Source: Phenylobacterium sp. | GTDB lineage: Bacteria; Pseudomonadota; Alphaproteobacteria; Caulobacterales; Caulobacteraceae | NCBI RefSeq assembly: GCF_018001015.1 | Contig: NZ_JAGNIV010000015.1 | DNA: 64,000 nucleotides | Strand: one strand, 5' to 3' | In this document: positions 1 to 64,000 of the stretch, piece after piece | How positions within the stretch are numbered: position 1 is the first letter of the stretch | How the letters are laid out: each line of letters starts with the position of its first letter | Translations under genes and position numbers: made by a program | The notes under the pieces: model-generated | Seen by the model: only the letters and a program-made list of their open reading frames with translations | The model's database searches: none | Told to the model about the DNA's origin: nothing

Positions 1-1
1 G

Positions 2-256
2 GTGGGCGTGGTCCCACGCCGCATTGCCGCCACCGGCGCCTGCGAGACCCTGCGGGTGATGGAGCGATGGACCGACACCGCCGGCGCCCCGGTCTTCGAG
101 AGCGCCACCACCAGCTTCCGCGCCGCCTCCGGCGAGCCTGTCACCCCGCCCGTCCAGGTCGGGGAAGTGGTGTTCGAGACCGCACCGGGTCTTGGTCCCG
201 CCGACGCCATCGCCCTGCTGGCCCACGGGGTGTCGTGGCGTTCGGCCCGGCGATGA
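2..256 (+). CDS. 3' end of an unidentified protein (partial, start outside window)
   Basis: Open frame runs in from the window edge. Its TGA (254-256) overlaps the ATG at 253 of the next gene (ATGA coupling). No recognisable domain. Confidence 0.4.
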   Translation: MGVVPRRIAATGACETLRVMERWTDTAGAPVFESATTSFRAASGEPVTPPVQVGEVVFETAPGLGPADAIALLAHGVSWRSARR

Positions 257-1467
257 GCCCCGTCGCCACCGCTCGCCGCCTCTGGCGCGGCCTGGTCCCC
301 GAGAGCCTGCGCCGCGCCGCCCAGCCGGTGCTGGCCCGGGCGCTCTCGGCCTATGTCCGATCCTCGGCCCGCGCGCCCCATGCCGCCGACACCGTGGGCG
401 GACCGATCCGGGTGGTGGGCTATTTCGAGGGCTCACACGGCATCGCCGCCTCGGCCCGCCTGGCCGTCCGCGCCTTCGAGGCGCTTGGCGTTCCGGTGGA
501 GACCCTCGACGTCTCCGCCGCCCGGCTGGACTGGATCGGCAAGGCCGGGCCCGCCCCCAGCCCCGGCCCCTGGATCTTCCACCTCAATGCGCCTGAGCTG
601 CTGGCCGCGCTGGCCTATCTCGGCCCCAAGCGCGTGCTGGGCCCCCGATACGGATACTGGGCCTGGGAGTTGCCCAAGGCGCCCGATCTCTGGCTGAAGG
701 ACGCGGCCCTGGTGGACGGGATCTGGGCGCCCAGCGCCTACACAGCCCAGGCCCTGGCCGGCGCGGCCGCTCCGGTGCGGGTGGTGCCCCACCCGCTGTT
801 TCTGGAGGACTATCGCGACGTCGTCCCCACCCGCGGACCGGCCGATTTCCTCGCCGTCAGCCTGTTCGACTTCAACTCGGCGGCGGCCCGCAAGAACCCG
901 GAGGGCGTGATCGCGGCCTTCGCCCAGGCCTTTGGCGACGACCCGAACGTCCGCCTACTGATGAAGACTCAGAACGGCCACATCTTCCCCGACCATCTGG
1001 CCCGCCTGCGCCGCCTGGCGCCCGCCAATGTCACCCTTGAGGATGCGGTCTGGCCCTATGAGCGGGTGAAGAGCCTGATCGCCGGCGCCGACGTGCTGAT
1101 CTCCCTGCACCGCGCCGAGGGTTTCGGACTGACCCCGGCCGAGGCCATGGCGCTGGGAACGCCCGTGATCGCCACCGGCTGGTCGGGCAATCTGGACTTC
1201 ATGGATGCAGGCAGCGCCCTGTTGATCCCCTTCCACCCGATTCCGGTGCGCGACAGCCAGGGCATCTATGCCGGCCAGACCTGGGCCGAGCCCGACACCG
1301 CCGCCGCCGCCGAGGCCCTGCGGCGTCTGCGCACCACCCCGGAGCTTGGCCGCCGTCTGGCGGAGAACGGTCGCCGCATGGTGGCCGAGCGGCTCTCGCC
1401 CCAGGCCTGGTTCACGACCTTGCCCGACGAGGTGAAGCGCGCCGCCATGGCGGCGATCCGGGGCTAG
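253..1467 (+). CDS. Glycosyltransferase, group 1 (GT4-like)
   Basis: C-terminal motif EGFGLTPAEAMALGTPVIATGWSGNLDFM is typical of Glycos_transf_1. Internal ATG at 253 chosen (MSPVATARR...) because the upstream part of the tracked ORF is Arg/Pro-rich junk overlapping the previous gene. Confidence 0.85.
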   Translation: MSPVATARRLWRGLVPESLRRAAQPVLARALSAYVRSSARAPHAADTVGGPIRVVGYFEGSHGIAASARLAVRAFEALGVPVETLDVSAARLDWIGKAGPAPSPGPWIFHLNAPELLAALAYLGPKRVLGPRYGYWAWELPKAPDLWLKDAALVDGIWAPSAYTAQALAGAAAPVRVVPHPLFLEDYRDVVPTRGPADFLAVSLFDFNSAAARKNPEGVIAAFAQAFGDDPNVRLLMKTQNGHIFPDHLARLRRLAPANVTLEDAVWPYERVKSLIAGADVLISLHRAEGFGLTPAEAMALGTPVIATGWSGNLDFMDAGSALLIPFHPIPVRDSQGIYAGQTWAEPDTAAAAEALRRLRTTPELGRRLAENGRRMVAERLSPQAWFTTLPDEVKRAAMAAIRG

Positions 1468-2654
1468 TCCTTCACCGGCTTGCCCACGCTCATCAGGGCG
1501 AAGACCGCCACCGCCCCCACCAGCACCACCGGGACCATCGACTGGAACACCTGGCCGGCGCTGTAGCCCGCGCCCCGCAGTTCGCCGGCGATCAGCGGAC
1601 CGGCGATCGACCCCAGCCGCCCGACGGCGATGGCCGCGCCCGCGCCCGCCGCCCGGACCTGGGCCGGGTAGTAGATCGGCGCGAGCGCATAGAGCACGTA
1701 GAGCCCCCCCACCACGGTGAAGCCGGCGGCGGCGGCGAAGCCGTAGATGGCCGGCAGGGCCGTGGCCTGGGCCAGGCCATACATGGCGGCGGCCAGCACC
1801 AGGAACACCGCCAGCAGCGGCCAGCGGAACCCGATCCTGTCGGCCAGCCAGCCCAGCATCAGGGCGCCCATCACGCTGAAGGCGTTGAACCATAGCGACG
1901 CCGCGGCCCCGTCGGCGGCGGTGAAACCCTTGGCCACCACCAGGGTCGGCAGCCAGTTGAGCAGCAGGTAGGTGACCAGCAGATCCAGGCCGAACACCAC
2001 CCAGATCAGGAAGGTGGTGAGCGCCCGGCGCTCTGAAAACAGGCCCCGCGCCAGCCCGCGGTCGGCGTCGGGATCATGGTCGGGCCGGGTCTCGGGCAGC
2101 AGCCACAGCACCACGGGGACGAGCAACAGCGGCAGGGCGCCGCCGATCAGGAAGATGGTTCGCCAGTCCAGGGCGTCGCCGGCGTTGCTGGCCAGCAGCG
2201 ACACCAGCGCCCCACCGGCCGGCAGGCCGCAGAACATGCTGGTGGTGGTGGCCGCCCGCTTGGACGGGGTGCTGATCTCGGTGGCGATGGCGATCAGGTT
2301 GGGCATGGCCCCGCCGAAGCCGATGCCGGTGAGCAGCCGGGCCAGGGTCAGGGTCTCGAAACTGTTGGCGAAGGCGGTGGCCACCGAGAACACCCCGAAG
2401 GCCGCCACCGAGACCGCCAGGACCGGCCTGCGTCCCACCCGGTCGGCGAACCACCCGCCGGTCAGCGCGCCCATCACCAGGCCGATCATGGCCGCGCTGC
2501 CGGCCCAGCCCATCTGCGCCGGATTGAGCCCCAGCTCCGGCGCCATGTGCGGCGCCGAGACCCCGAAGGCCTGGATGTCATAGCCCTCCAAGGCCGCGAT
2601 GCAGAAGCAGATGGCGACGATGAAGCCCGGACTGAGACGCTTGGTGGCGGTCAT
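1464..2654 (-). CDS. MFS transporter, aromatic-acid/H+ symporter-like (PcaK/MhpT-like)
   Basis: About 12 predicted TM helices. N-terminal EGYDIQAFGVSAPHM...GGWFADRVGRRPVL resembles the MFS motif A region of AAHS-family carriers. Start taken at MTATKRL. Confidence 0.85.
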   Translation of the reverse strand: MTATKRLSPGFIVAICFCIAALEGYDIQAFGVSAPHMAPELGLNPAQMGWAGSAAMIGLVMGALTGGWFADRVGRRPVLAVSVAAFGVFSVATAFANSFETLTLARLLTGIGFGGAMPNLIAIATEISTPSKRAATTTSMFCGLPAGGALVSLLASNAGDALDWRTIFLIGGALPLLLVPVVLWLLPETRPDHDPDADRGLARGLFSERRALTTFLIWVVFGLDLLVTYLLLNWLPTLVVAKGFTAADGAAASLWFNAFSVMGALMLGWLADRIGFRWPLLAVFLVLAAAMYGLAQATALPAIYGFAAAAGFTVVGGLYVLYALAPIYYPAQVRAAGAGAAIAVGRLGSIAGPLIAGELRGAGYSAGQVFQSMVPVVLVGAVAVFALMSVGKPVKD

Positions 2655-3016
2655 GGCCGATTTCCCTGCGATTGTTCCCCGAGCGCAGAAGGCCTCAAGC
2701 TCTCGTTCCACGCCAGTGGAGAAGTTGGCCGCCGGCCTCGATACTCGGGGACAGGGCGGCCCATGCGCAGAAGCGGTCTCTTCCGCCGCCGCCGGTCTTT
2801 TAATGCGTCGCGGACTGTTTTGCGCGCGGGGGGATCAGGCCGTCGCCTTGCGATGGAGCTTGGTCGCTCTTGATCGGGAATCGCTTCTGGACCGCCCTGT
2901 GGCGATCACCTCGCAGAGGTGGCCGAAGCGGCGGGGGGGCCGCTCCGGCCTTGAAGCACGACGGGATGGTGGAGCCCATCGCCGCGCTCCAAAACCCTGG
3001 GATAGGTCCGTGGCCG

Positions 3017-3184
3017 CTATTGCGGCATCGCGGTTCCGACCTTGTCGAAGGTGCCGGCGACCTTTCCCCCCAGCACGGAGATGGAGGAGATGAGGACGAC
3101 CGCGATCAATGCGGCGATCAGGCCATACTCGATGGCCGTGGCGCCGGACTCATCGGCGATGAAGCTCTTCAGGAACTGGGTCAT
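3017..3184 (-). CDS. flp: Flp-family type IVb pilin
   Basis: 55 aa MTQFLKSFIADESGATAIEYGLIAALIAVVLI... carries the Flp G/ATAIEYGLI processing motif and hydrophobic helix. ATG at 3184. Confidence 0.85.
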   Translation of the reverse strand: MTQFLKSFIADESGATAIEYGLIAALIAVVLISSISVLGGKVAGTFDKVGTAMPQ

Positions 3185-3381
3185 GCACACCTTTCCCTTT
3201 CTGGGAGCGCCAGCGGACCCATGCCCGCGACACCAAGGCGCAGCTTGCTCCCTTCGGGTTGAAGCAAGCCTTTCCAAGCACCCTTAAATGGCGAGTAATG
3301 ATATCCCTTCGACTTGCCGTCTTAACGGCTTCGAAGGCCTGCGCCGCCTAGAATGAAGGCCGAACAGGAAAGGGAGCCGCC

Positions 3382-3774
3382 ATGGCGACCCGCACGTCCA
3401 GCTTCCACAGGCACGCGATCGATCACTTCGAGCCGCAGGACACCAGCGACGACCCCCACGCCCAGCGGCGCATGCGCGGTCATCTTGAGCAGATCGACTA
3501 CACGGCCTTCGCCTCCAACAAGGAGGTGATCGGCGCGGTGCTCGGCCACGCCGACAGTCAGAAATTCCAGCGGATGGCCGTGGCCGCCGCCATGGCCCGG
3601 GCCCAATGGGTCAAGGAGGCCCTGGCCTTGAGCGAGGCGATCAACCCCAGCCATGAACAGGTCAGCCGGCTGGGCCGCCTGCGCCAGGCCTATGAGGAAT
3701 TGGCCGAGGCCTATGAAGCCATGCGCCGCATGGTGGAACGCGGCTACCTCCCCTACCGGGCGCCGGCGACCTAG
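3382..3774 (+). CDS. Hypothetical protein (130 aa), helical
   Basis: Clean ORF with protein-like composition, directly upstream of the FliK-like gene. No domain recognised. Confidence 0.55.
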   Translation: MATRTSSFHRHAIDHFEPQDTSDDPHAQRRMRGHLEQIDYTAFASNKEVIGAVLGHADSQKFQRMAVAAAMARAQWVKEALALSEAINPSHEQVSRLGRLRQAYEELAEAYEAMRRMVERGYLPYRAPAT

Positions 3775-3876
3775 CCGGCGGGGCGGGCCCCTAGCTGGCG
3801 GCGCGGCGCCGACACGCCTTAAGGACCGCTTCACCCCGCCGCCCTAGAATCAGACCGTGTCCAGACAGGCCGCGCC

Positions 3877-4986
3877 ATGAAGGTCGCCCCCCTGGGGACG
3901 ATCCCCACCGCCGCACAGGTGCCGGCGCTCACGCCCGTGCGCCCGGTCGCCCGGGTGCAGGGCGGCCAGCTGCTGCGCGAGATGCAGCGGGCGGTGGAGG
4001 CCGACGCGGTCGATTCGGCCCAGCCGGTCGAGGCGCTGGCCCGGGTCGCCGCGCCCAAGACCGCGGGCCAGCCGGGCCTCGCGCCGCTCCTCCCCCAGAC
4101 TCCGGCCCAGGCCATGGCCCAGGCCCTGCGCAGCGCCCTCACACGGCAGAGCGGCCTGGCGCCCCTGATGGCCGATCTCAGCCAGGCCCTGCGCGCCCAG
4201 GCCCTGTCGCCGCCGGCGCGGGCCGCGGCCCTGCAGATGCTGAGCCAGCTGATCCCGCTGGACCCCGCCGTGCGGGGCGCGGACATCAAACGGGCGTTGA
4301 AGACCTCCGGTCTGTTCCTGGAGGCCAACCTCGCCGCTGACCCCGAGACCTCGCCGCTCGGCGGCGATCTCAAGGCCGCCCTCCTGGTGCTGCGTCAGGC
4401 GCTTGGCCCCGCCACCCGCCGCCCGCCCGGCGCCACCCCTCCCCCGCCCTACGGCGGGGCGCCGACCTCGGCCCAGAAGGCGGCCCTGCCCAGCCTGTCC
4501 CTGGGCGCCGACCCCGGCGCCATCAGCGAGGCCCTGGCCGCCGAGACCCAGGGCGCGCTGGCCCATATCGACCTGCTGCAGATGGCCTCCCTGCCCGAGC
4601 CGGACCGGCCCGGTGAGCCCACCCGCTGGTGGTTCGAGACTCCGCTCCAGACCCCACAGGGCCCCGGCGTCGCCCAATTCGAGATCAGCCGCGACAGCCA
4701 GGGCCGCGCCCGCGATGAAGACCGCGAGCCCCTGTGGCGCGCCCGCTTCTCCGTCGACTTCGAGCCTGTCGGCCCGATCGACGCCCAGGTGGCCTTCGAG
4801 GCCGACCTGGCCCGCGTCAGCCTCTGGGTGCTGCGCGCCGACGCCGCCGAGCGCCTGCGCGCGGCTCAGCCGATGCTGGCCCGGGCGCTCGCCGCCGCCG
4901 GCCTGCAGCTGGAACTGGCCGTGCACTCCGGCCCGCCCCCCGCGCCGGCCACCACCGCCGGCCGCCTCCTGGATCAGTCGGCATGA
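3877..4986 (+). CDS. fliK: Flagellar hook-length control protein FliK-like
   Basis: Ala/Pro/Gln-rich N-terminal half. C-terminal WWFETPLQT...AQFEISRD...RARFSVDFEPVGPIDAQVAFEADLARVSLWV...LARALAAAGLQL resembles the Flg_hook (FliK C-terminal) domain. Followed by an FlhB-C-like gene. Confidence 0.7.
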   Translation: MKVAPLGTIPTAAQVPALTPVRPVARVQGGQLLREMQRAVEADAVDSAQPVEALARVAAPKTAGQPGLAPLLPQTPAQAMAQALRSALTRQSGLAPLMADLSQALRAQALSPPARAAALQMLSQLIPLDPAVRGADIKRALKTSGLFLEANLAADPETSPLGGDLKAALLVLRQALGPATRRPPGATPPPPYGGAPTSAQKAALPSLSLGADPGAISEALAAETQGALAHIDLLQMASLPEPDRPGEPTRWWFETPLQTPQGPGVAQFEISRDSQGRARDEDREPLWRARFSVDFEPVGPIDAQVAFEADLARVSLWVLRADAAERLRAAQPMLARALAAAGLQLELAVHSGPPPAPATTAGRLLDQSA

Positions 4987-5249
4987 GCAAGGACCGCCGC
5001 CTCGCCGTCGCCCTGCAGTACGACGCCCCCGGCGCACCCCGGGTGGTGGCCGCCGGCCGTGGCCTGGTGGGCGAGCGGATCATCGCCGCCGCGGAAGCCC
5101 ATGGCGTTCCACTGGAACACAATCCCCTGCTGGCCGAGGCGCTCTCCAAGGTCGAGATCGACAGCGAGATCCCGGAACGCCTGTTCGTGGCGGTGGCCGA
5201 GATCCTCGCCGTCCTGATGCGCGAGGGGCCTGGACGGGATTTCGAATAA
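4983..5249 (+). CDS. FlhB C-terminal-domain-like protein (EscU/YscU/HrcU family, stand-alone)
   Basis: 88 aa MSKDRRLAVALQYD...VVAAGRGLVGERIIAAAEAHGVPLEHNPLLAEAL...IPERLFVAVAEILA matches small FhlB/YlqH-type proteins. ATGA overlap with the fliK-like stop. Confidence 0.8.
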   Translation: MSKDRRLAVALQYDAPGAPRVVAAGRGLVGERIIAAAEAHGVPLEHNPLLAEALSKVEIDSEIPERLFVAVAEILAVLMREGPGRDFE

Positions 5250-5319
5250 TTTAAGATAGCGCCGTTATGTCGCAGTGGCGGTAACCCAATCGCCATCTCG
5301 ATCCGAGACCCTGCTGACC

Positions 5320-8300
5320 ATGATCGACTCCTCCGAGGCCGCGCGACTCAAGGCGCTAGACGAATACGGCGTGCTCGACAGCGCGCCCGAGGCGGCCTTC
5401 GACCGGCTGACAGCCCTCGCCGCCGATCTATTCGACGCCCCTATCGCCCTGGTTTCCCTGGTGGATGCCAAACGCCAGTGGTTCAAGTCCCGCCACGGTC
5501 TGGACGTAACTCAAACCCCGCGCTCCCAGGCTTTCTGCGCCCATGCCCTGCCCCTGGCGCCCGGCTCGACACTGGTGGTGCGGGACGCCACCCGCGACCC
5601 GCGTTTCCAGGCCAATCCCCTGGTCACCGGCGAGCTGGGCATCCGCTTCTATGCCGGCGCGCTGCTGACCGGCAGCGACGGCCAGAACCTGGGCACGCTG
5701 TGTGTCATCGACACCAAGGTTCGCCCCGCGCCGAACCCTAAAGACCTCCGACGTCTGCAGGTTCTGGCCAGCATCGTCGTCGATGAGCTGGAACTGCGCC
5801 GCGCCAAGCGCCTGGCCGAGGAGAACCAGCGGCTGGTAGCCATGGCGGAGCGGATGTCCGGGGTTGGCAATTGGCGATACCGGTCCGACACCGGGCACAT
5901 AACCTGGTCCGACGAAGTCTACCGGATCCATGGCGTGACGCGCGAAAGCTTCGATCCGGCCTACGCCGAGGCCGTCAACTTCTACATCGACGAGGATCGC
6001 GAGCGGGTCGATCAGGCTGTTGCCGAAGCGCTGCGCACCGGCGAAGGGTTCAATCTCGAGGGCCGCATCCGCTGCCCCGACGGCGCGCTGCGCGACGTGC
6101 TCTGCAAGGCCGAGAGCATTCGCGGCGGCCTGGGCGAGGTGATTGGCCTGTACGGCGTGTTCCAGGAGGTCACCAAGCAAAAGCAGGCCGTGCGCGACCT
6201 GGAGACGTTGGTCCGCCGCGCGGAAGCCGCCGAGTCTGTCGCCCACGTCGGCAACTGGCGGCTGGATGTCCGCACCCGTGAGCTGACCTGGTCGGCGCAG
6301 ATGTACGAGATCTACGGCCTGTCGCCAGACGCGCAGCTGACCCCCGCGGCGGTTCTCGCCCTCTATCACCCGGACGATGTCGCGCTCGGCGAGGCGCGGA
6401 TCGGCCGCCAACTCATCACCGGCGAGTCTGTCGAAGGCGCCGTCACCCGAATTCTCCGCGAAGGGGAGGTCCGCTACCTCTCCTACAATTCCCGCGGTGA
6501 GCGTGGATCGAATGGGGAGCTGTTGGCCCTGGTCGGCACCTCCGTGGACGTCACGCGCCAACACTTAGCCGAGCTCGCCGTGGCCGAGAGCGAGGCCAAG
6601 TATCGCGCCCTTGCTGAGCATTCGACTGACATCCTGGTGCGCTTCGGGCCCGATGGCCTGATCCGCTACATCTCACCGGCCTGTCGCAGCCTCGGTCTTG
6701 ATCCGGACGAAGAGGTGGGGCGTCACATCGCGAGGCTGATGGTCGCCGACGGCGGGCAAGATCCCGCAGTCCTCCTCACCGCCCTGTTCAGCGGCGCCGA
6801 AATCGACACGACGGCGCCCCGGCAACACAGGATTTTCGCTCAGGGTGGCCGTGAAGTCTGGCTGGAGGGAAGCCCCAGCCTCGTCCGCGACGCGAGGGGC
6901 GAGGTGGTGGAGGTCATCACCGTCCTGCGCGACATCACCGCCCGGCACGAGATCGAGGCGGCCCTGGCCCAGAGTGAGCGCCGCTTCCGCACCCTGACCA
7001 CCAACGCGCCGGACATGATCAGTGAGATGCGGCTGGACGGCACCCTGACCTATGTCTCGCCGGCCAGCCTGGCGATCCTTGGCTTCACGCCCGAGGAGAT
7101 GCTGGGTCGCACGCCCTTCTCCTTCATGCACCCCCAGGACGCGGCCCGGGTGCGGGAGATGTGCCGGATGGTCTTTGAGTCCGAGGGTCAGGTCGAACCC
7201 TGGTCGGTGGAGTACCGCGCCTATGACAAGGCGGGCCAGGAACGGTGGATGGAATCGAAGCCCACCTTCGTGACCCATCCGACCAGCGGACGCTTCTCGG
7301 GCCTCACGGACGTGATGCGCGACATCACCTCGCGCAAGGTGCTGGAGGCCGAGCTGCGCCAAGCCCAGGCCGAGGCCGAGGCCGCCGCCGCGGTCAAGAC
7401 GGAATTCCTGGCCAATATGAGCCACGAGTTGCGCACCCCGCTCACCAGCATCATCGGCTTCACCAGCCTGGCCGGCGAGCAGCCCGACCTGGCCCCCCTG
7501 ACCCGGACTTATGTCGAGCGGGTCGGCGACGCCAGCCGCGCCCTGCTGTGTACGGTCAACGACATCCTCGACTTCTCGAAGCTGGAGGCTGGCCAGGTGA
7601 CCTTCCAGGCCCAGCCGGTGTCCCTGACCAAGCTCTCCCAGGCGACGCTGGACCTGTTTACACCGCAAGCGGGCGCCAAGGACCTGGACCTCACCCTGGA
7701 CGGGGAGGCCGGCGACCTGACGCTGTCCATCGATCCCGACCGTATTCGCCAAATCCTGCTGAACCTGGTGGGCAATGCGGTGAAATTCACCCAGGCCGGC
7801 TGCGTCACCCTGCGCACCCGCTATGACCAGGGGACCCTGCGCGTCGAGGTGATCGACACGGGTGCGGGCATCCCCCCCGACAAGCTGAACCGCCTGTTCC
7901 AGCGCTTCTCCCAGGTCGACGGCGGCCTGACCCGAACGGGCGGCACCGGGCTAGGCCTGGCCATCTGCAAAGGTCTGGTGGAGGCCATGGGCGGAGAGAT
8001 CGGGGTCGATAGCGTGGTCGGCCAGGGGAGCCGCTTCTGGTTCACCCTCCCCGCCCCCCTGGCCGAAGCGCCGCAGATCGCGGCGGACGGCTCAGCCGCG
8101 ACCCAGCCGACCTTCGTCGGCGTCCGGGTGCTGGTGGCGGACGATCACCCCGCCAACCGCGAGCTTGCTCGTCTATTCCTGGCCGGCGTCGGGGCGGAGG
8201 TCACCGAGGCGTGCGACGGCGAGGAGGCGGTGACCCTGGCCGCCGAGCAACCCTTCGATGTCATCCTCATGGACATTCGCATGCCGCGCCTCGACGGCCC

Positions 8301-8514
8301 CGGCGCTCTGAACGCCATCCGCACGACGCCAGGCCCCAATGACGCCACCCCGATCCTGGCCTTCACCGCCGACGCCGAGAGCGACGATCGGCTGTTCGCC
8401 CTGGGCTTCCAGGATATCGTGGCCAAGCCGCTGCAGCCCGGAGCGCTGATCGCCGCGGTGGCCCGCGCCTCGGACTTTAGCCCCCAGCCCTGGAGTGCGG
8501 CCCTTGCAGGCTAG
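5320..8514 (+). CDS. Hybrid sensor histidine kinase (GAF - multiple PAS - HisKA - HATPase - REC)
   Basis: N-terminal GAF-like LKALDEYGVLDS...FCAHAL. Repeated PAS-like blocks. H-box FLANMSHELRTPL. N/G boxes LLNLVGNAVKF and DTGAGI...GGTGLGLAI. C-terminal receiver VLVADDHPANR...DVILMDIRMPRLDG. ATG at 5320 preferred; 5275 (non-ATG) is possible. Confidence 0.9.
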   Translation: MIDSSEAARLKALDEYGVLDSAPEAAFDRLTALAADLFDAPIALVSLVDAKRQWFKSRHGLDVTQTPRSQAFCAHALPLAPGSTLVVRDATRDPRFQANPLVTGELGIRFYAGALLTGSDGQNLGTLCVIDTKVRPAPNPKDLRRLQVLASIVVDELELRRAKRLAEENQRLVAMAERMSGVGNWRYRSDTGHITWSDEVYRIHGVTRESFDPAYAEAVNFYIDEDRERVDQAVAEALRTGEGFNLEGRIRCPDGALRDVLCKAESIRGGLGEVIGLYGVFQEVTKQKQAVRDLETLVRRAEAAESVAHVGNWRLDVRTRELTWSAQMYEIYGLSPDAQLTPAAVLALYHPDDVALGEARIGRQLITGESVEGAVTRILREGEVRYLSYNSRGERGSNGELLALVGTSVDVTRQHLAELAVAESEAKYRALAEHSTDILVRFGPDGLIRYISPACRSLGLDPDEEVGRHIARLMVADGGQDPAVLLTALFSGAEIDTTAPRQHRIFAQGGREVWLEGSPSLVRDARGEVVEVITVLRDITARHEIEAALAQSERRFRTLTTNAPDMISEMRLDGTLTYVSPASLAILGFTPEEMLGRTPFSFMHPQDAARVREMCRMVFESEGQVEPWSVEYRAYDKAGQERWMESKPTFVTHPTSGRFSGLTDVMRDITSRKVLEAELRQAQAEAEAAAAVKTEFLANMSHELRTPLTSIIGFTSLAGEQPDLAPLTRTYVERVGDASRALLCTVNDILDFSKLEAGQVTFQAQPVSLTKLSQATLDLFTPQAGAKDLDLTLDGEAGDLTLSIDPDRIRQILLNLVGNAVKFTQAGCVTLRTRYDQGTLRVEVIDTGAGIPPDKLNRLFQRFSQVDGGLTRTGGTGLGLAICKGLVEAMGGEIGVDSVVGQGSRFWFTLPAPLAEAPQIAADGSAATQPTFVGVRVLVADDHPANRELARLFLAGVGAEVTEACDGEEAVTLAAEQPFDVILMDIRMPRLDGPGALNAIRTTPGPNDATPILAFTADAESDDRLFALGFQDIVAKPLQPGALIAAVARASDFSPQPWSAALAG

Positions 8515-8926
8515 GCCCCGCATCCTGGTCGCAGAGGATGACGCCGGCGTCCGCGACGTGATCCGAACCCGCCTGGAGATGGCGGGCTACGAGACCCACA
8601 CCGCCCGCACCGGCGTCGAGGCCTTGAGGCGAGTTCACGAGCTCAAGCCTCAGGGCCTGGTCCTGGACATCAACATGCCCGAGTTGGACGGCTTTGGGGT
8701 GCTTACCGCCCTGAAGGCGCGACCGGAGCTCAAGTTCCCGCCAACCCTGATGCTCACCGCGCGCCACGCCCCCGACGACGTTCGCCGCGCCGTTGGACTG
8801 GGCGCCAAGGACTACCTGACCAAACCCTTCAGCGAGAGCCAACTGCTGGCCCGGGTCGCTCGCCTGCTGCGCCGGCCGATCCCACCGGCTCCCCAAGCGC
8901 CGGACGCCGACAGCATTATGATATAG
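8495..8926 (+). CDS. Single-domain response regulator (CheY-like receiver)
   Basis: ILVAEDDAGVRDVI...GLVLDINMPELDGFGVL...KDYLTKPF receiver motifs. GTG start overlaps the end of the hybrid kinase gene by 20 nt. Confidence 0.85.
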   Translation: MRPLQARPRILVAEDDAGVRDVIRTRLEMAGYETHTARTGVEALRRVHELKPQGLVLDINMPELDGFGVLTALKARPELKFPPTLMLTARHAPDDVRRAVGLGAKDYLTKPFSESQLLARVARLLRRPIPPAPQAPDADSIMI

Positions 8927-8976
8927 GCGCTCGGCAACGTCCGCCGCTCCCGCGCGTTTGGGCGCCCGGAGGCGCG

Positions 8977-9759
8977 ATGCGACTGTCGATTCAAGCCGAT
9001 CTGACCTACAGCTTCGAGCAGCCCTGCGAGGTTCTGCTGCTGCTGGAGGCCGCCCGCGCGCCCGACCAGGCCATCCATTCCGAGCGCCTGATCCTCACGC
9101 CCGCCGCCGAGATCGCCCGCCTGGACGACAGCGTCACCGGCGAGCGGCGCGCGGTGTTCACCGGCTACGGCGAGGTGGCCATCGCCTACACCGCGCAGGT
9201 CGAGCTGCTGGCCCGCGACGCCAACCTCAAGGGCGCCCGCGCCACCCAGGTCCGCGACCTCCCAGGCGAGGCCCTGCGTTATCTGCGCGCCAGCCGCTAC
9301 TGCCCGTCCGACCGCTTCGAGGCCTTCGTCGACAAGGAGTTCGGCAAGTTGCAGGGCGGCGACAAGGTCGCCGCCATCGCCGATTGGATCGGCGGACACC
9401 TGGCCTATGAGGCCGGCGTCAGCGACGCCATGACCACGGCGCTGGACACCTTCGTCGACCGCGCCGGGGTCTGCCGCGACTTCGCCCATCTGGCCATCAG
9501 CCTGTGCCGCGCCGCCGACATCCCGGCCCGCGCCGTCAGCGCCTATGCCTGGAAACTGGAGCCGCCGGACCTGCACGCCGTGGCAGAGGTCTATCTGGGC
9601 GGCCGCTGGCGGCTGATCGACGCCACGGGCCGGGCCCCCATCGACGGCCTGGTCCGCGTCGCCACCGGCCTGGACGCCGCCGACATCGCCTTCATGACCA
9701 TCTTCGGCAAGGCCGACCTGGTCAGCCAGAGGTTCGCCATCGAGAAGGCGAAGGGCTAG
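8977..9759 (+). CDS. Transglutaminase-like family protein
   Basis: Core GVCRDFAHLAISLCRAADIPARAVSAY...HAVAEVYLGGRWRLIDAT gives a Cys-His-Asp transglutaminase core pattern. Confidence 0.85.
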   Translation: MRLSIQADLTYSFEQPCEVLLLLEAARAPDQAIHSERLILTPAAEIARLDDSVTGERRAVFTGYGEVAIAYTAQVELLARDANLKGARATQVRDLPGEALRYLRASRYCPSDRFEAFVDKEFGKLQGGDKVAAIADWIGGHLAYEAGVSDAMTTALDTFVDRAGVCRDFAHLAISLCRAADIPARAVSAYAWKLEPPDLHAVAEVYLGGRWRLIDATGRAPIDGLVRVATGLDAADIAFMTIFGKADLVSQRFAIEKAKG

Positions 9760-9761
9760 CC

Positions 9762-10676
9762 TTGGCCGCCCCCCTCGACGCCATCGTCATCGGCGCCGGA
9801 CCCGCCGGCCTGGCCGCCGCCATCTACCTGGCCCGCTTCCGACGCCGGGTGCTGGTGCTGCACGACGGCGACAGCCGCGCGGCCTGGATCCCCCGCAGCC
9901 ATAACCATCCGGGCTTCCCGGGCGGGGTCGTGGGGGTGGATCTGCTGGAACGCACCCGCCGCCAGGCCGAGGAATTCGGGGCTAGGATCGAGGCGGCTCG
10001 GGTCACTGGCCTCGCCGTCGAGGGCGACGGCTTCAAGGTCACGGCGGGCGACCGCGGCCTCGCCGCGCGGTCGGTGATCCTCGCCACCGGAATCGTTGAT
10101 CGCCTGCCCGACCTGCCCGGCGTGGAGGCCGCCGTGCGCCGGTCGCTCGTCCGCATCTGCCCGATCTGCGACGGCTTCGAGGTCACCGGCCAGGCTGTCG
10201 CGGTGATCGGCGACGGCGCCCTGGGTGTCCGCGAGGCCCTGTTCCTCAAGACCTACAGCGACAAGCTCACCCTGATCCACACCGGCGGCCCCAACGCCCT
10301 GGCCGACGACGAACGGGCGACACTCGCCAAGGCCGGGGTCCGCCTGATCGAGGCGCCCATCGCCGAAGTCGTCCTGGACAATGACCGACTCACGGCTCTG
10401 GCCTTCACCGAGCAGGGCCGGCTGGAGTTCGACGCGGTCTATACCGCGCTCGGGTTTGATCCGTGTACGGCGCTCGCTCTCCAGGCCGGCGCCCGGCGCG
10501 ATGAGGACGGGCGCCTGATCGTCGATGACCATCAGCAGACCACTGTGCCCGGCCTCTATGCCGCCGGCGATATGGTGCGCGGCCTCAACCAGATCAGCAC
10601 CGCTCAAGGCGAGGCCGCCATCGCCGCCACCGCCCTGCACAACCGGTTGAGGGAAACCGAGGCCCAGAGCACGTAG
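9762..10676 (+). CDS. Thioredoxin-reductase-like NAD(P)/FAD-dependent oxidoreductase
   Basis: N-terminal DAIVIGAGPAGLAAAIYLAR Rossmann motif. Redox CxxC in ICPICDGFE (TrxB has CATCDGF). C-terminal GLYAAGD. TTG at 9762 is the first start after the upstream TAG; the start is uncertain. Confidence 0.8.
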   Translation: MAAPLDAIVIGAGPAGLAAAIYLARFRRRVLVLHDGDSRAAWIPRSHNHPGFPGGVVGVDLLERTRRQAEEFGARIEAARVTGLAVEGDGFKVTAGDRGLAARSVILATGIVDRLPDLPGVEAAVRRSLVRICPICDGFEVTGQAVAVIGDGALGVREALFLKTYSDKLTLIHTGGPNALADDERATLAKAGVRLIEAPIAEVVLDNDRLTALAFTEQGRLEFDAVYTALGFDPCTALALQAGARRDEDGRLIVDDHQQTTVPGLYAAGDMVRGLNQISTAQGEAAIAATALHNRLRETEAQST

Positions 10677-10695
10677 GTTCGGCGAACCGGACTCT

Positions 10696-10712
10696 TTGCT
10701 GCATCGCAGCAA
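10696..10712. promoter_or_regulatory. Perfect palindrome TTGCTGC-ATC-GCAGCAA upstream of the PHB-depolymerase-family gene (candidate PhaR-type operator)
   Basis: Read directly. 7+7 bp inverted repeat 58 bp upstream of the ATG at 10770, with another TGCTGCA at 10720-10726. My recollection is that PhaR operators are TGC-rich. Confidence 0.35.
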
Positions 10713-10769
10713 CGATCCATGCTGCACCTGCGTTGAATCCATGCCACCCCCTGGCGTGAAAGGTTCGAT

Positions 10770-11837
10770 ATGCGTCCCCTCTCTGACACCCTGATGCGGA
10801 TGACCGCCTTCCGCGAAGCCGGCGCGATGATCGGCTCGCGAGCCGGTTCTGAGCGGCTCACAGAGCTTGACGGCTTTGGCCGCAACCCCGGCGCCTTGGA
10901 CGCCCTGGCCTATGTCCCCGAGAACCTTGCCCGGCGCGCGCCCCTGGTCGTCGTGCTGCACGGCTGCACCCAGAGCGCGGCGGAATACGACCTCGGCTCC
11001 GGCTGGTCGGAACTCGCCGAGGCGGCCGGCTTCGCCCTGCTGTTCCCCGAGCAGGCCCGCGCCAACAACCTCAACCTCTGCTTCAACTGGTTCGAGCCCG
11101 GCGAAACCCGCCGCGGCCGGGGCGAGGCCGCCTCCATCCGCCAGATGATCGAGGCGATGATCGTCGCCCACGACCTCGACCGCCGCCGCGTCTTCGTCAC
11201 CGGCCTCTCGGCCGGCGGCGCCATGGCCAACGTCTTGTTGGCGAGCTATCCCGAGGTGTTCGCTGGCGGGGCGGTGATCGCCGGCCTGCCGTTCGGGGCC
11301 GCTGCGTCGGTCCCACAGGCCTTCGACGCCATGCGCGGCCATGGCCTCGCGGGCGACACGGCGCTGTCGAACGCCATCCGCAAGGCCAGCCCGCACAAGG
11401 GCCCCTGGCCCAGCGTCTCGGTCTGGCATGGCGGGGCCGACCATACGGTCAGCCCGACCAATGGCGAGGCGGTGCTGGCCCAATGGCGCGGCGTCCACGG
11501 CCTGGCCGCCGACCCCAGCCATGTCGAGACCGATGCCGGCCACACCCGCCGCATCTGGCGCGACGCCCGCGGCCGCGCCGTGCTGGAGCACAACCTGGTG
11601 GCCGGCATGGGCCATGGCGTGCCGCTGAAGCCGGACGGCGCGGCCGGTGGCGGGGTGAGCGGCGCCTATATGCTGGACGTCGGCCTGGCCTCCACCCGCG
11701 CCATCGCCGCCGGCTGGGGCCTGATCGAGGCCGCTCCGGTCGCCGAACGCCTCGCCGAGGCGCCGGGCCCGAGCCGCCGGCCCGCCCCGCCCCGCCCAAA
11801 GCCCCTCGCCCCAAGACCTCGGCCATCGGAACCGTGA
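10770..11837 (+). CDS. PHB depolymerase family esterase (LpqC-like)
   Basis: LVVVLHGCTQSAAEY...LLFPEQ...NLCFNWF...FVTGLSAGGAMA (GxSxG) is the Esterase_PHB family pattern. Pro-rich C-terminal tail. Confidence 0.85.
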   Translation: MRPLSDTLMRMTAFREAGAMIGSRAGSERLTELDGFGRNPGALDALAYVPENLARRAPLVVVLHGCTQSAAEYDLGSGWSELAEAAGFALLFPEQARANNLNLCFNWFEPGETRRGRGEAASIRQMIEAMIVAHDLDRRRVFVTGLSAGGAMANVLLASYPEVFAGGAVIAGLPFGAAASVPQAFDAMRGHGLAGDTALSNAIRKASPHKGPWPSVSVWHGGADHTVSPTNGEAVLAQWRGVHGLAADPSHVETDAGHTRRIWRDARGRAVLEHNLVAGMGHGVPLKPDGAAGGGVSGAYMLDVGLASTRAIAAGWGLIEAAPVAERLAEAPGPSRRPAPPRPKPLAPRPRPSEP

Positions 11838-11942
11838 TCGAGGACGCGCTACGCGCCGCCGGCCTGATGCGGTAGGGCCGCGTCGGCGATGGAGTGAGGG
11901 TCGGCGCATCCGTCAAACGCTGGGTATAGGCGCAGGCTAACC

Positions 11943-11970
11943 TTGCTTCTGTAGCTCTTAGCGCTATACT
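11943..11970 (+). promoter_or_regulatory. Sigma70-like promoter candidate for the toxin-antitoxin operon (TTGCTT-N16-TATACT) with overlapping TAGCGCTA palindrome
   Basis: Read directly, 29 bp upstream of the ATG at 11999. The 8-bp palindrome TAGCGCTA overlaps the -10 element and could be an autoregulatory operator. Confidence 0.35.
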
Positions 11971-11998
11971 ACCGACGATGACTGACTAGCGGCGCGAC

Positions 11999-12379
11999 AT
12001 GACCGTCTACATGACCAAGGCGTTCGATCGCTTCGCCGGCAAGGCGGCGCTGGAGGCCGACACGCTGTTGCAGGCAGCGGCCGCCGTCGCCGAGGGTCGC
12101 TTCGACGCCGACCTCGGTGGTGGGGTGTTCAAGCAGCGGGTCGCGCGACCGGGCGGCGGCAAATCCGGCGGCTTCCGGACCATCATCCTGTTCCGGATCG
12201 GTGGGCACAGCGTCTTCGCCCACGGGTTCGCCAAGAGCGAGAAGGCCAATGTATCGGCCACGGAATTGAAAGCGTTGAAGCGGCTGGCGGAGGCGCTTCT
12301 CGGATTGACCCCGGCTCAGGTGGCCGCGGCGGTCGAAGGACGTGAACTGATCGAGGTGGTGAACCATGGCGACGACTAG
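11999..12379 (+). CDS. Type II toxin, RelE/ParE superfamily (HigB-like arrangement, toxin first)
   Basis: KAFDRFAGKA...GGGVFKQRVARPGGGKSGGFRTIILFRIGGHSVFAHGFAKSEKANVS resembles RelE-like (PF06296-type) toxins. 14-nt overlap with a downstream XRE gene. Confidence 0.8.
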   Translation: MTVYMTKAFDRFAGKAALEADTLLQAAAAVAEGRFDADLGGGVFKQRVARPGGGKSGGFRTIILFRIGGHSVFAHGFAKSEKANVSATELKALKRLAEALLGLTPAQVAAAVEGRELIEVVNHGDD

Positions 12380-12692
12380 GACCAAGGCCGGCTCCGGCAT
12401 CCTGGCCTCCGTCCATGAGACGGCGGCAGGCCTGCATAGGGTTGGCGCCCTCGACAAGGCCACCATGCGTGAGTTCGACGCCCTGTGCCTGACCCCGGTG
12501 CAGCCGCTCAGCCCGGAAGAAATCCGGGCCCTGCGGGAACACGAACAGGTCTCACAAACCGTCTTCGCCCATCACCTGAACGTCCGGAAGGACGCCGTCA
12601 GCAAGTGGGAACGCGGCGAGAAGCGACCCGACGGCCCGTCGCTGAAGCTGCTGAACCTCGTACGCACGAAGGGCCTCGCGGCCATCGCGTGA
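12366..12692 (+). CDS. XRE-family HTH antitoxin (YiaG/NadS-like)
   Basis: LSPEEIRALREHEQVSQTVFAHHLNVRKDAVSKWERGEKRPDGPSLKLLNLV is the characteristic C-terminal HTH of COG2944-type antitoxins. Confidence 0.85.
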   Translation: MATTRTKAGSGILASVHETAAGLHRVGALDKATMREFDALCLTPVQPLSPEEIRALREHEQVSQTVFAHHLNVRKDAVSKWERGEKRPDGPSLKLLNLVRTKGLAAIA

Positions 12693-13172
12693 GTGACGGA
12701 GCGAACGCCCAGGATGAGCTTTCAGGCGCACGGCCCGACCGGCGCCGGCCAAGCTCAACGAGGCGTTCGCCGCGACTCGAACCAAGCTAATAGGGCTGGA
12801 TGACCCTTCGAAGCGTCCCCTCGGACTTTGACCCCGACGTTGTTGCGGCGATCGATTCCGATCTGGCGCGGATCAAGCGCGAGCAGCCCCCTTACCCTAA
12901 ACTCTTCTCGATCCGATCCAGCGTCTCCATCGCCGGCAGGCGTTGCGCGACGCTGGTGTTCGGTTCGCGGCCCTGGCCGATGGCGGCGAAGAAACTCGCG
13001 GTCCAGGCGTTCGGTGCCGTTCATCGAGGCGTCCGCCTGGCTGACCTCTATGGGATTCCCCTTGGCACACCAGGTCGTCTACTAATTAGACCATCCAGAC
13101 GGAGCGCCCGGCTCGGGCTAGGCTTACCTCTTCATCCGGCGCCTGAACCTTGAGTCGCCGACGGAGGGGCTG

Positions 13173-13844
13173 ATGCTGATCCTGTTGGGGGTGGCGGTTG
13201 TGGTGGCGGGCTTCGCGGCCGGCTTCAATCCGCTGTTGGTGGTGATGGTCTCGGCGGTGCTCACCGGCATGGCGGCGGGGCTGTCGCCGCTGGAGGTGCT
13301 CGCCGCCTTCGGCAAGGCCTTCAACGAGAACCGCTATGTCAGCGCCGCCCTGCTGGTGCTGCCGGTGATCGGAGTGCTGGAGCGGGCGGGCCTGCAGGAG
13401 CGGGCCAGGACCCTGATCGGCGGCTTCAGGCGCGTGACCCTGGGCCGCCTGTTGATCGGATACCTGCTGTTCCGCCAGCTCACCGCGGCCCTGGGTCTGA
13501 CCTCCATCGCCGGCCACGCCCAGACCATCCGGCCCATCGTCGCCCCCATGGCCGAGGCCGCCGCCGAGGGCGAGGGCGAGGCGGGCGAACTTCCCGACGA
13601 GAGCCGCCAGAGGGTGCGCGCCATGGCAGCGGCCACCGACAATATCGGGCTGTTCTTCGGCGAAGATATCTTCATGGCCATCGGCTCCATCCTGCTGATG
13701 GTGGGTTTCCTGGCCCAGAGCGGCATCGTCATCGAGCCCCTGCAGCTCTCCGTCTGGGCCATCCCCACGGCCGTCGTCGCCTTCGCGATTCACGCGGTCC
13801 GCCTGGCGCTCTTCGAGCGCGGGCTGAAGGGGCCGGGCGCATGA
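13173..13844 (+). CDS. DUF969 family membrane protein
   Basis: Polytopic membrane protein with GGAGGGG RBS, ATGA-coupled to a DUF979-like partner. This pairing is typical of the DUF969/DUF979 two-part permease. Confidence 0.8.
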   Translation: MLILLGVAVVVAGFAAGFNPLLVVMVSAVLTGMAAGLSPLEVLAAFGKAFNENRYVSAALLVLPVIGVLERAGLQERARTLIGGFRRVTLGRLLIGYLLFRQLTAALGLTSIAGHAQTIRPIVAPMAEAAAEGEGEAGELPDESRQRVRAMAAATDNIGLFFGEDIFMAIGSILLMVGFLAQSGIVIEPLQLSVWAIPTAVVAFAIHAVRLALFERGLKGPGA

Positions 13845-14791
13845 TCAAGCTCGGCGTCGTCTACCTCCTGGCCGGCCTGGTCTTCGCCGCCTTCGCGGTG
13901 CTCAGCGCCCGCGACGCCACCAATCCTAAGCGCTGGATGAACACCGGCTTCTGGGGGTTGTTCGCGATCAGCTTCCTGGCGGGCGACTGGCTGGGGGATC
14001 TCGGCAACGGCGTCCTGGTGCTGTGCATGGCCCTGATCTCCGGCCTCGGCGGCCTGGGCCGTGGCGAACCGGACGGTTCGCCGGAAGCCCGCAAACTGTC
14101 GGCCGAGCGATGGGGGAACCGGTTGTTCATTCCGGCCCTGGTGATACCCGCCACCGTCCTCATCGGCACCCTCGGCCTCCAGCACCTCTCCATCGGCGAA
14201 GCGCCCCTGTTCCAGGCCAAGCAGGCGACCCTGATTTCCCTGGCGCTCGGCGCCGTGCTCGCCGTCATCACGGCGCTCGTCCTACTCCGGCAGCCGGTGA
14301 TCAGCCCGCTGCAGGAAGGCCGCCGGCTGATGGACACCGTCGGCTGGGCGGGTCTGCTGCCTCAGATGCTGGCGGCGCTCGGCGCGGTCTTCGCCCTGGC
14401 CGGGGTCGGCGGGGTGGTGGGAGACCTGGTGACCACCTGGATTCCCTTGGACGGACACCTTGCGGCCGTGGCCGTCTACTGCCTGGGCATGGCGCTGTTC
14501 ACCATCATCATGGGCAACGCCTTCGCCGCCTTCCCGGTGATGACCGCAGGCGTCGGCCTGCCGTTCCTGATCGTCAAGTTCGGCGGCGACCCGGCCGTGG
14601 TCTGCGCCATCGGCATGCTGTCGGGCTTCTGCGGGACGCTGATGACGCCCCTGGCCGCCAACTTCAACATCGTGCCCGCGGCCCTCCTGGAACTGAAGGA
14701 CCGCCACGCGGTGATCCGCGCCCAGATCCCCACCGCGGCGCCCCTGCTACTGGCCAACATGGTGCTGATGTATGTCCTCGCCTTCCGCTGA
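13841..14791 (+). CDS. DUF979 family membrane protein
   Basis: 316 aa polytopic membrane protein, translationally coupled to the DUF969 gene. Family assignment is from sequence memory and gene pairing. Confidence 0.8.
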   Translation: MIKLGVVYLLAGLVFAAFAVLSARDATNPKRWMNTGFWGLFAISFLAGDWLGDLGNGVLVLCMALISGLGGLGRGEPDGSPEARKLSAERWGNRLFIPALVIPATVLIGTLGLQHLSIGEAPLFQAKQATLISLALGAVLAVITALVLLRQPVISPLQEGRRLMDTVGWAGLLPQMLAALGAVFALAGVGGVVGDLVTTWIPLDGHLAAVAVYCLGMALFTIIMGNAFAAFPVMTAGVGLPFLIVKFGGDPAVVCAIGMLSGFCGTLMTPLAANFNIVPAALLELKDRHAVIRAQIPTAAPLLLANMVLMYVLAFR

Positions 14792-15782
14792 ACTGACGCC
14801 GGAGATCGCCTCGCGTTTCGCCCGCATCGCGCTGGGCCACGTCGCCCGCGAATATCCCAACAAGATGGACCACGTTCTCGACGGCCCCGGGGACGCCGTG
14901 GGACCTCGGACCCTGCACCCCATCTTCTTCGGCAGCTTCGACTGGCACTCCTGCGTGCACGGATACTGGACGCTCGCCACCCTGCGCCGCCTGCATCCGG
15001 AAATCCCCGAGGCGGCGGCCATCGACGACCTGTTCGCCGGCGCCTTCACCGCCGAGAAGGTCGAGGTCGAGCGGGCCTATCTGGACCGACCCTCCAGCCG
15101 CGGCTTCGAACGCCCCTACGGCTGGGCCTGGCTACTGATGCTGCAGGCCGAGTTGATCCGTCATGACGACCAGGTCTGGGGCCGGCGACTGGCCCCGCTG
15201 GCCGAGGCCTTCGCCGACCGCTTCCGCACCTACCTGCCCAAGGCCACCTATCCGGTGCGCACCGGCGTCCACAATTCCACGGCCTTCGCCCTGACGCTCG
15301 CGGCCGACTACGCCAAGGCCATGCGGGACGCCGCTCTTGAAGCCCTGCTGCGGGACACCGCGCGCGCCTGGTACGGCGCCGACCGCGATGCCGCCGCCTG
15401 GGAGCCCTCCGGCGACGACTTCCTGTCCCCGACCCTGATGGAGGCCGAGGCCATGCGCCGGCTGCTGCCCGTCACGGAGTTCCGGCTGTGGTTCGCGCAC
15501 TTCCTGCCCGAGGCCGCCAAGGGCCTACCCGCCAGCCTGTTCACGCCGGCTACGGTCAGCGACCGCAGCGACGGCAAGATCGCCCATCTGGACGGCCTCA
15601 ACCTCAGCCGCGCCTGGTGCTGGCGGGCGATCTCGCAGGGTCTCGCACCCGATGATCCCCTTCGCGCGGTCGCCCACGCGGCGGCCGACCGCCACCTGGC
15701 GGCCAGCCTGCCCCACGTGGCCGGCGACTATATGGGTGAACACTGGCTGGCCAGCTTCGCCCTGCTGGCCCTGACAGCCTAG
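14772..15782 (+). CDS. DUF2891 family protein
   Basis: N-terminal ARIALGHVAREYPNKMDHVL...LHPIFFGSFDWHSCVHGYWTL matches my recollection of the conserved DUF2891 signature. Overlaps the DUF979 gene by 20 nt. Confidence 0.7.
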   Translation: MSSPSAELTPEIASRFARIALGHVAREYPNKMDHVLDGPGDAVGPRTLHPIFFGSFDWHSCVHGYWTLATLRRLHPEIPEAAAIDDLFAGAFTAEKVEVERAYLDRPSSRGFERPYGWAWLLMLQAELIRHDDQVWGRRLAPLAEAFADRFRTYLPKATYPVRTGVHNSTAFALTLAADYAKAMRDAALEALLRDTARAWYGADRDAAAWEPSGDDFLSPTLMEAEAMRRLLPVTEFRLWFAHFLPEAAKGLPASLFTPATVSDRSDGKIAHLDGLNLSRAWCWRAISQGLAPDDPLRAVAHAAADRHLAASLPHVAGDYMGEHWLASFALLALTA

Positions 15783-16089
15783 CCAGGCCCGCTTGTGAAT
15801 GCGGCTGAGCGCCGCCACTAGGGTCTTCAGCTCGGCGGCGGCAAAGGTCGGTATCGCTCATGCCCAAGACGACACCGGGCGCCCGACTTAGGCCAACGAT
15901 TGTCTGCAGCGCAGCGTCGCGAGGGCCGCAGGCGCTGAAATCGCACCGCGCCTCCCGAGCGGCCCAGCCAACATACAAAACGAGATCACGACAGTGGGCG
16001 GCATTGGGCGTAGAGCTTCACGGTTGGCTTGGCTATGCGGCCAAACGCGAAGGATCCTGGCGTCCGGGATCGGACCAGTTTCCCCGACC

Positions 16090-17160
16090 ATGACGACGTC
16101 CCTCCAGGGAATCGAAGACGCGCAAACGCTCGCCCAGGCGATCGTTGATACGATTCACGAGCCCCTGCTCGTCCTCGATGCGCAATTCCGGGTCCTGGCC
16201 GCCAGTCGCTCGTTCTACGCGATCTTCCAGGTCGATCCGGAGCAGACCATGGGCCGACCGCTCTACTCCCTCGGCGACGGGCAGTGGAACATCCCGGCCC
16301 TGCGGGTGCTGCTGGAGACAATCATTCCCGAGCGCGCGTCGATGGACGGCTTCGAGGTCGAGCACGACTTCCCCGGCCTTGGCCAGCGCACGATGCTGCT
16401 CAACGCCCGCAAGGTGATCTATGAGCGCAGCACCATCACCACCATCCTGCTGGCCTTCACCGACATCACCGCCCGGCGGCTGATCGAGCGGGAGAAGGAG
16501 GAGTTGCTCGAGCGCACTGAGGATCTGCTGGCCCAGCAGCAGACGCTATTGCAGGAGATGCAGCATCGGGTCGCCAACAGCTTGCAGATCATCGCCAGTA
16601 TTCTGATGATCAAGGCCCGCGCGGTCAGCTCCGAGGAAACCCGCCAGCACCTGCGCGACGCCCACCAACGGGTGATGTCGGTAGCGGAGGTCCAGGCCCA
16701 GCTCCACGCTTCGGGCGGCGTCGACAGGATCGAAGTGGGCGGCTACCTCACCAAGCTCTGCGGCGACCTGGCCAAGTCGATGGTTGGCGACGACCAACCC
16801 ATCCATCTGGAGGTCATCGCCGACGACGGAAAGATCGGGTCCGACAAGGCCGTCAGCATCGGCCTGATCGTCACCGAGTTGATGATCAATGCGGTGAAGT
16901 ACGCCTTTCCGGCCGCCAAGGCCGACGCCCGGGTCCTGATCACCTTCTCCAGCGCCGGAGACGCCTGGACGCTGACCGTCGCCGACAACGGTATCGGCAG
17001 GGCCGCCGACCTCTCGCCGCGCAAGAACGGTGGGATGGGCACGGTGATCGTCGAGGCCCTGGTCAAGCAGCTGGGCGCCACGATGGAGGTCCGCTCCTCC
17101 GGGGGGTTGACCGTCTCGATCACTCACCTCCCGACCTCGCAGGCGCCCGAGGCGGCCTAA
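16090..17160 (+). CDS. PAS-domain sensor histidine kinase, HisKA_2/HWE type
   Basis: N-terminal PAS-like AQAIVDTIHEPLLVLDAQFRVLAASRSFY. H-box EMQHRVANSLQIIASIL (HisKA_2). C-terminal ATPase LIVTELMINAVKYAF...DNGIG. ATG at 16090. Confidence 0.85.
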   Translation: MTTSLQGIEDAQTLAQAIVDTIHEPLLVLDAQFRVLAASRSFYAIFQVDPEQTMGRPLYSLGDGQWNIPALRVLLETIIPERASMDGFEVEHDFPGLGQRTMLLNARKVIYERSTITTILLAFTDITARRLIEREKEELLERTEDLLAQQQTLLQEMQHRVANSLQIIASILMIKARAVSSEETRQHLRDAHQRVMSVAEVQAQLHASGGVDRIEVGGYLTKLCGDLAKSMVGDDQPIHLEVIADDGKIGSDKAVSIGLIVTELMINAVKYAFPAAKADARVLITFSSAGDAWTLTVADNGIGRAADLSPRKNGGMGTVIVEALVKQLGATMEVRSSGGLTVSITHLPTSQAPEAA

Positions 17161-17242
17161 CCCTACGTTCAGGCGGGCGTCGGTTTCGACCTCGCCGGCC
17201 AGGATTGGCATAGTCGAGACCACCCACAAGCGAACAGCCAAA

Positions 17243-17267
17243 CGCCGCCCGCATGACACGGGCGGCG
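17243..17267 (-). terminator. Stem-loop CGCCGCCCG-N7-CGGGCGGCG downstream of the RidA-like gene
   Basis: Perfect 9-bp GC stem read directly. On the minus strand it is followed by TTTGGCTGTT. Lies between convergent genes. Confidence 0.5.
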
Positions 17268-17285
17268 TGGCCTTGGTCTTCGCGC

Positions 17286-17780
17286 CTACTTCTTCTTGGC
17301 GGCCTGAACTTCGATTTCCGCGAGCATGCCCGGCGCCACCAAGGCGGCCACCTGCATGGTCACCCGCGCCGGCTTGTTGGGCTGTTCGGCAGTCCCGAAG
17401 AACTGCTTGTAGCCCTCCATCATGCCGGCGAAGTCCATGCCCCCGCCCTTGGCCGGGTCGCCTACCAGGTAGACGCGCATCATCACCACGTCGCCCATGG
17501 TGTAGCCCTGGCCTTTCAGGACCTCCTCGATGCGCTTCATGACGCCGATGGTCTGGGTCTTGGTGTCCCCGAACTGCACCGGGGTCCCGGCGGGCGCGCC
17601 GGCATTGAGCGGCGGCGGGGTCATGCCGCTGACATAGATGGTGTCGTAGCCGGCCGGCACGACGGCGGCCTGCAGGATGGCGCCCGTGGGCGTGCCTACC
17701 CGGACGATGTCGTCAGCCGCGGCGGGGGCTGCGGCGGCGGCCAGCACAGGCAGGAGGGCGGCCAGGATCAGTCTGCGCAT
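17286..17780 (-). CDS. RidA/YjgF family protein with signal peptide
   Basis: [22 protein letters not shown] signal sequence, then IYVSGMTP...TKTQTIGVMKRIEEVLKGQGYTMGDVV...AEIEV, typical of endoribonuclease L-PSP/RidA. Confidence 0.85.
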   Translation of the reverse strand: MRRLILAALLPVLAAAAAPAAADDIVRVGTPTGAILQAAVVPAGYDTIYVSGMTPPPLNAGAPAGTPVQFGDTKTQTIGVMKRIEEVLKGQGYTMGDVVMMRVYLVGDPAKGGGMDFAGMMEGYKQFFGTAEQPNKPARVTMQVAALVAPGMLAEIEVQAAKKK

Positions 17781-18081
17781 CGGGAGGTTTCCTTCATGTG
17801 GGCGCCGGCGGTCGGCGGATCGGCCCACCTTGGGTCAGGCGGGCGGTGATGTTCAAGCCATGCCCTTCGCCGCGCCGCGCCCCTTCATCGCGCCGGAGGG
17901 CGCAAATCGCCCGGAAATCACCCTGTTTGATTAAACGACAGGCACAAGACGCACAGTTGATTTGCAGTTATGGCGCGAATTGCGAGTGAAAACTTAGGTG
18001 TTCACTCACCTGTTGGTCGGAAATTCGGCCACCTCTCGGTATATCGTGCCCGAATATCGCGCATTCCCTGCACCGAACACC

Positions 18082-18101
18082 CGCATTGTGACGACAATGC
18101 G
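18082..18101. promoter_or_regulatory. Perfect palindrome CGCATTGT-GACG-ACAATGCG in the receptor leader
   Basis: 8+8 bp inverted repeat read directly, about 400 bp upstream of the TonB-dependent receptor start in an AT-richer non-coding stretch. Cognate factor unknown. Confidence 0.3.
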
Positions 18102-18506
18102 ATCCATCTCTCTCATCGCGTTGACACCAAAAAGGATTCGTGTGGACCTCTTACTGTCGCATTAATTGCCGTGAAGACGTCGTTAGGGCAGTTTTTGAGA
18201 CGATAGAAAAATAAGAACACGAACGAGGAAACGATCAGCCGGGCGATCTCAACTTTTGCGTGAGTTCATCGGTATGAGTGTCGATTACACATCTTATAGC
18301 TCTGATGCGGCTGTCATGGTCGGGCGTCTCGCGGCCTCTTGCGCGGATATTGAGTAACACAAACCAACAATTCTGGACGAATACCTGGGACAGAGGGCCA
18401 CAGCCCATCCCCGGAGCGTCCGTCAACATTCCGGCGCCTGAGCACACAGGCGCACGGGGAACCTTGCGGCCGACTTGCGCCGTGACTGATGAGGGGGTCT
18501 ACCAAG

Positions 18507-21017
18507 ATGAAATCCACAACCCGCAACGCATGGCTGGCGAGCGTCTCGCTCGCTTCCGTATTGATCGCTGGGGCCGCCTCGGCCCAGACGCTGGCCGCCG
18601 CTGCGGCCGAGGTCGATGAGGTCATTGTCACCGGCACGCGGCAGACCGGCCTCAAGGTCGAAGACAGCGCCGCGCCGGTCCAGGTGGTCGACACCGCCGC
18701 CCTCACCCGCACCGGCCAGACCGACCTGCGGGTCGGCCTCGCCAACCTGGTGCCGTCCTTCAACGCCCAGGCCTTCGGTGGCGACACCGCCAACCTGACC
18801 CTGTCGGCGCGCCTGCGGGGCCTGTCGCCCAACCACGCCCTGGTGTTGATCAACGGCAAGCGTCGGCATACCACCGCCAACTTCGCCGTCCTTTCGGGCG
18901 CCTATCAGGGCGCGGCGGCGACCGACCTCAGCTTCATTCCCATGGCCTCCATTGGCCGGATCGAAGTCCTGACCGACGGCGCGGCGGCCCAGTACGGCAC
19001 CGACGCCATCGCCGGCGTCATCAACGTCATCCTCAAGAAGAACAGCGAGGGCGGCTCCATCTCCGCCACCGGCGGCGAGTACATCGATGAGGGCGGCAAG
19101 ACGGCCGCCATCTCGCTGAACATCGGAACCGCGCCCACCGAGAACAGCTATCTGAACCTGACGGCGGAGACCAAGTACCACGGTTTCAGCAACCGCGGCC
19201 TTGCCGACCAGCGCTCGGTCAACCCCGCCAGCCCCAGCTACTCGGCGACCCACTTCGCCTACGAAAGCACCCTGCCGGGCTTCCCCAACTTCAACCTGAT
19301 CTCCGGCGACGCGGAGTATCGGCTGAGCAATCTCGGCTACAATGGCGGCATCTCGGTCACCGACGACCTTGAGATCTATTCCTTCGGCTCCTACGGCCAC
19401 AAGGACGCCTCGGCCTATGAGAATTACCGCCGCTACAACCGCGTCCAGGGCAAGATGGGCGCGGCTGACCGACCCTATCCCGCCGGCTTCAGCCCGCGTG
19501 AGCGCATCATTGAGGACGACTATGCCGGCACCCTCGGCATTTCCGGCGCCGTCGGCGGCTGGAACTTCGACCTGAGCTCCACCTACGGCGTCGACGACAT
19601 CGAGGTCCGCGTCGAGGACTCCATCACCGCCAGCCTCTACGCCGACACCTCGACCCTGACCGCCAAGGGCTTCTCGCCCACCTCGTTCCACGCCGGCTCC
19701 TGGACCACCACCCAGCTGACCAACAACCTCGACCTCTCCAAGGAGTTCGAGGTCGGCCTGGCGACCCCCCTGGCCGCGGCCTTCGGCTTCGAAAACCGCC
19801 ACGAAACCTATGAGATCGGCGCCGGCGAGCCCGCGTCGCGGTACAAGGAAGGCTCGCAGTCCTATCCCGGGTTCGCGCTCACCGACGCCGGCAAGCACAG
19901 CCGCGACAGCTGGGCGATCTATGCTGACCTGGCGGTCTCGCCCGTCGAAGCCCTGCAGCTCGACGTCGCGGTCCGCTACGAGCATTTCAGCGACTTCGGT
20001 GAAACCACCGTCGCCAAGCTGACGGGACGCTACGATTTCAACGATTATATCGCGGTCCGCGGGACGGCCAGCACCGGCTTCCGCGCCCCGACCCTGGCGG
20101 AATCCTTCTATTCGGCCACCAACGTGTCGCCGACCTCGGCCTTCGTGCAACTGGCGCCCAACTCGCCGGCCGCCCGCCTGCTGGGCATCGACGCCCTGAA
20201 GCCCGAAGAATCCACCAACTACAGCATCGGCATCGTGGCCCACCCGCTGCCGGCCATGACCTTGACCCTGGACGCCTACCAGATCGAACTGACCGACCGC
20301 ATCTTCGGCTCCAGCTCGCTCTACGGCACCCGCGGCGGGGTCCTGACCTCGCCCCAGGTGCTGGCGGCGATCCTCGCCAACGGCAACGTGCTGGACCCGA
20401 CCGTGACCACCACGGGGATCAATATCTTTTCGAACGGCCTCGACACCCGCTCTCGCGGCGTCGATCTGGTGATCTCCTACCCCACCGACCTTGGTGACTA
20501 CGGCCGCATCGACTGGAGCCTGAGCGGGAACTACAACACCACCAAGGTCACCAAGGTGAAGGCGCCGCCCGCGCCGCTGGCCACCCCCAGCGTCCCGTTC
20601 CCCGCCGGACAGACCCTGTTCGCCGGCAACGCCAAGTCCCTGCTGGAAACCGCGTCCCCCAAGTACAAGCTTGGCCTGAACGCGCTCTACTCCTTCGGCG
20701 CCCTGACCGTGAACCTGACCGAGACCGTCTACGGCAAGTCCTCGGCCCTGTCGGATCCCGGCACCGGTCCGCTGCTGCAGACCTCCATCGGCACGACGGC
20801 CATCACCGACCTTGAAGTCTCCTATAAGTTCTTCGACGCGGTCACCGTCTCGATCGGGGCCAACAACCTGTTCAACAAGTACCCGGACAAGCTGTCGGCC
20901 CAGTTCCAGGCCGCCTGCGTCGCCTCCGGCGGGGGCTGCGTGGCGCAGTACCCCACCTACTCGCCCTTCGGCATCAACGGCGGCTACTACTACGGTCGCG
21001 TCACCTACGCCTTCTAA
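18507..21017 (+). CDS. TonB-dependent outer-membrane receptor
   Basis: Signal peptide MKSTTRNAWLASVSLASVLIAGAASAQT. Plug region DEVIVTGTR...LRGLSPNHALVLINGKRR. C-terminal beta-barrel ending ...GRVTYAF (terminal Phe). Confidence 0.9.
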   Translation: MKSTTRNAWLASVSLASVLIAGAASAQTLAAAAAEVDEVIVTGTRQTGLKVEDSAAPVQVVDTAALTRTGQTDLRVGLANLVPSFNAQAFGGDTANLTLSARLRGLSPNHALVLINGKRRHTTANFAVLSGAYQGAAATDLSFIPMASIGRIEVLTDGAAAQYGTDAIAGVINVILKKNSEGGSISATGGEYIDEGGKTAAISLNIGTAPTENSYLNLTAETKYHGFSNRGLADQRSVNPASPSYSATHFAYESTLPGFPNFNLISGDAEYRLSNLGYNGGISVTDDLEIYSFGSYGHKDASAYENYRRYNRVQGKMGAADRPYPAGFSPRERIIEDDYAGTLGISGAVGGWNFDLSSTYGVDDIEVRVEDSITASLYADTSTLTAKGFSPTSFHAGSWTTTQLTNNLDLSKEFEVGLATPLAAAFGFENRHETYEIGAGEPASRYKEGSQSYPGFALTDAGKHSRDSWAIYADLAVSPVEALQLDVAVRYEHFSDFGETTVAKLTGRYDFNDYIAVRGTASTGFRAPTLAESFYSATNVSPTSAFVQLAPNSPAARLLGIDALKPEESTNYSIGIVAHPLPAMTLTLDAYQIELTDRIFGSSSLYGTRGGVLTSPQVLAAILANGNVLDPTVTTTGINIFSNGLDTRSRGVDLVISYPTDLGDYGRIDWSLSGNYNTTKVTKVKAPPAPLATPSVPFPAGQTLFAGNAKSLLETASPKYKLGLNALYSFGALTVNLTETVYGKSSALSDPGTGPLLQTSIGTTAITDLEVSYKFFDAVTVSIGANNLFNKYPDKLSAQFQAACVASGGGCVAQYPTYSPFGINGGYYYGRVTYAF

Positions 21018-21041
21018 CCAAGGTCTTCGGAGAGCGTGGAA

Positions 21042-21068
21042 GGGCGGCCCTCAGGGGCCGCCCTTTTT
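21042..21068. terminator. Rho-independent terminator GGGCGGCCC-TCAG-GGGCCGCCC-TTTTT (bidirectional position)
   Basis: Perfect 9-bp stem plus T5, read directly, between the receptor stop (21017) and the convergent GNAT stop (21076). Confidence 0.75.
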
Positions 21069-21075
21069 CGTTGTG

Positions 21076-21681
21076 TCAGGCGCGCGCCAGGGTCTTGCCC
21101 ATGCGGATCAGCGGGACATTGAACCCTGTCGAGGTCTGGGCCTCAAAGGGCTCGATCGTCTGGTAGCCGGCGGCCCGATAGAGAGGCTCCCCCGAGAGCG
21201 TCGCGGCCATCTCGCAGCGGCTGAAGCCCTCTGCGGCGGCCGCGGCCTCGCAGGTATCCAGGATCAGCCTGCCCACCCCCCGGCGAGCGAAGTCGGGATG
21301 GGTGTACATGGCCCGGATGCGGGCCGGTTCCGTGGCGGGGTCCACCAGCCCCGCATCACGCCCGGCGCTGTGATCTCCGCCGAACAGGGTAGCCCGCCGG
21401 CTCCAGCCGCCGCAGCCGGCGATCTGGCCATCGGCCTCCACCACGAAATAGGCGCCGTCCTCGATCAGCTGGCTGTCCAGCCCCATGATCTCGAAGGAGG
21501 CGGCGACCCCCTCGGGCGGCAGGTAGGCCGCCAGGTGGACGCGGATCGCCTGCTCCATCAGGGCGCGCAGGATCTCGATATCACCCGGGTCTGCTTTTCG
21601 GATGGCCAAGGCGCCATGCGGCGCAGCCGCCACGGCGCGGGCCGCCTCGCGTCGGTTAATGTCGCTTGCCGGCATACCCAC
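21076..21681 (-). CDS. GNAT family N-acetyltransferase
   Basis: VVEADGQIAGCGGW...MYTHPDFARRGVGRLILDTCEAAAAAEGF gives the acetyl-CoA binding R/Q-x-x-G-x-G/A motif. Confidence 0.85.
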   Translation of the reverse strand: MGMPASDINRREAARAVAAAPHGALAIRKADPGDIEILRALMEQAIRVHLAAYLPPEGVAASFEIMGLDSQLIEDGAYFVVEADGQIAGCGGWSRRATLFGGDHSAGRDAGLVDPATEPARIRAMYTHPDFARRGVGRLILDTCEAAAAAEGFSRCEMAATLSGEPLYRAAGYQTIEPFEAQTSTGFNVPLIRMGKTLARA

Positions 21682-21808
21682 CCCCTGTGGCCCAGGACAA
21701 TTCCTCGCGCGCTGGCGAGCAAGACTAGACCACCGAGATCCACGGGTCGCTATGCGGATGCTGTTCTGGCCCTTGATGAAGCGGGCGGCTTGGGGACAGT
21801 CTCGCCCT

Positions 21809-22840
21809 ATGAGCCTGCCGCCCCTGCCCTACCAGCCCTCCGGAACCCCCTGGCCGACCGAGGAATGGCCGCTCGGCCTGTTCCCGCCCGGCTTCGACCG
21901 CCTGCGCCTCGATGACCTGATGGCCGAGCAGTTCGACCAGCTGGCCTTCGGCGAGGCCCACGCCGTGGTGATCATCCGGGAAGGCCGGCTGATCTTTGAG
22001 CGCTATGGCCCTGACCACGGCCCCGACAAGACCTGCATGTCCTGGTCCAAGGCCAAGAGCATCACCCACGCCCTGACCGGCCTGCTGGTGGGGGACGGCA
22101 AGCTGGATATCCACGCCCCGGCCGACGTGCCCGAATGGCGTGACGGCGGCGACCCGCGCGGCGCCATCACCCTCGACCACCTGCTGCGCATGTCCTCCGG
22201 CCTGGAATTCTCCGAGGTCTACCTGCCCGATCAGCAGTCCGACACCATCGAGATGATGTGGGGCTCGGGGAAGGAGGACGTGGCCCACTACGCCGCCGAC
22301 AAGCCCCTGGACTACGCCCCCGATCGCTACTGGTCCTATTCCAGCGGCACGACCAACATCATCGCCCGCGTGCTGGCCAAGACCCTCGACGCCTACGGCC
22401 CCGACTTCGAGACCTTCATGCGCGAACGGCTGTTCAAGCCGCTGGGCATGACCAGCCCGGTCCCGAAGTTCGATCCGGCCGGCACCTTCATCGGCTCGTC
22501 CTTCTGCTTCGCCACAGCCCAGGATTTCGCCCGCTTCGGCCTGCTCTATCTGCGCGGCGGGGTCTGGGAGAACCAGCGTCTGCTGCCCGAAGGCTGGGTC
22601 GACTATGCCCGCACGCCCACCTTCCAGCAGGAGGGGGTCACTGACGGCCCCTATGGCGCCCACTGGTGGCTTGGCCTCGGCGGCCCAGGGTCCTTCTCCG
22701 CCAATGGCCACGAGGGCCAGTTCACCCTGCTGGTCCCCGACCTTGACCTGGTGGTGGTCCGCCACGGCAAGACCCCCGCCGAGAAGAAGGACGACCTCAA
22801 GGCCTGGCTCGCCGAACTGGTGGACTGCTTCCGACCGTGA
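21809..22840 (+). CDS. Serine hydrolase, beta-lactamase/PBP4*-related family
   Basis: SxxK motif in MSWSKAKSITHALTG. WSYSSGTTNI and later conserved blocks are typical of class-C-like serine hydrolases. Start ambiguous (ATGs at 21752, 21758, 21776, 21809). Confidence 0.8.
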   Translation: MSLPPLPYQPSGTPWPTEEWPLGLFPPGFDRLRLDDLMAEQFDQLAFGEAHAVVIIREGRLIFERYGPDHGPDKTCMSWSKAKSITHALTGLLVGDGKLDIHAPADVPEWRDGGDPRGAITLDHLLRMSSGLEFSEVYLPDQQSDTIEMMWGSGKEDVAHYAADKPLDYAPDRYWSYSSGTTNIIARVLAKTLDAYGPDFETFMRERLFKPLGMTSPVPKFDPAGTFIGSSFCFATAQDFARFGLLYLRGGVWENQRLLPEGWVDYARTPTFQQEGVTDGPYGAHWWLGLGGPGSFSANGHEGQFTLLVPDLDLVVVRHGKTPAEKKDDLKAWLAELVDCFRP

Positions 22841-22861
22841 GCCGCCCATCGGGGCGCGGAG

Positions 22862-23848
22862 TCAGCACGGCGCGGCGTGGGCGGCGACGGCGATGGCCAG
22901 CTCGTCGCGCATCATCTGCTTCAGCCGCTCCGGCCCCAGGATCTCCACCTTGTCGCCCCAGGTGAACAGGTGCCAGGCCAGCTCGCGCATGCCGCCGGCG
23001 TGGAAGGTGGCCAGCACGCCGCCGTCGGGCAGGGGCTCCAGCCTCTGGGTCGGGTGGAAGCGCCAGCCCATGGCCTCCTCGGCGCCATGGGGCAGGATGC
23101 GCAGCCGCACCTCCTCCACCGCGTCCTGATAGATGCCGAAGGAGCGCTCGACGAAGGCCTGCAGGGTGAAGTCCTCGGGCTTGGCGCCGAAGGTCTCGGT
23201 GACCTCCAGGTCCGCCACCCGGTCGAGACGCCAGGTACGCGGCTCCTTCGAACTTCCCTCCGCCCCCACCAGGTAGTTGGACCGCCCGAACAGCACCCCG
23301 AAGGGCGTGATCTCCCGCACCCGCCCCGGCGTCGAACCGCCCTGGTATCTGAACCGCAGCCGCCGCAGCGACTTGATGGCGTCGCGGATGGCGCCCAGCA
23401 CGCTCTCATCCTCGAAGGGCCTGGGCCCGGCATGGATGGAGATGGCCTCGGCTTCCAACAGGGCCTCAAGGTCCGGGGCGAGCTTGCGGCGTACCCCGGC
23501 CCGCATGGCCGACAGCACCTTCTGCTCCAGGTTCAACAGGGCGGCCGACCGGCCGGTTGCGCCCATGGCCCGGAACTGCTCGGCCGCCGCGTGCAGGGCC
23601 GCGAACTCATCGGCGGTCGGGGCCTGGAAGATGCCGTCGAGGCCGGAGGGAATCTTCCAGCGCCGGGTGGGCGGGTCCTCCACCTCTTCCATCTGCGGGA
23701 AGGCGTCGCGCACGGCGTCGCGCATCCGCTCGGCGGTGCGCCGCCCCACCCCCATGGCCTGGGCCATCTCGTCCAGGGTCAGGCCCTCGGCGGAGGAGGC
23801 CAGCAGGCGGGCCAACTCCAGCAGCCGTGTCGCCTTCTCGTGCCGCAA
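22862..23848 (-). CDS. WYL-domain transcriptional regulator (HTH-WYL-WCX, YafY/DriD-like)
   Basis: N-terminal HTH RLLELARLLASSAEGLTLDEMAQAMGVGRRTAERM. Central LRFRYQGGST...REITPFGVLFGRSNYLVGA...RTWRLDRV WYL block. C-terminal extension. Confidence 0.85.
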   Translation of the reverse strand: MRHEKATRLLELARLLASSAEGLTLDEMAQAMGVGRRTAERMRDAVRDAFPQMEEVEDPPTRRWKIPSGLDGIFQAPTADEFAALHAAAEQFRAMGATGRSAALLNLEQKVLSAMRAGVRRKLAPDLEALLEAEAISIHAGPRPFEDESVLGAIRDAIKSLRRLRFRYQGGSTPGRVREITPFGVLFGRSNYLVGAEGSSKEPRTWRLDRVADLEVTETFGAKPEDFTLQAFVERSFGIYQDAVEEVRLRILPHGAEEAMGWRFHPTQRLEPLPDGGVLATFHAGGMRELAWHLFTWGDKVEILGPERLKQMMRDELAIAVAAHAAPC

Positions 23849-23901
23849 GCTGCGTCCTCCGCCGTCCTCCCCACCTTTTAGCCGGTGAGCGCCGTCTCCG
23901 G

Positions 23902-24444
23902 CTACCGGTCCGCGCGGGGCTGGGCGGCGATGGCCGCGGCGAACCGCGCCAGTCCCCCGCCCAGGGCGGCCGACAGCTCCGGGTCGGCGGCGATGCCCGC
24001 GGCGTCCAGCGGCCGGCCCCGCAGCGGCAGCACCACGAAGGCGTCGTCCACCAGCCGCGCCGACATGGTGGTCAATATCTCCCGCAGCTGGGCCGGGGCG
24101 TGGACCGACCCCGGCGAGGTGCTGATCAGGATGGTGGGGGTGTCGTGGAACTCCAGGCTGGCCACCAGCCAGTCCAGCCCGTTCTTCAGGGCGCCGGGAA
24201 CGCCGTGGGCGTATTCCGGCGAGCTGATCAGCAGGCCGTCGCTGGCCCCGACCGCCTGGCGCAGGGCCGCCACGGCGGCGGGCGGGGCCTCTGTGTCGAG
24301 GTCAGGATTGAAGTGCGGCAGGTCCCCAAGGCCCTCATAGGCCGTCACCTCCACCCCCGGCGGCGCCAGCAGGGCCGCGGCCCGCAGCGCCGCGCCGTTG
24401 GATGAGACAGCCCTCAGGCTGCCGCAGAGGGCGAGCAGGCGCAT
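23902..24444 (-). CDS. NADPH-dependent FMN reductase family protein
   Basis: MRLLALCGSLRAVSSNGAALRAA...DGLLISSPEYAHGVPGALKNGLDW is the FMN_red signature. ATG at 24444. Confidence 0.85.
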   Translation of the reverse strand: MRLLALCGSLRAVSSNGAALRAAALLAPPGVEVTAYEGLGDLPHFNPDLDTEAPPAAVAALRQAVGASDGLLISSPEYAHGVPGALKNGLDWLVASLEFHDTPTILISTSPGSVHAPAQLREILTTMSARLVDDAFVVLPLRGRPLDAAGIAADPELSAALGGGLARFAAAIAAQPRADR

Positions 24445-24603
24445 GGAACTCCAATCCCGGAAACCTGGTGAATCCTCGTTCGTTGATAGGCCGAGTCGGT
24501 GCGCCGGCCGGGACCCAGAAAAAGAGAACATAGCAAAAACATACGACCGGTTCTGACGCACCCGGCGCCTAGGGTGATCCTGCCGAAACGAAAGGAGCCA
24601 CCC

Positions 24604-24999
24604 ATGCCCAACGTCGCTCAACTCCGCCGCCCCCGCGCCGTCCGCTCCGAACCGTTGTTCCTGTTCGACGTCCGCCGCCCGGTGGAGCCGGCCAACGCCG
24701 AGATGATCGCCAAGGTCATCACCCACGCCGACATCGCCGTGCGCCAGGCCGGCGGCCGCCTGAAGCTGCGGGTCTCGCCCGAGATGGTGGAACGCCTGCA
24801 GATCCAGGGCCGCCTGGCCACCGGCGACCACCGCCTGGCCGACCTCACCGTGGTCTGGGACGAAGCCCAGGGCGAAGTGGTCAGCGTCCGCGACGACGCC
24901 CGCCTGCGCGACGCCAACGCCCGCTTCGCCGAATGGGACTCCCTCTGGGACGAAGCCAGCTACGAGTTCACCGACGAGCGCCAGTCGGTGGCCGCTTAG
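24604..24999 (+). CDS. Hypothetical protein (131 aa)
   Basis: ATG at 24604 preceded by AAAGGAG RBS. Protein-like composition, no domain recognised. Confidence 0.6.
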   Translation: MPNVAQLRRPRAVRSEPLFLFDVRRPVEPANAEMIAKVITHADIAVRQAGGRLKLRVSPEMVERLQIQGRLATGDHRLADLTVVWDEAQGEVVSVRDDARLRDANARFAEWDSLWDEASYEFTDERQSVAA

Positions 25000-25129
25000 G
25001 GCGTCAGTCGGCCTTGTCGGCCGTGGCCCAAGTGGCCAGTTCGGCCGGGGCGGATTCACCGGGGCGTTCATGTTGCAGTACTTGACCGCAGTGGGCGCCA
25101 CGGCGCTCAGGCTAGACGACCAAGCAAAA

Positions 25130-25936
25130 TCAGGCGCCGTGATAGTCCGCGATTGGAATGTCGATTGAACGACCCGATATCCGATCTTTGATGATCAGCG
25201 AGTAGTTGTAGCCTCCCTGTTTCGCGAAGCGCGGGAGCAGCTTATCCATAAGATCTGAACCATAAGCAGGCGTCATAAAGAGCAGTTTAACCTCGACAGA
25301 GGTTTGCGGTTCTATTGTGAACGGTGATCGGAAATACACCGTGGGCTCTATGCCGGCCGAGAGAAGCCGGTCGCGAATCGTAGCGCCGTAGGTCCTGCCG
25401 CCCGGCTCAATATCAGATGCGGGAAGCCTGAAATCTGCCGTGTCTGGCCCGAATACGCGCAGTTCTATTTCCAATATCAGCCGATCAGTCTTGGATAGGT
25501 TGGTTAGCAGAACGGGACCGTATTGCAGGGCCCAGGAATCGCGATCTCGGTCCTCGCTCAGCATTGCCCAGCCTGACGACACATGCTTCCGGCGGAAGGC
25601 AACATCCAAGGGGATGCGTTCCGGAGTCTCGGTCTTCAGGTGAGGCATAGATGGCGGCGGCGAGGCCGGGGTCGGCGCTCGCTCCATGCGTTCAGCGGCA
25701 ACGCCTGACCAAATGAAAGCCATCAACCAAGCAAGAAAAATCGCGATCATCGCGACCCAAGCCCATGGGCTTCCCACTATCGCCACCGCGCCCAGATACC
25801 GGTCTGCGGTCCAGTCTTTTGCGCCGTCCCATACTTGCGAAGCGGCGAGTGCAATGCCGACCACAGCGACAGCCACACCGCCCACAGCAGGCCACAACCA
25901 CTTGAGAAATCCGTGGATGGTCTCCGCTGCGCGCAT
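25130..25936 (-). CDS. Hypothetical membrane protein (2 TM + soluble C-terminal domain), lower-GC islet
   Basis: TM segments WLWPAVGGVAVAVVGIALAA and AVAIVGSPWAWVAMIAIFLAWLMAFIW, then a beta-rich-looking domain. Local GC is clearly below the surroundings. Confidence 0.6.
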   Translation of the reverse strand: MRAAETIHGFLKWLWPAVGGVAVAVVGIALAASQVWDGAKDWTADRYLGAVAIVGSPWAWVAMIAIFLAWLMAFIWSGVAAERMERAPTPASPPPSMPHLKTETPERIPLDVAFRRKHVSSGWAMLSEDRDRDSWALQYGPVLLTNLSKTDRLILEIELRVFGPDTADFRLPASDIEPGGRTYGATIRDRLLSAGIEPTVYFRSPFTIEPQTSVEVKLLFMTPAYGSDLMDKLLPRFAKQGGYNYSLIIKDRISGRSIDIPIADYHGA

Positions 25937-26021
25937 TCCCTCACCCTGCCCCGACTCTCGCCAGCACGGCAACGCTTCCGCGTGATAGCGTGTTGCTCAA
26001 TCGAGCGGGGAGGGAGCGCAG

Positions 26022-27008
26022 ATGCGCTGGGCGACTGTGCTGGTAGCTGTATCCGCGATTGGGCTGTGCGGGGCATCAGAACCGCCCAAACAGCCAAGCG
26101 ACAAACAGCAGGAAGCCCAGGCCGCCAATGCTCAGGGCAAGCCAGCCCCGCCAGCTCCGGCATCCGCGCCCCCCAAGAATGTCGAACAAGCCCCACCCAG
26201 CAAAGAGCGGCGTCAGGATGATGAGGGCGCTCCCGGACGCCACCTTCAAGAGTATGGGCTCTATGCGACCATTGCTCAGGCCATCATCGGCATCGTTGGG
26301 CTTGTCGGCCTGTTCTTCACGGTCCTTTACGCCAAGCGGGCGTGGGGCGAAGCTAAGCGAAGCGCGGATGCTTCCAGGGACGGGCTGGCCGACGCCCGCT
26401 CCGATGCGGCTGAGCAGGCTAGACGCTTTGAGGCCCAACTTCACATCGCGACTGAAAATCTCAAGATTGCCCAGCGCGCCGCAGCCGAAACTGACCGCGC
26501 CTGGCTCAGCCTCACCGTCACTCCAATCGGCGCCCTTCAGATCGATGACGATAAGATTTCTATCAAGGTCAGCGTGGTCACCAAGAACGTCGGAAAGGGA
26601 CCTGCGATTGGGGTCGAGAACACCGCGGAGCTGGCTTTTGACGTGTTCGATTTGGACCGCACGATCCGACAGAACCCAGGGCTTCAAATCCTTAGCGGGC
26701 GGTTCGGGGAGATCATCTTTCCGGACGATGACAGGCGTTGGGAAGGCGTCGCTTCGGTGAGCCGCGAGGCCATGGCCGAAGCAATCGCGGCAGATCGCGC
26801 GAGTGATAAGCCAATCGGCGTGTACCCGAGCATCGTTGCGGGGGTTCGTTACTGCCTTCCCGGTGATAACACTCGGCGACTGACCTACATCTACCTCAGC
26901 CTCGCAAAGCGCGCGGACGCGAAAGCGAGCTTTGATGAGGGGGACACAAGTCTCGACCTCGCTGATCTGACGTGGTGCTCCGATTTGCGAACCGGTCCAG
27001 TCACCTAA
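26022..27008 (+). CDS. Hypothetical membrane-anchored protein (signal/anchor, Pro/Gln/Ala-rich linker, TM, coiled coil, beta-rich C-domain), lower-GC islet
   Basis: TM IAQAIIGIVGLVGLFFTVLY. Coiled-coil-like DASRDGLADARSDAAEQARRFEAQLHIATENLKIAQRAAAE. C-terminal ISIKVSVVTKNVGKGPAIGV. Third-codon-position G/C preference favours this strand over the antisense ORF 26076..27050. Confidence 0.6.
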   Translation: MRWATVLVAVSAIGLCGASEPPKQPSDKQQEAQAANAQGKPAPPAPASAPPKNVEQAPPSKERRQDDEGAPGRHLQEYGLYATIAQAIIGIVGLVGLFFTVLYAKRAWGEAKRSADASRDGLADARSDAAEQARRFEAQLHIATENLKIAQRAAAETDRAWLSLTVTPIGALQIDDDKISIKVSVVTKNVGKGPAIGVENTAELAFDVFDLDRTIRQNPGLQILSGRFGEIIFPDDDRRWEGVASVSREAMAEAIAADRASDKPIGVYPSIVAGVRYCLPGDNTRRLTYIYLSLAKRADAKASFDEGDTSLDLADLTWCSDLRTGPVT

Positions 27009-27187
27009 CACGGCTAGCGCCGCCAGAACTCCTAGCCACGTTGGGGTCACTCCTTTGTTGGAGCGGGACCACGCGGCAGCTGAACGCGGCCGGCACCGCC
27101 CGCCCCCACCGCTGTCGTCGCCTCACAATCCCTTATTGCGAGTCATTCTCATCTGCAATAAGCCTGGAGGCCCGCAAGGAGTCGTCC

Positions 27188-27652
27188 ATGGCACAAGACA
27201 CCGACCTCACCCACGGCGAACGCCTGCTGCTGTTTGGTTTCCGGGCCCTGGCCTTTGAGCTGGGGGCCTGTCCCCTGGTGCGGCGCGCCTTCCGGCAGGC
27301 CTGCGGCGGCGGCGAGGCGCTGGGCGCCCTGGAGGTGTTCGTGCGCGAACTGGCCCGCCACGGGCGGCGCAAGGTGACCCTCGGCGGCCCCGGCTCCCTG
27401 CCGCTCAGCCGGGACGAGCAGCTGATCCTGGCCCTGTTCGCCGCCGCCCAGGCCGAGGACTATGCCCGGCTGGAGGCCCATCTGGCCTGGCTGCTGGCCG
27501 ACAGCCCCCGCGCGCCTTTCGCCGCCGCCGCCTGCCTGGTGGCCCAGACCTTCGGCTTCAACGGCCTGGTCCTGCGGGTCCCGGACGTGGCCCCCGGCCC
27601 GGAGGCCCGCGCGGCCTCGGAGGTCGTGGTTCCCCTGCGCCGGGCGCTCTAG
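27188..27652 (+). CDS. Hypothetical protein (154 aa)
   Basis: ATG at 27188 preceded by a GGAG-containing RBS. Helical, Ala/Leu-rich. No domain recognised. Confidence 0.55.
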   Translation: MAQDTDLTHGERLLLFGFRALAFELGACPLVRRAFRQACGGGEALGALEVFVRELARHGRRKVTLGGPGSLPLSRDEQLILALFAAAQAEDYARLEAHLAWLLADSPRAPFAAAACLVAQTFGFNGLVLRVPDVAPGPEARAASEVVVPLRRAL

Positions 27653-27707
27653 GGTCCATCGGCGATCGGGAATTTCGGCGCCTTGGCCCTCCCCCTCATC
27701 CGCTCAT

Positions 27708-27852
27708 CCCGGCGACCCGGAGGGCGGCGCGAAGCAGTCAAGGCCGGGACCCAGATTCACCTCCGGCTTGAGGTGATTTTCGCCCGAGGCCGAGCTCTAT
27801 GACCTGGGTCCCGGCCTTGGCTGCTTCGCGCCGCCGAAGATCGGTCGCCGGG
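27708..27852. repeat. Long imperfect palindromic element (REP/MITE-like) with central terminator-like hairpin
   Basis: Arms GGCGGCGCGAAGCAGTCAAGGCCGGGACCCAG (27723-27754) and CTGGGTCCCGGCCTTGGCTGCTTCGCGCCGCC (27804-27835) pair with one mismatch. Outer CCCGGCGACC/GGTCGCCGGG. Inner hairpin TCACCTC-CGGCTT-GAGGTGA-TTTT (27757-27780). Confidence 0.65.
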
Positions 27853-27885
27853 AGGAGCGGTAGGGAAGATGACCCGCCGCGCGAT

Positions 27886-29457
27886 CTAGGTGCCGGGCTG
27901 GATATAGGGGACCTTGGCGAACAGGCGGCGCTCGGCGCCGCGCGGGTCGTCCACCAGCCGGGTGTCCGCATCGAAGACCATGGTGGCGCGCCGCGTCAGG
28001 TCATAGGGCGTCCAGGCGGGAAGCGCCGGGTGGTTCGGATTGCCGGTCTTAGCCATCGCGATGAAGGCCTCGCTCATCGCGTCGGCCACGGCTTGCGCGG
28101 CCGCCGACGGCGCTGTCGGCGAGCCCCTGGCCGCCAGGTTGTCGAACACCAGGGGGATGTCGGTGGCGTGCATGGCCCGCAGGCGGCCGGCCTCCACCGT
28201 GCTCGGCAGGTCCAGTTGGTAGACGAAGGCCGGCGCCCCGCCCCGCGCCCGTTCCTCGGCCTCGATCACCGCCCCGCGCCAGGAGCGGCCAGCCGTGATG
28301 GCGGCGAAGAACACCTCGCTGGGGGAATAGTCCGGGTACAGTTTCCGGTACGCCGCCACCACGTGGTCGGGGTCGATATCCACCCGCATCTCCGGCGCGA
28401 TCCGGCCGGCCACATCATCCCAGCCCAGGGCGAAAGGATCGGGCTTGGAATGGGCCACGAAGGCCCGGGCCTCGTCGTGGGTGTTGCCGATGATCATCGG
28501 GATCTTCAGCCCCTGGGGCGCGGCGTCCGGCCAGAACGGGTGTCGGGTCAGGGACCGCTCGTCCAGCACCGGGCCGAAATAGAGCCCCCCCGGCGTGAAG
28601 GGATCGCGCACCGCCAGCCCCTCCAGCAGCCGGGCCACGGGCAGGGTCGCGGCCTCGCCCGCCCGCTCCGGCGTCAGGCCCACGGCGGCCAGGAACAGGG
28701 TCATCCGCTCGGTGGCGTGCAGGGGGCCGGACGCCGTCACCTGCTGGCCGCTCATGGTGGCGGCGGTGTGGAACAGGCCCGCGGCGGCCGGCATGGCCAT
28801 CATGGTGGCGATCTTGGCCCCGCCGCCGGACTGACCGAACACCATGACGCGGGAGGCATCGCCCCCGAACTCGGCGGCGTTGTCGGCGACCCAACGCAGG
28901 GCCAGCAGGATGTCCAGCATCCCGACATTGCCGCTGTCGGCGAACTCCGGCCCCGCCAGCTTGGCCAGGAACCCGTAGCCGAAGACGTTGAGCCGGTGAT
29001 TGATCGTCACCACCACCACCTCGCCGCGACGGCACAGCCGCACGCCGTCATAGAGCGGTGAGGACCCCGACCCGTTCGAATAGGCGCCCCCGTGCAGGTA
29101 GACCATCACCGGGCGTCTGGCCCCATCGCGCAGGCCCGGCGTCCAGACATTGAGTAACAGGCAGTCCTCGCTCTGAGGCTGGTCGTCGCGGGACCCTTGC
29201 GGCGAGCTCGGCCCGTAGGCGGTGGCGTCCAGAACCTTCGTCCAGGCCCTCGGCGCCAAGGGCGGACGGAAGCGGCGTGGGGCGGTGTCGGCGCCGTAGC
29301 GGACGCCCTTGAAGACCTTGATCCCCTGGTCGACGTAACCCCGCACCGGGCCGTTGGTGGTCTTCGCGACCGGCGAGGGTCCCGCCGCCCACACGCCGCA
29401 GGGCGCCAGCAGGGCCCCGCCGGCGGCGATCAGCGTGCGTCGCGAGACCTCGCCCAT
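27886..29457 (-). CDS. Carboxylesterase type B (para-nitrobenzyl-esterase-like), Tat/Sec-exported
   Basis: N-terminal SRRTLIAAGGALLAP twin-arginine-like signal. EDCLLLNVWTP, VMVYLHGGAY and the nucleophile elbow FGQSGGG are typical of the COesterase family. Confidence 0.85.
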   Translation of the reverse strand: MGEVSRRTLIAAGGALLAPCGVWAAGPSPVAKTTNGPVRGYVDQGIKVFKGVRYGADTAPRRFRPPLAPRAWTKVLDATAYGPSSPQGSRDDQPQSEDCLLLNVWTPGLRDGARRPVMVYLHGGAYSNGSGSSPLYDGVRLCRRGEVVVVTINHRLNVFGYGFLAKLAGPEFADSGNVGMLDILLALRWVADNAAEFGGDASRVMVFGQSGGGAKIATMMAMPAAAGLFHTAATMSGQQVTASGPLHATERMTLFLAAVGLTPERAGEAATLPVARLLEGLAVRDPFTPGGLYFGPVLDERSLTRHPFWPDAAPQGLKIPMIIGNTHDEARAFVAHSKPDPFALGWDDVAGRIAPEMRVDIDPDHVVAAYRKLYPDYSPSEVFFAAITAGRSWRGAVIEAEERARGGAPAFVYQLDLPSTVEAGRLRAMHATDIPLVFDNLAARGSPTAPSAAAQAVADAMSEAFIAMAKTGNPNHPALPAWTPYDLTRRATMVFDADTRLVDDPRGAERRLFAKVPYIQPGT

Positions 29458-29694
29458 CGGCGTCTCCCCTCGTCTGGTCCGACCAGGATAGCCCCACCCT
29501 GACACCGGTGTCACGCCTCTCGCGGCGTCGTATCGGGCTCAGGGATGTAGCGGGACCTCAGCGGTCACATGTCGGCCAATGTTGGTGGGCCTGACCGCCC
29601 GCGAAGCCTTGCCCCACAAGCCTTCGTCGGCCACCACCCCGCGAAACAGGCCGTCTCCTCCATCCACCGCCGCCAACCGGTGGAATCGGCGCCC

Positions 29695-30804
<1,110 letters not shown>

Positions 30805-30944
30805 GGGGGATTCTCCAGGGCTGGCGCGGACCATGTCGGGCGCTCCGCGCGGAGGCAAGACGCCGGAAGCTCAAAATCTTCTGAGAAACGCGACCGACAA
30901 ATCGATGGGATGACTCCCCCGCGTTCACGACGAGCGGAGGAGCA

Positions 30945-32429
30945 TCACCCCGCCGACAGCGGCAACCGCACCCGCGCCACCAGCCCAGCCGCCGACGACA
31001 CCAGCACCACGTCCCCGCCGTGCGCGCGGGCGATCGATCGCGCCACGGCCAGGCCCAGGCCCACCCCGCCGCCGTCCAGGGTCCGGGCGGCCTCGGCGCG
31101 GTAGAAGGGCTGGAATACCCGCTCCTCGTCACCCGCCGCCAAGCCCGGTCCGTCGTCGGCGATCTCCACCACTGCGTGGCCGTCGTCTTGGAACACCCGC
31201 ACCCGGCCCCGCGCCCCGTACTTCACCGCATTGTCCAGCAGGTTGCCGAACAGCCGCTGCAGGCCCAGCGCATCGGCGTCCACTGTCACCGGGGTGCTGT
31301 CCTCTAGAACCGTCAGGGCCTGGTCGCCGGCGTCGTCCACCAGGCATTCCAGCAGCGACAGCAGGTCGAGCCGCTCGCGGGGCCGCGCGGCGCTGGCGTC
31401 GCGGATGAAGGCCAGGACCGAGGTGATCATCGCCTCCATCTGGGCGACGTCGGCCAGGACGGCATCCTTCACCGGCTTCGGCGCGCCTTCCAGCTTGAAC
31501 CGGATGCGAGCCAGCGGCGTGCGCAGGTCATGGGAGATGGCGCCCACCATGGCGGTGCGGTCGTCGATGAACCGCTTCAGGCGGACCTGCATGTCGTTGA
31601 AGGCGCGCGCCGCGGCGCCCACCTCGGCGGGGCCCGACAGGGCCATGAGCGGGCCGCTAGGGTCACGTCCCAGGGTCTCGGCGGCGCGGGCGAACCGGTC
31701 CAGCGGCGCGGTGATCCGGCGGGCGAAGACATAGCCCAGCGGCGCCACCAGCAACAGGCAGCCGCCGAGCCACAGCAGAACCCGCCGCTGCCAGTCATTG
31801 GGGAAGGGCTCGGGCTGCGGGCGCACCACCAGCCACTGGCCGTCGGATTGGCGTACCGCGGCGCTGAATTCGCCGAACAGCGGCGGCCCCATCTCCCGGA
31901 AGGCCATGACCCGCGCCGGACCGTGAGGTCCGGGACCGGCCTCGAAGAGCAGGTTCCAATCTCCACGTTGGCCCGGCGGCGGGGGCGGCCCATCCCCAGG
32001 CGGCGGCGGCGGCCCAGCTCGCTCCTCCATGACCTGGCGGCGCATATTCATGTGCGGCCCCACGATCCCCAGGCGGCGATGCAGGCGGCTCGGGAAGTCC
32101 AGATGCTGCGCCAGCCGCACATCGGCCTCCGGCGCCCCCAGCAGGGCGGCGAGCCGCTGGGGTCCGTGCTCGCGGGGGAAGGGCTGGCTGGCTGGCTCGG
32201 CCGGCGGCGCGGCCTGGACCTGGCGCAGCAGGGGCCGCCCGAAGCGGGGGGTGAGAGAGCCGCCCTTCAGGGCCTGGGCGACGTCCTCGATCCGGTAGAC
32301 CGCGCGCGGCGGCGGCGGCATCAACACGACGACGGCGAAGGTCATCGCCTGGGCCGCGATCAGGCTGACCACCAGCAGGGCCACCAGCTGCAGGGCGATG
32401 GGCGCGCGGGTGCGCCCGCCTGCGCTCAC
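30945..32429 (-). CDS. Two-component sensor histidine kinase (TM-periplasmic-TM-HAMP-HisKA-HATPase)
   Basis: H-box AISHDLRTPLARI. N box GNLLDNAVKYG. G boxes DDGPGL and GGVGLGLAVARSI. GTG at 32429 forms a GTGA overlap with the response-regulator stop. Confidence 0.85.
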   Translation of the reverse strand: MSAGGRTRAPIALQLVALLVVSLIAAQAMTFAVVVLMPPPPRAVYRIEDVAQALKGGSLTPRFGRPLLRQVQAAPPAEPASQPFPREHGPQRLAALLGAPEADVRLAQHLDFPSRLHRRLGIVGPHMNMRRQVMEERAGPPPPPGDGPPPPPGQRGDWNLLFEAGPGPHGPARVMAFREMGPPLFGEFSAAVRQSDGQWLVVRPQPEPFPNDWQRRVLLWLGGCLLLVAPLGYVFARRITAPLDRFARAAETLGRDPSGPLMALSGPAEVGAAARAFNDMQVRLKRFIDDRTAMVGAISHDLRTPLARIRFKLEGAPKPVKDAVLADVAQMEAMITSVLAFIRDASAARPRERLDLLSLLECLVDDAGDQALTVLEDSTPVTVDADALGLQRLFGNLLDNAVKYGARGRVRVFQDDGHAVVEIADDGPGLAAGDEERVFQPFYRAEAARTLDGGGVGLGLAVARSIARAHGGDVVLVSSAAGLVARVRLPLSAG

Positions 32430-33130
32430 GGCCGGGTCACCTTGGCGTCGAACAGGTAGCCGGCCCCGCGGTAGGTCTTGATGACCTCGCCGCTGGCGCA
32501 ATCATGCAACTTGCGGCGCAGGCGGCTGATCTGCACGTCGATGGCCCGGTCGAAGACATCGGCCTCGGTCCCCCGCGCCCGCTCGATCAGTTCGTCCCGC
32601 GACAGGATCCGCTGCGGGTTGTCGAGGAAGACGCTGAGCAGGGAGAACTCCCCGGCGGTCAGCAGGATGGTCACCCCGTCGGGCGCCCGCAGCTGGCGGC
32701 GCACCCCGTCCAGGGTGAAGCCCAGGAAGTAGTAGGCCTTGCCCCGCAGCGGCCCCGGACCGCGGGCGTCCTCCCCGCGGCGCAGCACGGCGCGCACCCG
32801 GGCCAGCAGCTCGCGCGGGCTGCAGGGCTTGGCCAGGTAGTCGTCGGCCCCCAGCTCCAGGCCCAGGATGCGGTCGATCTCCTCGCCCATGGCCGACAGC
32901 ATGATGATGGCCGGACCACCCGCGTCGGAGATGCGGCGGCAGATGGAGAGGCCGTCCTCTCCGGGCAGCATCAGGTCGAGAACGATCAGGTCGATGGGCG
33001 CCCCGGCCAGCGCCTGCTCCATCGCCAGGGCGTCACCGGCCTGAAGCACCCCATAGCCGTGCTGGGAGAGATAGTCGGCGATCCCGTTCCGCAGCTCCGC
33101 ATCGTCGTCGACGACCAGGATCTGTGGCAT
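32426..33130 (-). CDS. OmpR-family response regulator
   Basis: MPQILVVDDDAELRNGI...DLIVLDLMLPGEDG receiver plus winged-helix LTAGEFSLLSVFLDNPQRILSRDELI...RLRRKL...IKTYRGAGYLF. Confidence 0.9.
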   Translation of the reverse strand: MPQILVVDDDAELRNGIADYLSQHGYGVLQAGDALAMEQALAGAPIDLIVLDLMLPGEDGLSICRRISDAGGPAIIMLSAMGEEIDRILGLELGADDYLAKPCSPRELLARVRAVLRRGEDARGPGPLRGKAYYFLGFTLDGVRRQLRAPDGVTILLTAGEFSLLSVFLDNPQRILSRDELIERARGTEADVFDRAIDVQISRLRRKLHDCASGEVIKTYRGAGYLFDAKVTRP

Positions 33131-33234
33131 GGGGAAGGCATGGGCGGCGGGGGTCATGAAAGCTTCAGTGCGGGCCAATAGTGGCGTCACTATCGCACCC
33201 CCGCCACAATTCGTCGCCGTAGCCGGCCGACGCT

Positions 33235-33741
33235 TCAGTCGTGGGACGGCCCGCCGGGGCCGCCGTGCATCATCATCACCTTGCGCCCCATCATCGGCCC
33301 CGCGCCATGCATCCGGTGCAGGGCGTCGAACACGGCCTGCTGCTCGGGCGCGAGGTCCGCGTAGAAGGCCCGCGTCGCGGCCTCCATCTTGGCATGATGC
33401 GCCTGGCGCTCGGCGGCCCGCTTGTCCATTTCGTCCAGCCGCTGCGGCGTGGTCATGGCGGGCTTGGGCGGGGCCATCCCCATGGGCGGCATGGCTTGCT
33501 GGTGCATGGCGTCCCGGAAGGCGCGCCAGGCGGCTTCCTGGTCAGGACGCAGGCGCAAGATGGTGTGCATGTCCTTGTCCATCTGGGCCATGTGCTCGGC
33601 CATCTTCGCCTTCATGGCGGCGGGGTCGCCCGCGCCATGCATGGCGTGCATGTCACCCATGCCGGGCGGCGGGCCGGGGGGCTGGGCGGCGGCGGGACCG
33701 GCGAGCAGGCAAATCGCCGCGAGCGCTGCATATCTGATCAT
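33235..33741 (-). CDS. Periplasmic Spy/CpxP/ZraP-family (LTXXQ-like) protein, Met/His-rich
   Basis: Signal MIRYAALAAICLLAGPAAAQ. LRPDQEAAWRAF and LAPEQQAVFDAL repeats are typical of the family. Met/His clusters at both ends. First gene of the operon with the RR/HK. Confidence 0.75.
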   Translation of the reverse strand: MIRYAALAAICLLAGPAAAQPPGPPPGMGDMHAMHGAGDPAAMKAKMAEHMAQMDKDMHTILRLRPDQEAAWRAFRDAMHQQAMPPMGMAPPKPAMTTPQRLDEMDKRAAERQAHHAKMEAATRAFYADLAPEQQAVFDALHRMHGAGPMMGRKVMMMHGGPGGPSHD

Positions 33742-33855
33742 GGAATTCCTCCGTGCGAGACTTGCACCCAAGCTCGCACGAACTGGCCCCGCCTTGATTT
33801 CAGTCACGGGCTCGCGATTGAAACATGGCTGAAACGGTGGGTGGAAGCTCCGGAC

Positions 33856-34359
33856 CTAGGACGGTGTCTTGTAGATCGACGGCGCTTTGCCGAGGTCGAT
33901 ATGCTCCATGGGAGCGCCGGTTTTCAGGTACAGATCCAGCTCACGAACGCGCGCCAGCGCAATGTCGATCTCAGCCTGAAGATTGCCTCCGGACGTAAAC
34001 CAGTCGGGCCCGCCGCGCCAGAAGCGCCAGCGCGGGGGCGTGCTCCGATAGATGCGTCCCGGAGATGAATGGGCCCATTCATAGCCTGGACCCATGCGTT
34101 CGGTCTGGCTCGTGCGAAACTCGATGACGTAAAATGGTTGGTCGTATTTCCGCCAATGGACAGCGATCTTGTCGAGGTGGCCCTCCCGGATCCGACCATA
34201 GCCCAGGCCGAAGATGTCGGGCTCAACCCCCGGCGGCGGTTTTCGCCCCCGCCGAAAGCCAAGCTCCTTGAACAGAGGATAGACCTGCTCCCGCACCGCT
34301 GTGACCAGAGGTTTTCGCGAGCCAATGTTCTCCTTCACCCAGGTTTCATAGGACGTCAT
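33856..34359 (-). CDS. Hypothetical protein (167 aa), lower-GC patch
   Basis: Clean ORF MTSYETWVKENIGSRKPL... with Trp/Tyr-rich, protein-like composition. No confident domain call. Confidence 0.6.
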   Translation of the reverse strand: MTSYETWVKENIGSRKPLVTAVREQVYPLFKELGFRRGRKPPPGVEPDIFGLGYGRIREGHLDKIAVHWRKYDQPFYVIEFRTSQTERMGPGYEWAHSSPGRIYRSTPPRWRFWRGGPDWFTSGGNLQAEIDIALARVRELDLYLKTGAPMEHIDLGKAPSIYKTPS

Positions 34360-34466
34360 CGGCGGTCGGTTTCCTTAGCCTCTTCGATGTCTTCGGTTTT
34401 TCGCCGATACCAGCGGTCAAGATTTTCGTTGGCGGCGCGCAGCCGCGCCTCCAGGCTCTGGGCCAT
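34356..34466 (-). CDS. Small ORF (36 codons), translationally coupled to the 167-aa gene; not in the ORF track
   Basis: Hand-translated MAQSLEARLRAANENLDRWYRRKTEDIEEAKETDRR*. GGGAG lies 9 nt upstream of the ATG (34466). Its TGA overlaps the downstream ATG (ATGA at 34356-34359). Confidence 0.35.
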   Translation of the reverse strand: MAQSLEARLRAANENLDRWYRRKTEDIEEAKETDRR

Positions 34467-34607
34467 ATCTCTAATCTCCCGATGGGACGCGCCGAACTGG
34501 AAGCCGAACTCAGGAGGTCAACAAACCTCACTATCGTCGGGCGAAACTAGCGGCGCTCGATTGCGCCAACGTTCCGAAATCATCTCATACTCTCGCTCGA
34601 ATAGTAA

Positions 34608-34622
34608 GAACAAAATAGGAAC
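34608..34622. promoter_or_regulatory. Perfect alphaproteobacterial LexA (SOS) box GAAC-N7-GAAC
   Basis: Read directly: GAACAAAATAGGAAC. Lies in the divergent region between the small-ORF/167-aa operon (ATG 34466, minus) and the GNAT-like gene (ATG 34733, plus). Confidence 0.5.
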
Positions 34623-34732
34623 AAAAAGGGTCCGCTCGTTGGATGTATCGCTCTAACGCTCCTGAGCGCATTACGCTTTGACCCCGAACGAACGCCCTGG
34701 TTGAAAGCGCAGGCAAGTTCCAGGAGACCCAG

Positions 34733-35050
34733 ATGGCGGCCGACGACGACCTGACCGTGACCATGGACACCGACACCCACCGCTTCGAGGTCAAGCTGGG
34801 CGCGGAGACTGCCTTCGCCGAGTACCGGCTGAAGGACGACACCATAACCTTCCCCCACACCGTCGTGCCCGACGCCTTCTCCGGCAAGGGCGTGGGGGGC
34901 AGACTGGTCCAGGCGGGCCTGGCCTATGCGAAGGACAACAGGCTGTGGGTGAAGCCCACCTGCAGCTTCTTCCACGCCTACATCGCCAAGCGGCCGGAGC
35001 TGCATGACCTCGTCCACCCCGACATGCGGGAAGGCCTGAAGGTTCCGTAG
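34733..35050 (+). CDS. Small GNAT-like N-acetyltransferase (YjdJ/Acetyltransf_CG type)
   Basis: HRFEVKLGAETAFAEYRLKDDTITFPHTVVPDAFSGKGVGGRLVQAGLAYAKDNRLWVKPTCSFF matches the about 100-aa GNAT-like family. Confidence 0.75.
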   Translation: MAADDDLTVTMDTDTHRFEVKLGAETAFAEYRLKDDTITFPHTVVPDAFSGKGVGGRLVQAGLAYAKDNRLWVKPTCSFFHAYIAKRPELHDLVHPDMREGLKVP

Positions 35051-35070
35051 CCCTCCGGCAAACCATCCAC

Positions 35071-35165
35071 GTCATCCCGGCCGCAGCGAAGCGGAGAGCC
35101 GGGACCCAGGGGCGGAGCGCTCGGCCCCTGGGTCCCGGATCGCCTATCGGCGTCCGGGATGACGG
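35071..35165. repeat. Nested palindromic element (REP/MITE-like), same family as 27708-27852
   Basis: Outer GTCATCCCGG / CCGGGATGAC and inner CCGGGACCCAGGGG / CCCCTGGGTCCCGG arms read directly. Shares the CCGGGACCCAG core with the 27.7 kb element. Confidence 0.65.
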
Positions 35166-35192
35166 GTTATTGTTTCTCGAGCTGAGGTGGCC

Positions 35193-36275
35193 CTACCCAG
35201 TCAATCCCTGCATCTGCGCCGCCAGGGCCCTTACCCGTTCCGGACCGCCCAGCAGCTGGCGGTTCAGACCCACCCGCTTGAACCAGAAATGAAGTCCCAG
35301 CAGGTCGGTGATGCCCATGCCGCCGTGGACCTCGGTGGCGGTGCGGGCGATGAAACGGGAAACCTCCGATAGGTGCGCCTTGGCGTGGGCCGCCACCAGC
35401 GAGCTCTCCTGCGGCGCGGCGTCAAAGGCGTAGCCGGCATACCAGACCAGCGACCGGCAGGGCTCCAACTCGGCGGCCATTTCGGCGCAGAGATGCTTCA
35501 CCGCCTGGAAGGAACCGATGACCCGGCCGAACTGCTTGCGCTCCTTGGCGTAGGCCACCGCCTTCTCGATCATCACATCACAGGCGCCCAGGGTGTCGGC
35601 GGCCAGCAAGACCCAGCCGGCGTCGCGCAGCCGGGCGAGCGCGCCCGCGTCGCCTGTCAGCGGTTCGGCGGCGACCTTGTCGAAGGTCAGCTCGGCCATC
35701 CGTCGCGTGAGGTCGATGCCGGTCATGATCTCGCGCCCGAGCCCGTTCGCCGTCCCATCGACAAGATGCAGAACGCCACCGGTGTCAGCGACGATCAACA
35801 GGTCGGCGGCATGGCCATCGGCCACGAACAGCGCCTTGCCCGACAGCTTGCCGTCAGACGCCATCAACCCGGCCCCGTCCCGTGCGCCGGCCACGGCCTC
35901 GGAGATCGCCACGGCCGCCGTCACCTGGCCCGACGCCAGCTTCGGCAGCCACCGCGCCTGCTGCTCGACGGACCCGGCCAGCCGCAGGGCCAATGGCGCC
36001 AGCACGGCCCCCAGGTAGGGAACCGGTGTCACCGCTCGCCCCAGCGCCTCGGCCATGAGAGCAGCGTCGAGGAGGGTGAGGCCCAGGCCACCATATTCCT
36101 CCCCGATCACGATCCCCGGAAGGCCGAAGTCGGTGAGCGCGGCCCAGACGTCGGCGCCCCGATCGGCGGGATCGGCGGCGAATTTACGGACCCGATCCAG
36201 GGACGACGCCTCGGCCAGTGTGCGGCTCAGGCTCTCCTGCATCATCCTCTGGTCGTCGGTGAGGGAGAAATCCAT
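35193..36275 (-). CDS. Acyl-CoA dehydrogenase family protein (downstream subunit of a pair)
   Basis: MDFSLTDDQRMMQESL... start. C-terminal ...ATEVHGGMGITDLLGLHFWFKR is typical of ACADs. TGATG junction with the upstream ACAD gene. Confidence 0.85.
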   Translation of the reverse strand: MDFSLTDDQRMMQESLSRTLAEASSLDRVRKFAADPADRGADVWAALTDFGLPGIVIGEEYGGLGLTLLDAALMAEALGRAVTPVPYLGAVLAPLALRLAGSVEQQARWLPKLASGQVTAAVAISEAVAGARDGAGLMASDGKLSGKALFVADGHAADLLIVADTGGVLHLVDGTANGLGREIMTGIDLTRRMAELTFDKVAAEPLTGDAGALARLRDAGWVLLAADTLGACDVMIEKAVAYAKERKQFGRVIGSFQAVKHLCAEMAAELEPCRSLVWYAGYAFDAAPQESSLVAAHAKAHLSEVSRFIARTATEVHGGMGITDLLGLHFWFKRVGLNRQLLGGPERVRALAAQMQGLTG

Positions 36276-37468
36276 CAGGCCACCGCCAGCTTCGGTTCGC
36301 GCGGCATGCCCAGCCCGCGCTCGGAGATGATGTTCTTCTGGATCTGGGCGGTGCCGCCGCCGATGATCAGCCCCAGGTCGAACATGTAGTTCCGCTGCCA
36401 ACCGCCCTTGGCGCGCAGGTGCGGTCCGTCCTCGTACAGCACGCCCAGCTCACCCAGGGCGTCGATGGCCAGGGCCGCGATCTGGTGGTTCAACTCACAC
36501 CCCTGCAGCTTGACCACCATGCCAGCCAGGCCGGCGGCCTCCCCGGTGATGGAGGCGGTCAGGGTCCGCAAGCCGTTGAACTTCATGGTCATCACCCGTG
36601 CCTGAAGCTGCATCAGCCGGTCAGCCATCACCGGGTTGTCGATCAGCCGCTGGCCGTCGACCGTCTCGCTCTTCATCAGGTCGATCAGGGCGGCGAACCG
36701 CGCCTCGGTGGCGTTGGGGTCCCCCAGCATGCCGCGCTCATGCTTGAGCGTCGCATTGGCCACGAACCAGCCCCGCCCCCGCCCGCCAACCACCGCGCTC
36801 TGCGGAACCCGCACGTCGGTGAAGAAAACCTCGTTGAACTCCGCCGACCCCGTCATGGTCTTCAGCGGCCGCACCTCGATCCCCGGGGTCGTCATGGGGA
36901 ACAGGATGTAGGAAATGCCGTCGTGCTTGGGCGCCTGCGGCTCAGTGCGCACCAGACAGAAGATCATGTCGGCCTGAGCCGCGGTGCTCGTCCAGATTTT
37001 TTGGCCCGAGATCAGGAAGTCTTCGCCATCCTCCACGCCCTTGGTCTGCAGGTTGGCGAGGTCCGAACCGGCGCCCGGTTCGGAGTAACCCTGGCACCAG
37101 ACCGTCTCCCCGCGCAGGGTCGGAGAAATCCAGCGGATCTTCTGCTCTTCCGACCCCACCTCCAGCAGGGTCGGGACCAGCATGGAGATGCCCTGGTTGG
37201 CGAAGCCGCGCGGCGCGCCGGCGGCGGTGAACTCCTCGGCGATGATTCGGGACTTCAGGATGTCGGGCTCCGCGCCGTAGCCGCCATAGGCTTTTGGGAT
37301 GGTGCGGGCGGCATAGCCGTTGTCGATCAGCAGGGCCTGCCATTCCATGGCCGCCTCACGGGGACGCTCGGCGCCGGCCCCGGACGCATACCGGTCCTTG
37401 TGCTGGCCAAGGAAGCCGCGCACCTGGTCGCGGAACGCCTCCATATCAGGCGAAAGCCTTAGGTCCAT
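36275..37468 (-). CDS. Acyl-CoA dehydrogenase
   Basis: MDLRLSPDMEAFRDQVRGFL...WCQGYSEPGAGSDLANL...GQKIWTS...GGGTAQIQKNIISERGLGMP are canonical ACAD blocks. Confidence 0.9.
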   Translation of the reverse strand: MDLRLSPDMEAFRDQVRGFLGQHKDRYASGAGAERPREAAMEWQALLIDNGYAARTIPKAYGGYGAEPDILKSRIIAEEFTAAGAPRGFANQGISMLVPTLLEVGSEEQKIRWISPTLRGETVWCQGYSEPGAGSDLANLQTKGVEDGEDFLISGQKIWTSTAAQADMIFCLVRTEPQAPKHDGISYILFPMTTPGIEVRPLKTMTGSAEFNEVFFTDVRVPQSAVVGGRGRGWFVANATLKHERGMLGDPNATEARFAALIDLMKSETVDGQRLIDNPVMADRLMQLQARVMTMKFNGLRTLTASITGEAAGLAGMVVKLQGCELNHQIAALAIDALGELGVLYEDGPHLRAKGGWQRNYMFDLGLIIGGGTAQIQKNIISERGLGMPREPKLAVA

Positions 37469-37938
37469 GGCGTCATCCTCCGGCGGCTTCTTGTCTACAG
37501 ACAGGCGAGCACCGTCCGAGGACGTTCGCAAGTCTGACCTCGCGGAACCCCAGCTTCTCAAGGCTTAGCCCCGATCGCGCGCGCCAGATTGTCGCGGGAG
37601 CCATCAAGTCGCGGCTTTTATTGGGGAACCCCGCTCACAGCCAAGCCGGGCCAAGATTCTGGTAACCATTTCTTCAAGCCAAACACCGTACCCAATTCAG
37701 ACGTCTGATCGAACTGGCCTTGGCGCATCCGTAGCCGCCACAGATATCGATGCAGGTGAGCAGATAACGAGGGGGCTTGCGATGAACATTCAGAGTATAT
37801 CGAAGCATTCCTCGTTCCACGAAAGCATCACCACGCCACCCGCGAGTCTCTTCCGAATCGAAGAGTCGCGTTCGCCGAGTCGCCGACTCAAAGCCGACCC
37901 GAGGCCTCTCCTGGCTGCTCAGAACGTCGGGCGCCAGC

Positions 37939-39575
37939 ATGGCTGACACCAAGGCTATCGCCCTCGACCGCCGCCTCGACTTCATTGGCCTGGACGCCAA
38001 GGCCCGTGCGGCGCTGGTCGACGCCCGGCCCGTCGTCGAGCGCGCGCTGCCGGTGGCCATCGCCGCCTTCTATGAACAACTCGACCGCCACGACGAGACG
38101 CGCAGTGTGTTCGGGGGCCCCGAACACATGGCCAAGGCCCAGCAGCGGCAGATCGGCCGCTGGGGTGGCGTGCTCTCCGCCCGCTATGACGAGGCCTACC
38201 TCAAGGACGTCCGCGCCATCGGCGAGGCCCACGTCAATATCGGATTCCGACCCGAATGGGCCATCGGCGGCTATGCCCGCATTCTCGATGAGCTGGTGCG
38301 CGCCATCCTCGCGGCGCACTGGCCGAAGGGCTTCGGCGGCAAGTCTGCTGCGCGAGACAAGGCCGGCGACGCCATCGGCGCGGTCATCAAGGCCGCCCTG
38401 CTGGACATGGACCTGCTGCTCTCGGTCCAGAACGAAATCGTCGAGCATCAGCACCTGGAGGCCGCCGGCCTGCGTGGCGAGATCGATCTCGACCAGCGCA
38501 AGGCCATTCACGGCTTGGCCGGCGCCCTGCAGGCGCTCAACGAAGGCGACCTGCGTCACCGCATGAGCCAGAATTTTGTCGGCGAATACGCCAAGCTCGG
38601 CGCCGACTTCAACAAGGCCATCAGCCATCTGGAAGAGGTGATGGCAGCCATCGCGGGCAATGTCTCGGGCATCCATGCCGGGGCCGACGAGATCAGCACC
38701 GCTGCGGACGATCTCTCGCGCCGCACCGAACAGCAGGCCGCGACCTTGGAAGAGACCGCGGCGGCTCTCGACGAGATCACCGTCACCGTCCGCAAGACCG
38801 CCTCCGGGGCCAAGGCTTGCGCCGAGGTGGTGCTGGCCGCTCGCGGCGACGCTCAGACCAGTGGTGACGTCGTGCAGCAGGCGGTTTCGGCGATGAGCCA
38901 GATCGAGAGCTCCGCCCAGCAAATCAGCCAGATCATCGGGGTGATCGACGAGATCGCCTTCCAGACCAACCTGCTGGCCCTGAACGCGGGGGTCGAGGCC
39001 GCTCGCGCCGGCGAGGCGGGCCGCGGCTTCGCGGTGGTCGCCTCCGAAGTTCGGGCCCTGGCCCAGCGCTCGGCGGAAGCGGCCAAGGAAATCAAGGTGC
39101 TGATCAGCGCCTCGACCGCCCAGGTCAGCTCGGGCGTGCAGCTTGTGGGCCAGACCGGCGAGGCCCTGCAGCGCATCGTCAGTCGTGTCGCCGAGATTGA
39201 CGGCCTGGTGAGCGAGATCGCCGCCAGCGCCCAGGAGCAGTCCGTCGGACTGGCCCAGGTCAATACCGCGGTCAACCAGATGGACCAGGTCACCCAGCAG
39301 AACGCGGCCATGGTGGAGCAGTCCACCGCCGCCAGCCACAATCTGGCCCAGGAAGCCCAGGGCCTCGCCGGGTCGGTCGCCCTGTTCCAAGTCGGCGCGC
39401 AGCTCGCGCCGCCGCCGGCCGTGGCCCGCAACGCCACCACCGCTACGCCCGCCCGCCGTCCGCCGTCTTCGCCGCCCCTCATGGCGCGCCGCAGCTCCGC
39501 ACCTCGGCCCGCGACGGCGCCGCGCTCCGCAAACCCGCGCCACAGTCCGGCGCCGATGAATGGGAAGAATTCTGA
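37939..39575 (+). CDS. Globin-coupled (protoglobin-domain) methyl-accepting chemotaxis protein; 3' end apparently frameshifted
   Basis: N-terminal sensor globin LDFIGLD...VAIAAFYEQL...AIGEAHVNIGFRPEWAIGGYA. C-terminal MCP signalling domain IIGVIDEIAFQTNLLALNAGVEAARAGEAGRGFAVVASEVRALAQRS. The tracked ORF runs to 39636 inside cheX, whereas EWEEF-TGA at 39558-39575 is in another frame. Confidence 0.85.
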
Positions 39576-39883
39576 TGTCCACGGATACCGCAACGACCGC
39601 GGACCGGGCGACGGTCAGCCTGGCGCCGGTCCTTGACCTGCAGGCGGCCGAGCCGCTGCGGGCCGAGCTGATGGCTCTGCGTGGCCGTCCGCTGGACCTT
39701 GATGCGTCTCAGGTCACCCGCATGGGTGGCCTCTGCCTGCAGGTTTTGATGTCTGCGCGTAAAATCTGGTCCGAGGACGGAGTCTGCTTAACGGTGGATC
39801 AACCGTCTCTGGCGTTTTCAGAGCAATTGGCTGCGTTCGGTGGACCCGAGCTTCAATCCGAGCCGGAAGGGGAACTTTCGTGA
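39575..39883 (+). CDS. cheX: STAS-domain protein (CheX of the Caulobacter-type operon, by position)
   Basis: LDLQAAEPLRAELMALRGRPLDLDASQVTRMGGLCLQVLMSARKIW is anti-sigma-antagonist/STAS-like. Its position matches cheX in the C. crescentus operon order. Confidence 0.7.
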   Translation: MSTDTATTADRATVSLAPVLDLQAAEPLRAELMALRGRPLDLDASQVTRMGGLCLQVLMSARKIWSEDGVCLTVDQPSLAFSEQLAAFGGPELQSEPEGELS

Positions 39884-40251
39884 GCAAGACCGTACTGACC
39901 ATCGACGATAGCCGCACCATGCGGGAGATGCTGAACCATGCGCTGGTGGAGGCGGGCTACCGCGTCATCCAGGCCGTGGACGGCGTGGACGGCCTGGAGG
40001 TCCTCCAAGCCAACGCCGGCACGGTGGACGTCGTGATCACCGACATCAACATGCCCCGGCTTGACGGCTTTGGCGTGATCGAAGGTGTCCGCGCCAATCC
40101 CGAGCACCGCGCCACGCCGATCCTGGTGCTGACCACGGAAAGCGATGCGGCCAAGAAGGAGCGGGCCCGTTCGGCCGGCGCCACCGGCTGGATCGTGAAG
40201 CCGTTCAACCCGGTGAAGCTGGTCGACGCCGTTCGCCGCGTCGCCGCCTGA
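39880..40251 (+). CDS. cheY: Chemotaxis response regulator CheY
   Basis: VLTIDDSRTMREML...VDVVITDINMPRLDGF...GATGWIVKPF. GTGA overlap with cheX. Confidence 0.9.
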   Translation: MSKTVLTIDDSRTMREMLNHALVEAGYRVIQAVDGVDGLEVLQANAGTVDVVITDINMPRLDGFGVIEGVRANPEHRATPILVLTTESDAAKKERARSAGATGWIVKPFNPVKLVDAVRRVAA

Positions 40252-40280
40252 CCCTCTAGAAGCCGTTTCGGAGCGTTCCG

Positions 40281-42668
40281 TTGGATCCGTTCGAGAGCAT
40301 CAAACAGACGTTCTTCCAGGAGTGCGATGAACTCCTGACCGACGCCGAGCAGGGCCTGTTGGCCATGGAGTCGGGCGAGGCTGACGACGAGACGATCAAC
40401 GCCGTCTTCCGCGCCGTCCACTCGGTGAAGGGCGGCGCAGGGGCCTTCGGGCTGGAAGATCTGATCCGCTTCGCCCACGTCTTCGAAACGGTGATGGACG
40501 AGATCCGCTCCGGAAAGATGGAGCTGACCGACGAGGTCGCCAAGACCCTGCTGCGCGCCTTCGACGTCCTGGCCGACCATGTGGCCGCCGCCCGCGACGG
40601 CGGCAAGGTTGAAGAAGGCCGCTCTCAAGGCGCCTATAGCGAACTGCGCGGCCTGATCGGCGGCGAAGACGAAGAGGACGACCTGGGCGGCGGCGGCGAC
40701 GAGGACTTCGGTTTCGTCCCCCTCACCCTCAGCATCGAGGGCGAGGAAGCCCCCGGCGGCTTCATCGACCTGGACGCCCAGAACGCCGAGGCCGGCGTCG
40801 AGATTCCGGCCACGGACCAGGCGTCCCGGGACGAGCTCGCCTCCTGGACCGTGGAGTTCTCTCCGAAGTCGGAGATGTACGCCAAGGCCAACGAAGCCGG
40901 CCTGGTGCTGCGCGAACTGGCCCGCCTCGGCGAAACCCGCGTCACCCTGATCGACGACACCCTGCCGCCCCTGGACCAGCTCTCCGCCGAGCAGGCCTAT
41001 GTGAGCTGGCGCATCCAGCTGTTCACGGACTCCGACGAGGCCTCAATCCGCGAGGTCTTCGAATTCGTCGAGGACGACTGCAACCTGATCATTTCCCGCG
41101 ACAGGGCTGAGCCCTCGGTCGCCGAGCCCGCCGATGACGGCCTGAGCGACGACGACCGCGCCGCCGCCGCATCCGCCAACGCCGATCTCGACATCGCCGC
41201 ACTGCTGGCCCGCGTCGGCGGTGGTGACGCCGACGCCGAACCAGAAGCCACGCCTGAAAGCGTCGCCGAGCTTCCTCCCGCGGCCCCTCCTGAGGCCCCG
41301 GCGGAAGATGTCGCGGCTCTGATCGCCCGCGCTCAGAGTGTCGCGGCCCCGCCCGCCGCCAAGCCCGCCACGCCGGCCCCGACGCCGGCCCCTGTAGCCG
41401 CCGCGCCGGCCGCAGCCGCTGCGCCGGCGGCGGTTGCAAACGCCGCGCCTGCGGCCGCCGCAAGCGTCACGATCCGCGTCGACCTGGACCGGGTCGATCG
41501 CCTCATCAACGCTGTCGGCGAGTTGGTCATCCAGCAAGCCATGCTTTCGCAGCGGGTCCTGGAGAGCGGCCTGGCGCGGTCCTCCAACGTCGCCCTGGGT
41601 CTTGAGGACCTGGAACTGCTGACCCGGGAAATCCAGGACAGCGTCATGGCGATCCGCGCCCAGCCTGTGAAATCGGTGTTCCAACGAATGCCGCGCCTGG
41701 CCCGCGAAGTGGCCGACATGACCGGCAAGCGCGTCAAGCTGGTGATGGAAGGCGAAGGCACCGAGGTCGACAAGACCGTGATCGAGCGCCTGGCCGACCC
41801 GATCACCCACATGCTGCGCAACGCCATCGACCACGGGCTGGAAGATCCCGAGGGCCGCGCCGCCGCCGGCAAGCCCGCTGAGGGCCTGGTGCGCCTGCGC
41901 GCCCTGCACCGCGGTGGCCGCATCGTCATCGAACTGCAGGACGACGGCCGCGGCATCAACCGCCCCCGGGTCCGCGGAATCGCCGTCGAGCGCGGGCTGA
42001 TCACCGAGGACCAGGTGCTGTCGGACGAGGAGATCGACAACCTGATCTTCCTGCCCGGCTTCTCCACCGCCGAGGTGATCTCCGACATCTCCGGCCGGGG
42101 CGTCGGCATGGATGTGGTCCGCCGCTCCATCCAGGGCCTGGGCGGACGCATCTCCATCTCGTCTGAACCCGGCAAGGGTTCGAAGTTCACCATGTCCCTG
42201 CCGCTCACCCTGGCCGTCCTGGACGGCATGGTGGTGACGGCGGCGGAACAGACCCTGGTGGCCCCGCTCTCGGCCATCGTCGAAAGCCTGACGCCGCGCA
42301 CCGAGGACGTGCACTACATCGGTGGCAAGGACGCGGTGATCCGCATCCGCGACATCTTCGTGCCCCTGATCGACGTTGGCGTGGCCCTCGGCTTCCGCGA
42401 AACCGCCATCGACCCGGCCTCCGGCGTCGCGGTCCTGGTGGAGAGTGAAGGCGGCGGCAAGGCCGCCCTGCTGGTGGAAGCCATCCAGGGCCAGCGCCAG
42501 GTCGTCATCAAGAGCCTGGAAGCCAACTACCAACAGATCGACGGCGTGGCCGCCGCGACCATCCTGGGTGACGGCCGCGTCGCCCTGATCCTCGACGTCG
42601 ACGCCCTTGTGACCACGCAGCGCCGCAAGCCGGCGGCGCGTCCCAGTGAAAAGCGAATGGCCAGCTAA
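40281..42668 (+). CDS. cheA: Chemotaxis histidine kinase CheA
   Basis: Hpt [15 protein letters not shown]. Ala/Pro linker. Dimerisation/ATPase blocks [32 protein letters not shown]-terminal CheW-like domain. TTG start. Confidence 0.95.
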
Positions 42669-42670
42669 GT

Positions 42671-43138
42671 ATGACCGCGCCCCTCACCACCTCCACCAGC
42701 CCCTCGCGGGAGCTCATCGCCTTCCGGATCGGCGACCAGGAATTCTGTGTCGACATCATGCAGGTGCGGGAAATCCGCGGCTGGACCACCGCCACGCCCC
42801 TGCCCCGCACCCCTGCCTACATGAAGGGCGTCATCAACCTGCGTGGCGCCGTGCTGCCGATCGTCGACCTGGGCGCGCGCCTGGGCCTGACCACGGCTGA
42901 ACCCAGCGCCCGCCACGTGATCATGGTGGTCAACCAGGGCCACCGAACCCTCGGCCTGCTGGTGGAAGCCGTCAGCGACATCATCAATGTCACCGAGGAC
43001 ATGGTGCAGCCCACCCCCGACGTGGCCTGCGACCAGGTGAAGACCTTCGTGAAAGGCCTGTTCGCAATCGAAGGGCGCATGGTCAGCCTGATCTCTTTAG
43101 ACCGGGTCCTGCCGGAAATCGAAGCGGAGGCCGCATGA
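42671..43138 (+). CDS. cheW: Chemotaxis coupling protein CheW
   Basis: [23 protein letters not shown]...[22 protein letters not shown] is canonical CheW. Confidence 0.9.
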
Positions 43139-44013
43139 GCAGTTTCCCCAGCAAGACCGGCAACCTCGTCGAGGGCGAGTTCCTCTTCACCAATGAGGAC
43201 TTCCGGCAGATCGCCCAGATCCTGCACTCCCACGCCGGCATCGCGCTGGCCGAGGGCAAGGCGGCCCTGGTCTATTCGCGCCTGGCCAAGCGCCTGCGTT
43301 CGCTCGGCCTGCGCTCTTTCCGCGAATACTGCGCCCTCGTGGAGGACGTCCGCGAGGTGGACGAACGCCAGGCCATGATGGCCGCGCTCACCACCAATGT
43401 GACCCGCTACTTCCGCGAGCCGCACCACTTCGACCACCTGCGCGACGTGGTCCTGCCGCCCTTGGTGGATCGCGCCCGCAAGGGCGGCAAGATCCGCCTC
43501 TGGTCGGCGGCCTGCTCCAACGGCCAGGAGCCCTATTCGATGGCCATCACGGTGCTCTCGGCCCTGCCGGAAGCCGCCAACCTGGATGTCAAGATTCTGG
43601 CCACCGACATCGACCCCAACATGGTCGCGGAGGGCCGGGCCGGGATCTATCGCGAGGACGCCGTCGCCCCGGTTCCGATGGAGCTGCGCCGCCGTTGGTT
43701 CAAGAAGCCCTCGACGGGCAGCCAGGACAGCCGATGGGAAGTGGCCGACGAGCTGCGCGCCTTAGTCGCCTTCCGGGAACTGAACCTGATCGGTGACTGG
43801 CCGATGAAGGGCAAGTTCGACGCCATCTTCTGCCGCAACGTCGTGATCTATTTCGACGAACCGACCCAGGAGCGCATCTGGAGCCGCTTTGCGCCCATGC
43901 TGAACCCCGGTGGCACGCTCTATATCGGACACTCCGAGCGGGTGACCGGCGCGGCCACCAACATCTTCGAGACCACGGGTCTCACCACCTATTCGCTGAG
44001 GAGCGGCCGATGA
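43135..44013 (+). CDS. cheR: Chemotaxis protein methyltransferase CheR
   Basis: [17 protein letters not shown]...[18 protein letters not shown]...[13 protein letters not shown]-MTase motifs. ATGA overlap with cheW. Confidence 0.9.
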
Positions 44014-45059
44014 CAGTTGGAGTCCTCGTCGTCGATGACTCGGCGACTATGCGCGGCCTGATCGCAGCGGCCTTGAAGCGCGACCCGGACATTGAGGTCC
44101 TGGGCTTCGCCAATGACCCGCTGGAGGCCCGCGAGCAGATCAAGAAGCTCAATCCCGACGTGGTCACCCTCGACGTCGAGATGCCGCACATGAACGGCAT
44201 CGAGTTCCTGGAAAAGATCATGCGCCTGCGTCCGACGCCGGTGGTGATGGTCTCGACCCTGACCCAGAAGGGCGCGGAGATCACGATCGAGGCCCTGGAG
44301 CTTGGCGCGGTGGACTGCGTCGGCAAGCCGGTGCCCGGTGACGGCGTGAGTCCGCATGACGCCTTCGCCGACCTCGCGGAAAAGGTGAAGGCCGCGGCCC
44401 GTGCGCGGGTGCGGCCCTATACCGGTCCCGTCGCCCCGGTGGAGCGCGAGAAGAACTACGCCGCCAAGGGCGAACTGATCCTGGCGATCGGGTCATCCAC
44501 AGGCGGGGTCGAGGCTCTGATGACCATCCTGGCCAACTTCCCCGACACCTGCCCCCCAACGGTGATCACCCAGCACATGCCGGCGACCTTCACCAAGAGC
44601 TTCGCCGAGCGCCTGAACCGCATCGCCGGCGCCACGGTGGCCGAGGCCCATGACGGCGCGCGGCTGATGCCGGGCCATGTCTATGTCGCCCCCGGTGGGG
44701 CGGCCCACCTTGAGGTGGTCTCCTCCACCCATCCGGTCTGCCGCCTGCGGGAGTCCGAGCCCGTCAACGGTCACCGCCCCTCCGTGGACGTGTTGTTCGA
44801 TTCGGTGGCGAAGTTGAACCGGCCCTCCGTCGGCGTGATCCTGACCGGGATGGGCCGTGACGGCGCCGCAGGCTTGGCGGCCATGCGCAAGGCCGGCGCC
44901 CGTACCTTGGGTCAAGACGAGTCCAGTTGCGTCGTCTATGGCATGCCCAAGGCCGCCTTCGAGATCGGTGCGGTGGAAAAGCAGGTCGGCCTGTCGCGCA
45001 TGGGCCCGGCCATTCTCAATGTCTGCTCGGCCGCGGCCGAGTCTCAAAGGAGCGTGTGA
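44010..45059 (+). CDS. cheB: Protein-glutamate methylesterase/glutaminase CheB
   Basis: Receiver [14 protein letters not shown]...[13 protein letters not shown] plus esterase [11 protein letters not shown]...GHRPSVD...GMGRDGA. Confidence 0.9.
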
Positions 45060-45448
45060 TGCCTGCCGCGTCCGCCCTGAAAACCCTGATCGTCGACGAC
45101 CAGCAGACGATGCGATCGCTGATCCGCACCAGCCTGCACGCGCTTGGGATCACCCAGACCCGCGAAGCCCCTGACGGCGAGGAGGCCCTGCGGGCCATGC
45201 TGAGCCTGCCGGTGAACCTGGTGATCACCGATTTCAACATGCCCAAGCTGGACGGTCTGGGTCTGTTGCGCGCCATCCGCGCCCACGGGCCTACCTCGAA
45301 GGTGGCCGTGATCATGCTGACCGGCCGGGCCGACCGCGAGCTGGTTCAGCGCGCGGTTCAATTCGGCGTCAACAATTATCTGGTCAAACCGTTTACGACG
45401 CAGACCTTGAAGGAAAAAATCGAAGCGGTGTTTGGGCCCCTTTCATGA
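45059..45448 (+). CDS. cheY: Chemotaxis response regulator CheY (second copy)
   Basis: LIVDDQQTMRSLI...LVITDFNMPKLDG...NNYLVKPF. TGATG junction with cheB. Confidence 0.9.
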   Translation: MPAASALKTLIVDDQQTMRSLIRTSLHALGITQTREAPDGEEALRAMLSLPVNLVITDFNMPKLDGLGLLRAIRAHGPTSKVAVIMLTGRADRELVQRAVQFGVNNYLVKPFTTQTLKEKIEAVFGPLS

Positions 45449-46002
45449 TCGTTGAGAACGTCTCGAACCGTCCCGGAAAACGGGTCCATGTCGTCCAGGG
45501 GGAGCATCACGTCTCCTCCGACCCGGACGTCATGCTGACGACGATTCTCGGCTCGTGCGTCGCCGTCTGCCTGCGCGACACCGCGGTTGGTTTCGGCGGC
45601 ATGAACCACTTCCTGCTGCCCGAGGGTAAGGCCGAGGGCCTGGACGAGGGGCGCCGGTATGGCGCCTTCGCCATGGAACTTCTGATCAACGAACTGCTCC
45701 GCAACGGCGGCCGCCGTGAGCGCATGGAAGCCAAGCTGTTCGGCGGGGCCCGAATGTTCGGCGGCCTCTCCGACGTTGGGGCCTCCAACGCCGCCTTCGC
45801 CGAGAAATTCCTGCGCGACGAGGGCATTCCGGTGGTGGGCGGCAGCCTGGGAGGCTTCGGCGCCCGGCGCGTCCAATACTGGCCGACCACCGGCCGCGCA
45901 CAACAACGCACCGTCACTGACACCAACGAAGTGGCGCGCCTGAAGACGCCGCCAAAGCCCGTTCCGGTGGTCGAGGACGATGGGGATCTGGAGCTGTTCT
46001 GA
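45445..46002 (+). CDS. cheD: Chemoreceptor glutamine deamidase CheD
   Basis: LTTILGSCVAVCLRD...GGMNHFLLP...AKLFGGARMF is canonical CheD. Confidence 0.9.
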   Translation: MIVENVSNRPGKRVHVVQGEHHVSSDPDVMLTTILGSCVAVCLRDTAVGFGGMNHFLLPEGKAEGLDEGRRYGAFAMELLINELLRNGGRRERMEAKLFGGARMFGGLSDVGASNAAFAEKFLRDEGIPVVGGSLGGFGARRVQYWPTTGRAQQRTVTDTNEVARLKTPPKPVPVVEDDGDLELF

Positions 46003-46367
46003 TGAGCCAATCCGCCGCCCAGACCCCTCGGGTCCTCGCTTCCCTGGCCGACGAGCTGGAACACGCCGGCGCGCTCTGCGATCGGCTGGAGATGCTGGTC
46101 ACCCAGCTTGTCCGCGCCAGCCGCGGCGAGACGCTGGAGATCGCCCTGCATGAGGCGCAGACCGTCGACGTGCTGACCCAGCATCTGGCGGCCCTGGCCA
46201 CCTTCACCCGCAGGCTTTCGACCCAGGCCCAGACCGCGGGCGCTTACGACCTGTCCGACGCGATCGCCGGCGTAACCCTGGGCGACCTCGCCTTGCGTCT
46301 GGCCCAGGTGACCCGGGAAGCCGAAGCTCTCTCCGCCGCTGAGTCCGGCGACCTAGACCTCTTCTAA
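46002..46367 (+). CDS. cheU: Hypothetical protein at the cheU position of the operon
   Basis: 121-aa ORF, ATG overlaps the cheD stop. Assignment rests only on synteny with the C. crescentus che operon. Confidence 0.5.
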   Translation: MSQSAAQTPRVLASLADELEHAGALCDRLEMLVTQLVRASRGETLEIALHEAQTVDVLTQHLAALATFTRRLSTQAQTAGAYDLSDAIAGVTLGDLALRLAQVTREAEALSAAESGDLDLF

Positions 46368-46394
46368 GATCTCAGAGCGAAACCCCCGAACGCC

Positions 46395-46991
46395 ATGGCC
46401 CTAGACCCCAACATTCGGATCAACCTCGATCGCTCGGTCGTGCTGCTCGTGGATGACAATCCACAGGCGCTCGAGGCCCTGAGCGCGATGGTCCGTGGGT
46501 TCGGGGTTCGCAAGCAGTTCAAGTGCGGGTCGGGCGCGGAGGCCATGCACTACGTGAAGAATCAGGAGCTCGACCTGATCATCACCGACGCCCAGATGCC
46601 CGACATGGACGGTTACGACTTCGTCCGCTGGCTGCGCCGCGACGCACCGCCGGACCTGATCTTCACCCCGGTCATCATGCTCACCGGGCATGCTCCGCGA
46701 AGCATGGTGGAGAAGAGCCGCGACTCCGGCGCCAACTTCATCCTCACGCGGCCGTTCACGCCCGAGATTCTGCTCCAGCGGATCTTCTGGGTCGCCCGGG
46801 ACGAACGCCAGATGGTCAAGGCCGCGAACTATGTCGGACCGGACCGTCGCTTCAAGAATCTCGGCCCGCCCCTTGGGATCAAGGGCCGTCGCAAGGACGA
46901 TCTGTCCACCCACGTCGGCGCCGCGACCGATCCCAACATGGATCAGAACGAAGTCGACATGCTTATGAAGCCTGCACGGGTGCAAATTTGA
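46395..46991 (+). CDS. CheY-like receiver with Arg-rich C-terminal extension (cheYIII position; Cle-like)
   Basis: Receiver VLLVDDNPQALEAL...DLIITDAQMPDMDG...FILTRPF followed by about 60 extra residues including YVGPDRRFKNLGPPLGIKGRRKDD. Confidence 0.85.
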   Translation: MALDPNIRINLDRSVVLLVDDNPQALEALSAMVRGFGVRKQFKCGSGAEAMHYVKNQELDLIITDAQMPDMDGYDFVRWLRRDAPPDLIFTPVIMLTGHAPRSMVEKSRDSGANFILTRPFTPEILLQRIFWVARDERQMVKAANYVGPDRRFKNLGPPLGIKGRRKDDLSTHVGAATDPNMDQNEVDMLMKPARVQI

Positions 46992-47440
46992 GCAAGACCG
47001 AGTTCATCAAGGTCCAGAACCGCCTGTCGCAGCAGCTGGCCAAGCCAGGCGGCATGACCGCCGACATCGCCACCCAGCGCGCACGCCGTGAACTGGCGGC
47101 CCAGGCCGGCGACGCCAAGAAGTCGCTGGGCGTCACCATTGGTCGCATGGAAACCATGTGCGCCGAGAAGACCGCCTCGGCCGACGACATCTATGTCGAG
47201 AGCGCCGTTGTTCTGGATATCGCCGGCATGTTCGACATGCGCACCCTGTGCGACGCCTCCTACAGCCTGTGCGAGCTGACCGACCGACTGCGGACCAAGG
47301 GCCGGCAGGACTGGAGTTCGATCGGCGTGCACGTCAACGCCTTGCGCCTGATCTGGAGCAAGGACGACAAGGACGCCGAGCAGCTGAAGTCGGTCGTCGA
47401 TGGGCTCTGGGCGATCACCGACCGGCTCGACGCCGGCTAA
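46988..47440 (+). CDS. cheE: Hypothetical protein at the cheE position of the operon
   Basis: In-frame TTG at 46988 overlaps the upstream TGA (TTGA). The product LSKTEFIKVQNRLSQQLAK... is helical. Assignment is by synteny only; the long tracked ORF from 46523 is an out-of-frame read-through of the previous gene. Confidence 0.5.
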   Translation: MSKTEFIKVQNRLSQQLAKPGGMTADIATQRARRELAAQAGDAKKSLGVTIGRMETMCAEKTASADDIYVESAVVLDIAGMFDMRTLCDASYSLCELTDRLRTKGRQDWSSIGVHVNALRLIWSKDDKDAEQLKSVVDGLWAITDRLDAG

Positions 47441-47468
47441 GGCGCCACCGGACCAGGCAAACCCGCTA

Positions 47469-47581
47469 GATCACGATGATTTTGGATTGAACCAATCCAA
47501 AACCACAAAACGTGATCGATTCTAAGTCGTTAGAGCGGGATTGACGCGAATAACCGGATCCACCTTTTCGCATCCCGCTCT
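47469..47581. repeat. Two strong inverted repeats immediately after the che operon (terminator / conserved intergenic element)
   Basis: GATCACG...TTTTGGATTG-AAC-CAATCCAAAA...CGTGATC (47469-47517) and AGAGCGGGAT-N30-ATCCCGCTCT (47532-47581), read directly. AT-richer than the surroundings. Confidence 0.6.
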
Positions 47582-47679
47582 AGACGCGCCCGCTTTGCCA
47601 ATATGGCGACCGCTTGACCGACCTTTGGGCGCGGCGCGGCATCGGCTATGGTGAGCGGCGGAGGACGAGGCGGACGCAG

Positions 47680-48144
47680 ATGGTCATCATTTCGCTCTTG
47701 CTGGCCCTTGCGGGGGCCGCGCCGCCCGAGGGGCAGCATGCGACGTTGCAGGCTTGCGAGATGACGCCCGGGGGTTGGGTCTGCCGCTACACGATCCCCG
47801 CCGTCACCCTGATGGGCGCCGCAAACGCGCCGCCGCCGACGGTCCCCCTGGCTCCCACCGCTCAGACATCGCCGCCCACGCCCGCTATGCCGAGCAACAC
47901 CGAAGCGGCCCGACAGGCCCGACTCATCGCCAACTGCGCCGATGCGGGCTGGATATCGCTCTGCCTGCCCAAGGATCGCCGGGAAGCACGCAGACTGAGG
48001 GACGCCGCGATCGCCAGCGCCGCCCTGCGGACCCAGGTCACCCACCTGCTGAGTGAGAACAGATGTCCCGAGGCGGTGAAGACCGCCCTTGTAGCCGGCG
48101 ACATGCCCCTTGCGCGAGAAGCGCGGGAATTCTGCGCACCCTAG
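47680..48144 (+). CDS. Hypothetical secreted protein
   Basis: MVIISLLLALAGAAPPEG signal-like N-terminus, six Cys in the mature region, Pro-rich middle. No domain recognised. Confidence 0.5.
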   Translation: MVIISLLLALAGAAPPEGQHATLQACEMTPGGWVCRYTIPAVTLMGAANAPPPTVPLAPTAQTSPPTPAMPSNTEAARQARLIANCADAGWISLCLPKDRREARRLRDAAIASAALRTQVTHLLSENRCPEAVKTALVAGDMPLAREAREFCAP

Positions 48145-48238
48145 ACATGACAATGGGCCGAGCTGACGCCCGGCCCATGTCGTTGCGATCTTTCCGCTAC
48201 GATTATCGGATCGAAAAATGCTCTAACTTTTTGAATGA

Positions 48239-48287
48239 GAGCCCTTTTCATCCGCTCTGAGCGAGTCAGTCAGAGCGGAAAGGGCTC
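48239..48287. terminator. Bulged stem-loop GAGCCCTTT(TCA)TCCGCTCTGA / TCAGAGCGGAAAGGGCTC between convergent genes
   Basis: Read directly. Abuts the stop of the minus-strand gene 48287..48727 and follows a T-rich tract (CTTTTTGAATG) on the plus strand. Confidence 0.5.
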
Positions 48288-48727
48288 TAGTGGCCGGGCG
48301 CGGGCGCGCAGGTCGTGCCGTCCTCGCAACCCGAATAGTGGAATTGCGGCGGCTCCACTGTGACCTCAGAGGGACGGACATAAACCTGGGGCCGGTGAAG
48401 ATATATCTGCGGCGCGGCGATACGCACCGGCGGCGCGTCGACATAGACCGGCGGGCCTTCCACATCGATCCGGCCCGTGGCGACGTACACCGGGCGGCCG
48501 TAGACGCGGACTCCGGGGCTTCTGACGCGGATGTCGGACCATCCCCCGGAGGGGCGATAGAAGACGGCCTCCTTGTCGCAAAGGCAGCCATCTTCGGGGC
48601 GGTGATAGGACTCGTCAGGGCAATCCCGCACCATCTGCGGCCGGTCATAGCCGTAGCGGTCTTGCGCACCAGCGCTGCCGGCGGACATCAGAAGCGCGCC
48701 CGCGCCAGCGATCAGTATGTACTTCAA
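48287..48727 (-). CDS. Hypothetical secreted protein with reiterated P-x-V/I-Y-V motif
   Basis: Signal MKYILIAGAGALLMSAGSAGAQ. Repeats RPVYV, PPVYV, PQIYL, PQVYV. Five Cys in the mature region. Confidence 0.6.
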   Translation of the reverse strand: MKYILIAGAGALLMSAGSAGAQDRYGYDRPQMVRDCPDESYHRPEDGCLCDKEAVFYRPSGGWSDIRVRSPGVRVYGRPVYVATGRIDVEGPPVYVDAPPVRIAAPQIYLHRPQVYVRPSEVTVEPPQFHYSGCEDGTTCAPAPGH

Positions 48728-49058
48728 GGCAACCCCCAGATGGAAACGAGACCATGTTTCGCGCCCGCTGAGAACCGTGGAAGACGATGGCCATCAAGGG
48801 GCGGACCATGACCGTAAGGAGTTCATTAACCATTTGGCAAGGCGCTGCATCCCTGGGTCCGGGTAACCCGCCTCGACCGCACACTAGGGTAGTGACCAAA
48901 TCGGTCAGGCGGCAGGCCCTGCCGGTCCGCGTGTTCACCGCCCCGCGCTCGGGCTATGAACCCACCCTGTGCGTGGGCGCGGCGATCTTCATTTTGCTGA
49001 CCACCATCGGCGACCTGCCCAAGCTGACGGGCCGCCACCGGCCCCTGGAGGCGTAACC

Positions 49059-49787
49059 ATGTCGGCTCATGTCCCCCCCGAACTCACCGGCCTCTGGCGA
49101 CGCGAGGTGATCACCACGCCCACGGGCTATCGCGATGAGACCACCCGGGTCCTCTGGCTGCAGACGCGGTCCTGGTACGCCGACATCCGCGTGACGGCCG
49201 ACAGGCCCCGGCGCGAGGGCGCCACGGGTTTCGCCGACTATACCGACGCCGAGCTGATCGCGATGGCGGCGGTCCAGGGCTTCGCCGGCGAACTGACCGC
49301 CACGGGAAACGTCTGCCTCTGGCGGCGCGACCTCGACTACCAGCCGCCCCATGACCTGGTGGACGAGGCGACCTTCACGGTGAGGGACGGCGTCATGATC
49401 GAGGACGGCATCCACTCTCAGTATCAGGAGATCTGGCGCCAGGAGGCGCCGGCCGCCACCCCTCTAGCGGCCTACCGACTGGCCGGCGGGGCCGAGGGCA
49501 TGCTGGTGATCGTTGGGGAACACTTCCTGGAGATCCGCGACCGCGCCACGCCCCTGGCGCCCGCCGAGTCGCTCACCGCCCAGGTGACGGAGGCGCTCGC
49601 CGCCGGGCGCCGCGACGCGGCCATCGCCGCCCTCTCGATGCGCATCTGCTACGGCAAGGTCGCCGGCGCCTCGCGCCTGGTGACCCTGTCGTCCTACCCC
49701 TGGCTGGAGGGGACCGACCTCGGCGCGGCAGACCCGGCGGAGTGGACCCTGATCGACCGTGACGCCCCGGCGCCGGCCCTCTCCTGA
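49059..49787 (+). CDS. Hypothetical protein (242 aa)
   Basis: ATG at 49059. Protein-like composition (LWLQTRSWYADIRV..., VCLWRRDLDYQPPHD...). No domain recognised. Lies upstream of, and on the same strand as, the first NikR-like gene. Confidence 0.55.
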   Translation: MSAHVPPELTGLWRREVITTPTGYRDETTRVLWLQTRSWYADIRVTADRPRREGATGFADYTDAELIAMAAVQGFAGELTATGNVCLWRRDLDYQPPHDLVDEATFTVRDGVMIEDGIHSQYQEIWRQEAPAATPLAAYRLAGGAEGMLVIVGEHFLEIRDRATPLAPAESLTAQVTEALAAGRRDAAIAALSMRICYGKVAGASRLVTLSSYPWLEGTDLGAADPAEWTLIDRDAPAPALS

Positions 49788-49886
49788 GGCGGCGAACCGA
49801 GAGACCGCCAAATCGACCCGGCCGCGTTGATCGTTCCGCACCGGCCATGCGACTGTTGAGCTGCAGTCGCCCCGCGCCCGTCAGAG

Positions 49887-50390
49887 TTGGATTACGCCTT
49901 GGACCAGGACCTGCTTCCGCAACTCGCCCGCATCGGCATCAGCCTGCCCGGCAAGCTACTGGCCCAGCTCGACGCCATGGTTTCGCGCCGCGGCCTTCCC
50001 AGCCGTTCGCAGATGATCGCCGAGCTGATTCGCCATGAGTTGGCCGACACTGAGGACGGCCTGGCCGACGGCGTCATGGCCGGCACCATCACCCTGATCT
50101 ACCGCGCCGAGAGCGGCCGCGTCCGTCACGCGCTGGCCCGTGTGCAGAGCGAGTATCTGCCGGAAGTCATTTCCTCGCAGCACGTCTTCCTGGAGGAGGA
50201 TCGCTCCCTGGAGGTCCTGCTTGTCCAGGGCTCGGCGGTTCGGCTGCAACAGCTTTGCGACCGTCTGCGACGAGTGCGGGCGGTGCAGCAGCTGAAGCTC
50301 GTGACGACGCGATCGCTGCTGCCCCCGCTGCATGCCCATGGGACGAGCGAGCCCGCGGATCCGCACCGCCGCCGGGCCGGGGCCCGTTAG
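49887..50390 (+). CDS. NikR-fold (CopG ribbon-helix-helix + ACT-like C-domain) transcriptional regulator, paralogue 1
   Basis: RHH: LARIGISLPGKLLAQLDAMVSRRGLPSRSQMIAELIRHEL. C-domain: AGTITLIYRAESGRV...VISSQHVFLEEDRSLEVLLVQG...VQQLKLV aligns by eye with the NikR metal-binding domain. TTG start uncertain. Confidence 0.8.
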   Translation: MDYALDQDLLPQLARIGISLPGKLLAQLDAMVSRRGLPSRSQMIAELIRHELADTEDGLADGVMAGTITLIYRAESGRVRHALARVQSEYLPEVISSQHVFLEEDRSLEVLLVQGSAVRLQQLCDRLRRVRAVQQLKLVTTRSLLPPLHAHGTSEPADPHRRRAGAR

Positions 50391-50678
50391 CCCAGGCGAT
50401 CAGCGCGGACGGTCATGGCCTGGAACAAGGCCGACCGCAGCCGCGCGACCCAGGGGAGGACGGCCAGCGGCCGGGCGGGTGTTGGGGCGGCTTTTCGAGG
50501 GGCCATGCGAACCTCCGGGCGAGGTTCGAGGGTAGGCGCGAGGCGGGCGGCGGATACGGCGGGGCTTGCGTTCGCTTTCCGCTGAAACCTCTCTGCACAC
50601 TAGGCAAGCAATCTCATCGCCGGTTCGTGCAGATGCGCGGCGCCTCACCCTGCGTATCGGTGCCCGGAAAATTGGAAT

Positions 50679-51671
50679 CTAGACCTTCGCCTCCTGCCCG
50701 AAGGCCGGGGTGGCCGGCGCGCCGACACGGCGTTCCTTCAAGTAGGCGAAGGTGGCGATGGTCTGGGCCATGAGGTGGTCCCCCGAGACCAGGCGCGGAT
50801 AGCGGGCGGGCCGATCGGCGCTGACAAAGGCGGGGTGCGGCTCCACCACCGTCCAGTAGTCGCAGGTGGCGAAGAACGGGAAGCTGTAGCGCTCCTCGCC
50901 CACCCGGCGGACCCGGTGCGTGGTGGCGACGAACTCGCCATTGGTCCAGGCCTCCAGCATGTCGCCTATATTGACCACGAAGGCGCCGGGGATCGGCGGG
51001 CAGTCGATCCAGAGCCCCTCGCCGTTCATCACCTCCAGACCTGGCGCCGTGCCGTGCAGCAGGGTGAAGAACTCATAGTCGGTGTGGGCGCCGATCCCCT
51101 GTTGGTCCGGCTCGGCGTGAGGATCGAAGGGATAGTGGATGACGCGAAGCTGGCTGGGCGGGCAGGTGAGGTGCGGCTCGAAGGCCTCCTGCGGCAGGCC
51201 GAGCGCCAGGGCGAAGCCGCCGAACAGCCGCCGGGCCAGGCCCGAGATCGCGGAATAGTAGGCCCCGGCCGCTCTTCTGAAGCCCTCGTCTTGCGGCCAG
51301 AGATTAGGGCCCATCATCGGGGCGCGAGCATCGCAGGCTGGCCAGTCGAGGCCGATGTCATAGGCCTCCTTCCGGTCGATCTTGCCGCCGGGAAACACCT
51401 CCTCGCCCTCCGGAACATAGCCCGAGTGGTTGGAAGAGCGCCCAATGTAGGACGCGAGCTTAGCGCTCATGGGCTGGGCGAAATAGCGCTGAGCGGCGCT
51501 CAGCAATTCGCTGATGAGAGCCGGGTCAAGGCCGTGCCCGGTGACATAGAGAAAGCCCGCCTCCCGCGCGGCGCGGCCCAGCCCGTCAGCTACCGCCTGG
51601 CGGGCCGCCGGGTCGGATAAGGTCAGGCCGGCGATATTCACCACCGGCACAGTCTGGAACCTGCGTGTCAC
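50679..51671 (-). CDS. 2-oxoglutarate/Fe(II)-dependent oxygenase (isopenicillin-N-synthase/EFE-like family)
   Basis: Facial triad HTD in IGAHTDYEFFTLL and distal H in ATTHRV. 2OG-binding RYSFPFF. GTG at 51671 preceded by GAGAGG is preferred over TTG at 51704. Confidence 0.85.
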   Translation of the reverse strand: MTRRFQTVPVVNIAGLTLSDPAARQAVADGLGRAAREAGFLYVTGHGLDPALISELLSAAQRYFAQPMSAKLASYIGRSSNHSGYVPEGEEVFPGGKIDRKEAYDIGLDWPACDARAPMMGPNLWPQDEGFRRAAGAYYSAISGLARRLFGGFALALGLPQEAFEPHLTCPPSQLRVIHYPFDPHAEPDQQGIGAHTDYEFFTLLHGTAPGLEVMNGEGLWIDCPPIPGAFVVNIGDMLEAWTNGEFVATTHRVRRVGEERYSFPFFATCDYWTVVEPHPAFVSADRPARYPRLVSGDHLMAQTIATFAYLKERRVGAPATPAFGQEAKV

Positions 51672-51851
51672 GATCGGCCTCTCAGGCGGCTCGCGTATTA
51701 CCAATTGATCAGCTCGTATTCGCCCGCGCCGGGTGCGGCGGCAGGGCGACAGGCCTGAAGATTGACGCCTGGACGCTCATCCTGGCGCCTCGCTGCGTAG
51801 TTTTGCGGCGCCTTTGGGCCTGGCGGCGCCGCGCGCGCCGGAGCCGTGGAT

Positions 51852-51877
51852 TATTACGATCTGCGCACTCAGTAATA
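51852..51877. promoter_or_regulatory. TATTAC-N14-GTAATA inverted repeat (candidate operator for the NikR-like regulators), site 2
   Basis: Read directly: TTATTACGAT-CTGCGCAC-TCAGTAATAT, about 47 bp upstream of the ABC binding-protein ATG. Shares TATTACGATC with the site at 63086. Confidence 0.5.
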
Positions 51878-51924
51878 TCGCTCGAATGACGGGCGAGGGC
51901 CGGTCTGCGGAACAGGGGATCGAT

Positions 51925-53022
51925 ATGACCAAGTGGCTTACCGGAGTGAAAGTCGCCGCCACGGCGGCCCTTGTCGGCCTGGCGCTGGCCGCCTGCAGCC
52001 CGAAGACGGAGACCAAGACCGCCGCGGCCCCGGCCGCCAAGACCTACACCGTCGGCTGGACCATCTATGCCGGCTGGATGCCCTGGCCCTACGCCGAACA
52101 GGCCGGGATCGTGAAGAAGTGGTCCGACAAATACGGCGTCGACATCAAGGTGGTGCAGATCAACGACTATGTCGAAAGCCTGAACCAGTTCACCGCCGGC
52201 AAGCTGGACGCGGTGACCTCCACCAACATGGACGCCCTGACCATCCCGGCCGCCGCCGGGAAGGACACCACCTTCCTGATGATCGGCGACTATTCCAACG
52301 GCAACGACGGCATCGTCCTGAAGGGCGGCGCGACCCTGGCCGACATCAAGGGCCGTCCGGTCAACCTCGTCGAGAACTCCGTTTCCCACTACCTGCTGGC
52401 CCGCGGGCTGGAGAGCGCCGGCCTGAAGATGACCGACGTGAAGGTGGTCAACACCTCAGACGCCGACATCGTGGCTGCCTTCGGCGCGCCGGAGACCAAG
52501 GCCGTCGTGCCGTGGAACCCGCAACTGACCGAAATCAAGAAGATGCCCGGCGCAAAGCAGGTTTTCGATTCTTCCAAGATCCCCGGCGAGATCCTCGACG
52601 GCCTGATCATCTCCACCGAGGTGGCCAAGGCCAATCCGAACCTGGCCAAGGCCCTGGCCGGCATCTGGTATGAAACCACCATGCTGATGAACCAGCAGGA
52701 CGCCGCCGGTCAGGCCGCCCGCGAGGCCATGGCCAAGCTCTCCGGCACCGACCTGGCCGGCTACGAGAGCCAGCTGAAGACCACCTACCTCTATTACGAT
52801 CCCAAGGCGGCCCTGGCGGCCACCGCCAGCCCCGACTTGGTCGCGGCCAATGACAAGGTGCGCAAGTTCAGCTTCACCGCCGGCCTGTTCGGCCAAGGCG
52901 CCAAGTCGGTGGACGACATCGGCATCGAGTTCCCGGGCGGCAAGGTCCTGGGCGACCCGAAGAACGTGAAGCTGCGCTTCGACCCGACCTACGTGCAGAT
53001 GGCCGCGGACGGCAAGCTGTAG
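51925..53022 (+). CDS. ABC transporter substrate-binding lipoprotein (NitT/TauT family, urea-carboxylase-region type)
   Basis: Lipobox LALAAC|S. NMT1/TauA-like fold signatures (WTIYAGWMPW..., DAVTSTNMDAL). Followed by permease and ATPase genes. Confidence 0.85.
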   Translation: MTKWLTGVKVAATAALVGLALAACSPKTETKTAAAPAAKTYTVGWTIYAGWMPWPYAEQAGIVKKWSDKYGVDIKVVQINDYVESLNQFTAGKLDAVTSTNMDALTIPAAAGKDTTFLMIGDYSNGNDGIVLKGGATLADIKGRPVNLVENSVSHYLLARGLESAGLKMTDVKVVNTSDADIVAAFGAPETKAVVPWNPQLTEIKKMPGAKQVFDSSKIPGEILDGLIISTEVAKANPNLAKALAGIWYETTMLMNQQDAAGQAAREAMAKLSGTDLAGYESQLKTTYLYYDPKAALAATASPDLVAANDKVRKFSFTAGLFGQGAKSVDDIGIEFPGGKVLGDPKNVKLRFDPTYVQMAADGKL

Positions 53023-53061
53023 GTTCGGCTCTGCAACGTTAACCCAAGGAGGCGATTTCCG

Positions 53062-53886
53062 ATGCGCCGTCTGCTGAACGCGCGGCCGCGGGTCGGGGGT
53101 CGCCTCCTTCTGGGCCTGCTGCCGATCCTGGCGCTGGTCCTGCTCTATCTGGTGGTCGCCACCGCGCGCCACACCGAGAACCCCCGCGACAAGATCACCC
53201 CGATCCCGGCCGCCATGGCCGCCGGCATCCAGACCATGGCCTTCGAGGCCGATCCCCGCACCGGGGAAGTCCCGCTGGTGGCCGACACCAAGGCCAGTTT
53301 GCAGCGTTTGGGTGTCGCGGTCGGACTGGCGGCGGCGACCACCCTGGTGCTTGGACTGACCATCGGCCTGCTGCCCTACGTGCGAGCGAGCCTGGGGCCC
53401 TTGGTCGCCACCATATCGGTGATCCCGCCGATCGCGGTCCTGCCTATCCTTTTCATTGTCTTCGGACTGGGGGAGACCTCGAAGATCGTGCTGATCTTCG
53501 TGGGGATCACGCCCGTGATGGTCCGCGACCTGGCCACCCACGTGGCCGCCATTCCCGAGGAACAGATCGTCAAGGCCCAGACGCTGGGCGCCTCCACCTG
53601 GCTCACCCTGCTCCGCGTCGCCCTGCCCCAGGCCCTGCCGCGCCTGATCGACTCCCTGCGGCTCTCCCTCTGCCCGGCCTGGGTCTATCTGATCTCGGCC
53701 GAGGCCATCGCCTCGGACGTCGGCCTGGGCTACCGGATCTTCCTGGTGCGCCGGTATCTGGCCATGGACATCATCCTCCCTTACGTCGTCTGGATCTCGC
53801 TGCTGGCGGTGATCATGGACCTCGCCCTGCAGGCTTGGAGCCGCACCAGCTTCGCCTGGGCCCACCCGCCGCGGAACGCCCGATGA
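53062..53886 (+). CDS. ABC transporter permease (NitT/TauT family)
   Basis: 6 TM. EAA-like loop EEQIVKAQTLGASTWLTLLRVALPQALPRLIDSL. Confidence 0.9.
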   Translation: MRRLLNARPRVGGRLLLGLLPILALVLLYLVVATARHTENPRDKITPIPAAMAAGIQTMAFEADPRTGEVPLVADTKASLQRLGVAVGLAAATTLVLGLTIGLLPYVRASLGPLVATISVIPPIAVLPILFIVFGLGETSKIVLIFVGITPVMVRDLATHVAAIPEEQIVKAQTLGASTWLTLLRVALPQALPRLIDSLRLSLCPAWVYLISAEAIASDVGLGYRIFLVRRYLAMDIILPYVVWISLLAVIMDLALQAWSRTSFAWAHPPRNAR

Positions 53887-54653
53887 GCAAGCTGGCCTTC
53901 CGCAACGTCTGGGTCGAGTACGGTTCGAAGATCGTCCTGGAGAAGGTCGATCTGGAGGTCGCCGACGGGGCGTTCGTCTCCATCATCGGGCCGTCCGGCG
54001 CGGGCAAGTCCACCTTCCTGCGCCTGGCGCTGGGCCAGGAGGCGCCGACTCGCGGCGCGATCCTGCTGGACGGCGAGCCGCTGTCGCCCGAGCCCGGCCC
54101 CGACCGTGGCGTGGTCTTCCAGCGCTACTCGGTGTTCCCACACATGAACGCCCTAGACAACGTCACCTTCGGCCTGGATTGCGCCGGCTCGCCCCTGCGG
54201 GGCCGGCTCGGCGGCAAGGCCAGGAAGCAGGCCCGCGAAGCGGCCAAGGCCCTGCTGGCGCGGGTGGGGCTGGAGCACAATTTCAAGACCTATCCCCGGG
54301 CCCTGTCGGGGGGCATGCAGCAGCGGCTGGCCCTGGCCCAGGCCCTGATCACGCGGCCACGCATCCTGCTCCTCGACGAGCCGTTCGGGGCGCTGGACCC
54401 TGGCGTGCGCCTGGACATGCACGCCCTGATCACCGAGCTCTGGACCGAGCACAAGCTCACCATCCTGATGGTCACCCACGACATCAAGGAGGCCTTCAAG
54501 CTGGGCACCCGAGTGGTCGCCTTCGACAAACGCCGCCACGATCCCCAGGCGCCGCACCGCTACGGCTCGACAGCGGTCTACGACTTCCCGCTGGACGACA
54601 AGAAGAGCCGCGCCGTGCCGCCGGTGCTGAAGGCGCTCGTCAGCGCACCTTGA
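53883..54653 (+). CDS. ABC transporter ATP-binding protein
   Basis: Walker A GPSGAGKST, signature LSGGMQQRLALA, Walker B ILLLDEPFGALD. ATGA overlap with the permease gene. Confidence 0.9.
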   Translation: MSKLAFRNVWVEYGSKIVLEKVDLEVADGAFVSIIGPSGAGKSTFLRLALGQEAPTRGAILLDGEPLSPEPGPDRGVVFQRYSVFPHMNALDNVTFGLDCAGSPLRGRLGGKARKQAREAAKALLARVGLEHNFKTYPRALSGGMQQRLALAQALITRPRILLLDEPFGALDPGVRLDMHALITELWTEHKLTILMVTHDIKEAFKLGTRVVAFDKRRHDPQAPHRYGSTAVYDFPLDDKKSRAVPPVLKALVSAP

Positions 54654-55686
54654 GCGCCAGGATCACCAGCAGGGCCGAGAGGCCCAGGTGGACCAGCATG
54701 AAGCGCACGAGCACCTGGGTGTTGGACCAGCCCAGCTCCTTGCGGCAGTGGTCGTGCAGCGGGAAGCGGACGCCGGCCAGGATCTTCAGGCCGAAGAACC
54801 GCAGCAGGGCCACCTTCACCAGGCCGGTGGCGCCGTTCATCAGGATCACCGAGCCCACCAGCAGCAGGAACAGCGGATTGTTGGTGGCCACCACCAGCAT
54901 GCCGATCAGCAGGCCCAGCGGCCGCGACCCGGCATCCCCCATCAGCACCAGGCTGGGGGCGGCGTTGTACCAGAGGTAGCCCGCCACACAGCCCACCATC
55001 AGGAAGGCCATGATCGCCCAGTTGGCGCCCTCGCGGGTAAAGGGGACGTTGAGGTGGCCGGCCACCACCTCGTTGCCGAGCACGGCGTAGAGCAGGCCCC
55101 CCAGCAGCAGGATGGCGGTGCCGGTCAAGCTCCCCGAGACCCCATCGACGCCATCGGAGCAGTTTGTGGCGTTGATGGACAGCCAGATGATCCCGCTGGC
55201 CAGCGGGATGGAAAGCCAGGGCCCCAGGATGAGCGTCCCCTTCCAAATGGGCAGCCAGAGGGCGACCGGTTCGAAGCCGTAAATCACCATGGCTGCGCCC
55301 ACCGCGATGGCGGCGTCCATCACGGCCAGCTGGTACTCCGAGAACCCGCCGCGCCGGTCGTCGAAATAGCCCACCAGCATGGCCGCCAGCATCAACGGCA
55401 GGGTCAGCAGGCAGCGGGCGCCGAACGGCACGAAGATCAGACAGGCGGCGCAGAAGATGCTGACGAAGATCAGCCCGGCGCTGATGGGCTTGCCGACGCT
55501 CATCTCGGCGTTGACCGCGAAGGCGCGGCCGCGGTCCGTTGGCAGGCGGGACCAGAGCCGGGGCAGCAGGATCCAGGTGGTGAGCGCGCAAAGGGCGAAG
55601 CCGATCCCCGCCAGGAAGAAGAAGGACTCGAAAAGCCGCAGGGGTCCCCAGGCGTAGCCCAGGGTCGAATGGATCGCGCTCAGCAT
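54640..55686 (-). CDS. MraY-like polyprenyl-phosphate phospho-sugar transferase (GT4 family paralogue)
   Basis: VGYFDDRRG, INATNCSDGVDGVSGS, LMGDAGSRPLG and PLHDHCRKELGWS parallel the MraY DDxxK, NxxNxxDGxDG, GDxGS and PxHHHFExxGW motifs. About 10 TM. Last gene on the carboxylase strand. Confidence 0.8.
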   Translation of the reverse strand: MLSAIHSTLGYAWGPLRLFESFFFLAGIGFALCALTTWILLPRLWSRLPTDRGRAFAVNAEMSVGKPISAGLIFVSIFCAACLIFVPFGARCLLTLPLMLAAMLVGYFDDRRGGFSEYQLAVMDAAIAVGAAMVIYGFEPVALWLPIWKGTLILGPWLSIPLASGIIWLSINATNCSDGVDGVSGSLTGTAILLLGGLLYAVLGNEVVAGHLNVPFTREGANWAIMAFLMVGCVAGYLWYNAAPSLVLMGDAGSRPLGLLIGMLVVATNNPLFLLLVGSVILMNGATGLVKVALLRFFGLKILAGVRFPLHDHCRKELGWSNTQVLVRFMLVHLGLSALLVILALKVR

Positions 55687-55746
55687 GGAGGCCTTGTCGT
55701 CGAGAGAAGCGTCAGCTTCCTTCTATCAAGGCTCGCGCATGATCCG

Positions 55747-57525
55747 CTAGGCCGGGAGCCCTGCGATATAGGCGCGCCATCCGCCCAGCGCGGTGATGTC
55801 CTCGGCGCCGACGATGGCGCGGGGTTCGGCGACGAAACCCTTCACCGAGCCGCCGCCCTCCAGGGTGACCGTGCCGATGGCCAAGGGCGCGGGCACCTCG
55901 ACGACGAAGCTGCCGAAGGCCTCGACGCCCAGCTCATAGACCTCCACCTCGATGGCCCCGCCGCCCTCGCCCACATGGATCAGGGCCGGCTTGAAGGGGG
56001 TGGTGTTGGTCATGGCGAACAGCTTGTAGGCGGGCGCGGTCTTGGTGCGGCTGACCAGCTTGGCGTCGCGGGAGGTGAGCTGCCAGTGCAGGGGCATGCC
56101 GGCCAGGTGGGCGCCCACGACGGCGAGCTTCACGGTCTGGGGCTTGCCGGCGGTGTCGAGGGCAGGCGCGTCGGGCATGGGGGAGATCTCCTCGTAGCGG
56201 CGGGCCAGGTCGAGCAGCACGTCGTCCGCCCAGGCCTGCCCCACCAGGGTGACGCCGAAGCCGGTGTCATTGTCGCGGAACCCGGCCGGGACCGCGATGG
56301 CGCTCATGTCCAGCAGGTTGACGAAGTTGGTGTAGAGCCCGAGCGCGCCGTTCAGGGCGAAGGGCTCGGCAGTAACCTCGGCCAGGCGGTAGATGGTGGG
56401 CGTGGTGGGCAGCAGCAGGACATCGACCTGGGGCCAGATGGCCTCCGCCGCGCGGGCATGGTCGGCTAGGGCATAGAGGCCGCGGAAGGTGTCGACGCCG
56501 GTGACCCCGAACCCGCCCTGCAGGATGGCGCGCACCGTGGGGTTCACCGCCGCCGGGGTCTCCCGCAGCAGGGTCTCGATGGCTGCGGTGCGCTCAGCAA
56601 CCCAGGGTCCGCTGTAGAGCAGCTTGGCGGCCTCCAGCAGGGGCTCGATGTCGATCTCGACGGTGACGCCTCCCATTGCGGTGACCCGCTCGACAGCTCG
56701 CGCATAGATGGCCTGGGCCTGGTCGTCGCCCATGAAGATCAGTTGATCCGCCTTCGGAACGCCGAAGCGGAATGAGGCGCCCAGCAGGTCGGTCGCGGAG
56801 GGCGCGCGTCGCGAATAGGTGTCGGAGGGATCGAAGGCCGCGACCACTGAGTCCACCAGGGCCGCGTCGGCGACGTCGTTGGCCAGCACCGTCACGCAAT
56901 CGAGGGAGCGGCAGGCGGGCACGACGCCACTTGTGCTCCAGCGGCCCTTGGTGGGTTTGAAGCCGATCAGGCCGTTGAAGGCCGCGGGCACCCGGCCCGA
57001 GCCTGCCGTGTCGGTCCCGAGCGCGAAGGCCACCAGGCCGGCCGCCACCGCTACCGCCGAGCCCGAACTCGACCCGCCGCTGACATAGGCCAGATTGTAG
57101 ACGCAGGCCGGCGCGCCATAGGGGCTGCGGGCGCCCACCAGGCCGGTGGCGAACTGATCCAGGTTGGTCTTGCCCATGCAGATCGCGCCCGCCGCCAGCA
57201 GCCGGGCGGCCACCGTGGCCGTGTCCTCGGGGTCGTAGGCATAGGCCGGGCACGCTGCCGTGGTGGGCAGGCCCGCCACGTCGATATTGTCCTTCACCGC
57301 GAAGGGCACGCCCGCCAGGGGCAGGCGCTCGCCGGCGGCCACCCGGGCGTCCACGGCGCGGGCCTGGGTCAGCACGGTTTGCGGATCGGGCCGCATGATC
57401 CAGGCGTGGGCCTGGACCTCGTCATAGGCGGCGATGGCCTCCAGGGCCTGGGCGATGACGCTTTCGGCCGAACGGGCGCCGCTGGAGACGGCCGACGCGA
57501 TGGCGGTGATGGAAAGGCGGGTCAT
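55747..57525 (-). CDS. atzF: Allophanate hydrolase (amidase-signature N-domain + AtzF C-domain)
   Basis: Amidase signature GGSSSGSAVAVAAG...GTDTAGSGRVPAA, with the C-terminal allophanate-hydrolase-specific domain. Immediately downstream of the carboxylase gene. Confidence 0.9.
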   Translation of the reverse strand: MTRLSITAIASAVSSGARSAESVIAQALEAIAAYDEVQAHAWIMRPDPQTVLTQARAVDARVAAGERLPLAGVPFAVKDNIDVAGLPTTAACPAYAYDPEDTATVAARLLAAGAICMGKTNLDQFATGLVGARSPYGAPACVYNLAYVSGGSSSGSAVAVAAGLVAFALGTDTAGSGRVPAAFNGLIGFKPTKGRWSTSGVVPACRSLDCVTVLANDVADAALVDSVVAAFDPSDTYSRRAPSATDLLGASFRFGVPKADQLIFMGDDQAQAIYARAVERVTAMGGVTVEIDIEPLLEAAKLLYSGPWVAERTAAIETLLRETPAAVNPTVRAILQGGFGVTGVDTFRGLYALADHARAAEAIWPQVDVLLLPTTPTIYRLAEVTAEPFALNGALGLYTNFVNLLDMSAIAVPAGFRDNDTGFGVTLVGQAWADDVLLDLARRYEEISPMPDAPALDTAGKPQTVKLAVVGAHLAGMPLHWQLTSRDAKLVSRTKTAPAYKLFAMTNTTPFKPALIHVGEGGGAIEVEVYELGVEAFGSFVVEVPAPLAIGTVTLEGGGSVKGFVAEPRAIVGAEDITALGGWRAYIAGLPA

Positions 57526-57530
57526 GGGGC

Positions 57531-60500
57531 TCAGGCCGGTTCGAGGGCGATCATCGGGGCGCCGGGCGCGATCGGCTGGCGTTCCTGGGCGTAGACCTGG
57601 CGGACGACGCCGGCGCTGGGGCTGGCCACGTCGCATTCGGTCTTCATGGCCTCGATCACCGCGATGATCGCGCCCTTCTCCACCCGGTCACCTACCTCCA
57701 CCAGCATCTTCCAGACGCTGCCCCCCAGGGGGGCCTCGACGAACTCCGAGCCGCCAGGCGCCTCGAAGGCGGCGGCGGGCGCGTCGTCTATGGCTTCGCT
57801 CGACAGCGCCTCGACCCGGGCGAACTCGCCCTTCACCTCCCAGTCGGCGCGCTCGGCCTCGAAGGCCGCCTGGCGGGTCGCCTGGAAGGCCGCGATGGAC
57901 TCGGCGTTGTCGGCCAACATCTTGCGATAGTCGGAGAGCCTGAAGGTCTCCTCGTCGATGCGGATCTCGCGGCGGCCAAGCGGGAAATCGCGGCGCCACT
58001 CGGTGAGCTCCTCGTGGCTCACCGGGAAGAACCGGATCTGGTCGAAGAACCGCAGCAGCCAGGGCTTGCCCTCGGTGAAGGCGTTCGTCTGGCGATAGGT
58101 GTTCCAGACCTGGATGGTGCGCCCGAACAGCTGATAGCCGCCGGGACCCTCCATGCCGTAGATGCACATATAGGCCCCGCCGATGCCGACGACGTTGGGG
58201 GGCGTCCAGGTGCGGGCCGGGTTGTACTTCGTCGTCACCAGCCTGTGGCGGGGATCGACCGGGGTGGCGACTGGGGCGCCCAGATAGACGTCCCCCAGGC
58301 CCATCACCAGGTAGCGGGCGTCGAAGACGATGCGGTGGACGTCATCCTCGCTCTCCAGGCCGTTGATGCGCCGGATGAACTCGATGTTGTCGGGGCACCA
58401 GGGGGCGTCATCGCGCACTGAGGCCATGTACTTGTCGATGGTCTCGTAGATCGCCGGGTCCTTCCAGGACAGCGGCAGGTGGATCACCCGGCTGGGGATC
58501 TCGAAGTCGTCCAGGCCGCCCAGGCTCTCCTCCATGTCGGCGAGGGCCTGCAGCAAGCGGACCTGGGGCAGGACGCGGCTGTCATAGTGGACCTGCAGGG
58601 AGCGGATACCGGGGGTGATGTCGATGACGCCAGGCAGGGCCTGGGCCTGCAGTTCCAGCATCAGGGCGTGGATGCGCAGGCGCAGTTCGAGGTCCAGAAT
58701 GATGGGGCCATATTCGACCAGGAGATGCCGGTCCCCTTGGCGGCGATAGACCACCTGCGGCCGGTGGCCCACAGCCTCGATCGTCGCCAGCACCGGGTTG
58801 GTGATCCCGTCGTCGAACAGGTCGCGGTGCGTCGCCTTGGCGGGCGAGGGCCCTGGCTCCAGGCTCGCCACCAGCCGGTCCTGCTCGGCCTCCGCCAGGG
58901 TGGCGGCGGTGTCGCCCACCACCTCGAAGGTGACCGTATCGCCTGGCGCCAGCTGCCCCACCTTCCACAGGTCGGCCGCGATCACCACGAAGGGACAGAC
59001 GAACCCGCCGAGCGAGGGCCCGTCCGGCCCCAGGATGATCGGCATGTCGCCGGTGAAGTCGACAGCCCCGATCGCGTAGGCGTTATCGTGGATGTTGGAG
59101 GGGTGCAGCCCCGCCTCCCCGCCGTCCCGCCGCGCCCAGTGTGGCTTTGGGCCGATCAGGCGAACCCCGGTGCGGTTGGAATTGTAGTGCACCTTCCACT
59201 CGGCCGAGCGGACCATGGCGATGTCGGCTGGCGTGAAGAAGTCCGGGGCGCCGTGGGGTCCCGCCAGGACGCGGATCGCCCAGGCCTTGCTGAGGCTGGG
59301 GCGCGCCGCCATCGCCAGGGGCTGCGCCACGTCGGCCACCTCGGCGTCCCCCAGGTGCAGCACGTCGCCGGCCGCCAGGGTCCGTCCCGCATGGCCGCCG
59401 AAGCCGCCAAGGGTGAAGCTGGAGCGGCTGCCGAGATAGGCCGGGACATCCAGCCCGCCGCGCACCAGCAGATAGGCCCGCAGCCCCGAACCCTTCACCC
59501 GGGCGATCTTCAGGGTCTGGCCCGCGGCGATGGTGATCGGGGCGTAGGTGGCCACCGGCTCGCCGTCGAGGCTGGCCTCCAGCTCGGCGCCGGTCAGACA
59601 GACCACGGCCTCATGGTTGAAGATCAGGGCGGGGCCAAGGGCGGTGATTTCCAGCCCGGCCGCGCCCTCGGGATTGCCGAGAAGCTTATTGCCCAGCCGA
59701 AACGCGAGCGCGTCCATCGGCCCTGACGGCGGCACGCCGACGTCCCAGTAGCCGAGGCGGCCGGGATAGTCCTGAACCGTGGTGGCTGGTCCGCCGCTCA
59801 GCACACGGATGGTGCGGGGCTGGAACACGATGTCAGCCAGGGACCGCGTCGAGACCTGGCCGCTGACGAAGGCCTCGCTGCGCGCCACCTGCCGAAGCCA
59901 TTCGAGATTGGTCTCCAGGCCGTAGAGGGCGGCGCCGTCCAGCGCCTGTTGCAGGGCGCGGACGGCGCTCGCGCGGTCATCGGCGGTGACGATCAGCTTG
60001 GCCAGCAGCGGGTCGTAGTGGGCGCTGACTTCCGAGCCGTCGGTGATCCAGGTGTCGACCCGGACATCCTGAGGGAAACTGGCCTTGGTGAGCACACCCG
60101 ACGAGGGGCGATAGTCCTGGCCCGGGTCCTCGGCATAGAGCCGCGCCTGAATCGATGCGCCCCTTGCCGTGCCATCGAAGGTGTCGAGGAAACCGTAGTC
60201 CCCGGCCGCCCCGCGGATCATCCATTCCACCAGGTCGACTCCGGTGACCTGCTCGGTGACGCCGTGCTCTACCTGCAGGCGGGTGTTCACCTCCAGGAAG
60301 AAGAAGTCGTCGCGCTCGGAGTCGTAGAGGAACTCCACCGTGCCGGCCGAGCGGTAGTCGGCGGCGGCGCACAGACGTACGGCCGCCGCCATCAAGGCGG
60401 CGCGGGTGGCGGCCGGAAGGTGGGACGCGGGCGTCTCCTCGATGACCTTCTGGTTACGGCGCTGCAGGGAGCAGTCGCGCTCACCCAGGGCCACGACCTT

Positions 60501-61154
60501 GCCGGCGCCGTCGCCGAACACCTGCACCTCGATGTGGCGGGCCTGGCGCACATAGCGCTCCAGGAACACGCCCGCGTCCGAGAAATTGGATCCCGCCAGA
60601 CGCGCCACGGCGGCGAAGGCCTCGGCCACGGCCTCGGGCGTCTCGCAGACCCGCATCCCGATGCCGCCGCCGCCAGCGGTGGCCTTGAGAATCACCGGGA
60701 AGCCGATGCGCACCGCCGCCTCGCGCGCGGCGTCGGCGTCGGTCAGCAGGTCGGTGCCTGGGGCGAGCGGCACCCCCTGGGCCTGAGCCAGGTCGCGGGC
60801 CGTATGCTTCAAGCCGAAGGCCAGGATATTGGCGGGCGTCGGGCCGATGAAAGCGATGCCTGCGGCCTCGCAGCGCTCTGCGAAGATGGTGTTCTCGCTG
60901 AGGAAGCCGTAGCCCGGATGGATGGCCTGGGCGCCCGTGGCCTTGGCGGCGGCCAGGATGGCGTCGATGTCGAGATAGGACTGGGCGGCGGGCGCGGGCC
61001 CGATCCTGACGGCCTCGTCGGCCTGGGAGACGTGCAGGCTGCCCGCGTCGGCGTCGGAGAACACCGCCACCGAGCCGACACCCATGGTCTTCAGGGTTCG
61101 GATGATCCGGCAGGCGATGGCGCCCCGGTTCGCGATCAGGACCTTGTCGAACAC
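57531..61154 (-). CDS. Biotin-dependent urea carboxylase family enzyme (urea or guanidine carboxylase)
   Basis: 1207 aa. Biotin carboxylase N-terminus MFDKVLIANRGAIACRIIRT..., KipA/KipI-like (allophanate hydrolase subunit 1/2) central domains, C-terminal biotinyl motif IEAMKTE. Confidence 0.9.
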   Translation of the reverse strand: MFDKVLIANRGAIACRIIRTLKTMGVGSVAVFSDADAGSLHVSQADEAVRIGPAPAAQSYLDIDAILAAAKATGAQAIHPGYGFLSENTIFAERCEAAGIAFIGPTPANILAFGLKHTARDLAQAQGVPLAPGTDLLTDADAAREAAVRIGFPVILKATAGGGGIGMRVCETPEAVAEAFAAVARLAGSNFSDAGVFLERYVRQARHIEVQVFGDGAGKVVALGERDCSLQRRNQKVIEETPASHLPAATRAALMAAAVRLCAAADYRSAGTVEFLYDSERDDFFFLEVNTRLQVEHGVTEQVTGVDLVEWMIRGAAGDYGFLDTFDGTARGASIQARLYAEDPGQDYRPSSGVLTKASFPQDVRVDTWITDGSEVSAHYDPLLAKLIVTADDRASAVRALQQALDGAALYGLETNLEWLRQVARSEAFVSGQVSTRSLADIVFQPRTIRVLSGGPATTVQDYPGRLGYWDVGVPPSGPMDALAFRLGNKLLGNPEGAAGLEITALGPALIFNHEAVVCLTGAELEASLDGEPVATYAPITIAAGQTLKIARVKGSGLRAYLLVRGGLDVPAYLGSRSSFTLGGFGGHAGRTLAAGDVLHLGDAEVADVAQPLAMAARPSLSKAWAIRVLAGPHGAPDFFTPADIAMVRSAEWKVHYNSNRTGVRLIGPKPHWARRDGGEAGLHPSNIHDNAYAIGAVDFTGDMPIILGPDGPSLGGFVCPFVVIAADLWKVGQLAPGDTVTFEVVGDTAATLAEAEQDRLVASLEPGPSPAKATHRDLFDDGITNPVLATIEAVGHRPQVVYRRQGDRHLLVEYGPIILDLELRLRIHALMLELQAQALPGVIDITPGIRSLQVHYDSRVLPQVRLLQALADMEESLGGLDDFEIPSRVIHLPLSWKDPAIYETIDKYMASVRDDAPWCPDNIEFIRRINGLESEDDVHRIVFDARYLVMGLGDVYLGAPVATPVDPRHRLVTTKYNPARTWTPPNVVGIGGAYMCIYGMEGPGGYQLFGRTIQVWNTYRQTNAFTEGKPWLLRFFDQIRFFPVSHEELTEWRRDFPLGRREIRIDEETFRLSDYRKMLADNAESIAAFQATRQAAFEAERADWEVKGEFARVEALSSEAIDDAPAAAFEAPGGSEFVEAPLGGSVWKMLVEVGDRVEKGAIIAVIEAMKTECDVASPSAGVVRQVYAQERQPIAPGAPMIALEPA

Positions 61155-61159
61155 TGATC

Positions 61160-61789
61160 CTATCCCGCGATGATCATGCGCACGGGCGTCGGATTGAAGC
61201 CGTTGCAGGGATTGTTGATCTGCGGGCAGTTGGAGACGATGGCTACCAGATCCATTTCCGCGCGCAGATCGACATAGAGGCCCGGCGCCGAGATGCCGTC
61301 GACGATGCCCAGGGCCCCGTCAGCCTCAACCGGCACGTTCATGAACCAGTTGATGTTGGAGACCATGTCGCGCTTGCCGCGCCCGTGCTTGGCGTTGGCC
61401 TGCAGGAAGTTCTCGACGCAGGCGTGCTGGCTCTTGGTGTGGTGGCCGTAGCGCAGGGTGTTGCTCTCGCAGGAGCACGCCCCGCCGATGGTGTCGTGAT
61501 ACGCCACCGAGGTGCCCGTGACCGTGGCCATGGCGGCGCCCTCGTTGGAGAGCAGCACCGAGCCCGCGCGCAGGAAGATATTGCCCTGGGCGGCCATGGT
61601 GTCCTGGGCCGAATAGCGCTCGGCGTCGTCGGCCAGCGCATACATCAGAAAATCGACGGCCTGGTTGCCCTCTAGGTCGATGATACGCAGGGTCTGGCCC
61701 TTGCGCACCACCGCGTCCCAGGGCGCGCGGGCGGGAACGATGTCGTCGCGGACGATGGCGCCGGTTAGACCGGCCAGGGAACTGCTCAT
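61160..61789 (-). CDS. Urea-carboxylase-associated protein, DUF1989 family (CgdB-like)
   Basis: RIIDLEGNQAVDFLMY...GGACSCESN...NINWFMNVPV is typical of DUF1989. Paired with a second DUF1989 gene next to the carboxylase. Confidence 0.85.
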   Translation of the reverse strand: MSSSLAGLTGAIVRDDIVPARAPWDAVVRKGQTLRIIDLEGNQAVDFLMYALADDAERYSAQDTMAAQGNIFLRAGSVLLSNEGAAMATVTGTSVAYHDTIGGACSCESNTLRYGHHTKSQHACVENFLQANAKHGRGKRDMVSNINWFMNVPVEADGALGIVDGISAPGLYVDLRAEMDLVAIVSNCPQINNPCNGFNPTPVRMIIAG

Positions 61790-62610
61790 CGGCTGTACTC
61801 GGCCTCGACATTGAGGAAGGCGCGCAGGCCCTCCGGGGTGGCGGTGCGCAGGGGGTCATCGGCCGGCGTCACCGGGCCGCGCCAGGCGCTGACCCGCAGC
61901 GGGGTGACGGTGTAGTCGGACCGGGCGTCCAGCACGTGGGGGCAGTTGGCCAGCACCACGATGACGTCCATCTCCGCGCGGAGGATCAGGCTGCGGCCCG
62001 GGGCGAAGGGGCCGTGCTGCGGCAAGAGCGATCCGTCGTCCTCGACCTTCATGCCCTTGAACCAGTTGAGGCAGGGGTGGATGTCGCGCCGCGCCAGGCC
62101 GAACTTGGCGACACCGAGACTGAACCGGTCCCGCGCATTGGGATGCGGGCCCCAGTTGTCGCCTGTCCCGTACTTCGCCGCATTGGTGGCCTGGTTGGAA
62201 GCGCCGCAGAAGGCGTCATGGGTCCCGGCGCCGTCCTCCAGCACGCTGAACATCACCCGGCCCATGTCCGAGAGCACCAGCTTGCCGGCGCCTAGATAGG
62301 CGTTCCACTGGACCTTCAGGGTGTCGGCCACGTTCAGCCGCTCGATGGGCCGCTCGGCGTTGAAGATCAGCATCGAGGCGCAGGCGTCGCCGGCCAGGTC
62401 GGTCAGTTGTAGACGCGCGCCGCGGTTCAGCCGCTTGGCGCCGTAGCCGCCCGGCGCGATCGTCTCGGCCCAGACCATGTCAGCCGACGAGACCCCGTGG
62501 GGCAGTTCGCTCACCGCGCTGGCGGGCAGGATCGGCATGGCCTCGACCTGCGTCCCGGCCATGGCCCGCGCATGAGCCTGGGCGGCATAGGGGCTGGCGG
62601 TGTCGGTCAT
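61786..62610 (-). CDS. Urea-carboxylase-associated protein, DUF1989 family (CgdA-like)
   Basis: RLQLTDLAGDACASMLIFN...NARDRFSLG...CLNWFKGMKV is typical of DUF1989. 4-nt overlaps on both sides. Confidence 0.85.
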   Translation of the reverse strand: MTDTASPYAAQAHARAMAGTQVEAMPILPASAVSELPHGVSSADMVWAETIAPGGYGAKRLNRGARLQLTDLAGDACASMLIFNAERPIERLNVADTLKVQWNAYLGAGKLVLSDMGRVMFSVLEDGAGTHDAFCGASNQATNAAKYGTGDNWGPHPNARDRFSLGVAKFGLARRDIHPCLNWFKGMKVEDDGSLLPQHGPFAPGRSLILRAEMDVIVVLANCPHVLDARSDYTVTPLRVSAWRGPVTPADDPLRTATPEGLRAFLNVEAEYSR

Positions 62611-63068
62611 ATCGCCTCCTCCGGATCGAACAGAGCATGCAGGGGCGGCAGCAAGGCGGTGGTGGTCACCAGCTTGAGTTGCTGCACGCCGCGGATCTTT
62701 CGCAGCTCGTCGCAGAGGTCGCGCAGGCGCTCCGACGGCCCCTGGACGAGCAGCACTTCCAGGGACTGGTCGTCCTCCAGGAAGACGTGCTGGGAGGAGA
62801 TCACCTCCTCCAGATAGGCCTGCTGGGCCTGGGCCAGGGCCTGGCGGACCCGGCCGCTCTCGGTGCGGTAGATCAGCGTAATAGTGCCGGCCAGGATCAC
62901 GCCGGCCCGCTCCTCGCCATGCTCGGCCAGCTCGTGGCGGATCAGTTCGGCGATCATCTGAGAGCGGCTGGGCAGGCCGCGTTCGGTGACCATGGCGTCG
63001 AGCTGGACCACCAGTTCGGCCGGCATGCTCAGACTCAGTCGCGCCAGGGGAAGGCTCTCGAGGTTCAT
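62607..63068 (-). CDS. NikR-fold (RHH + ACT-like) transcriptional regulator, paralogue 2; first gene of the carboxylase operon
   Basis: LARLSLSMPAELVVQLDAMVTERGLPSRSQMIAELIRHEL...AGTITLIYRTESGRV...VISSQHVFLEDDQSLEVLLVQG...VQQLKLV. Roughly 70 percent identical by eye to the 49887 paralogue. Overlaps the next gene by 4 nt. Confidence 0.8.
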   Translation of the reverse strand: MNLESLPLARLSLSMPAELVVQLDAMVTERGLPSRSQMIAELIRHELAEHGEERAGVILAGTITLIYRTESGRVRQALAQAQQAYLEEVISSQHVFLEDDQSLEVLLVQGPSERLRDLCDELRKIRGVQQLKLVTTTALLPPLHALFDPEEAI

Positions 63069-63085
63069 GCGCCGATGTGCGGCCA

Positions 63086-63113
63086 GTATTACGATCCGAT
63101 CAAATCGTAATAC
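63086..63113. promoter_or_regulatory. Perfect 28-bp palindrome GTATTACGAT-N8-ATCGTAATAC (candidate operator), site 1
   Basis: Read directly. 10+10 bp perfect inverted repeat about 18 bp upstream of the ATG (63068) of the NikR-like gene heading the carboxylase operon. Confidence 0.55.
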
Positions 63114-63193
63114 GAGATAGGCCGTTGGCGCGTCTCCGGCGCCCGTCTCTTAGGCAGCCGCGGGTCTGGGCGCCTATCGTCGTGGCGATGGCC

Positions 63194-63580
63194 TCAGGGA
63201 AGCTCCAGGCTCTCGATATAGGCGGCGATGTCATCGGCCTCGCCGGCGGTCAGACCGAGCTTGGGCATATCGTAGTGGCGGCCCTCGGCGATGGTCTCCA
63301 TGCGCTGCTGGAAACTCAGGGCGGTCATACCGCGCCGCATGTCCCGAAACGGGGTCGAGGGAGACCGGGGGCTCTCGCCGTAGAGCCCCAGGCCATGACA
63401 GCCACCGCAGCGGAGTTCGGCCAGGTCTCGGCCGCGTTCAACCGCCACCTCCGCGGCGGGTCGCTTTGCAGACGAGGTAGACACAGGCGCGCTCGCGCAA
63501 GCCGCGACGACAAGCAGCGGAGCGATGACGCGAATCTTGAGCACCCTGGACACTCCGTCGAGCCCCCGTTTGGCGTCCAT
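63194..63580 (-). CDS. Small c-type cytochrome (lipoprotein-like signal)
   Basis: Haem motif CGGCHG with a distal Met candidate in HYDMPK. N-terminal VIAPLLVVAACAS lipobox-like signal. Start uncertain. Confidence 0.7.
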   Translation of the reverse strand: MDAKRGLDGVSRVLKIRVIAPLLVVAACASAPVSTSSAKRPAAEVAVERGRDLAELRCGGCHGLGLYGESPRSPSTPFRDMRRGMTALSFQQRMETIAEGRHYDMPKLGLTAGEADDIAAYIESLELP

Positions 63581-63747
63581 GGGGACGCTCCGGACTCCGT
63601 TCTCTCGAACGGTCAAACACTTGGACGGAATCCAAGGCGGCGCCTTGACCAAGATCAACGCGCCGATCGCATCTGGACACGATCGAAATATAATGACACT
63701 TTGCATGCCAATAAATAGAGCGATCTGATCGTCGTGGGGGGAAACCG

Positions 63748-64000
63748 ATGAAGAAGCGCATCTGGCTGGGCGCCACCGCCCTCGTGATCGCCGCTGGCGT
63801 CGGCGTCGCCGCGATGAACAAGCCGGCCATCCTGGGCATGGTCGCCCGTGCGAGGCTGCCGCATATCGAACCTAACCGTCCGGTGAGTTGGGCCCAGGGC
63901 CCCGCCGCGCAGGCGCCCGGTGAGGCGCCTCCGAACGTGGTCTTTATCCTCGTCGACGACATGGGCTTCAACGACATCACCTTCAACGGCGGCGGCGTAG
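63748..64000 (+). CDS. Sulfatase family protein (partial, 5' end only)
   Basis: MKKRIWLGATALVIAAGV signal/anchor, then PNVVFILVDDMGFNDITFNGGG, the conserved N-terminal sulfatase block. Runs off the window end. Confidence 0.75.
   Translation, partial: MKKRIWLGATALVIAAGVGVAAMNKPAILGMVARARLPHIEPNRPVSWAQGPAAQAPGEAPPNVVFILVDDMGFNDITFNGGGV

What the first reader, a model, noticed from the sequence alone, without database searches (positions are those of the whole stretch)
49887..63113. Urea/guanidine-carboxylase island controlled by NikR-fold proteins rather than a riboswitch
The minus-strand operon reads NikR-like, DUF1989, DUF1989, 1207-aa biotin carboxylase, allophanate hydrolase, MraY-like. 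Its upstream genes are joined by 4-nt overlaps or short gaps; the MraY-like gene follows a 60-bp gap. Next to it, a NitT/TauT-type ABC importer diverges from a 2OG oxygenase, and a second NikR-like paralogue closes the island. From memory, carboxylase + two DUF1989 + allophanate hydrolase + this ABC type has been reassigned from urea to guanidine assimilation in several bacteria. There it is usually preceded by a guanidine-I (ykkC) riboswitch. I could not find ykkC-like conserved stretches in either leader (51672-51924, 63069-63193). Instead, two ribbon-helix-helix/ACT regulators and a shared palindrome occupy those positions. A NikR-fold protein governing nitrogen-compound catabolism is not something I know to be described.
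Basis: partly seen in the sequence, partly recalled or inferred. Interest (0 to 1): 0.72.

Follow-up and report, generated by a model that had tools for sequence, protein, structure and literature searches.

The report
Protein regulator of guanidine breakdown genes
A large, undescribed branch of the nickel-sensor (NikR) protein family has lost its nickel site and sits, with a conserved DNA operator, at the head of guanidine-degradation operons, where other bacteria carry a guanidine riboswitch; it is therefore the first concrete candidate for a protein that senses guanidine.

Summary
No ykkC/guanidine riboswitch is detectable. The "shared palindrome" is real: TATTAC-N14-GTAATA, at exactly three places in 64 kb, all of them island promoters.

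In 73 of 73 related genome loci with downstream DNA, the NikR-like gene directly precedes DUF1989-DUF1989-carboxylase. The allophanate hydrolase follows wherever the contig reaches it, except in L039. The operator lies just upstream in 78 of 80. The same holds for homologues only 36-50% identical, from Sphingomonadales, Acinetobacter, other Gammaproteobacteria, Verrucomicrobiota and Kiritimatiellia. Clusters without the regulator (Rhizobium, Pantoea, Burkholderia) carry Guanidine-I riboswitches and no operator.

The proteins have the NikR fold. They lack three of the four nickel ligands, fall below all curated NikR cut-offs, and carry a clade-specific PPLH tail.

The island is a guanidine island, not a urea one. 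The 2OG oxygenase and a newly recognised MgdL-like gene (49059-49787) resemble the published methylguanidine demethylation pair. The second regulator (R2) is a distinct subfamily linked to that gene.

The ligand and the sign of regulation remain inferred. My best guess is a guanidine-released repressor. No paper found describes this.

The parts
63087..63112 (-). Operator O1: TATTAC-N14-GTAATA. The full palindrome is GTATTACGAT-N8-ATCGTAATAC, 63086-63113. It ends 18 nt before the R1 ATG. Its spacer contains TTGATC, a possible -35 element.
   Evidence: The orthologous site is present upstream of the regulator in 78 of 80 loci, with invariant half-sites and a variable spacer.
62607..63068 (-). 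R1: a NikR-fold regulator (RHH DNA-binding domain, ACT-like C-domain and a TTALLPPLH tail). It is the first gene of the guanidine carboxylase operon.
   Evidence: Pfam RHH_1 + NikR_C. AF2 model plus Foldseek to NikR structures, with C-domain TM 0.82-0.90. Ni ligands H76/H89/C95 are replaced. It scores below the NCBIfam NikR cut-offs. Synteny is conserved.
61786..62610 (-). cgdA-type DUF1989 protein (UAAP1), a presumed carboxyguanidine deiminase subunit.
   Evidence: Pfam DUF1989; TIGR03425 scores 295 bits against a cut-off of 206.
61160..61789 (-). cgdB-type DUF1989 protein (UAAP2), a presumed carboxyguanidine deiminase subunit.
   Evidence: Pfam; TIGR03424 scores 331 bits against a cut-off of 285.
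57531..61154 (-). Biotin-dependent urea/guanidine carboxylase (gca/uca), 1207 aa.
   Evidence: Pfam domains; TIGR02712 scores 1829 bits; full-length match to K. lactis urea carboxylase 3va7.
55747..57528 (-). Allophanate hydrolase (atzF).
   Evidence: Amidase + AH_C; TIGR02713 scores 754 bits.
54640..55686 (-). Glycosyltransferase family 4 (MraY-like) membrane protein. It is a lineage-specific addition after atzF, not a core part of the system.
   Evidence: Pfam; MraY model scores 101.7 bits against a cut-off of 192; present only in L002, L003, L004 and L006.
51925..54653 (+). NitT/TauT-type ABC importer: substrate-binding lipoprotein 51925-53022, permease 53062-53886, ATPase 53883-54653.
   Evidence: Pfam; TIGR03427 ABC_peri_uca scores 551 bits; conserved next to the operon in most loci.
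51852..51877 (+). Operator O2: exact TATTAC-N14-GTAATA, 47 nt upstream of the SBP ATG.
   Evidence: Equivalent sites lie upstream of SBP genes in many loci and in L081, L091, L093 and L094.
51696..51721 (-). Operator O3: GAATAC-N14-GTAATA (2 mismatches). It lies 24 nt upstream of the probable GTG start of the 2OG oxygenase and 156 bp from O2.
   Evidence: Paired operators with the same spacing of about 155 bp occur in L013 and L017.
50679..51671 (-). IPNS/EFE-type 2OG-Fe(II) oxygenase. It is a candidate MgdH-like hydroxylase that releases guanidine from a substituted guanidine.
   Evidence: DIOX_N + 2OG-FeII_Oxy. The best solved relative is an ethylene/succinate-forming-enzyme homologue, 9ovh, E 1e-56. 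It is 46% identical to the oxygenase in the Acinetobacter guanidine cluster. It is conserved divergent from the SBP gene, and next to mgdL-like genes in L095, L096 and L110.
49887..50390 (+). R2: a paralogous NikR-fold regulator of a distinct subfamily (RHH strand ARIGIS, QGS, TTRSLLPPLH).
   Evidence: Orthologues follow an mgdL-like gene in L039, L050, L095, L096, L097, L100 and L102. A conserved promoter-like block, without an operator, lies upstream.
49059..49787 (+). MgdL-like beta-barrel protein, a candidate N-(hydroxymethyl)guanidine lyase.
   Evidence: 27% identity, E 1e-15, to Vreelandella boliviensis MgdL taken from Supplementary Data 1 of PMC12508155. Phenylobacterium homologues appear in that paper's MgdL alignment.

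Best explanation
R1 and R2 belong to a large clade of NikR-fold transcription factors that no longer sense nickel. Members have an N-terminal ribbon-helix-helix domain, a C-terminal ACT-like tetramerisation domain and a clade-specific PP(L/I)H tail. They are the dedicated regulators of guanidine assimilation. As a tetramer with two RHH dimers, the protein binds 26-bp operators (TATTAC-N14-GTAATA, half-site centres 20 bp apart). These operators overlap the core promoters of three units: (i) its own operon R1-cgdA-cgdB-gca-atzF, (ii) the NitT/TauT-type ABC importer, and (iii) an MgdH-like 2OG oxygenase. Most likely it represses these promoters until guanidine, or a close derivative, binds the C-terminal domain and releases it. 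This is the job a Guanidine-I riboswitch does in Rhizobium, Pantoea and Burkholderia. R2 is encoded behind an MgdL-like lyase gene and beside the oxygenase. It is a specialised paralogue that probably connects the methylguanidine (substituted-guanidine) branch to the same regulon. What is shown: fold, loss of the Ni site, conserved synteny, the conserved operator, and the complementary or positional relation to riboswitches. What is inferred: DNA binding by this protein to this operator, repression, and the identity of the ligand.
For: Synteny. In 73 of 73 GTDB loci with downstream DNA, the regulator is immediately followed on the same strand by DUF1989-DUF1989-carboxylase. The allophanate hydrolase follows wherever the contig extends far enough, except in L039, where R2 follows the carboxylase directly. 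The same arrangement is seen in Novosphingobium, Asticcacaulis and Acinetobacter records. It is also seen in 7 of 7 sampled distant subclade members from Verrucomicrobiota, Gammaproteobacteria and Kiritimatiellia.

Operator. The three window sites are the only ones in 64 kb. An exact or 1-mismatch site lies 6-47 nt upstream of the tblastn match to the regulator (about 18-21 nt from the start codon) in 78 of 80 loci. In 79 distinct sequences the half-sites are invariant and the spacer varies. The site is present in all 11 extra regulator-bearing loci and absent, even at <=2 mismatches, from the three riboswitch-only clusters.

Riboswitch relation. Neither the window nor 13 of 14 further Rfam-scanned loci among L001-L080 has a Guanidine-I hit; the exception, L062, has one in front of a separate TonB-receptor gene, not the regulator operon. 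Rhizobium, Pantoea and Burkholderia clusters lack the regulator and have Guanidine-I at the operon start. L091 and L092 have the operator at the operon start but keep the internal Guanidine-II.

Not a nickel sensor. The E. coli ligands H76/H87/H89/C95 correspond to variable/H/F/S in 120 family members. All NCBIfam NikR models score below their cut-offs. Among representatives, 46 of 46 canonical HHHC NikRs lack the tail, while 47 non-canonical ones have it.

Fold. The C-domain has pLDDT 86-93 and TM 0.82-0.90 to NikR C-domains.

Repressor geometry. In the window, O1 ends 18 nt from a start codon that has no Shine-Dalgarno sequence, and its spacer holds a -35-like TTGATC. In Acinetobacter, two of three operators begin 5 nt after the -12 element of sigma-54-type promoters, so they cover +1.

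Guanidine pathway identity. The UAAP1/UAAP2/urea_carbox/AH/ABC_peri_uca models are all met. The pathway is described in PMC12508155 and PMC12186494.
Against: No experiment has been done; ligand binding and regulation are inferred only from context.

The four columns of the former Ni site differ between subclades that share the same genomic context (QHFS, RHQR, HHHT, QHQV). No conserved guanidinium pocket could be identified, and some subclades keep three histidines.

In Acinetobacter the same operon has both an operator and a Guanidine-I riboswitch. In L062 a Guanidine-I-controlled gene lies next door. The protein may therefore sense something other than guanidine.

In canonical NikR the ligand promotes DNA binding. 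Inducer logic would require reversed allostery.

No promoter could be mapped with confidence in the window. No operator was found upstream of R2 or the mgdL-like gene, so the targets of R2 are unknown.
Confidence: 0.55

Rival explanations
1. The regulator is specific to the operon, but its effector is a substituted guanidine or pathway precursor (methylguanidine, N-hydroxymethylguanidine, a creatinine-derived compound) rather than free guanidine. It would open the promoters when a precursor is present, and riboswitches, where they exist, would report free guanidine.
For: It coexists with Guanidine-I on one operon in Acinetobacter and with Guanidine-II in L091 and L092. The regulon includes an MgdH-like oxygenase with its own operator. 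R2 is linked to mgdL-like genes in 8 contigs. Creatininase/Rieske-oxygenase blocks lie upstream in L088 and L089. There is published precedent for riboswitches with differing guanidine/methylguanidine specificity (PMC12508155).
Against: Most regulator-bearing loci show only the core guanidine pathway and the importer, with no oxygenase or lyase within reach and no riboswitch. In those loci free guanidine would have no sensor.
Confidence: 0.17
2. The protein is a co-repressor-type sensor of nitrogen sufficiency or of a pathway product (ammonium-derived metabolite, urea, allophanate). It would keep NikR's allosteric direction, in which ligand binding promotes DNA binding, and so shut the operon off when its products accumulate.
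For: This is the allosteric direction of canonical NikR (established knowledge). The operators overlap core promoters. A co-repressor role would not duplicate the guanidine riboswitches that coexist with the regulator in Acinetobacter.
Against: In lineages without any riboswitch the operon would have no substrate-specific induction. In Acinetobacter the promoters look sigma-54-dependent, so nitrogen status would already be sensed through an NtrC-type activator. The operator occupies the position of Guanidine-I in otherwise identical operons.
Confidence: 0.15
3. It is still a metal (nickel) sensor. It would switch the cell between Ni-dependent routes (urease, guanidine hydrolase GdmH) and the Ni-independent, ATP-consuming carboxylase route.
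For: There is clear homology to NikR. The carboxylase pathway is the Ni-free alternative (PMC2667541; PMC12508155). One His (H94) is nearly invariant, and some subclades keep three His at the site. Databases label these proteins 'nickel-responsive'.
Against: Three of the four square-planar ligands are replaced by Q/S, F and S in R1, R2 and 114 of 120 relatives, and the site columns vary freely among subclades. All curated NikR models score below cut-off. No nickel transporter or Ni-enzyme gene lies next to any of the ~100 loci examined. The positional exchange with guanidine riboswitches also argues against it.
Confidence: 0.1
4. The NikR-like genes are passengers without a regulatory link to the island (for example antitoxin-like CopG proteins), and the palindromes are coincidental.
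For: RHH proteins are common as antitoxins, and R2 has a weak HicB_lk_antitox hit.
Against: Gene order and operator are conserved across phyla. The operator is present only where the regulator is present. No toxin partner exists. A full NikR_C domain is present.
Confidence: 0.02

Closest known systems
NikR (nickel-responsive repressor of E. coli, H. pylori, P. horikoshii; PDB 2hzv, 2bj1, 6mrj)
   Same: The two-domain architecture (RHH + NikR_C) and the fold are the same. The base-reading strand pattern R-x-S/T-x-S/T is the same. The operator has the same design: two 6-bp inverted half-sites about two helical turns apart. For comparison, the E. coli site is GTATGA-N16-TCATAC; this is from memory, not tested here.
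   Different: The high-affinity Ni site (H76', H87, H89, C95) is not conserved. All curated NikR models score below cut-off. There is an extra invariant C-terminal tail (TTALLPPLH). The half-site sequence and the spacing (N14) differ. The regulon is guanidine catabolism and uptake, not nickel uptake or nickel enzymes. The gene is embedded in the operon it controls.
Guanidine-I (ykkC, RF00442) riboswitch
   Same: It controls the same gene set (NitT/TauT ABC importer, cgdAB, gca, atzF) from the same position at the 5' end of the operon. By inference it responds to the same signal.
   Different: It is RNA and acts in cis on transcription termination, whereas the regulator is a trans-acting DNA-binding protein at the promoter. 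The riboswitch is absent from the window. The two coexist in Acinetobacter.
MgdH/MgdL methylguanidine demethylation module of Vreelandella boliviensis (PMC12508155)
   Same: An IPNS-type 2OG oxygenase and a beta-barrel 'hypothetical' protein are attached to a guanidine carboxylase cluster. The window's 49059-49787 protein is homologous to MgdL, and Phenylobacterium homologues are in the authors' alignment.
   Different: In the window the two genes are not adjacent in one operon; they are separated by R2 and convergent. Control is by NikR-fold proteins and operators instead of Gd-I/Gd-II. Identity to MgdL is only 27%.
Other ligand-responsive RHH repressors (MetJ with SAM, PutA, CopG/Arc)
   Same: They read DNA with an RHH beta-ribbon, and in MetJ a small-molecule effector modulates operator binding (established knowledge).
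   Different: They have different effector domains, and none is known to respond to guanidine or to control nitrogen-compound catabolism through a NikR_C/ACT-like tetramer.

Membership tests
NikR (nickel-responsive regulator) | RHH DNA-binding domain fused to a NikR_C (ACT-like) domain | tested here: met
   Pfam: R1 has NikR_C at 5.7e-22 and RHH_1 at 7.5e-06; R2 is similar.
NikR (nickel-responsive regulator) | Three-dimensional fold of NikR | tested here: met
   The AF2 C-domain has pLDDT 86-93. The top Foldseek hits are all NikR, with C-domain TM 0.82-0.90 and rmsd 1.4-2.2 A. The RHH domain is poorly modelled as a monomer.
NikR (nickel-responsive regulator) | High-affinity square-planar Ni site (E. 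coli H76', H87, H89, C95) | tested here: not met
   R1 has Q/H/F/S and R2 has S/H/F/S. Across 120 relatives the columns are variable / H (114) / F (114) / S (114).
NikR (nickel-responsive regulator) | Score above curated family cut-offs (NCBIfam NF003381, NF002169, NF001884, NF002815, TIGR02793) | tested here: not met
   R1 scores 96.6/105, 83.7/111, 62.6/119, 60.3/83 and 55.9/175 (bits/cut-off). R2 is lower on all but one model.
NikR (nickel-responsive regulator) | Genomic association with nickel uptake or nickel-enzyme genes | tested here: not met
   Every regulator-bearing locus examined shows guanidine-carboxylase context and no nik, urease or hydrogenase genes.
NikR (nickel-responsive regulator) | Ni(II)-dependent operator binding | not testable with these tools
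   This needs EMSA or ITC with purified protein.
Guanidine carboxylase pathway (Gca, CgdAB, AtzF) | Paired DUF1989 genes (UAAP1 + UAAP2) next to a urea_carbox-type carboxylase and an allophanate hydrolase | tested here: met
   TIGR03425, TIGR03424, TIGR02712 and TIGR02713 all score above their cut-offs; gene order.
Guanidine carboxylase pathway (Gca, CgdAB, AtzF) | Homologous clusters are controlled by guanidine riboswitches | tested here: met
   Guanidine-I and/or Guanidine-II are found in L082, L083, L084, L085, L086, L091 and L092.
Guanidine carboxylase pathway (Gca, CgdAB, AtzF) | Carboxylase prefers guanidine over urea | not testable with these tools
   This needs an enzyme assay. The assignment rests on literature for homologues (PMC12508155, PMC12186494).
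Guanidine-I/II/III/IV riboswitches | Match to the Rfam covariance model in a leader | tested here: not met
   There are no hits at gathering score in 64 kb or at E<=10 in 49500-64000. The positive controls are found.
MgdL (N-(hydroxymethyl)guanidine lyase) | Sequence homology to V. boliviensis MgdL | tested here: met
   BLASTP gives 27% identity over 238 aa, E 1e-15. Phenylobacterium homologues are in the authors' family alignment. Activity was not tested.
MgdH (methylguanidine hydroxylase) | Sequence homology to V. boliviensis MgdH (A0A265DXP8) | tested here: inconclusive
   The Pfam type and the annotation '2OG-Fe(II) oxygenase (isopenicillin N synthase)' are the same, and the gene recurs next to MgdL-like genes. 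The MgdH sequence itself was not available.
MraY | Score above the TIGR00445 cut-off | tested here: not met
   101.7 bits against a cut-off of 192. It is a family-4 glycosyl/phosphosugar transferase of unknown role.

The most novel reading that the evidence does not exclude
This clade would be the first known protein receptor for free guanidine. The ACT-like tetramer of the NikR fold would have been re-tooled to bind a guanidinium cation (or methylguanidinium, in the R2 subfamily) instead of Ni(II), releasing the protein from TATTAC-N14-GTAATA operators. That would make it a protein counterpart that has repeatedly displaced, or been layered on, the Guanidine-I riboswitch. The R1/R2 pair would discriminate guanidine from methylguanidine much as Gd-I and Gd-II do in Vreelandella.
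Probability: 0.4. Interest if true: 0.85.

Novelty: new variant of a known kind. Interest (0 to 1): 0.78.

Why it matters
A 2025 review states that riboswitches are the only known guanidine receptors and that guanidine-binding transcription factors remain to be found (PMC12186494). This clade is a concrete, widespread and immediately testable candidate. It numbers thousands of proteins in Alpha- and Gammaproteobacteria, Verrucomicrobiota and Kiritimatiellia, and it comes with a defined 26-bp operator.

It also shows that a large part of what databases label "nickel-responsive regulator NikR / CopG family" is mis-annotated.

It offers a natural case of an RNA sensor and a protein sensor exchanging places on the same operon.

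It could supply parts for guanidine or methylguanidine biosensors, which are relevant to metformin/guanylurea pollution and to engineered guanidine production.

Finally, it extends the recently discovered MgdH/MgdL methylguanidine module to Caulobacteraceae and Acinetobacter.

Tried and rejected
- **Sigma-70 promoter and terminator scans.** Scans of the R1 leader and of the Acinetobacter leaders found nothing usable.
- **Sigma-54 promoter downstream of O1 in the window.** I considered one (TGGCC-N-GC) and rejected it, because the transcription start would fall inside the R1 ORF. Clear sigma-54-type promoters were seen only in Acinetobacter.
- **Operators upstream of R2 and the mgdL-like gene.** There are none even at 3 mismatches. 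Only a conserved promoter-like block (TTGATC-N16-GCGAC) and a small hairpin at 49840-49861 were found.
- **Inferring a guanidinium pocket from the former Ni-site columns.** I abandoned this because those columns vary among subclades that share the same context.
- **A crude regular-expression screen for the Guanidine-I core.** It gave false positives inside coding regions (L074, L094) that Rfam did not confirm. Only the Rfam results are used.
- **Neighbourhoods of mgdL-like genes in L021 and L039.** They showed only a TetR gene and a polyamine-type ABC transporter, which says nothing about R2's role.
- **Literature searches.** Searches for NikR, CopG or ribbon-helix-helix together with guanidine or urea carboxylase returned no relevant paper.
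- **The AF2 monomer model.** The RHH domain came out poor (pLDDT 35-68), as expected for an intertwined dimer. Oligomer modelling was not possible with the tools.

Full report
**1. The observation**

The window is about 68% G+C. Its nearest relatives are Phenylobacterium genomes; R1 is 96% identical to L001.

On the minus strand:

| Gene | Coordinates | Evidence |
|---|---|---|
| R1 | 62607-63068 | RHH_1 + NikR_C |
| UAAP1/DUF1989 | 61786-62610 | TIGR03425 |
| UAAP2/DUF1989 | 61160-61789 | TIGR03424 |
| carboxylase, 1207 aa | 57531-61154 | TIGR02712, 1829 bits |
| allophanate hydrolase | 55747-57528 | TIGR02713 |
| family-4 glycosyltransferase | 54640-55686 | Glycos_transf_4 |

The stated overlaps and gaps are correct: 4 nt, 4 nt, 5 nt, 2 nt, then 60 nt.

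On the plus strand lies an ABC importer, 51925-54653. Its binding protein is TIGR03427 'ABC_peri_uca'. It diverges from an IPNS/EFE-type 2OG oxygenase. The oxygenase most plausibly starts at the GTG at 51671, which is preceded by GAGAGG.

R2 (49887-50390) is 69% identical to R1.

**2. No riboswitch, and the negative is meaningful**

Rfam finds nothing at gathering score in the 64 kb. It finds no guanidine family even at E<=10 in the island.

The same scan detects Guanidine-I, and often Guanidine-II, in homologous clusters of Rhizobium, Pantoea and Burkholderia. The negative result is therefore not a limitation of the tool.

**3. The palindrome is an operator**

The R1 leader contains GTATTACGAT-N8-ATCGTAATAC. 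The ABC leader contains TATTAC-N14-GTAATA.

A pattern search finds exactly three sites in 64 kb, even with 3 mismatches allowed:
- 63087-63112, exact;
- 51852-51877, exact;
- 51696-51721, 2 mismatches, 24 nt upstream of the oxygenase start.

At <=2 mismatches, 0.04 sites are expected by chance.

In 80 genome loci encoding R1 relatives, 75 have an exact site and 78 a site with <=1 mismatch. The site lies 6-47 nt upstream of the tblastn match to the regulator. Allowing for N-terminal residues not covered by tblastn, it ends about 18-21 nt before the start codon.

Across 79 distinct sequences the two hexamers are essentially invariant. The spacer varies and is A/T-rich. This is the signature of a protein-binding site.

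Second and third copies lie upstream of the importer and the oxygenase. The two copies in that divergent region keep a spacing of about 155 bp in the window, L013 and L017.

**4. Conserved synteny, far beyond the close relatives**

In all 73 loci with enough downstream DNA, the order is regulator-DUF1989-DUF1989-carboxylase on one strand. The allophanate hydrolase follows wherever the contig extends far enough, except in L039, where R2 follows the carboxylase directly. These loci include Steroidobacteraceae, which are Gammaproteobacteria.

The same arrangement holds in:
- Novosphingobium and Asticcacaulis replicons;
- Acinetobacter, where the regulator is only 36-37% identical;
- 7 of 7 members sampled from divergent subclades, drawn from Verrucomicrobiota, Gammaproteobacteria and Kiritimatiellia.

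All of these loci carry the operator, in some as the symmetric variant TAATAC-N14-GTATTA. The three clusters without the regulator have no operator at <=2 mismatches.

**5. Relation to riboswitches**

Rhizobium and Pantoea have this architecture: Gd-I, SBP, permease, ATPase, cgdA, cgdB, Gd-II, gca (followed by atzF in Rhizobium only).

L091 and L092 have: operator, SBP, permease, ATPase, regulator, cgdA, cgdB, Gd-II, gca, atzF.

The protein/operator pair therefore occupies the position of Guanidine-I.

The two devices are not strictly exclusive:
- In Acinetobacter an operator, a sigma-54-type promoter (TGGCAT-N5-TTGCA) and a Guanidine-I aptamer follow one another in front of cgdA.
- In L062 a Gd-I riboswitch controls a TonB-dependent receptor immediately upstream of the operator-regulator operon.

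**6. NikR fold, but not NikR**

The profile matches P. horikoshii NikR at 1.9e-30. The AF2 C-domain is confident, and Foldseek returns only NikR structures.

The square-planar Ni ligands (E. coli H76', H87, H89, C95) align to Q/H/F/S in R1 and S/H/F/S in R2. In 120 relatives the columns are variable / H(114) / F(114) / S(114).

All five curated NikR models score below their cut-offs.

Among representatives clustered at 50% identity, 46 of 46 canonical HHHC proteins lack the C-terminal PP(L/I)H tail. Forty-seven non-canonical proteins have it. This is a separate and large clade: 2191, 1791 and 2866 hits in three searches.

The former metal-site columns differ between subclades that share the same context. 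I could not locate a ligand pocket from sequence.

**7. A guanidine island with a methylguanidine branch**

The UAAP1/UAAP2 + carboxylase + allophanate hydrolase + NitT/TauT importer set is the guanidine carboxylase pathway described in PMC12508155 and PMC12186494.

PMC12508155 also describes MgdH, an IPNS-type 2OG oxygenase, and MgdL, a beta-barrel lyase. Together they demethylate methylguanidine.

Phenylobacterium homologues are in the authors' own alignment.

The window's oxygenase has the same Pfam type. It is 46% identical to the oxygenase that sits next to an MgdL-like gene in the Acinetobacter guanidine cluster. It neighbours mgdL-like genes in L095, L096 and L110.

**8. R2**

R2 orthologues form a tight subfamily, with ARIGIS in the RHH strand where all 120 R1-type relatives have S. 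They also have QGS and TTRSLLPPLH.

They follow an mgdL-like gene in the window, L039, L050, L095, L096, L097, L100 and L102.

A conserved promoter-like block lies upstream of R2, but no TATTAC operator does. R2's DNA targets are unknown. A role in sensing the substituted-guanidine branch is a hypothesis only.

**9. Mechanism**

What is shown:
- fold;
- loss of the Ni site;
- conserved gene order;
- conserved operators at three promoters;
- positional exchange with Gd-I.

What is inferred:
- A tetramer bridges the two half-sites, whose centres are 20 bp apart.
- Binding occludes the promoter. In the window, O1's spacer holds a -35-like TTGATC, identical to the -35-like element of the conserved R2 promoter block. 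O1 ends 18 nt before an ATG with no Shine-Dalgarno sequence, which suggests a leaderless mRNA. In Acinetobacter, two operators start 5 nt after the -12 element of sigma-54-type promoters.
- Guanidine or a close derivative releases the repressor.

The rivals are a substituted-guanidine effector, a product or nitrogen-status co-repressor, and residual metal sensing. They are weighed in the rival section.

**10. Novelty**

Full-text searches combining NikR, CopG or ribbon-helix-helix with guanidine or urea carboxylase, and for 'NikR-like', found no description.

A 2025 review states that riboswitches are the only known guanidine receptors and anticipates guanidine-binding transcription factors.

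I therefore rate this a new variant of a known kind: a known fold, with a new effector class and a new regulon. Interest is high. The ligand remains unproven.

Noticed in passing
window 54640-55686 (-): A family-4 glycosyl/phosphosugar transferase (MraY-like, but at 101.7 bits well below the MraY cut-off of 192) is appended to the operon after atzF. It occurs only in the four closest relatives (L002, L003, L004, L006). L001 and L007 lack it. Its role in a guanidine operon is unexplained.
   Followed up: partly
window ~48930-49056 (+): Immediately upstream of the mgdL-like gene lies the conserved C-terminal end of an ABC permease (…RSGYEPTLCVGA…IGDLPKLTGRHRPLEA*). In L039, L095, L096 and L100-L102 this belongs to an intact polyamine-type ABC operon. 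In the window only a relic remains (an ORF of at most 89 aa). The DNA further upstream is a chemotaxis cluster (CheR, CheB, CheY, CheD at 43-47 kb). This suggests a deletion.
   Followed up: partly
L088 1329-8916 and L089 1917-8906: In two Verrucomicrobia-type contigs the regulator-gca operon is preceded by a conserved block: creatininase, Rieske ring-hydroxylating oxygenase, glutamine-synthetase-like protein, SDR, polysaccharide deacetylase, FGE-sulfatase and AP_endonuc_2. It may be a pathway that converts creatinine or another guanidino compound to guanidine.
   Followed up: no
L062 7035-9904: A Guanidine-I riboswitch (88.7 bits) lies directly in front of a TonB-dependent outer-membrane receptor, next to the operator-controlled gca operon. 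Novosphingobium L081 also has a TonB receptor divergent from the operator-bearing SBP promoter. This hints at active outer-membrane uptake of guanidine compounds.
   Followed up: partly
L081 16077-16184: In Novosphingobium, two further exact operators lie between a YncE-like beta-propeller gene and a fatty-acid-hydroxylase/sterol-desaturase-family gene followed by a TPR-sulfotransferase. These are unexpected additional regulon members.
   Followed up: no
L085 15250-15310; L086 152-205, 9803-9850, 17461-17510: In Acinetobacter, every operator abuts a textbook sigma-54 promoter (TGGCA[CT]-N5-[CT]TGC[AT]). The guanidine genes there seem to integrate an NtrC-type nitrogen signal, the NikR-like protein and a Guanidine-I riboswitch. 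In the plasmid copy, a STAND-NTPase gene and a Phd/RelE toxin-antitoxin pair are inserted between uca and the regulator.
   Followed up: partly
window 49826-49861: A promoter-like block (TTGATC-N16-GCGAC) is conserved upstream of R2 in the window, L039 and L050. In the window it overlaps a 7-bp-stem hairpin, GCGACTG-N8-CAGTCGC.
   Followed up: partly
/ / one search hit tables: Thousands of proteins of this clade are named 'CopG family nickel-responsive transcriptional regulator' or 'NikR' by JGI and NCBI sources. This appears to be a systematic mis-annotation.
   Followed up: yes

What the first reader, a model, noticed from the sequence alone, without database searches (positions are those of the whole stretch)
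63086..63113. Shared operator-like palindrome TATTACGATC...GTAATA at both promoters of the island, with NikR-operator geometry
Site 1 (63086-63113) is GTATTACGAT-CCGATCAA-ATCGTAATAC, a perfect 10+10 inverted repeat just upstream of the NikR-like/carboxylase operon. Site 2 (51851-51878) is TTATTACGAT-CTGCGCAC-TCAGTAATAT in the oxygenase/ABC divergent region. Both share the 10-mer TATTACGATC and the frame TATTAC-N14-GTAATA. A weaker third copy, GTATTAC-N14-GTATTCG (51695-51722), lies just upstream of the oxygenase GTG start. Hexamer half-sites separated by about 1.5 helical turns in a 26-28 bp footprint is how the E. coli NikR tetramer contacts GTATGA-N16-TCATAC. AT-rich 10-mers like this are rare in such GC-rich DNA, so two copies at functionally linked promoters are unlikely to be chance.
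Basis: seen in the sequence. Interest (0 to 1): 0.66.

Follow-up and report, generated by a model that had tools for sequence, protein, structure and literature searches.

The report
Operator of a nickel-blind NikR paralog
The AT-rich palindromes are real, strongly conserved binding sites for a NikR-type repressor that has lost its nickel site and instead controls the genes for importing and breaking down guanidine, so it may be the first protein (not RNA) sensor for this compound.

Summary
TATTAC-N14-GTAATA occurs at 63086-63113 and 51851-51878, with a degenerate copy at 51695-51722; 0.04 hits are expected.

A weight matrix built only from other genomes scores the three sites 42.7, 35.5 and 8.4 bits. 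Nothing else in the 64 kb reaches 8 bits.

In 167 related loci (1.78 Mb) there are 204 strong sites, and none lies inside a mapped cluster gene:
- 107 just upstream of the NikR-like gene that leads the guanidine (urea) carboxylase operon
- 69 upstream of the ABC transporter binding-protein gene
- 17 upstream of the divergent 2OG oxygenase gene
- the rest at truncated equivalents, TonB-dependent receptor genes, hydroxylase-like genes or unidentified genes

The half-sites are invariant and the spacer varies freely, with no covariation. That indicates a protein operator, not a hairpin. Its geometry matches published NikR boxes.

The regulator has the NikR fold but lacks three of the four nickel ligands in every member examined. 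Homologous operons elsewhere carry guanidine-I riboswitches instead.

Best reading: this is the autoregulated operator set of a NikR paralog that represses a guanidine-utilisation regulon. The effector is probably guanidine but is untested. I rate it a new variant of a known kind.

The parts
63086..63113 (.). Operator 1: GTATTACGAT-N8-ATCGTAATAC. It ends 18 bp upstream of the start codon of the NikR-like A gene, which is the first gene of the carboxylase operon.
   Evidence: Searches give the sequence and the perfect inverted repeat. The weight matrix scores it 42.7 bits. An orthologous site is present in 78 of 80 genome loci. The median distance from operator centre to start codon is 34 bp over 107 sites.
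51851..51878 (.). Operator 2: TTATTACGATCTGCGCACTCAGTAATAT. Its centre is 60 bp upstream of the start codon of the ABC substrate-binding protein gene.
   Evidence: One search gives the sequence. It scores 35.5 bits with a matrix built from other genomes. There are 69 equivalent sites upstream of binding-protein genes in related loci, at a median of 64 bp.
51695..51722 (.). Operator 3, degenerate: the left half-site GTATTAC is intact and the right half-site has decayed to GTATTCG. Its centre is about 37 bp upstream of the oxygenase GTG start.
   Evidence: One search gives the sequence; it scores 8.4 bits. Sites at the same position in relatives score 14.8 to 44.6 bits. The spacing to operator 2 is 156 bp here and 154-158 bp in 19 of 21 loci.
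62607..63068 (-). NikR-like regulator A (153 aa): a ribbon-helix-helix domain plus a NikR_C domain, with three of the four canonical nickel ligands replaced.
   Evidence: Pfam finds RHH_1 and full-length NikR_C. It scores below every NCBIfam NikR cut-off. The best solved-structure match is P. horikoshii NikR at 2e-24. Ligand positions are shown. The AlphaFold2 model matches only NikR structures.
61786..62610 (-). DUF1989 protein, urea-amidolyase-associated protein 1 (a carboxyguanidine deiminase subunit type).
   Evidence: TIGR03425 at 2e-88. Gene order is conserved in the related loci.
61160..61789 (-). DUF1989 protein, urea-amidolyase-associated protein 2 (a carboxyguanidine deiminase subunit type).
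   Evidence: TIGR03424 at 1.9e-99.
57531..61154 (-). Urea/guanidine carboxylase (1207 aa).
   Evidence: TIGR02712 at 1829 bits.
55747..57636 (-). Allophanate hydrolase. The likely true start is near 57525; the ORF extends to 57636.
   Evidence: NF006043 and TIGR02713.
51925..53022 (+). ABC transporter substrate-binding protein of the type found next to urea carboxylase genes.
   Evidence: TIGR03427 at 6.8e-166.
53062..53886 (+). ABC transporter permease.
   Evidence: BPD_transp_1.
53883..54653 (+). ABC transporter ATPase.
   Evidence: ABC_tran.
50679..51671 (-). 2OG-Fe(II) oxygenase, divergent from the ABC operon. Its best solved relative is named an ethylene/succinate-forming enzyme.
   Evidence: Pfam 2OG-FeII_Oxy plus DIOX_N. 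PDB 9ovh at 1e-56.
49887..50390 (+). NikR-like regulator B, a paralog 69% identical to A. Its DNA-reading strand has Gly where A has Ser (LARIGISLP against LARLSLSMP), and no operator lies upstream of it.
   Evidence: tblastn, Pfam, 10 orthologs with the same Gly, and no weight-matrix hit upstream.

Best explanation
The three palindromes are operators read by the NikR-family ribbon-helix-helix regulators encoded in the island: A at 62607-63068 and its paralog B at 49887-50390. By analogy with NikR, a tetramer places one ribbon-helix-helix dimer on each TATTAC(G) / (C)GTAATA half-site, with half-site centres two helical turns apart.

The operators control three transcription units:
- the autoregulated operon of regulator A, two DUF1989 proteins, the guanidine (urea) carboxylase and allophanate hydrolase
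- the ABC importer operon
- the divergent 2OG oxygenase gene

Operator 1 lies 18-46 bp from the start codon, so it must overlap the core promoter or the first bases of the transcript. The protein therefore most likely acts as a repressor.

The sensor domain keeps the NikR fold but has lost three of the four nickel ligands, so the signal is most likely not nickel. The best candidate is free guanidine or a close relative such as methylguanidine, acting as an inducer that releases the repressor. In this clade the protein would fill the role that the guanidine-I riboswitch fills in front of homologous operons elsewhere.

What is shown: the sites exist, are conserved, are specific to these promoters, have NikR-box geometry, sit next to a NikR-fold gene, and that gene lacks the nickel ligands. 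What is inferred: which paralog binds, the sign of regulation, and the effector.

My sub-confidences are: operator of the NikR-like protein(s) about 0.9, repression about 0.65, and guanidine as direct effector about 0.45. The overall figure of 0.6 is for the statement as a whole.
For: - **Not chance, and specific.** There are 3 hits against 0.04 expected. Only these three positions in 64 kb score at least 8 bits with a matrix built from other genomes. Each of 79 of the 80 loci fetched with the regulator (1.1 Mb in all) has exactly one hit of at least 14 bits; the 80th has none.
- **Footprint.** The site lies directly upstream of the regulator gene in 78 of 80 loci from Phenylobacterium, Caulobacter and Steroidobacteraceae. 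The half-sites are invariant and the spacers differ.
- **Regulon.** Of 204 sites scoring at least 20 bits in 1.78 Mb, 107 lie upstream of the regulator gene, 69 upstream of the binding-protein gene, 17 upstream of the oxygenase gene, and none inside a mapped cluster gene. The other 11 include sites before TonB-dependent receptor genes and FA_hydroxylase-like genes.
- **Protein site, not structure.** Mirrored spacer positions pair no more often than independent variation predicts. Site 2 and site 3 RNAs do not fold better than shuffles.
- **NikR-box geometry.** This matches the published boxes (PMC545781).
- **Regulator.** It has RHH plus NikR_C domains. All top fold matches are NikR, with the C-terminal domain at TM 0.82-0.90.
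- **Nickel ligands.** The E. coli ligands H76, H89 and C95 are replaced by variable residues, F/L and S/A (N in one) in all 115 A-type proteins.
- **Repression.** The median distance from operator centre to start codon is 34 bp, range 18-50. A TTGAC hexamer oriented toward the gene lies inside the spacer in 27 of 85 unique sites, against 1 in the other orientation.
- **Guanidine link.** The operon encodes the guanidine carboxylase pathway (pathway as described in PMC12704784 and PMC10927577). Guanidine-I riboswitches precede homologous operons in 4 of 11 loci without an operator, and in none of the window plus 19 operator-bearing loci.
Against: - No binding, transcript-start or expression data exist for any member.
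- No sigma-70 consensus promoter was found near either site, so the overlap with the promoter is inferred from distance only.
- Operator 2 is centred 60 bp from the start codon, which would also be compatible with activation.
- One histidine of the nickel site (the H87 equivalent) is kept in most members, so some form of metal binding is not excluded.
- Seven operator-less loci have neither a riboswitch nor an operator in the sequence held, so the 'either/or' pattern rests on a small sample.
- Which paralog binds which site is unknown. Paralog B differs at a predicted base-contacting residue.
- Site 3 in this window scores only 8.4 bits and may no longer be functional.
Confidence: 0.6

Rival explanations
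1. Nickel-sparing switch. The NikR-like protein still senses nickel, or another metal, at a non-canonical site. With metal bound it represses the nickel-independent carboxylase route for urea and guanidine, so that nickel enzymes such as urease or guanidine hydrolase are used when nickel is plentiful.
For: The operator and fold are those of NikR. Canonical NikR represses when nickel is bound, which fits an operator over the promoter. The carboxylase pathway is the nickel-free alternative to urease (PMC2667541) and to Ni-dependent guanidine hydrolase (PMC12704784). The H87-equivalent histidine is retained in most members.
Against: Three of the four high-affinity ligands are replaced in every member examined, by residues that do not bind nickel in a square-planar site: F/L, S/A and a variable position. 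The protein scores below all curated NikR cut-offs. No nickel transporter or nickel enzyme lies next to any of the 204 sites. Homologous operons elsewhere answer to guanidine through riboswitches.
Confidence: 0.1
2. Same operator and same repressor, but a different effector. It could be another pathway compound (urea, carboxyguanidine, allophanate, methylguanidine or the oxygenase's substrate) or a nitrogen-status metabolite acting as co-repressor on the ACT-like sensor domain.
For: The sensor domain has the beta-alpha-beta-beta-alpha-beta fold typical of small-molecule-binding ACT-like domains. The regulon includes an oxygenase and, in other taxa, TonB-dependent receptors and a hydroxylase-like protein, which suggests substrates larger than guanidine. 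A 2OG dioxygenase and lyase pair that turns methylguanidine into guanidine accompanies this pathway in other bacteria (PMC12508155).
Against: The regulator is encoded inside the catabolic operon and its sites are confined to that regulon. This pattern is typical of substrate-specific local regulators rather than global nitrogen sensors. The riboswitch that replaces it elsewhere is guanidine-specific.
Confidence: 0.2
3. The palindromes act as RNA or DNA hairpins, for example a terminator, attenuator or processing site, rather than as protein-binding sites.
For: Site 1 as RNA folds into a 12-bp hairpin of -12.8 kcal/mol, z = -3.3.
Against: Site 2 and site 3 do not fold better than shuffles, and their best folds do not pair the two half-sites. 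Across 159 unique sites the arms are invariant in sequence rather than covarying. The inner positions pair only as often as independent variation predicts. No run of T follows the sites, and no terminator-like site was found at site 1.
Confidence: 0.02
4. The sites are bound by some other transcription factor encoded elsewhere, such as a canonical NikR or an unrelated protein, and the adjacent NikR-like gene is only a regulated passenger.
For: Binding has not been tested. The box is close to canonical NikR boxes, so a true NikR in the same genome could cross-react.
Against: The site accompanies the NikR-like gene in 78 of 80 genomes across two proteobacterial classes. Its geometry is what a NikR-fold tetramer reads. 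The predicted DNA-reading strand (LARLSxSLP) is as conserved as the half-sites.
Confidence: 0.05

Closest known systems
E. coli NikR and its nik operator (GTATGA-N16-TCATAC, also written GTATGAT-N13/14-ATCATAC)
   Same: Both have a 28-bp inverted repeat with half-sites two helical turns apart. Written in the same frame, the site here is GTATTA-N16-TAATAC, which differs at one base per half-site. The protein has the same RHH plus NikR_C architecture and fold. The operator lies over the promoter, as for a repressor.
   Different: Three of the four nickel ligands are missing. The regulated genes are for guanidine uptake and breakdown, not nickel uptake. For a catabolic operon the ligand would have to release the repressor, the opposite of nickel-NikR; this point is inferred.
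Predicted NikR box of delta-proteobacteria, GTGTTAC-N13/14-GTAACAC (Rodionov et al. 2004, PMC545781)
   Same: Same 7-bp half-site frame and N14 spacing, with one transition per half-site (GTGTTAC against GTATTAC).
   Different: Those boxes precede nickel transporter and hydrogenase genes and belong to regulators taken to be nickel-responsive. Here the regulon and the sensor site differ.
Guanidine-I (ykkC) riboswitch regulon
   Same: It controls the same gene set: the carboxylase, DUF1989 proteins, allophanate hydrolase and the same type of ABC transporter. The riboswitch was found in front of homologous operons in 4 loci.
   Different: It is an RNA sensor acting in the 5' leader. It is absent from this window and from 19 operator-bearing loci. 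Here a DNA operator plus a protein takes its place.
Helicobacter pylori NikR
   Same: A NikR-family protein with several operators in one genome, including genes of nitrogen metabolism (urease); this comparison is from my own knowledge. It has the same fold.
   Different: It is nickel-responsive with intact ligands. Its box is different and more degenerate, and it acts as both activator and repressor.

Membership tests
NikR family transcription factors | N-terminal ribbon-helix-helix DNA-binding domain | tested here: met
   Pfam RHH_1 at 7.5e-6 for A and 4.5e-7 for B. The two RHH helices are modelled.
NikR family transcription factors | C-terminal NikR_C (ACT-like) regulatory and tetramerisation domain | tested here: met
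   PF08753 at 5.7e-22, covering 1-77 of 77 profile positions. Foldseek matches NikR C-terminal domains at TM 0.82-0.90 and rmsd 1.2-2.0 A.
NikR family transcription factors | High-affinity square-planar nickel site (E. coli H76', H87, H89, C95) | tested here: not met
   Only the H87 equivalent is kept. H76 becomes Q or a variable residue, H89 becomes F/L, and C95 becomes S/A. This holds in the window proteins and in 115 A-type homologs.
NikR family transcription factors | Reaches the curated NikR equivalog score in NCBIfam | tested here: not met
   The best score is 96.6 bits against a cut-off of 105 for NF003381. All five NikR models score below their cut-offs.
NikR family transcription factors | Operator is a 27-28 bp inverted repeat of 6-7 bp half-sites | tested here: met
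   GTATTAC-N14-GTAATAC, 28 bp, compared with the published boxes.
NikR family transcription factors | Regulates nickel uptake or nickel-enzyme genes | tested here: not met
   All 204 sites lie before genes of the guanidine/urea carboxylase cluster, its transporter, an oxygenase, TonB-dependent receptors or a hydroxylase-like gene.
NikR family transcription factors | Nickel-dependent DNA binding | not testable with these tools
   This needs purified protein.
Guanidine-responsive regulons (as defined by guanidine-I riboswitch targets) | Controlled genes are the guanidine carboxylase pathway plus an ABC importer | tested here: met
   TIGR02712, TIGR03424/03425, allophanate hydrolase and TIGR03427. 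Riboswitches lie in front of homologs.
Guanidine-responsive regulons (as defined by guanidine-I riboswitch targets) | Presence of a guanidine riboswitch aptamer | tested here: not met
   No Rfam family reaches its gathering score in the window or in 19 operator-bearing loci.
Guanidine-responsive regulons (as defined by guanidine-I riboswitch targets) | Expression responds to guanidine | not testable with these tools
   This needs expression or binding experiments.

The most novel reading that the evidence does not exclude
A branch of the NikR family has rebuilt its nickel pocket into a sensor for free guanidine (guanidinium). This would make it the first known guanidine-binding transcription factor. 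It would be a protein counterpart that replaces the guanidine-I riboswitch in Caulobacteraceae, Steroidobacteraceae and other proteobacteria. Two paralogs, A and B, differ at a base-contacting residue and may read symmetric and asymmetric operators differently.
Probability: 0.4. Interest if true: 0.8.

Novelty: new variant of a known kind. Interest (0 to 1): 0.72.

Why it matters
A 2025 review states that guanidine riboswitches are the only known guanidine receptors apart from transporters and enzymes. [quoted passage not shown]

This locus offers a concrete and widespread candidate. Genome and metagenome data hold hundreds of homologs of the regulator. The operator is defined, the regulon is defined, and the protein is a small soluble one of known fold. 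The question therefore becomes directly testable.

It also shows a metalloregulator fold that kept its DNA-reading head and operator geometry while exchanging its sensor site. That is useful for understanding how regulators change ligand, and for building guanidine-responsive genetic switches.

The result also cautions against annotating these proteins as 'nickel-responsive regulators' (names).

Tried and rejected
- **Chance.** Rejected by shuffles and by the near-absence of stray matrix hits in 1.78 Mb.
- **Hairpin or terminator.** Rejected: no covariation, and sites 2 and 3 do not fold.
- **Hidden riboswitch in the window.** None: Rfam finds no family at gathering score.
- **Locating the promoters by consensus scan.** No sigma-70-type match near either site. 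Hand comparison with the Caulobacter -35/-10 consensus and with a sigma-54 pattern was inconclusive, so the promoter overlap rests on distances and on the oriented TTGAC in a third of the sites.
- **Is the GGCGCC element upstream of the operators the Caulobacter NtrC motif?** The one paper found gives no matching motif and does not mention this operon.
- **Literature.** Searches for a NikR paralog linked to urea or guanidine carboxylase found nothing. The library is incomplete, so this is not proof of absence.
- **An operator upstream of paralog B or of the ORF before it.** None.
- **Structure model.** The monomer model (pLDDT 69.7) is too limited to show a ligand pocket, which in NikR lies at the tetramer interface.
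- **Not run.** I did not test homology of the oxygenase and the neighbouring ORF to the published methylguanidine hydroxylase/lyase pair, because those sequences were not at hand.

Full report
**1. Observation.**

- Site 1, 63086-63113, is GTATTACGAT-CCGATCAA-ATCGTAATAC, a perfect 10+10 inverted repeat. It ends 18 bp before the ATG at 63068 on the minus strand.
- Site 2, 51851-51878, is TTATTACGATCTGCGCACTCAGTAATAT. It ends 47 bp before the ATG at 51925 on the plus strand.
- Site 3, 51695-51722, keeps GTATTAC on the left but reads GTATTCG on the right. It lies about 24 bp before the likely GTG start (51671) of the minus-strand oxygenase gene.

The window is 68% G+C. TATTAC-N14-GTAATA with up to two mismatches gives exactly these three hits against 0.04 expected, and no shuffle out of 100 reaches three. 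The 10-mer TATTACGATC also occurs once inside a gene (52792-52801), but without a partner half-site.

**2. Gene context.**

On the minus strand, downstream of site 1, five genes follow one another:
- a 153-aa protein with RHH_1 and a full-length NikR_C domain (62607-63068)
- two DUF1989 proteins (TIGR03425 and TIGR03424)
- a 1207-aa urea carboxylase (TIGR02712, 1829 bits)
- allophanate hydrolase

Downstream of site 2, on the plus strand, lies an ABC importer. Its binding protein is the type found next to urea carboxylase genes (TIGR03427, 6.8e-166). Divergent from it is a 2OG-Fe(II) oxygenase. A second NikR-like gene, 69% identical to the first, lies at 49887-50390.

This gene set is the guanidine carboxylase pathway. 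The carboxylase makes carboxyguanidine, a carboxyguanidine deiminase (CgdAB; I equate the DUF1989 pair here with it, from my own knowledge) converts that to allophanate, and allophanate hydrolase finishes the breakdown. The pathway is summarised in PMC12704784 and PMC10927577. The closest relatives of the window are Phenylobacterium genomes, with the regulator 93-96% identical.

**3. Conservation of site 1.**

A scan of one genome per species returned 333 loci that encode a relative of the regulator, and the 80 best were kept. In 78 of them TATTAC-N14-GTAATA, with at most one mismatch, lies directly upstream of the regulator gene. It is the only such match in about 16 kb.

One exception, L080, has the site followed by a TonB-dependent receptor gene and then the regulator gene. 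The other, L076, has no site.

The loci come from Phenylobacterium, Caulobacter, other Caulobacteraceae and gammaproteobacterial Steroidobacteraceae. Aligned on the motif, the half-sites are constant while the 12-14 central bases and both flanks differ from lineage to lineage. The order regulator, DUF1989, DUF1989, carboxylase, hydrolase is kept throughout, usually with the ABC operon convergent behind it.

**4. An independent matrix and the other two sites.**

A 32-nt weight matrix was built from the 69 unique sites of those loci, without the window. It scores site 1 at 42.7, site 2 at 35.5 and site 3 at 8.4 bits. Training sites score 31-51, and nothing else in the window reaches 8. In the 1.1 Mb of loci used to build the matrix, each locus has one hit of at least 14 bits, except L076, which has none.

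To test sites 2 and 3, I fetched loci through the binding protein and through regulator homologs on long contigs. A strong site sits a median of 64 bp before the binding-protein start in 69 cases. A second site sits a median of 36 bp before the oxygenase start in 17 cases, scoring up to 44.6 bits. So site 3 occupies a genuine, conserved operator position that has decayed in this lineage; the nearest relative, L088, scores 14.8 bits there.

The spacing between the two divergent operators is 154-158 bp in 19 of 21 loci and 156 bp in the window.

In a second gene arrangement (transporter, regulator and carboxylase genes all on one strand, L127-L165), sites precede both the binding-protein gene and the regulator gene.

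Over all 167 loci (1.78 Mb) there are 204 sites of at least 20 bits:
- 107 before the regulator gene
- 69 before the binding-protein gene
- 17 before the oxygenase gene
- 11 others, comprising truncated equivalents, TonB-dependent receptor genes, an FA_hydroxylase-like gene and three unidentified
- none inside a mapped cluster gene

**5. Protein site or structure?**

Among 159 unique 28-mers, positions 2-7 and 22-27 are at least 95% invariant. Mirrored positions 8-14 pair only as often as independent variation predicts, for example 0.53 observed against 0.53 expected. Site 1 as RNA can form a hairpin (-12.8 kcal/mol, z = -3.3), but sites 2 and 3 cannot (z about 0). What the sites share is sequence, not pairing. 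This is the signature of a protein-read operator.

**6. Comparison with NikR boxes.**

Rodionov et al. (PMC545781) describe the NikR signal as an inverted repeat of 27-28 bp: GTATGAT-N13/14-ATCATAC in enterobacteria and GTGTTAC-N13/14-GTAACAC in delta-proteobacteria. The consensus here, GTATTAC-N14-GTAATAC, has the same length and frame. It differs from the delta-proteobacterial box by one transition per half-site.

**7. The regulator.**

Its best solved relative is Pyrococcus horikoshii NikR (2e-24 over residues 7-137). An AlphaFold2 model has mean pLDDT 69.7, and 82-90 in the C-terminal domain. It shows the two RHH helices and a beta-alpha-beta-beta-alpha-beta domain. All 50 top Foldseek matches in the PDB are NikR structures, and isolated C-terminal domains match at TM 0.82-0.90.

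The protein nevertheless scores below every curated NikR cut-off. It also lacks the nickel site. Aligned with E. coli NikR (sequence typed from my own knowledge; the ligand numbering checks out) and with the P. horikoshii protein:
- H76 becomes Q or a variable residue
- H87 stays H (N in some members)
- H89 becomes F or L
- C95 becomes S or A

This holds in both window paralogs, in distant members and in 115 A-type proteins, whose typical motif is ISSQHVFLEDDQSLEV. The predicted DNA-reading strand LARLSxSLP is as conserved as the operator. Paralog B and its ten orthologs instead have LARIG[IV]SLP.

**8. Link to guanidine.**

Some loci found through the binding protein have no operator. Four of these 11 carry a guanidine-I riboswitch (RF00442, 90-93 bits) directly before the binding-protein gene or a DUF1989 gene. 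No riboswitch is found in the window or in 19 operator-bearing loci. The same operons are thus controlled by a guanidine-sensing RNA in some bacteria and by this operator and protein in others.

The oxygenase's best solved relative is named an ethylene/succinate-forming enzyme (1e-56). That family hydroxylates arginine, which releases guanidine (PMC12329707 abstract). A 2OG dioxygenase plus a 'hypothetical' lyase that convert methylguanidine to guanidine accompany this pathway in halophiles (PMC12508155). The oxygenase here is likewise often paired with the ORF found at 48969-49787 in the window. I did not test homology to that published pair.

**9. Mechanism.**

The shown steps are listed above. 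The rest is inferred.

At the regulator gene the operator centre is 18-50 bp from the start codon, median 34. An activator site needs room for a promoter and a transcript start downstream of it, which this distance does not leave. The site must overlap the core promoter or the first transcribed bases, so repression is the consistent reading. In 27 of 85 unique sites the spacer holds TTGAC pointing toward the gene, against one pointing away. The window has TTGATC at that place.

Because the regulator leads a catabolic operon, its ligand should lift repression, which is the reverse of nickel-NikR logic. The most economical ligand is guanidine itself. Methylguanidine, a pathway intermediate or a nitrogen-status metabolite are not excluded. 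A nickel-sparing role is unlikely given the lost ligands. The carboxylase route being nickel-free may, however, explain how a NikR came to sit at this operon in the first place; that is speculation.

**10. Novelty.**

I found no paper that links a NikR paralog to this pathway. Public annotation calls these proteins CopG-family or 'nickel-responsive' regulators. [quoted passage not shown]

The operator type and the protein fold are known. The lost metal site, the regulon and the probable effector are new. I therefore rate it a new variant of a known kind, with interest 0.72.

**11. Limits.**

No binding, transcript or expression data exist. The promoters were not located. The riboswitch/operator exclusivity rests on few loci. 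The roles of paralogs A and B are unresolved. A second conserved element, GGCGCC repeats, upstream of the operators is unexplained.

Noticed in passing
window 63138-63143, 63169-63174 (upstream of site 1); 51784-51789, 51807-51812, 51825-51830 (upstream of site 2): GGCGCC hexamers are 6-7 times enriched in the 120 nt upstream of both operator classes across loci: 1.7-2.0 per region against a background of 0.28. They sit at preferred distances of 24, 39, 54 and 69 nt from the operator, a 15-nt period. This looks like a second shared cis element for an unknown factor. The one NtrC paper checked gave no matching motif.
   Followed up: partly
window 51695-51722 and 51851-51878; loci L084, L088-L118: The centre-to-centre spacing of the oxygenase-side and transporter-side operators is 154-158 bp in 19 of 21 loci (172 bp in the other two). 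That is about 15 helical turns and could reflect phasing or looping between two bound tetramers.
   Followed up: partly
window 49887-50390 (+) and 48969-49787 (+): The second NikR-like paralog has Gly where paralog A has Ser in the predicted DNA-reading strand, and this is conserved in 10 orthologs. It follows an ORF with only a weak, sub-threshold HRI1 hit. No operator precedes the pair. That ORF co-occurs with the oxygenase in many loci and might be the lyase partner described for methylguanidine demethylation; this was not tested.
   Followed up: partly
window 50679-51671 (-): The divergent 2OG-Fe(II) oxygenase is most similar among solved structures to an entry named ethylene/succinate-forming enzyme (9ovh, 1e-56). 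That family can release guanidine from arginine, so this may be a guanidine-producing step inside the regulon.
   Followed up: partly
L080:728-759, L163:4514-4545, L147:1492-1523 (also L134, L157): In other taxa the same operator precedes TonB-dependent receptor genes and a membrane FA_hydroxylase-like gene. This widens the regulon beyond the window's three transcription units.
   Followed up: partly
L136:957-1054, L153:14-111, L161:656-765, L162:1665-1766: Guanidine-I riboswitches precede homologous transporter or DUF1989 genes in loci that lack the operator. Seven further operator-less loci showed neither element in the sequence held.
   Followed up: yes
window 52792-52801: A third exact copy of the 10-mer TATTACGATC lies inside the binding-protein gene. 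It has no partner half-site and no weight-matrix score, so it is probably chance.
   Followed up: yes
window 54640-55686 (-): An MraY-like glycosyltransferase family 4 membrane protein gene sits between the allophanate hydrolase gene and the ABC ATPase gene. This is seen only in the window and its nearest relatives (L002-L006). Other loci have the two operons directly convergent.
   Followed up: no
window ~37900-46400: A chemotaxis gene cluster lies upstream of the island. ORF translations show a methyl-accepting protein, CheY-like receivers, and CheA-, CheW-, CheR-, CheB- and CheD-like proteins. It is unrelated to the finding.
   Followed up: no
window 63194-63568 (-) and 63749-64000 (+): A small cytochrome c gene lies just upstream of operator 1 and is also present in the nearest relatives. 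The start of a sulfatase-like gene lies at the window edge; I judged it sulfatase-like from its translation only.
   Followed up: no
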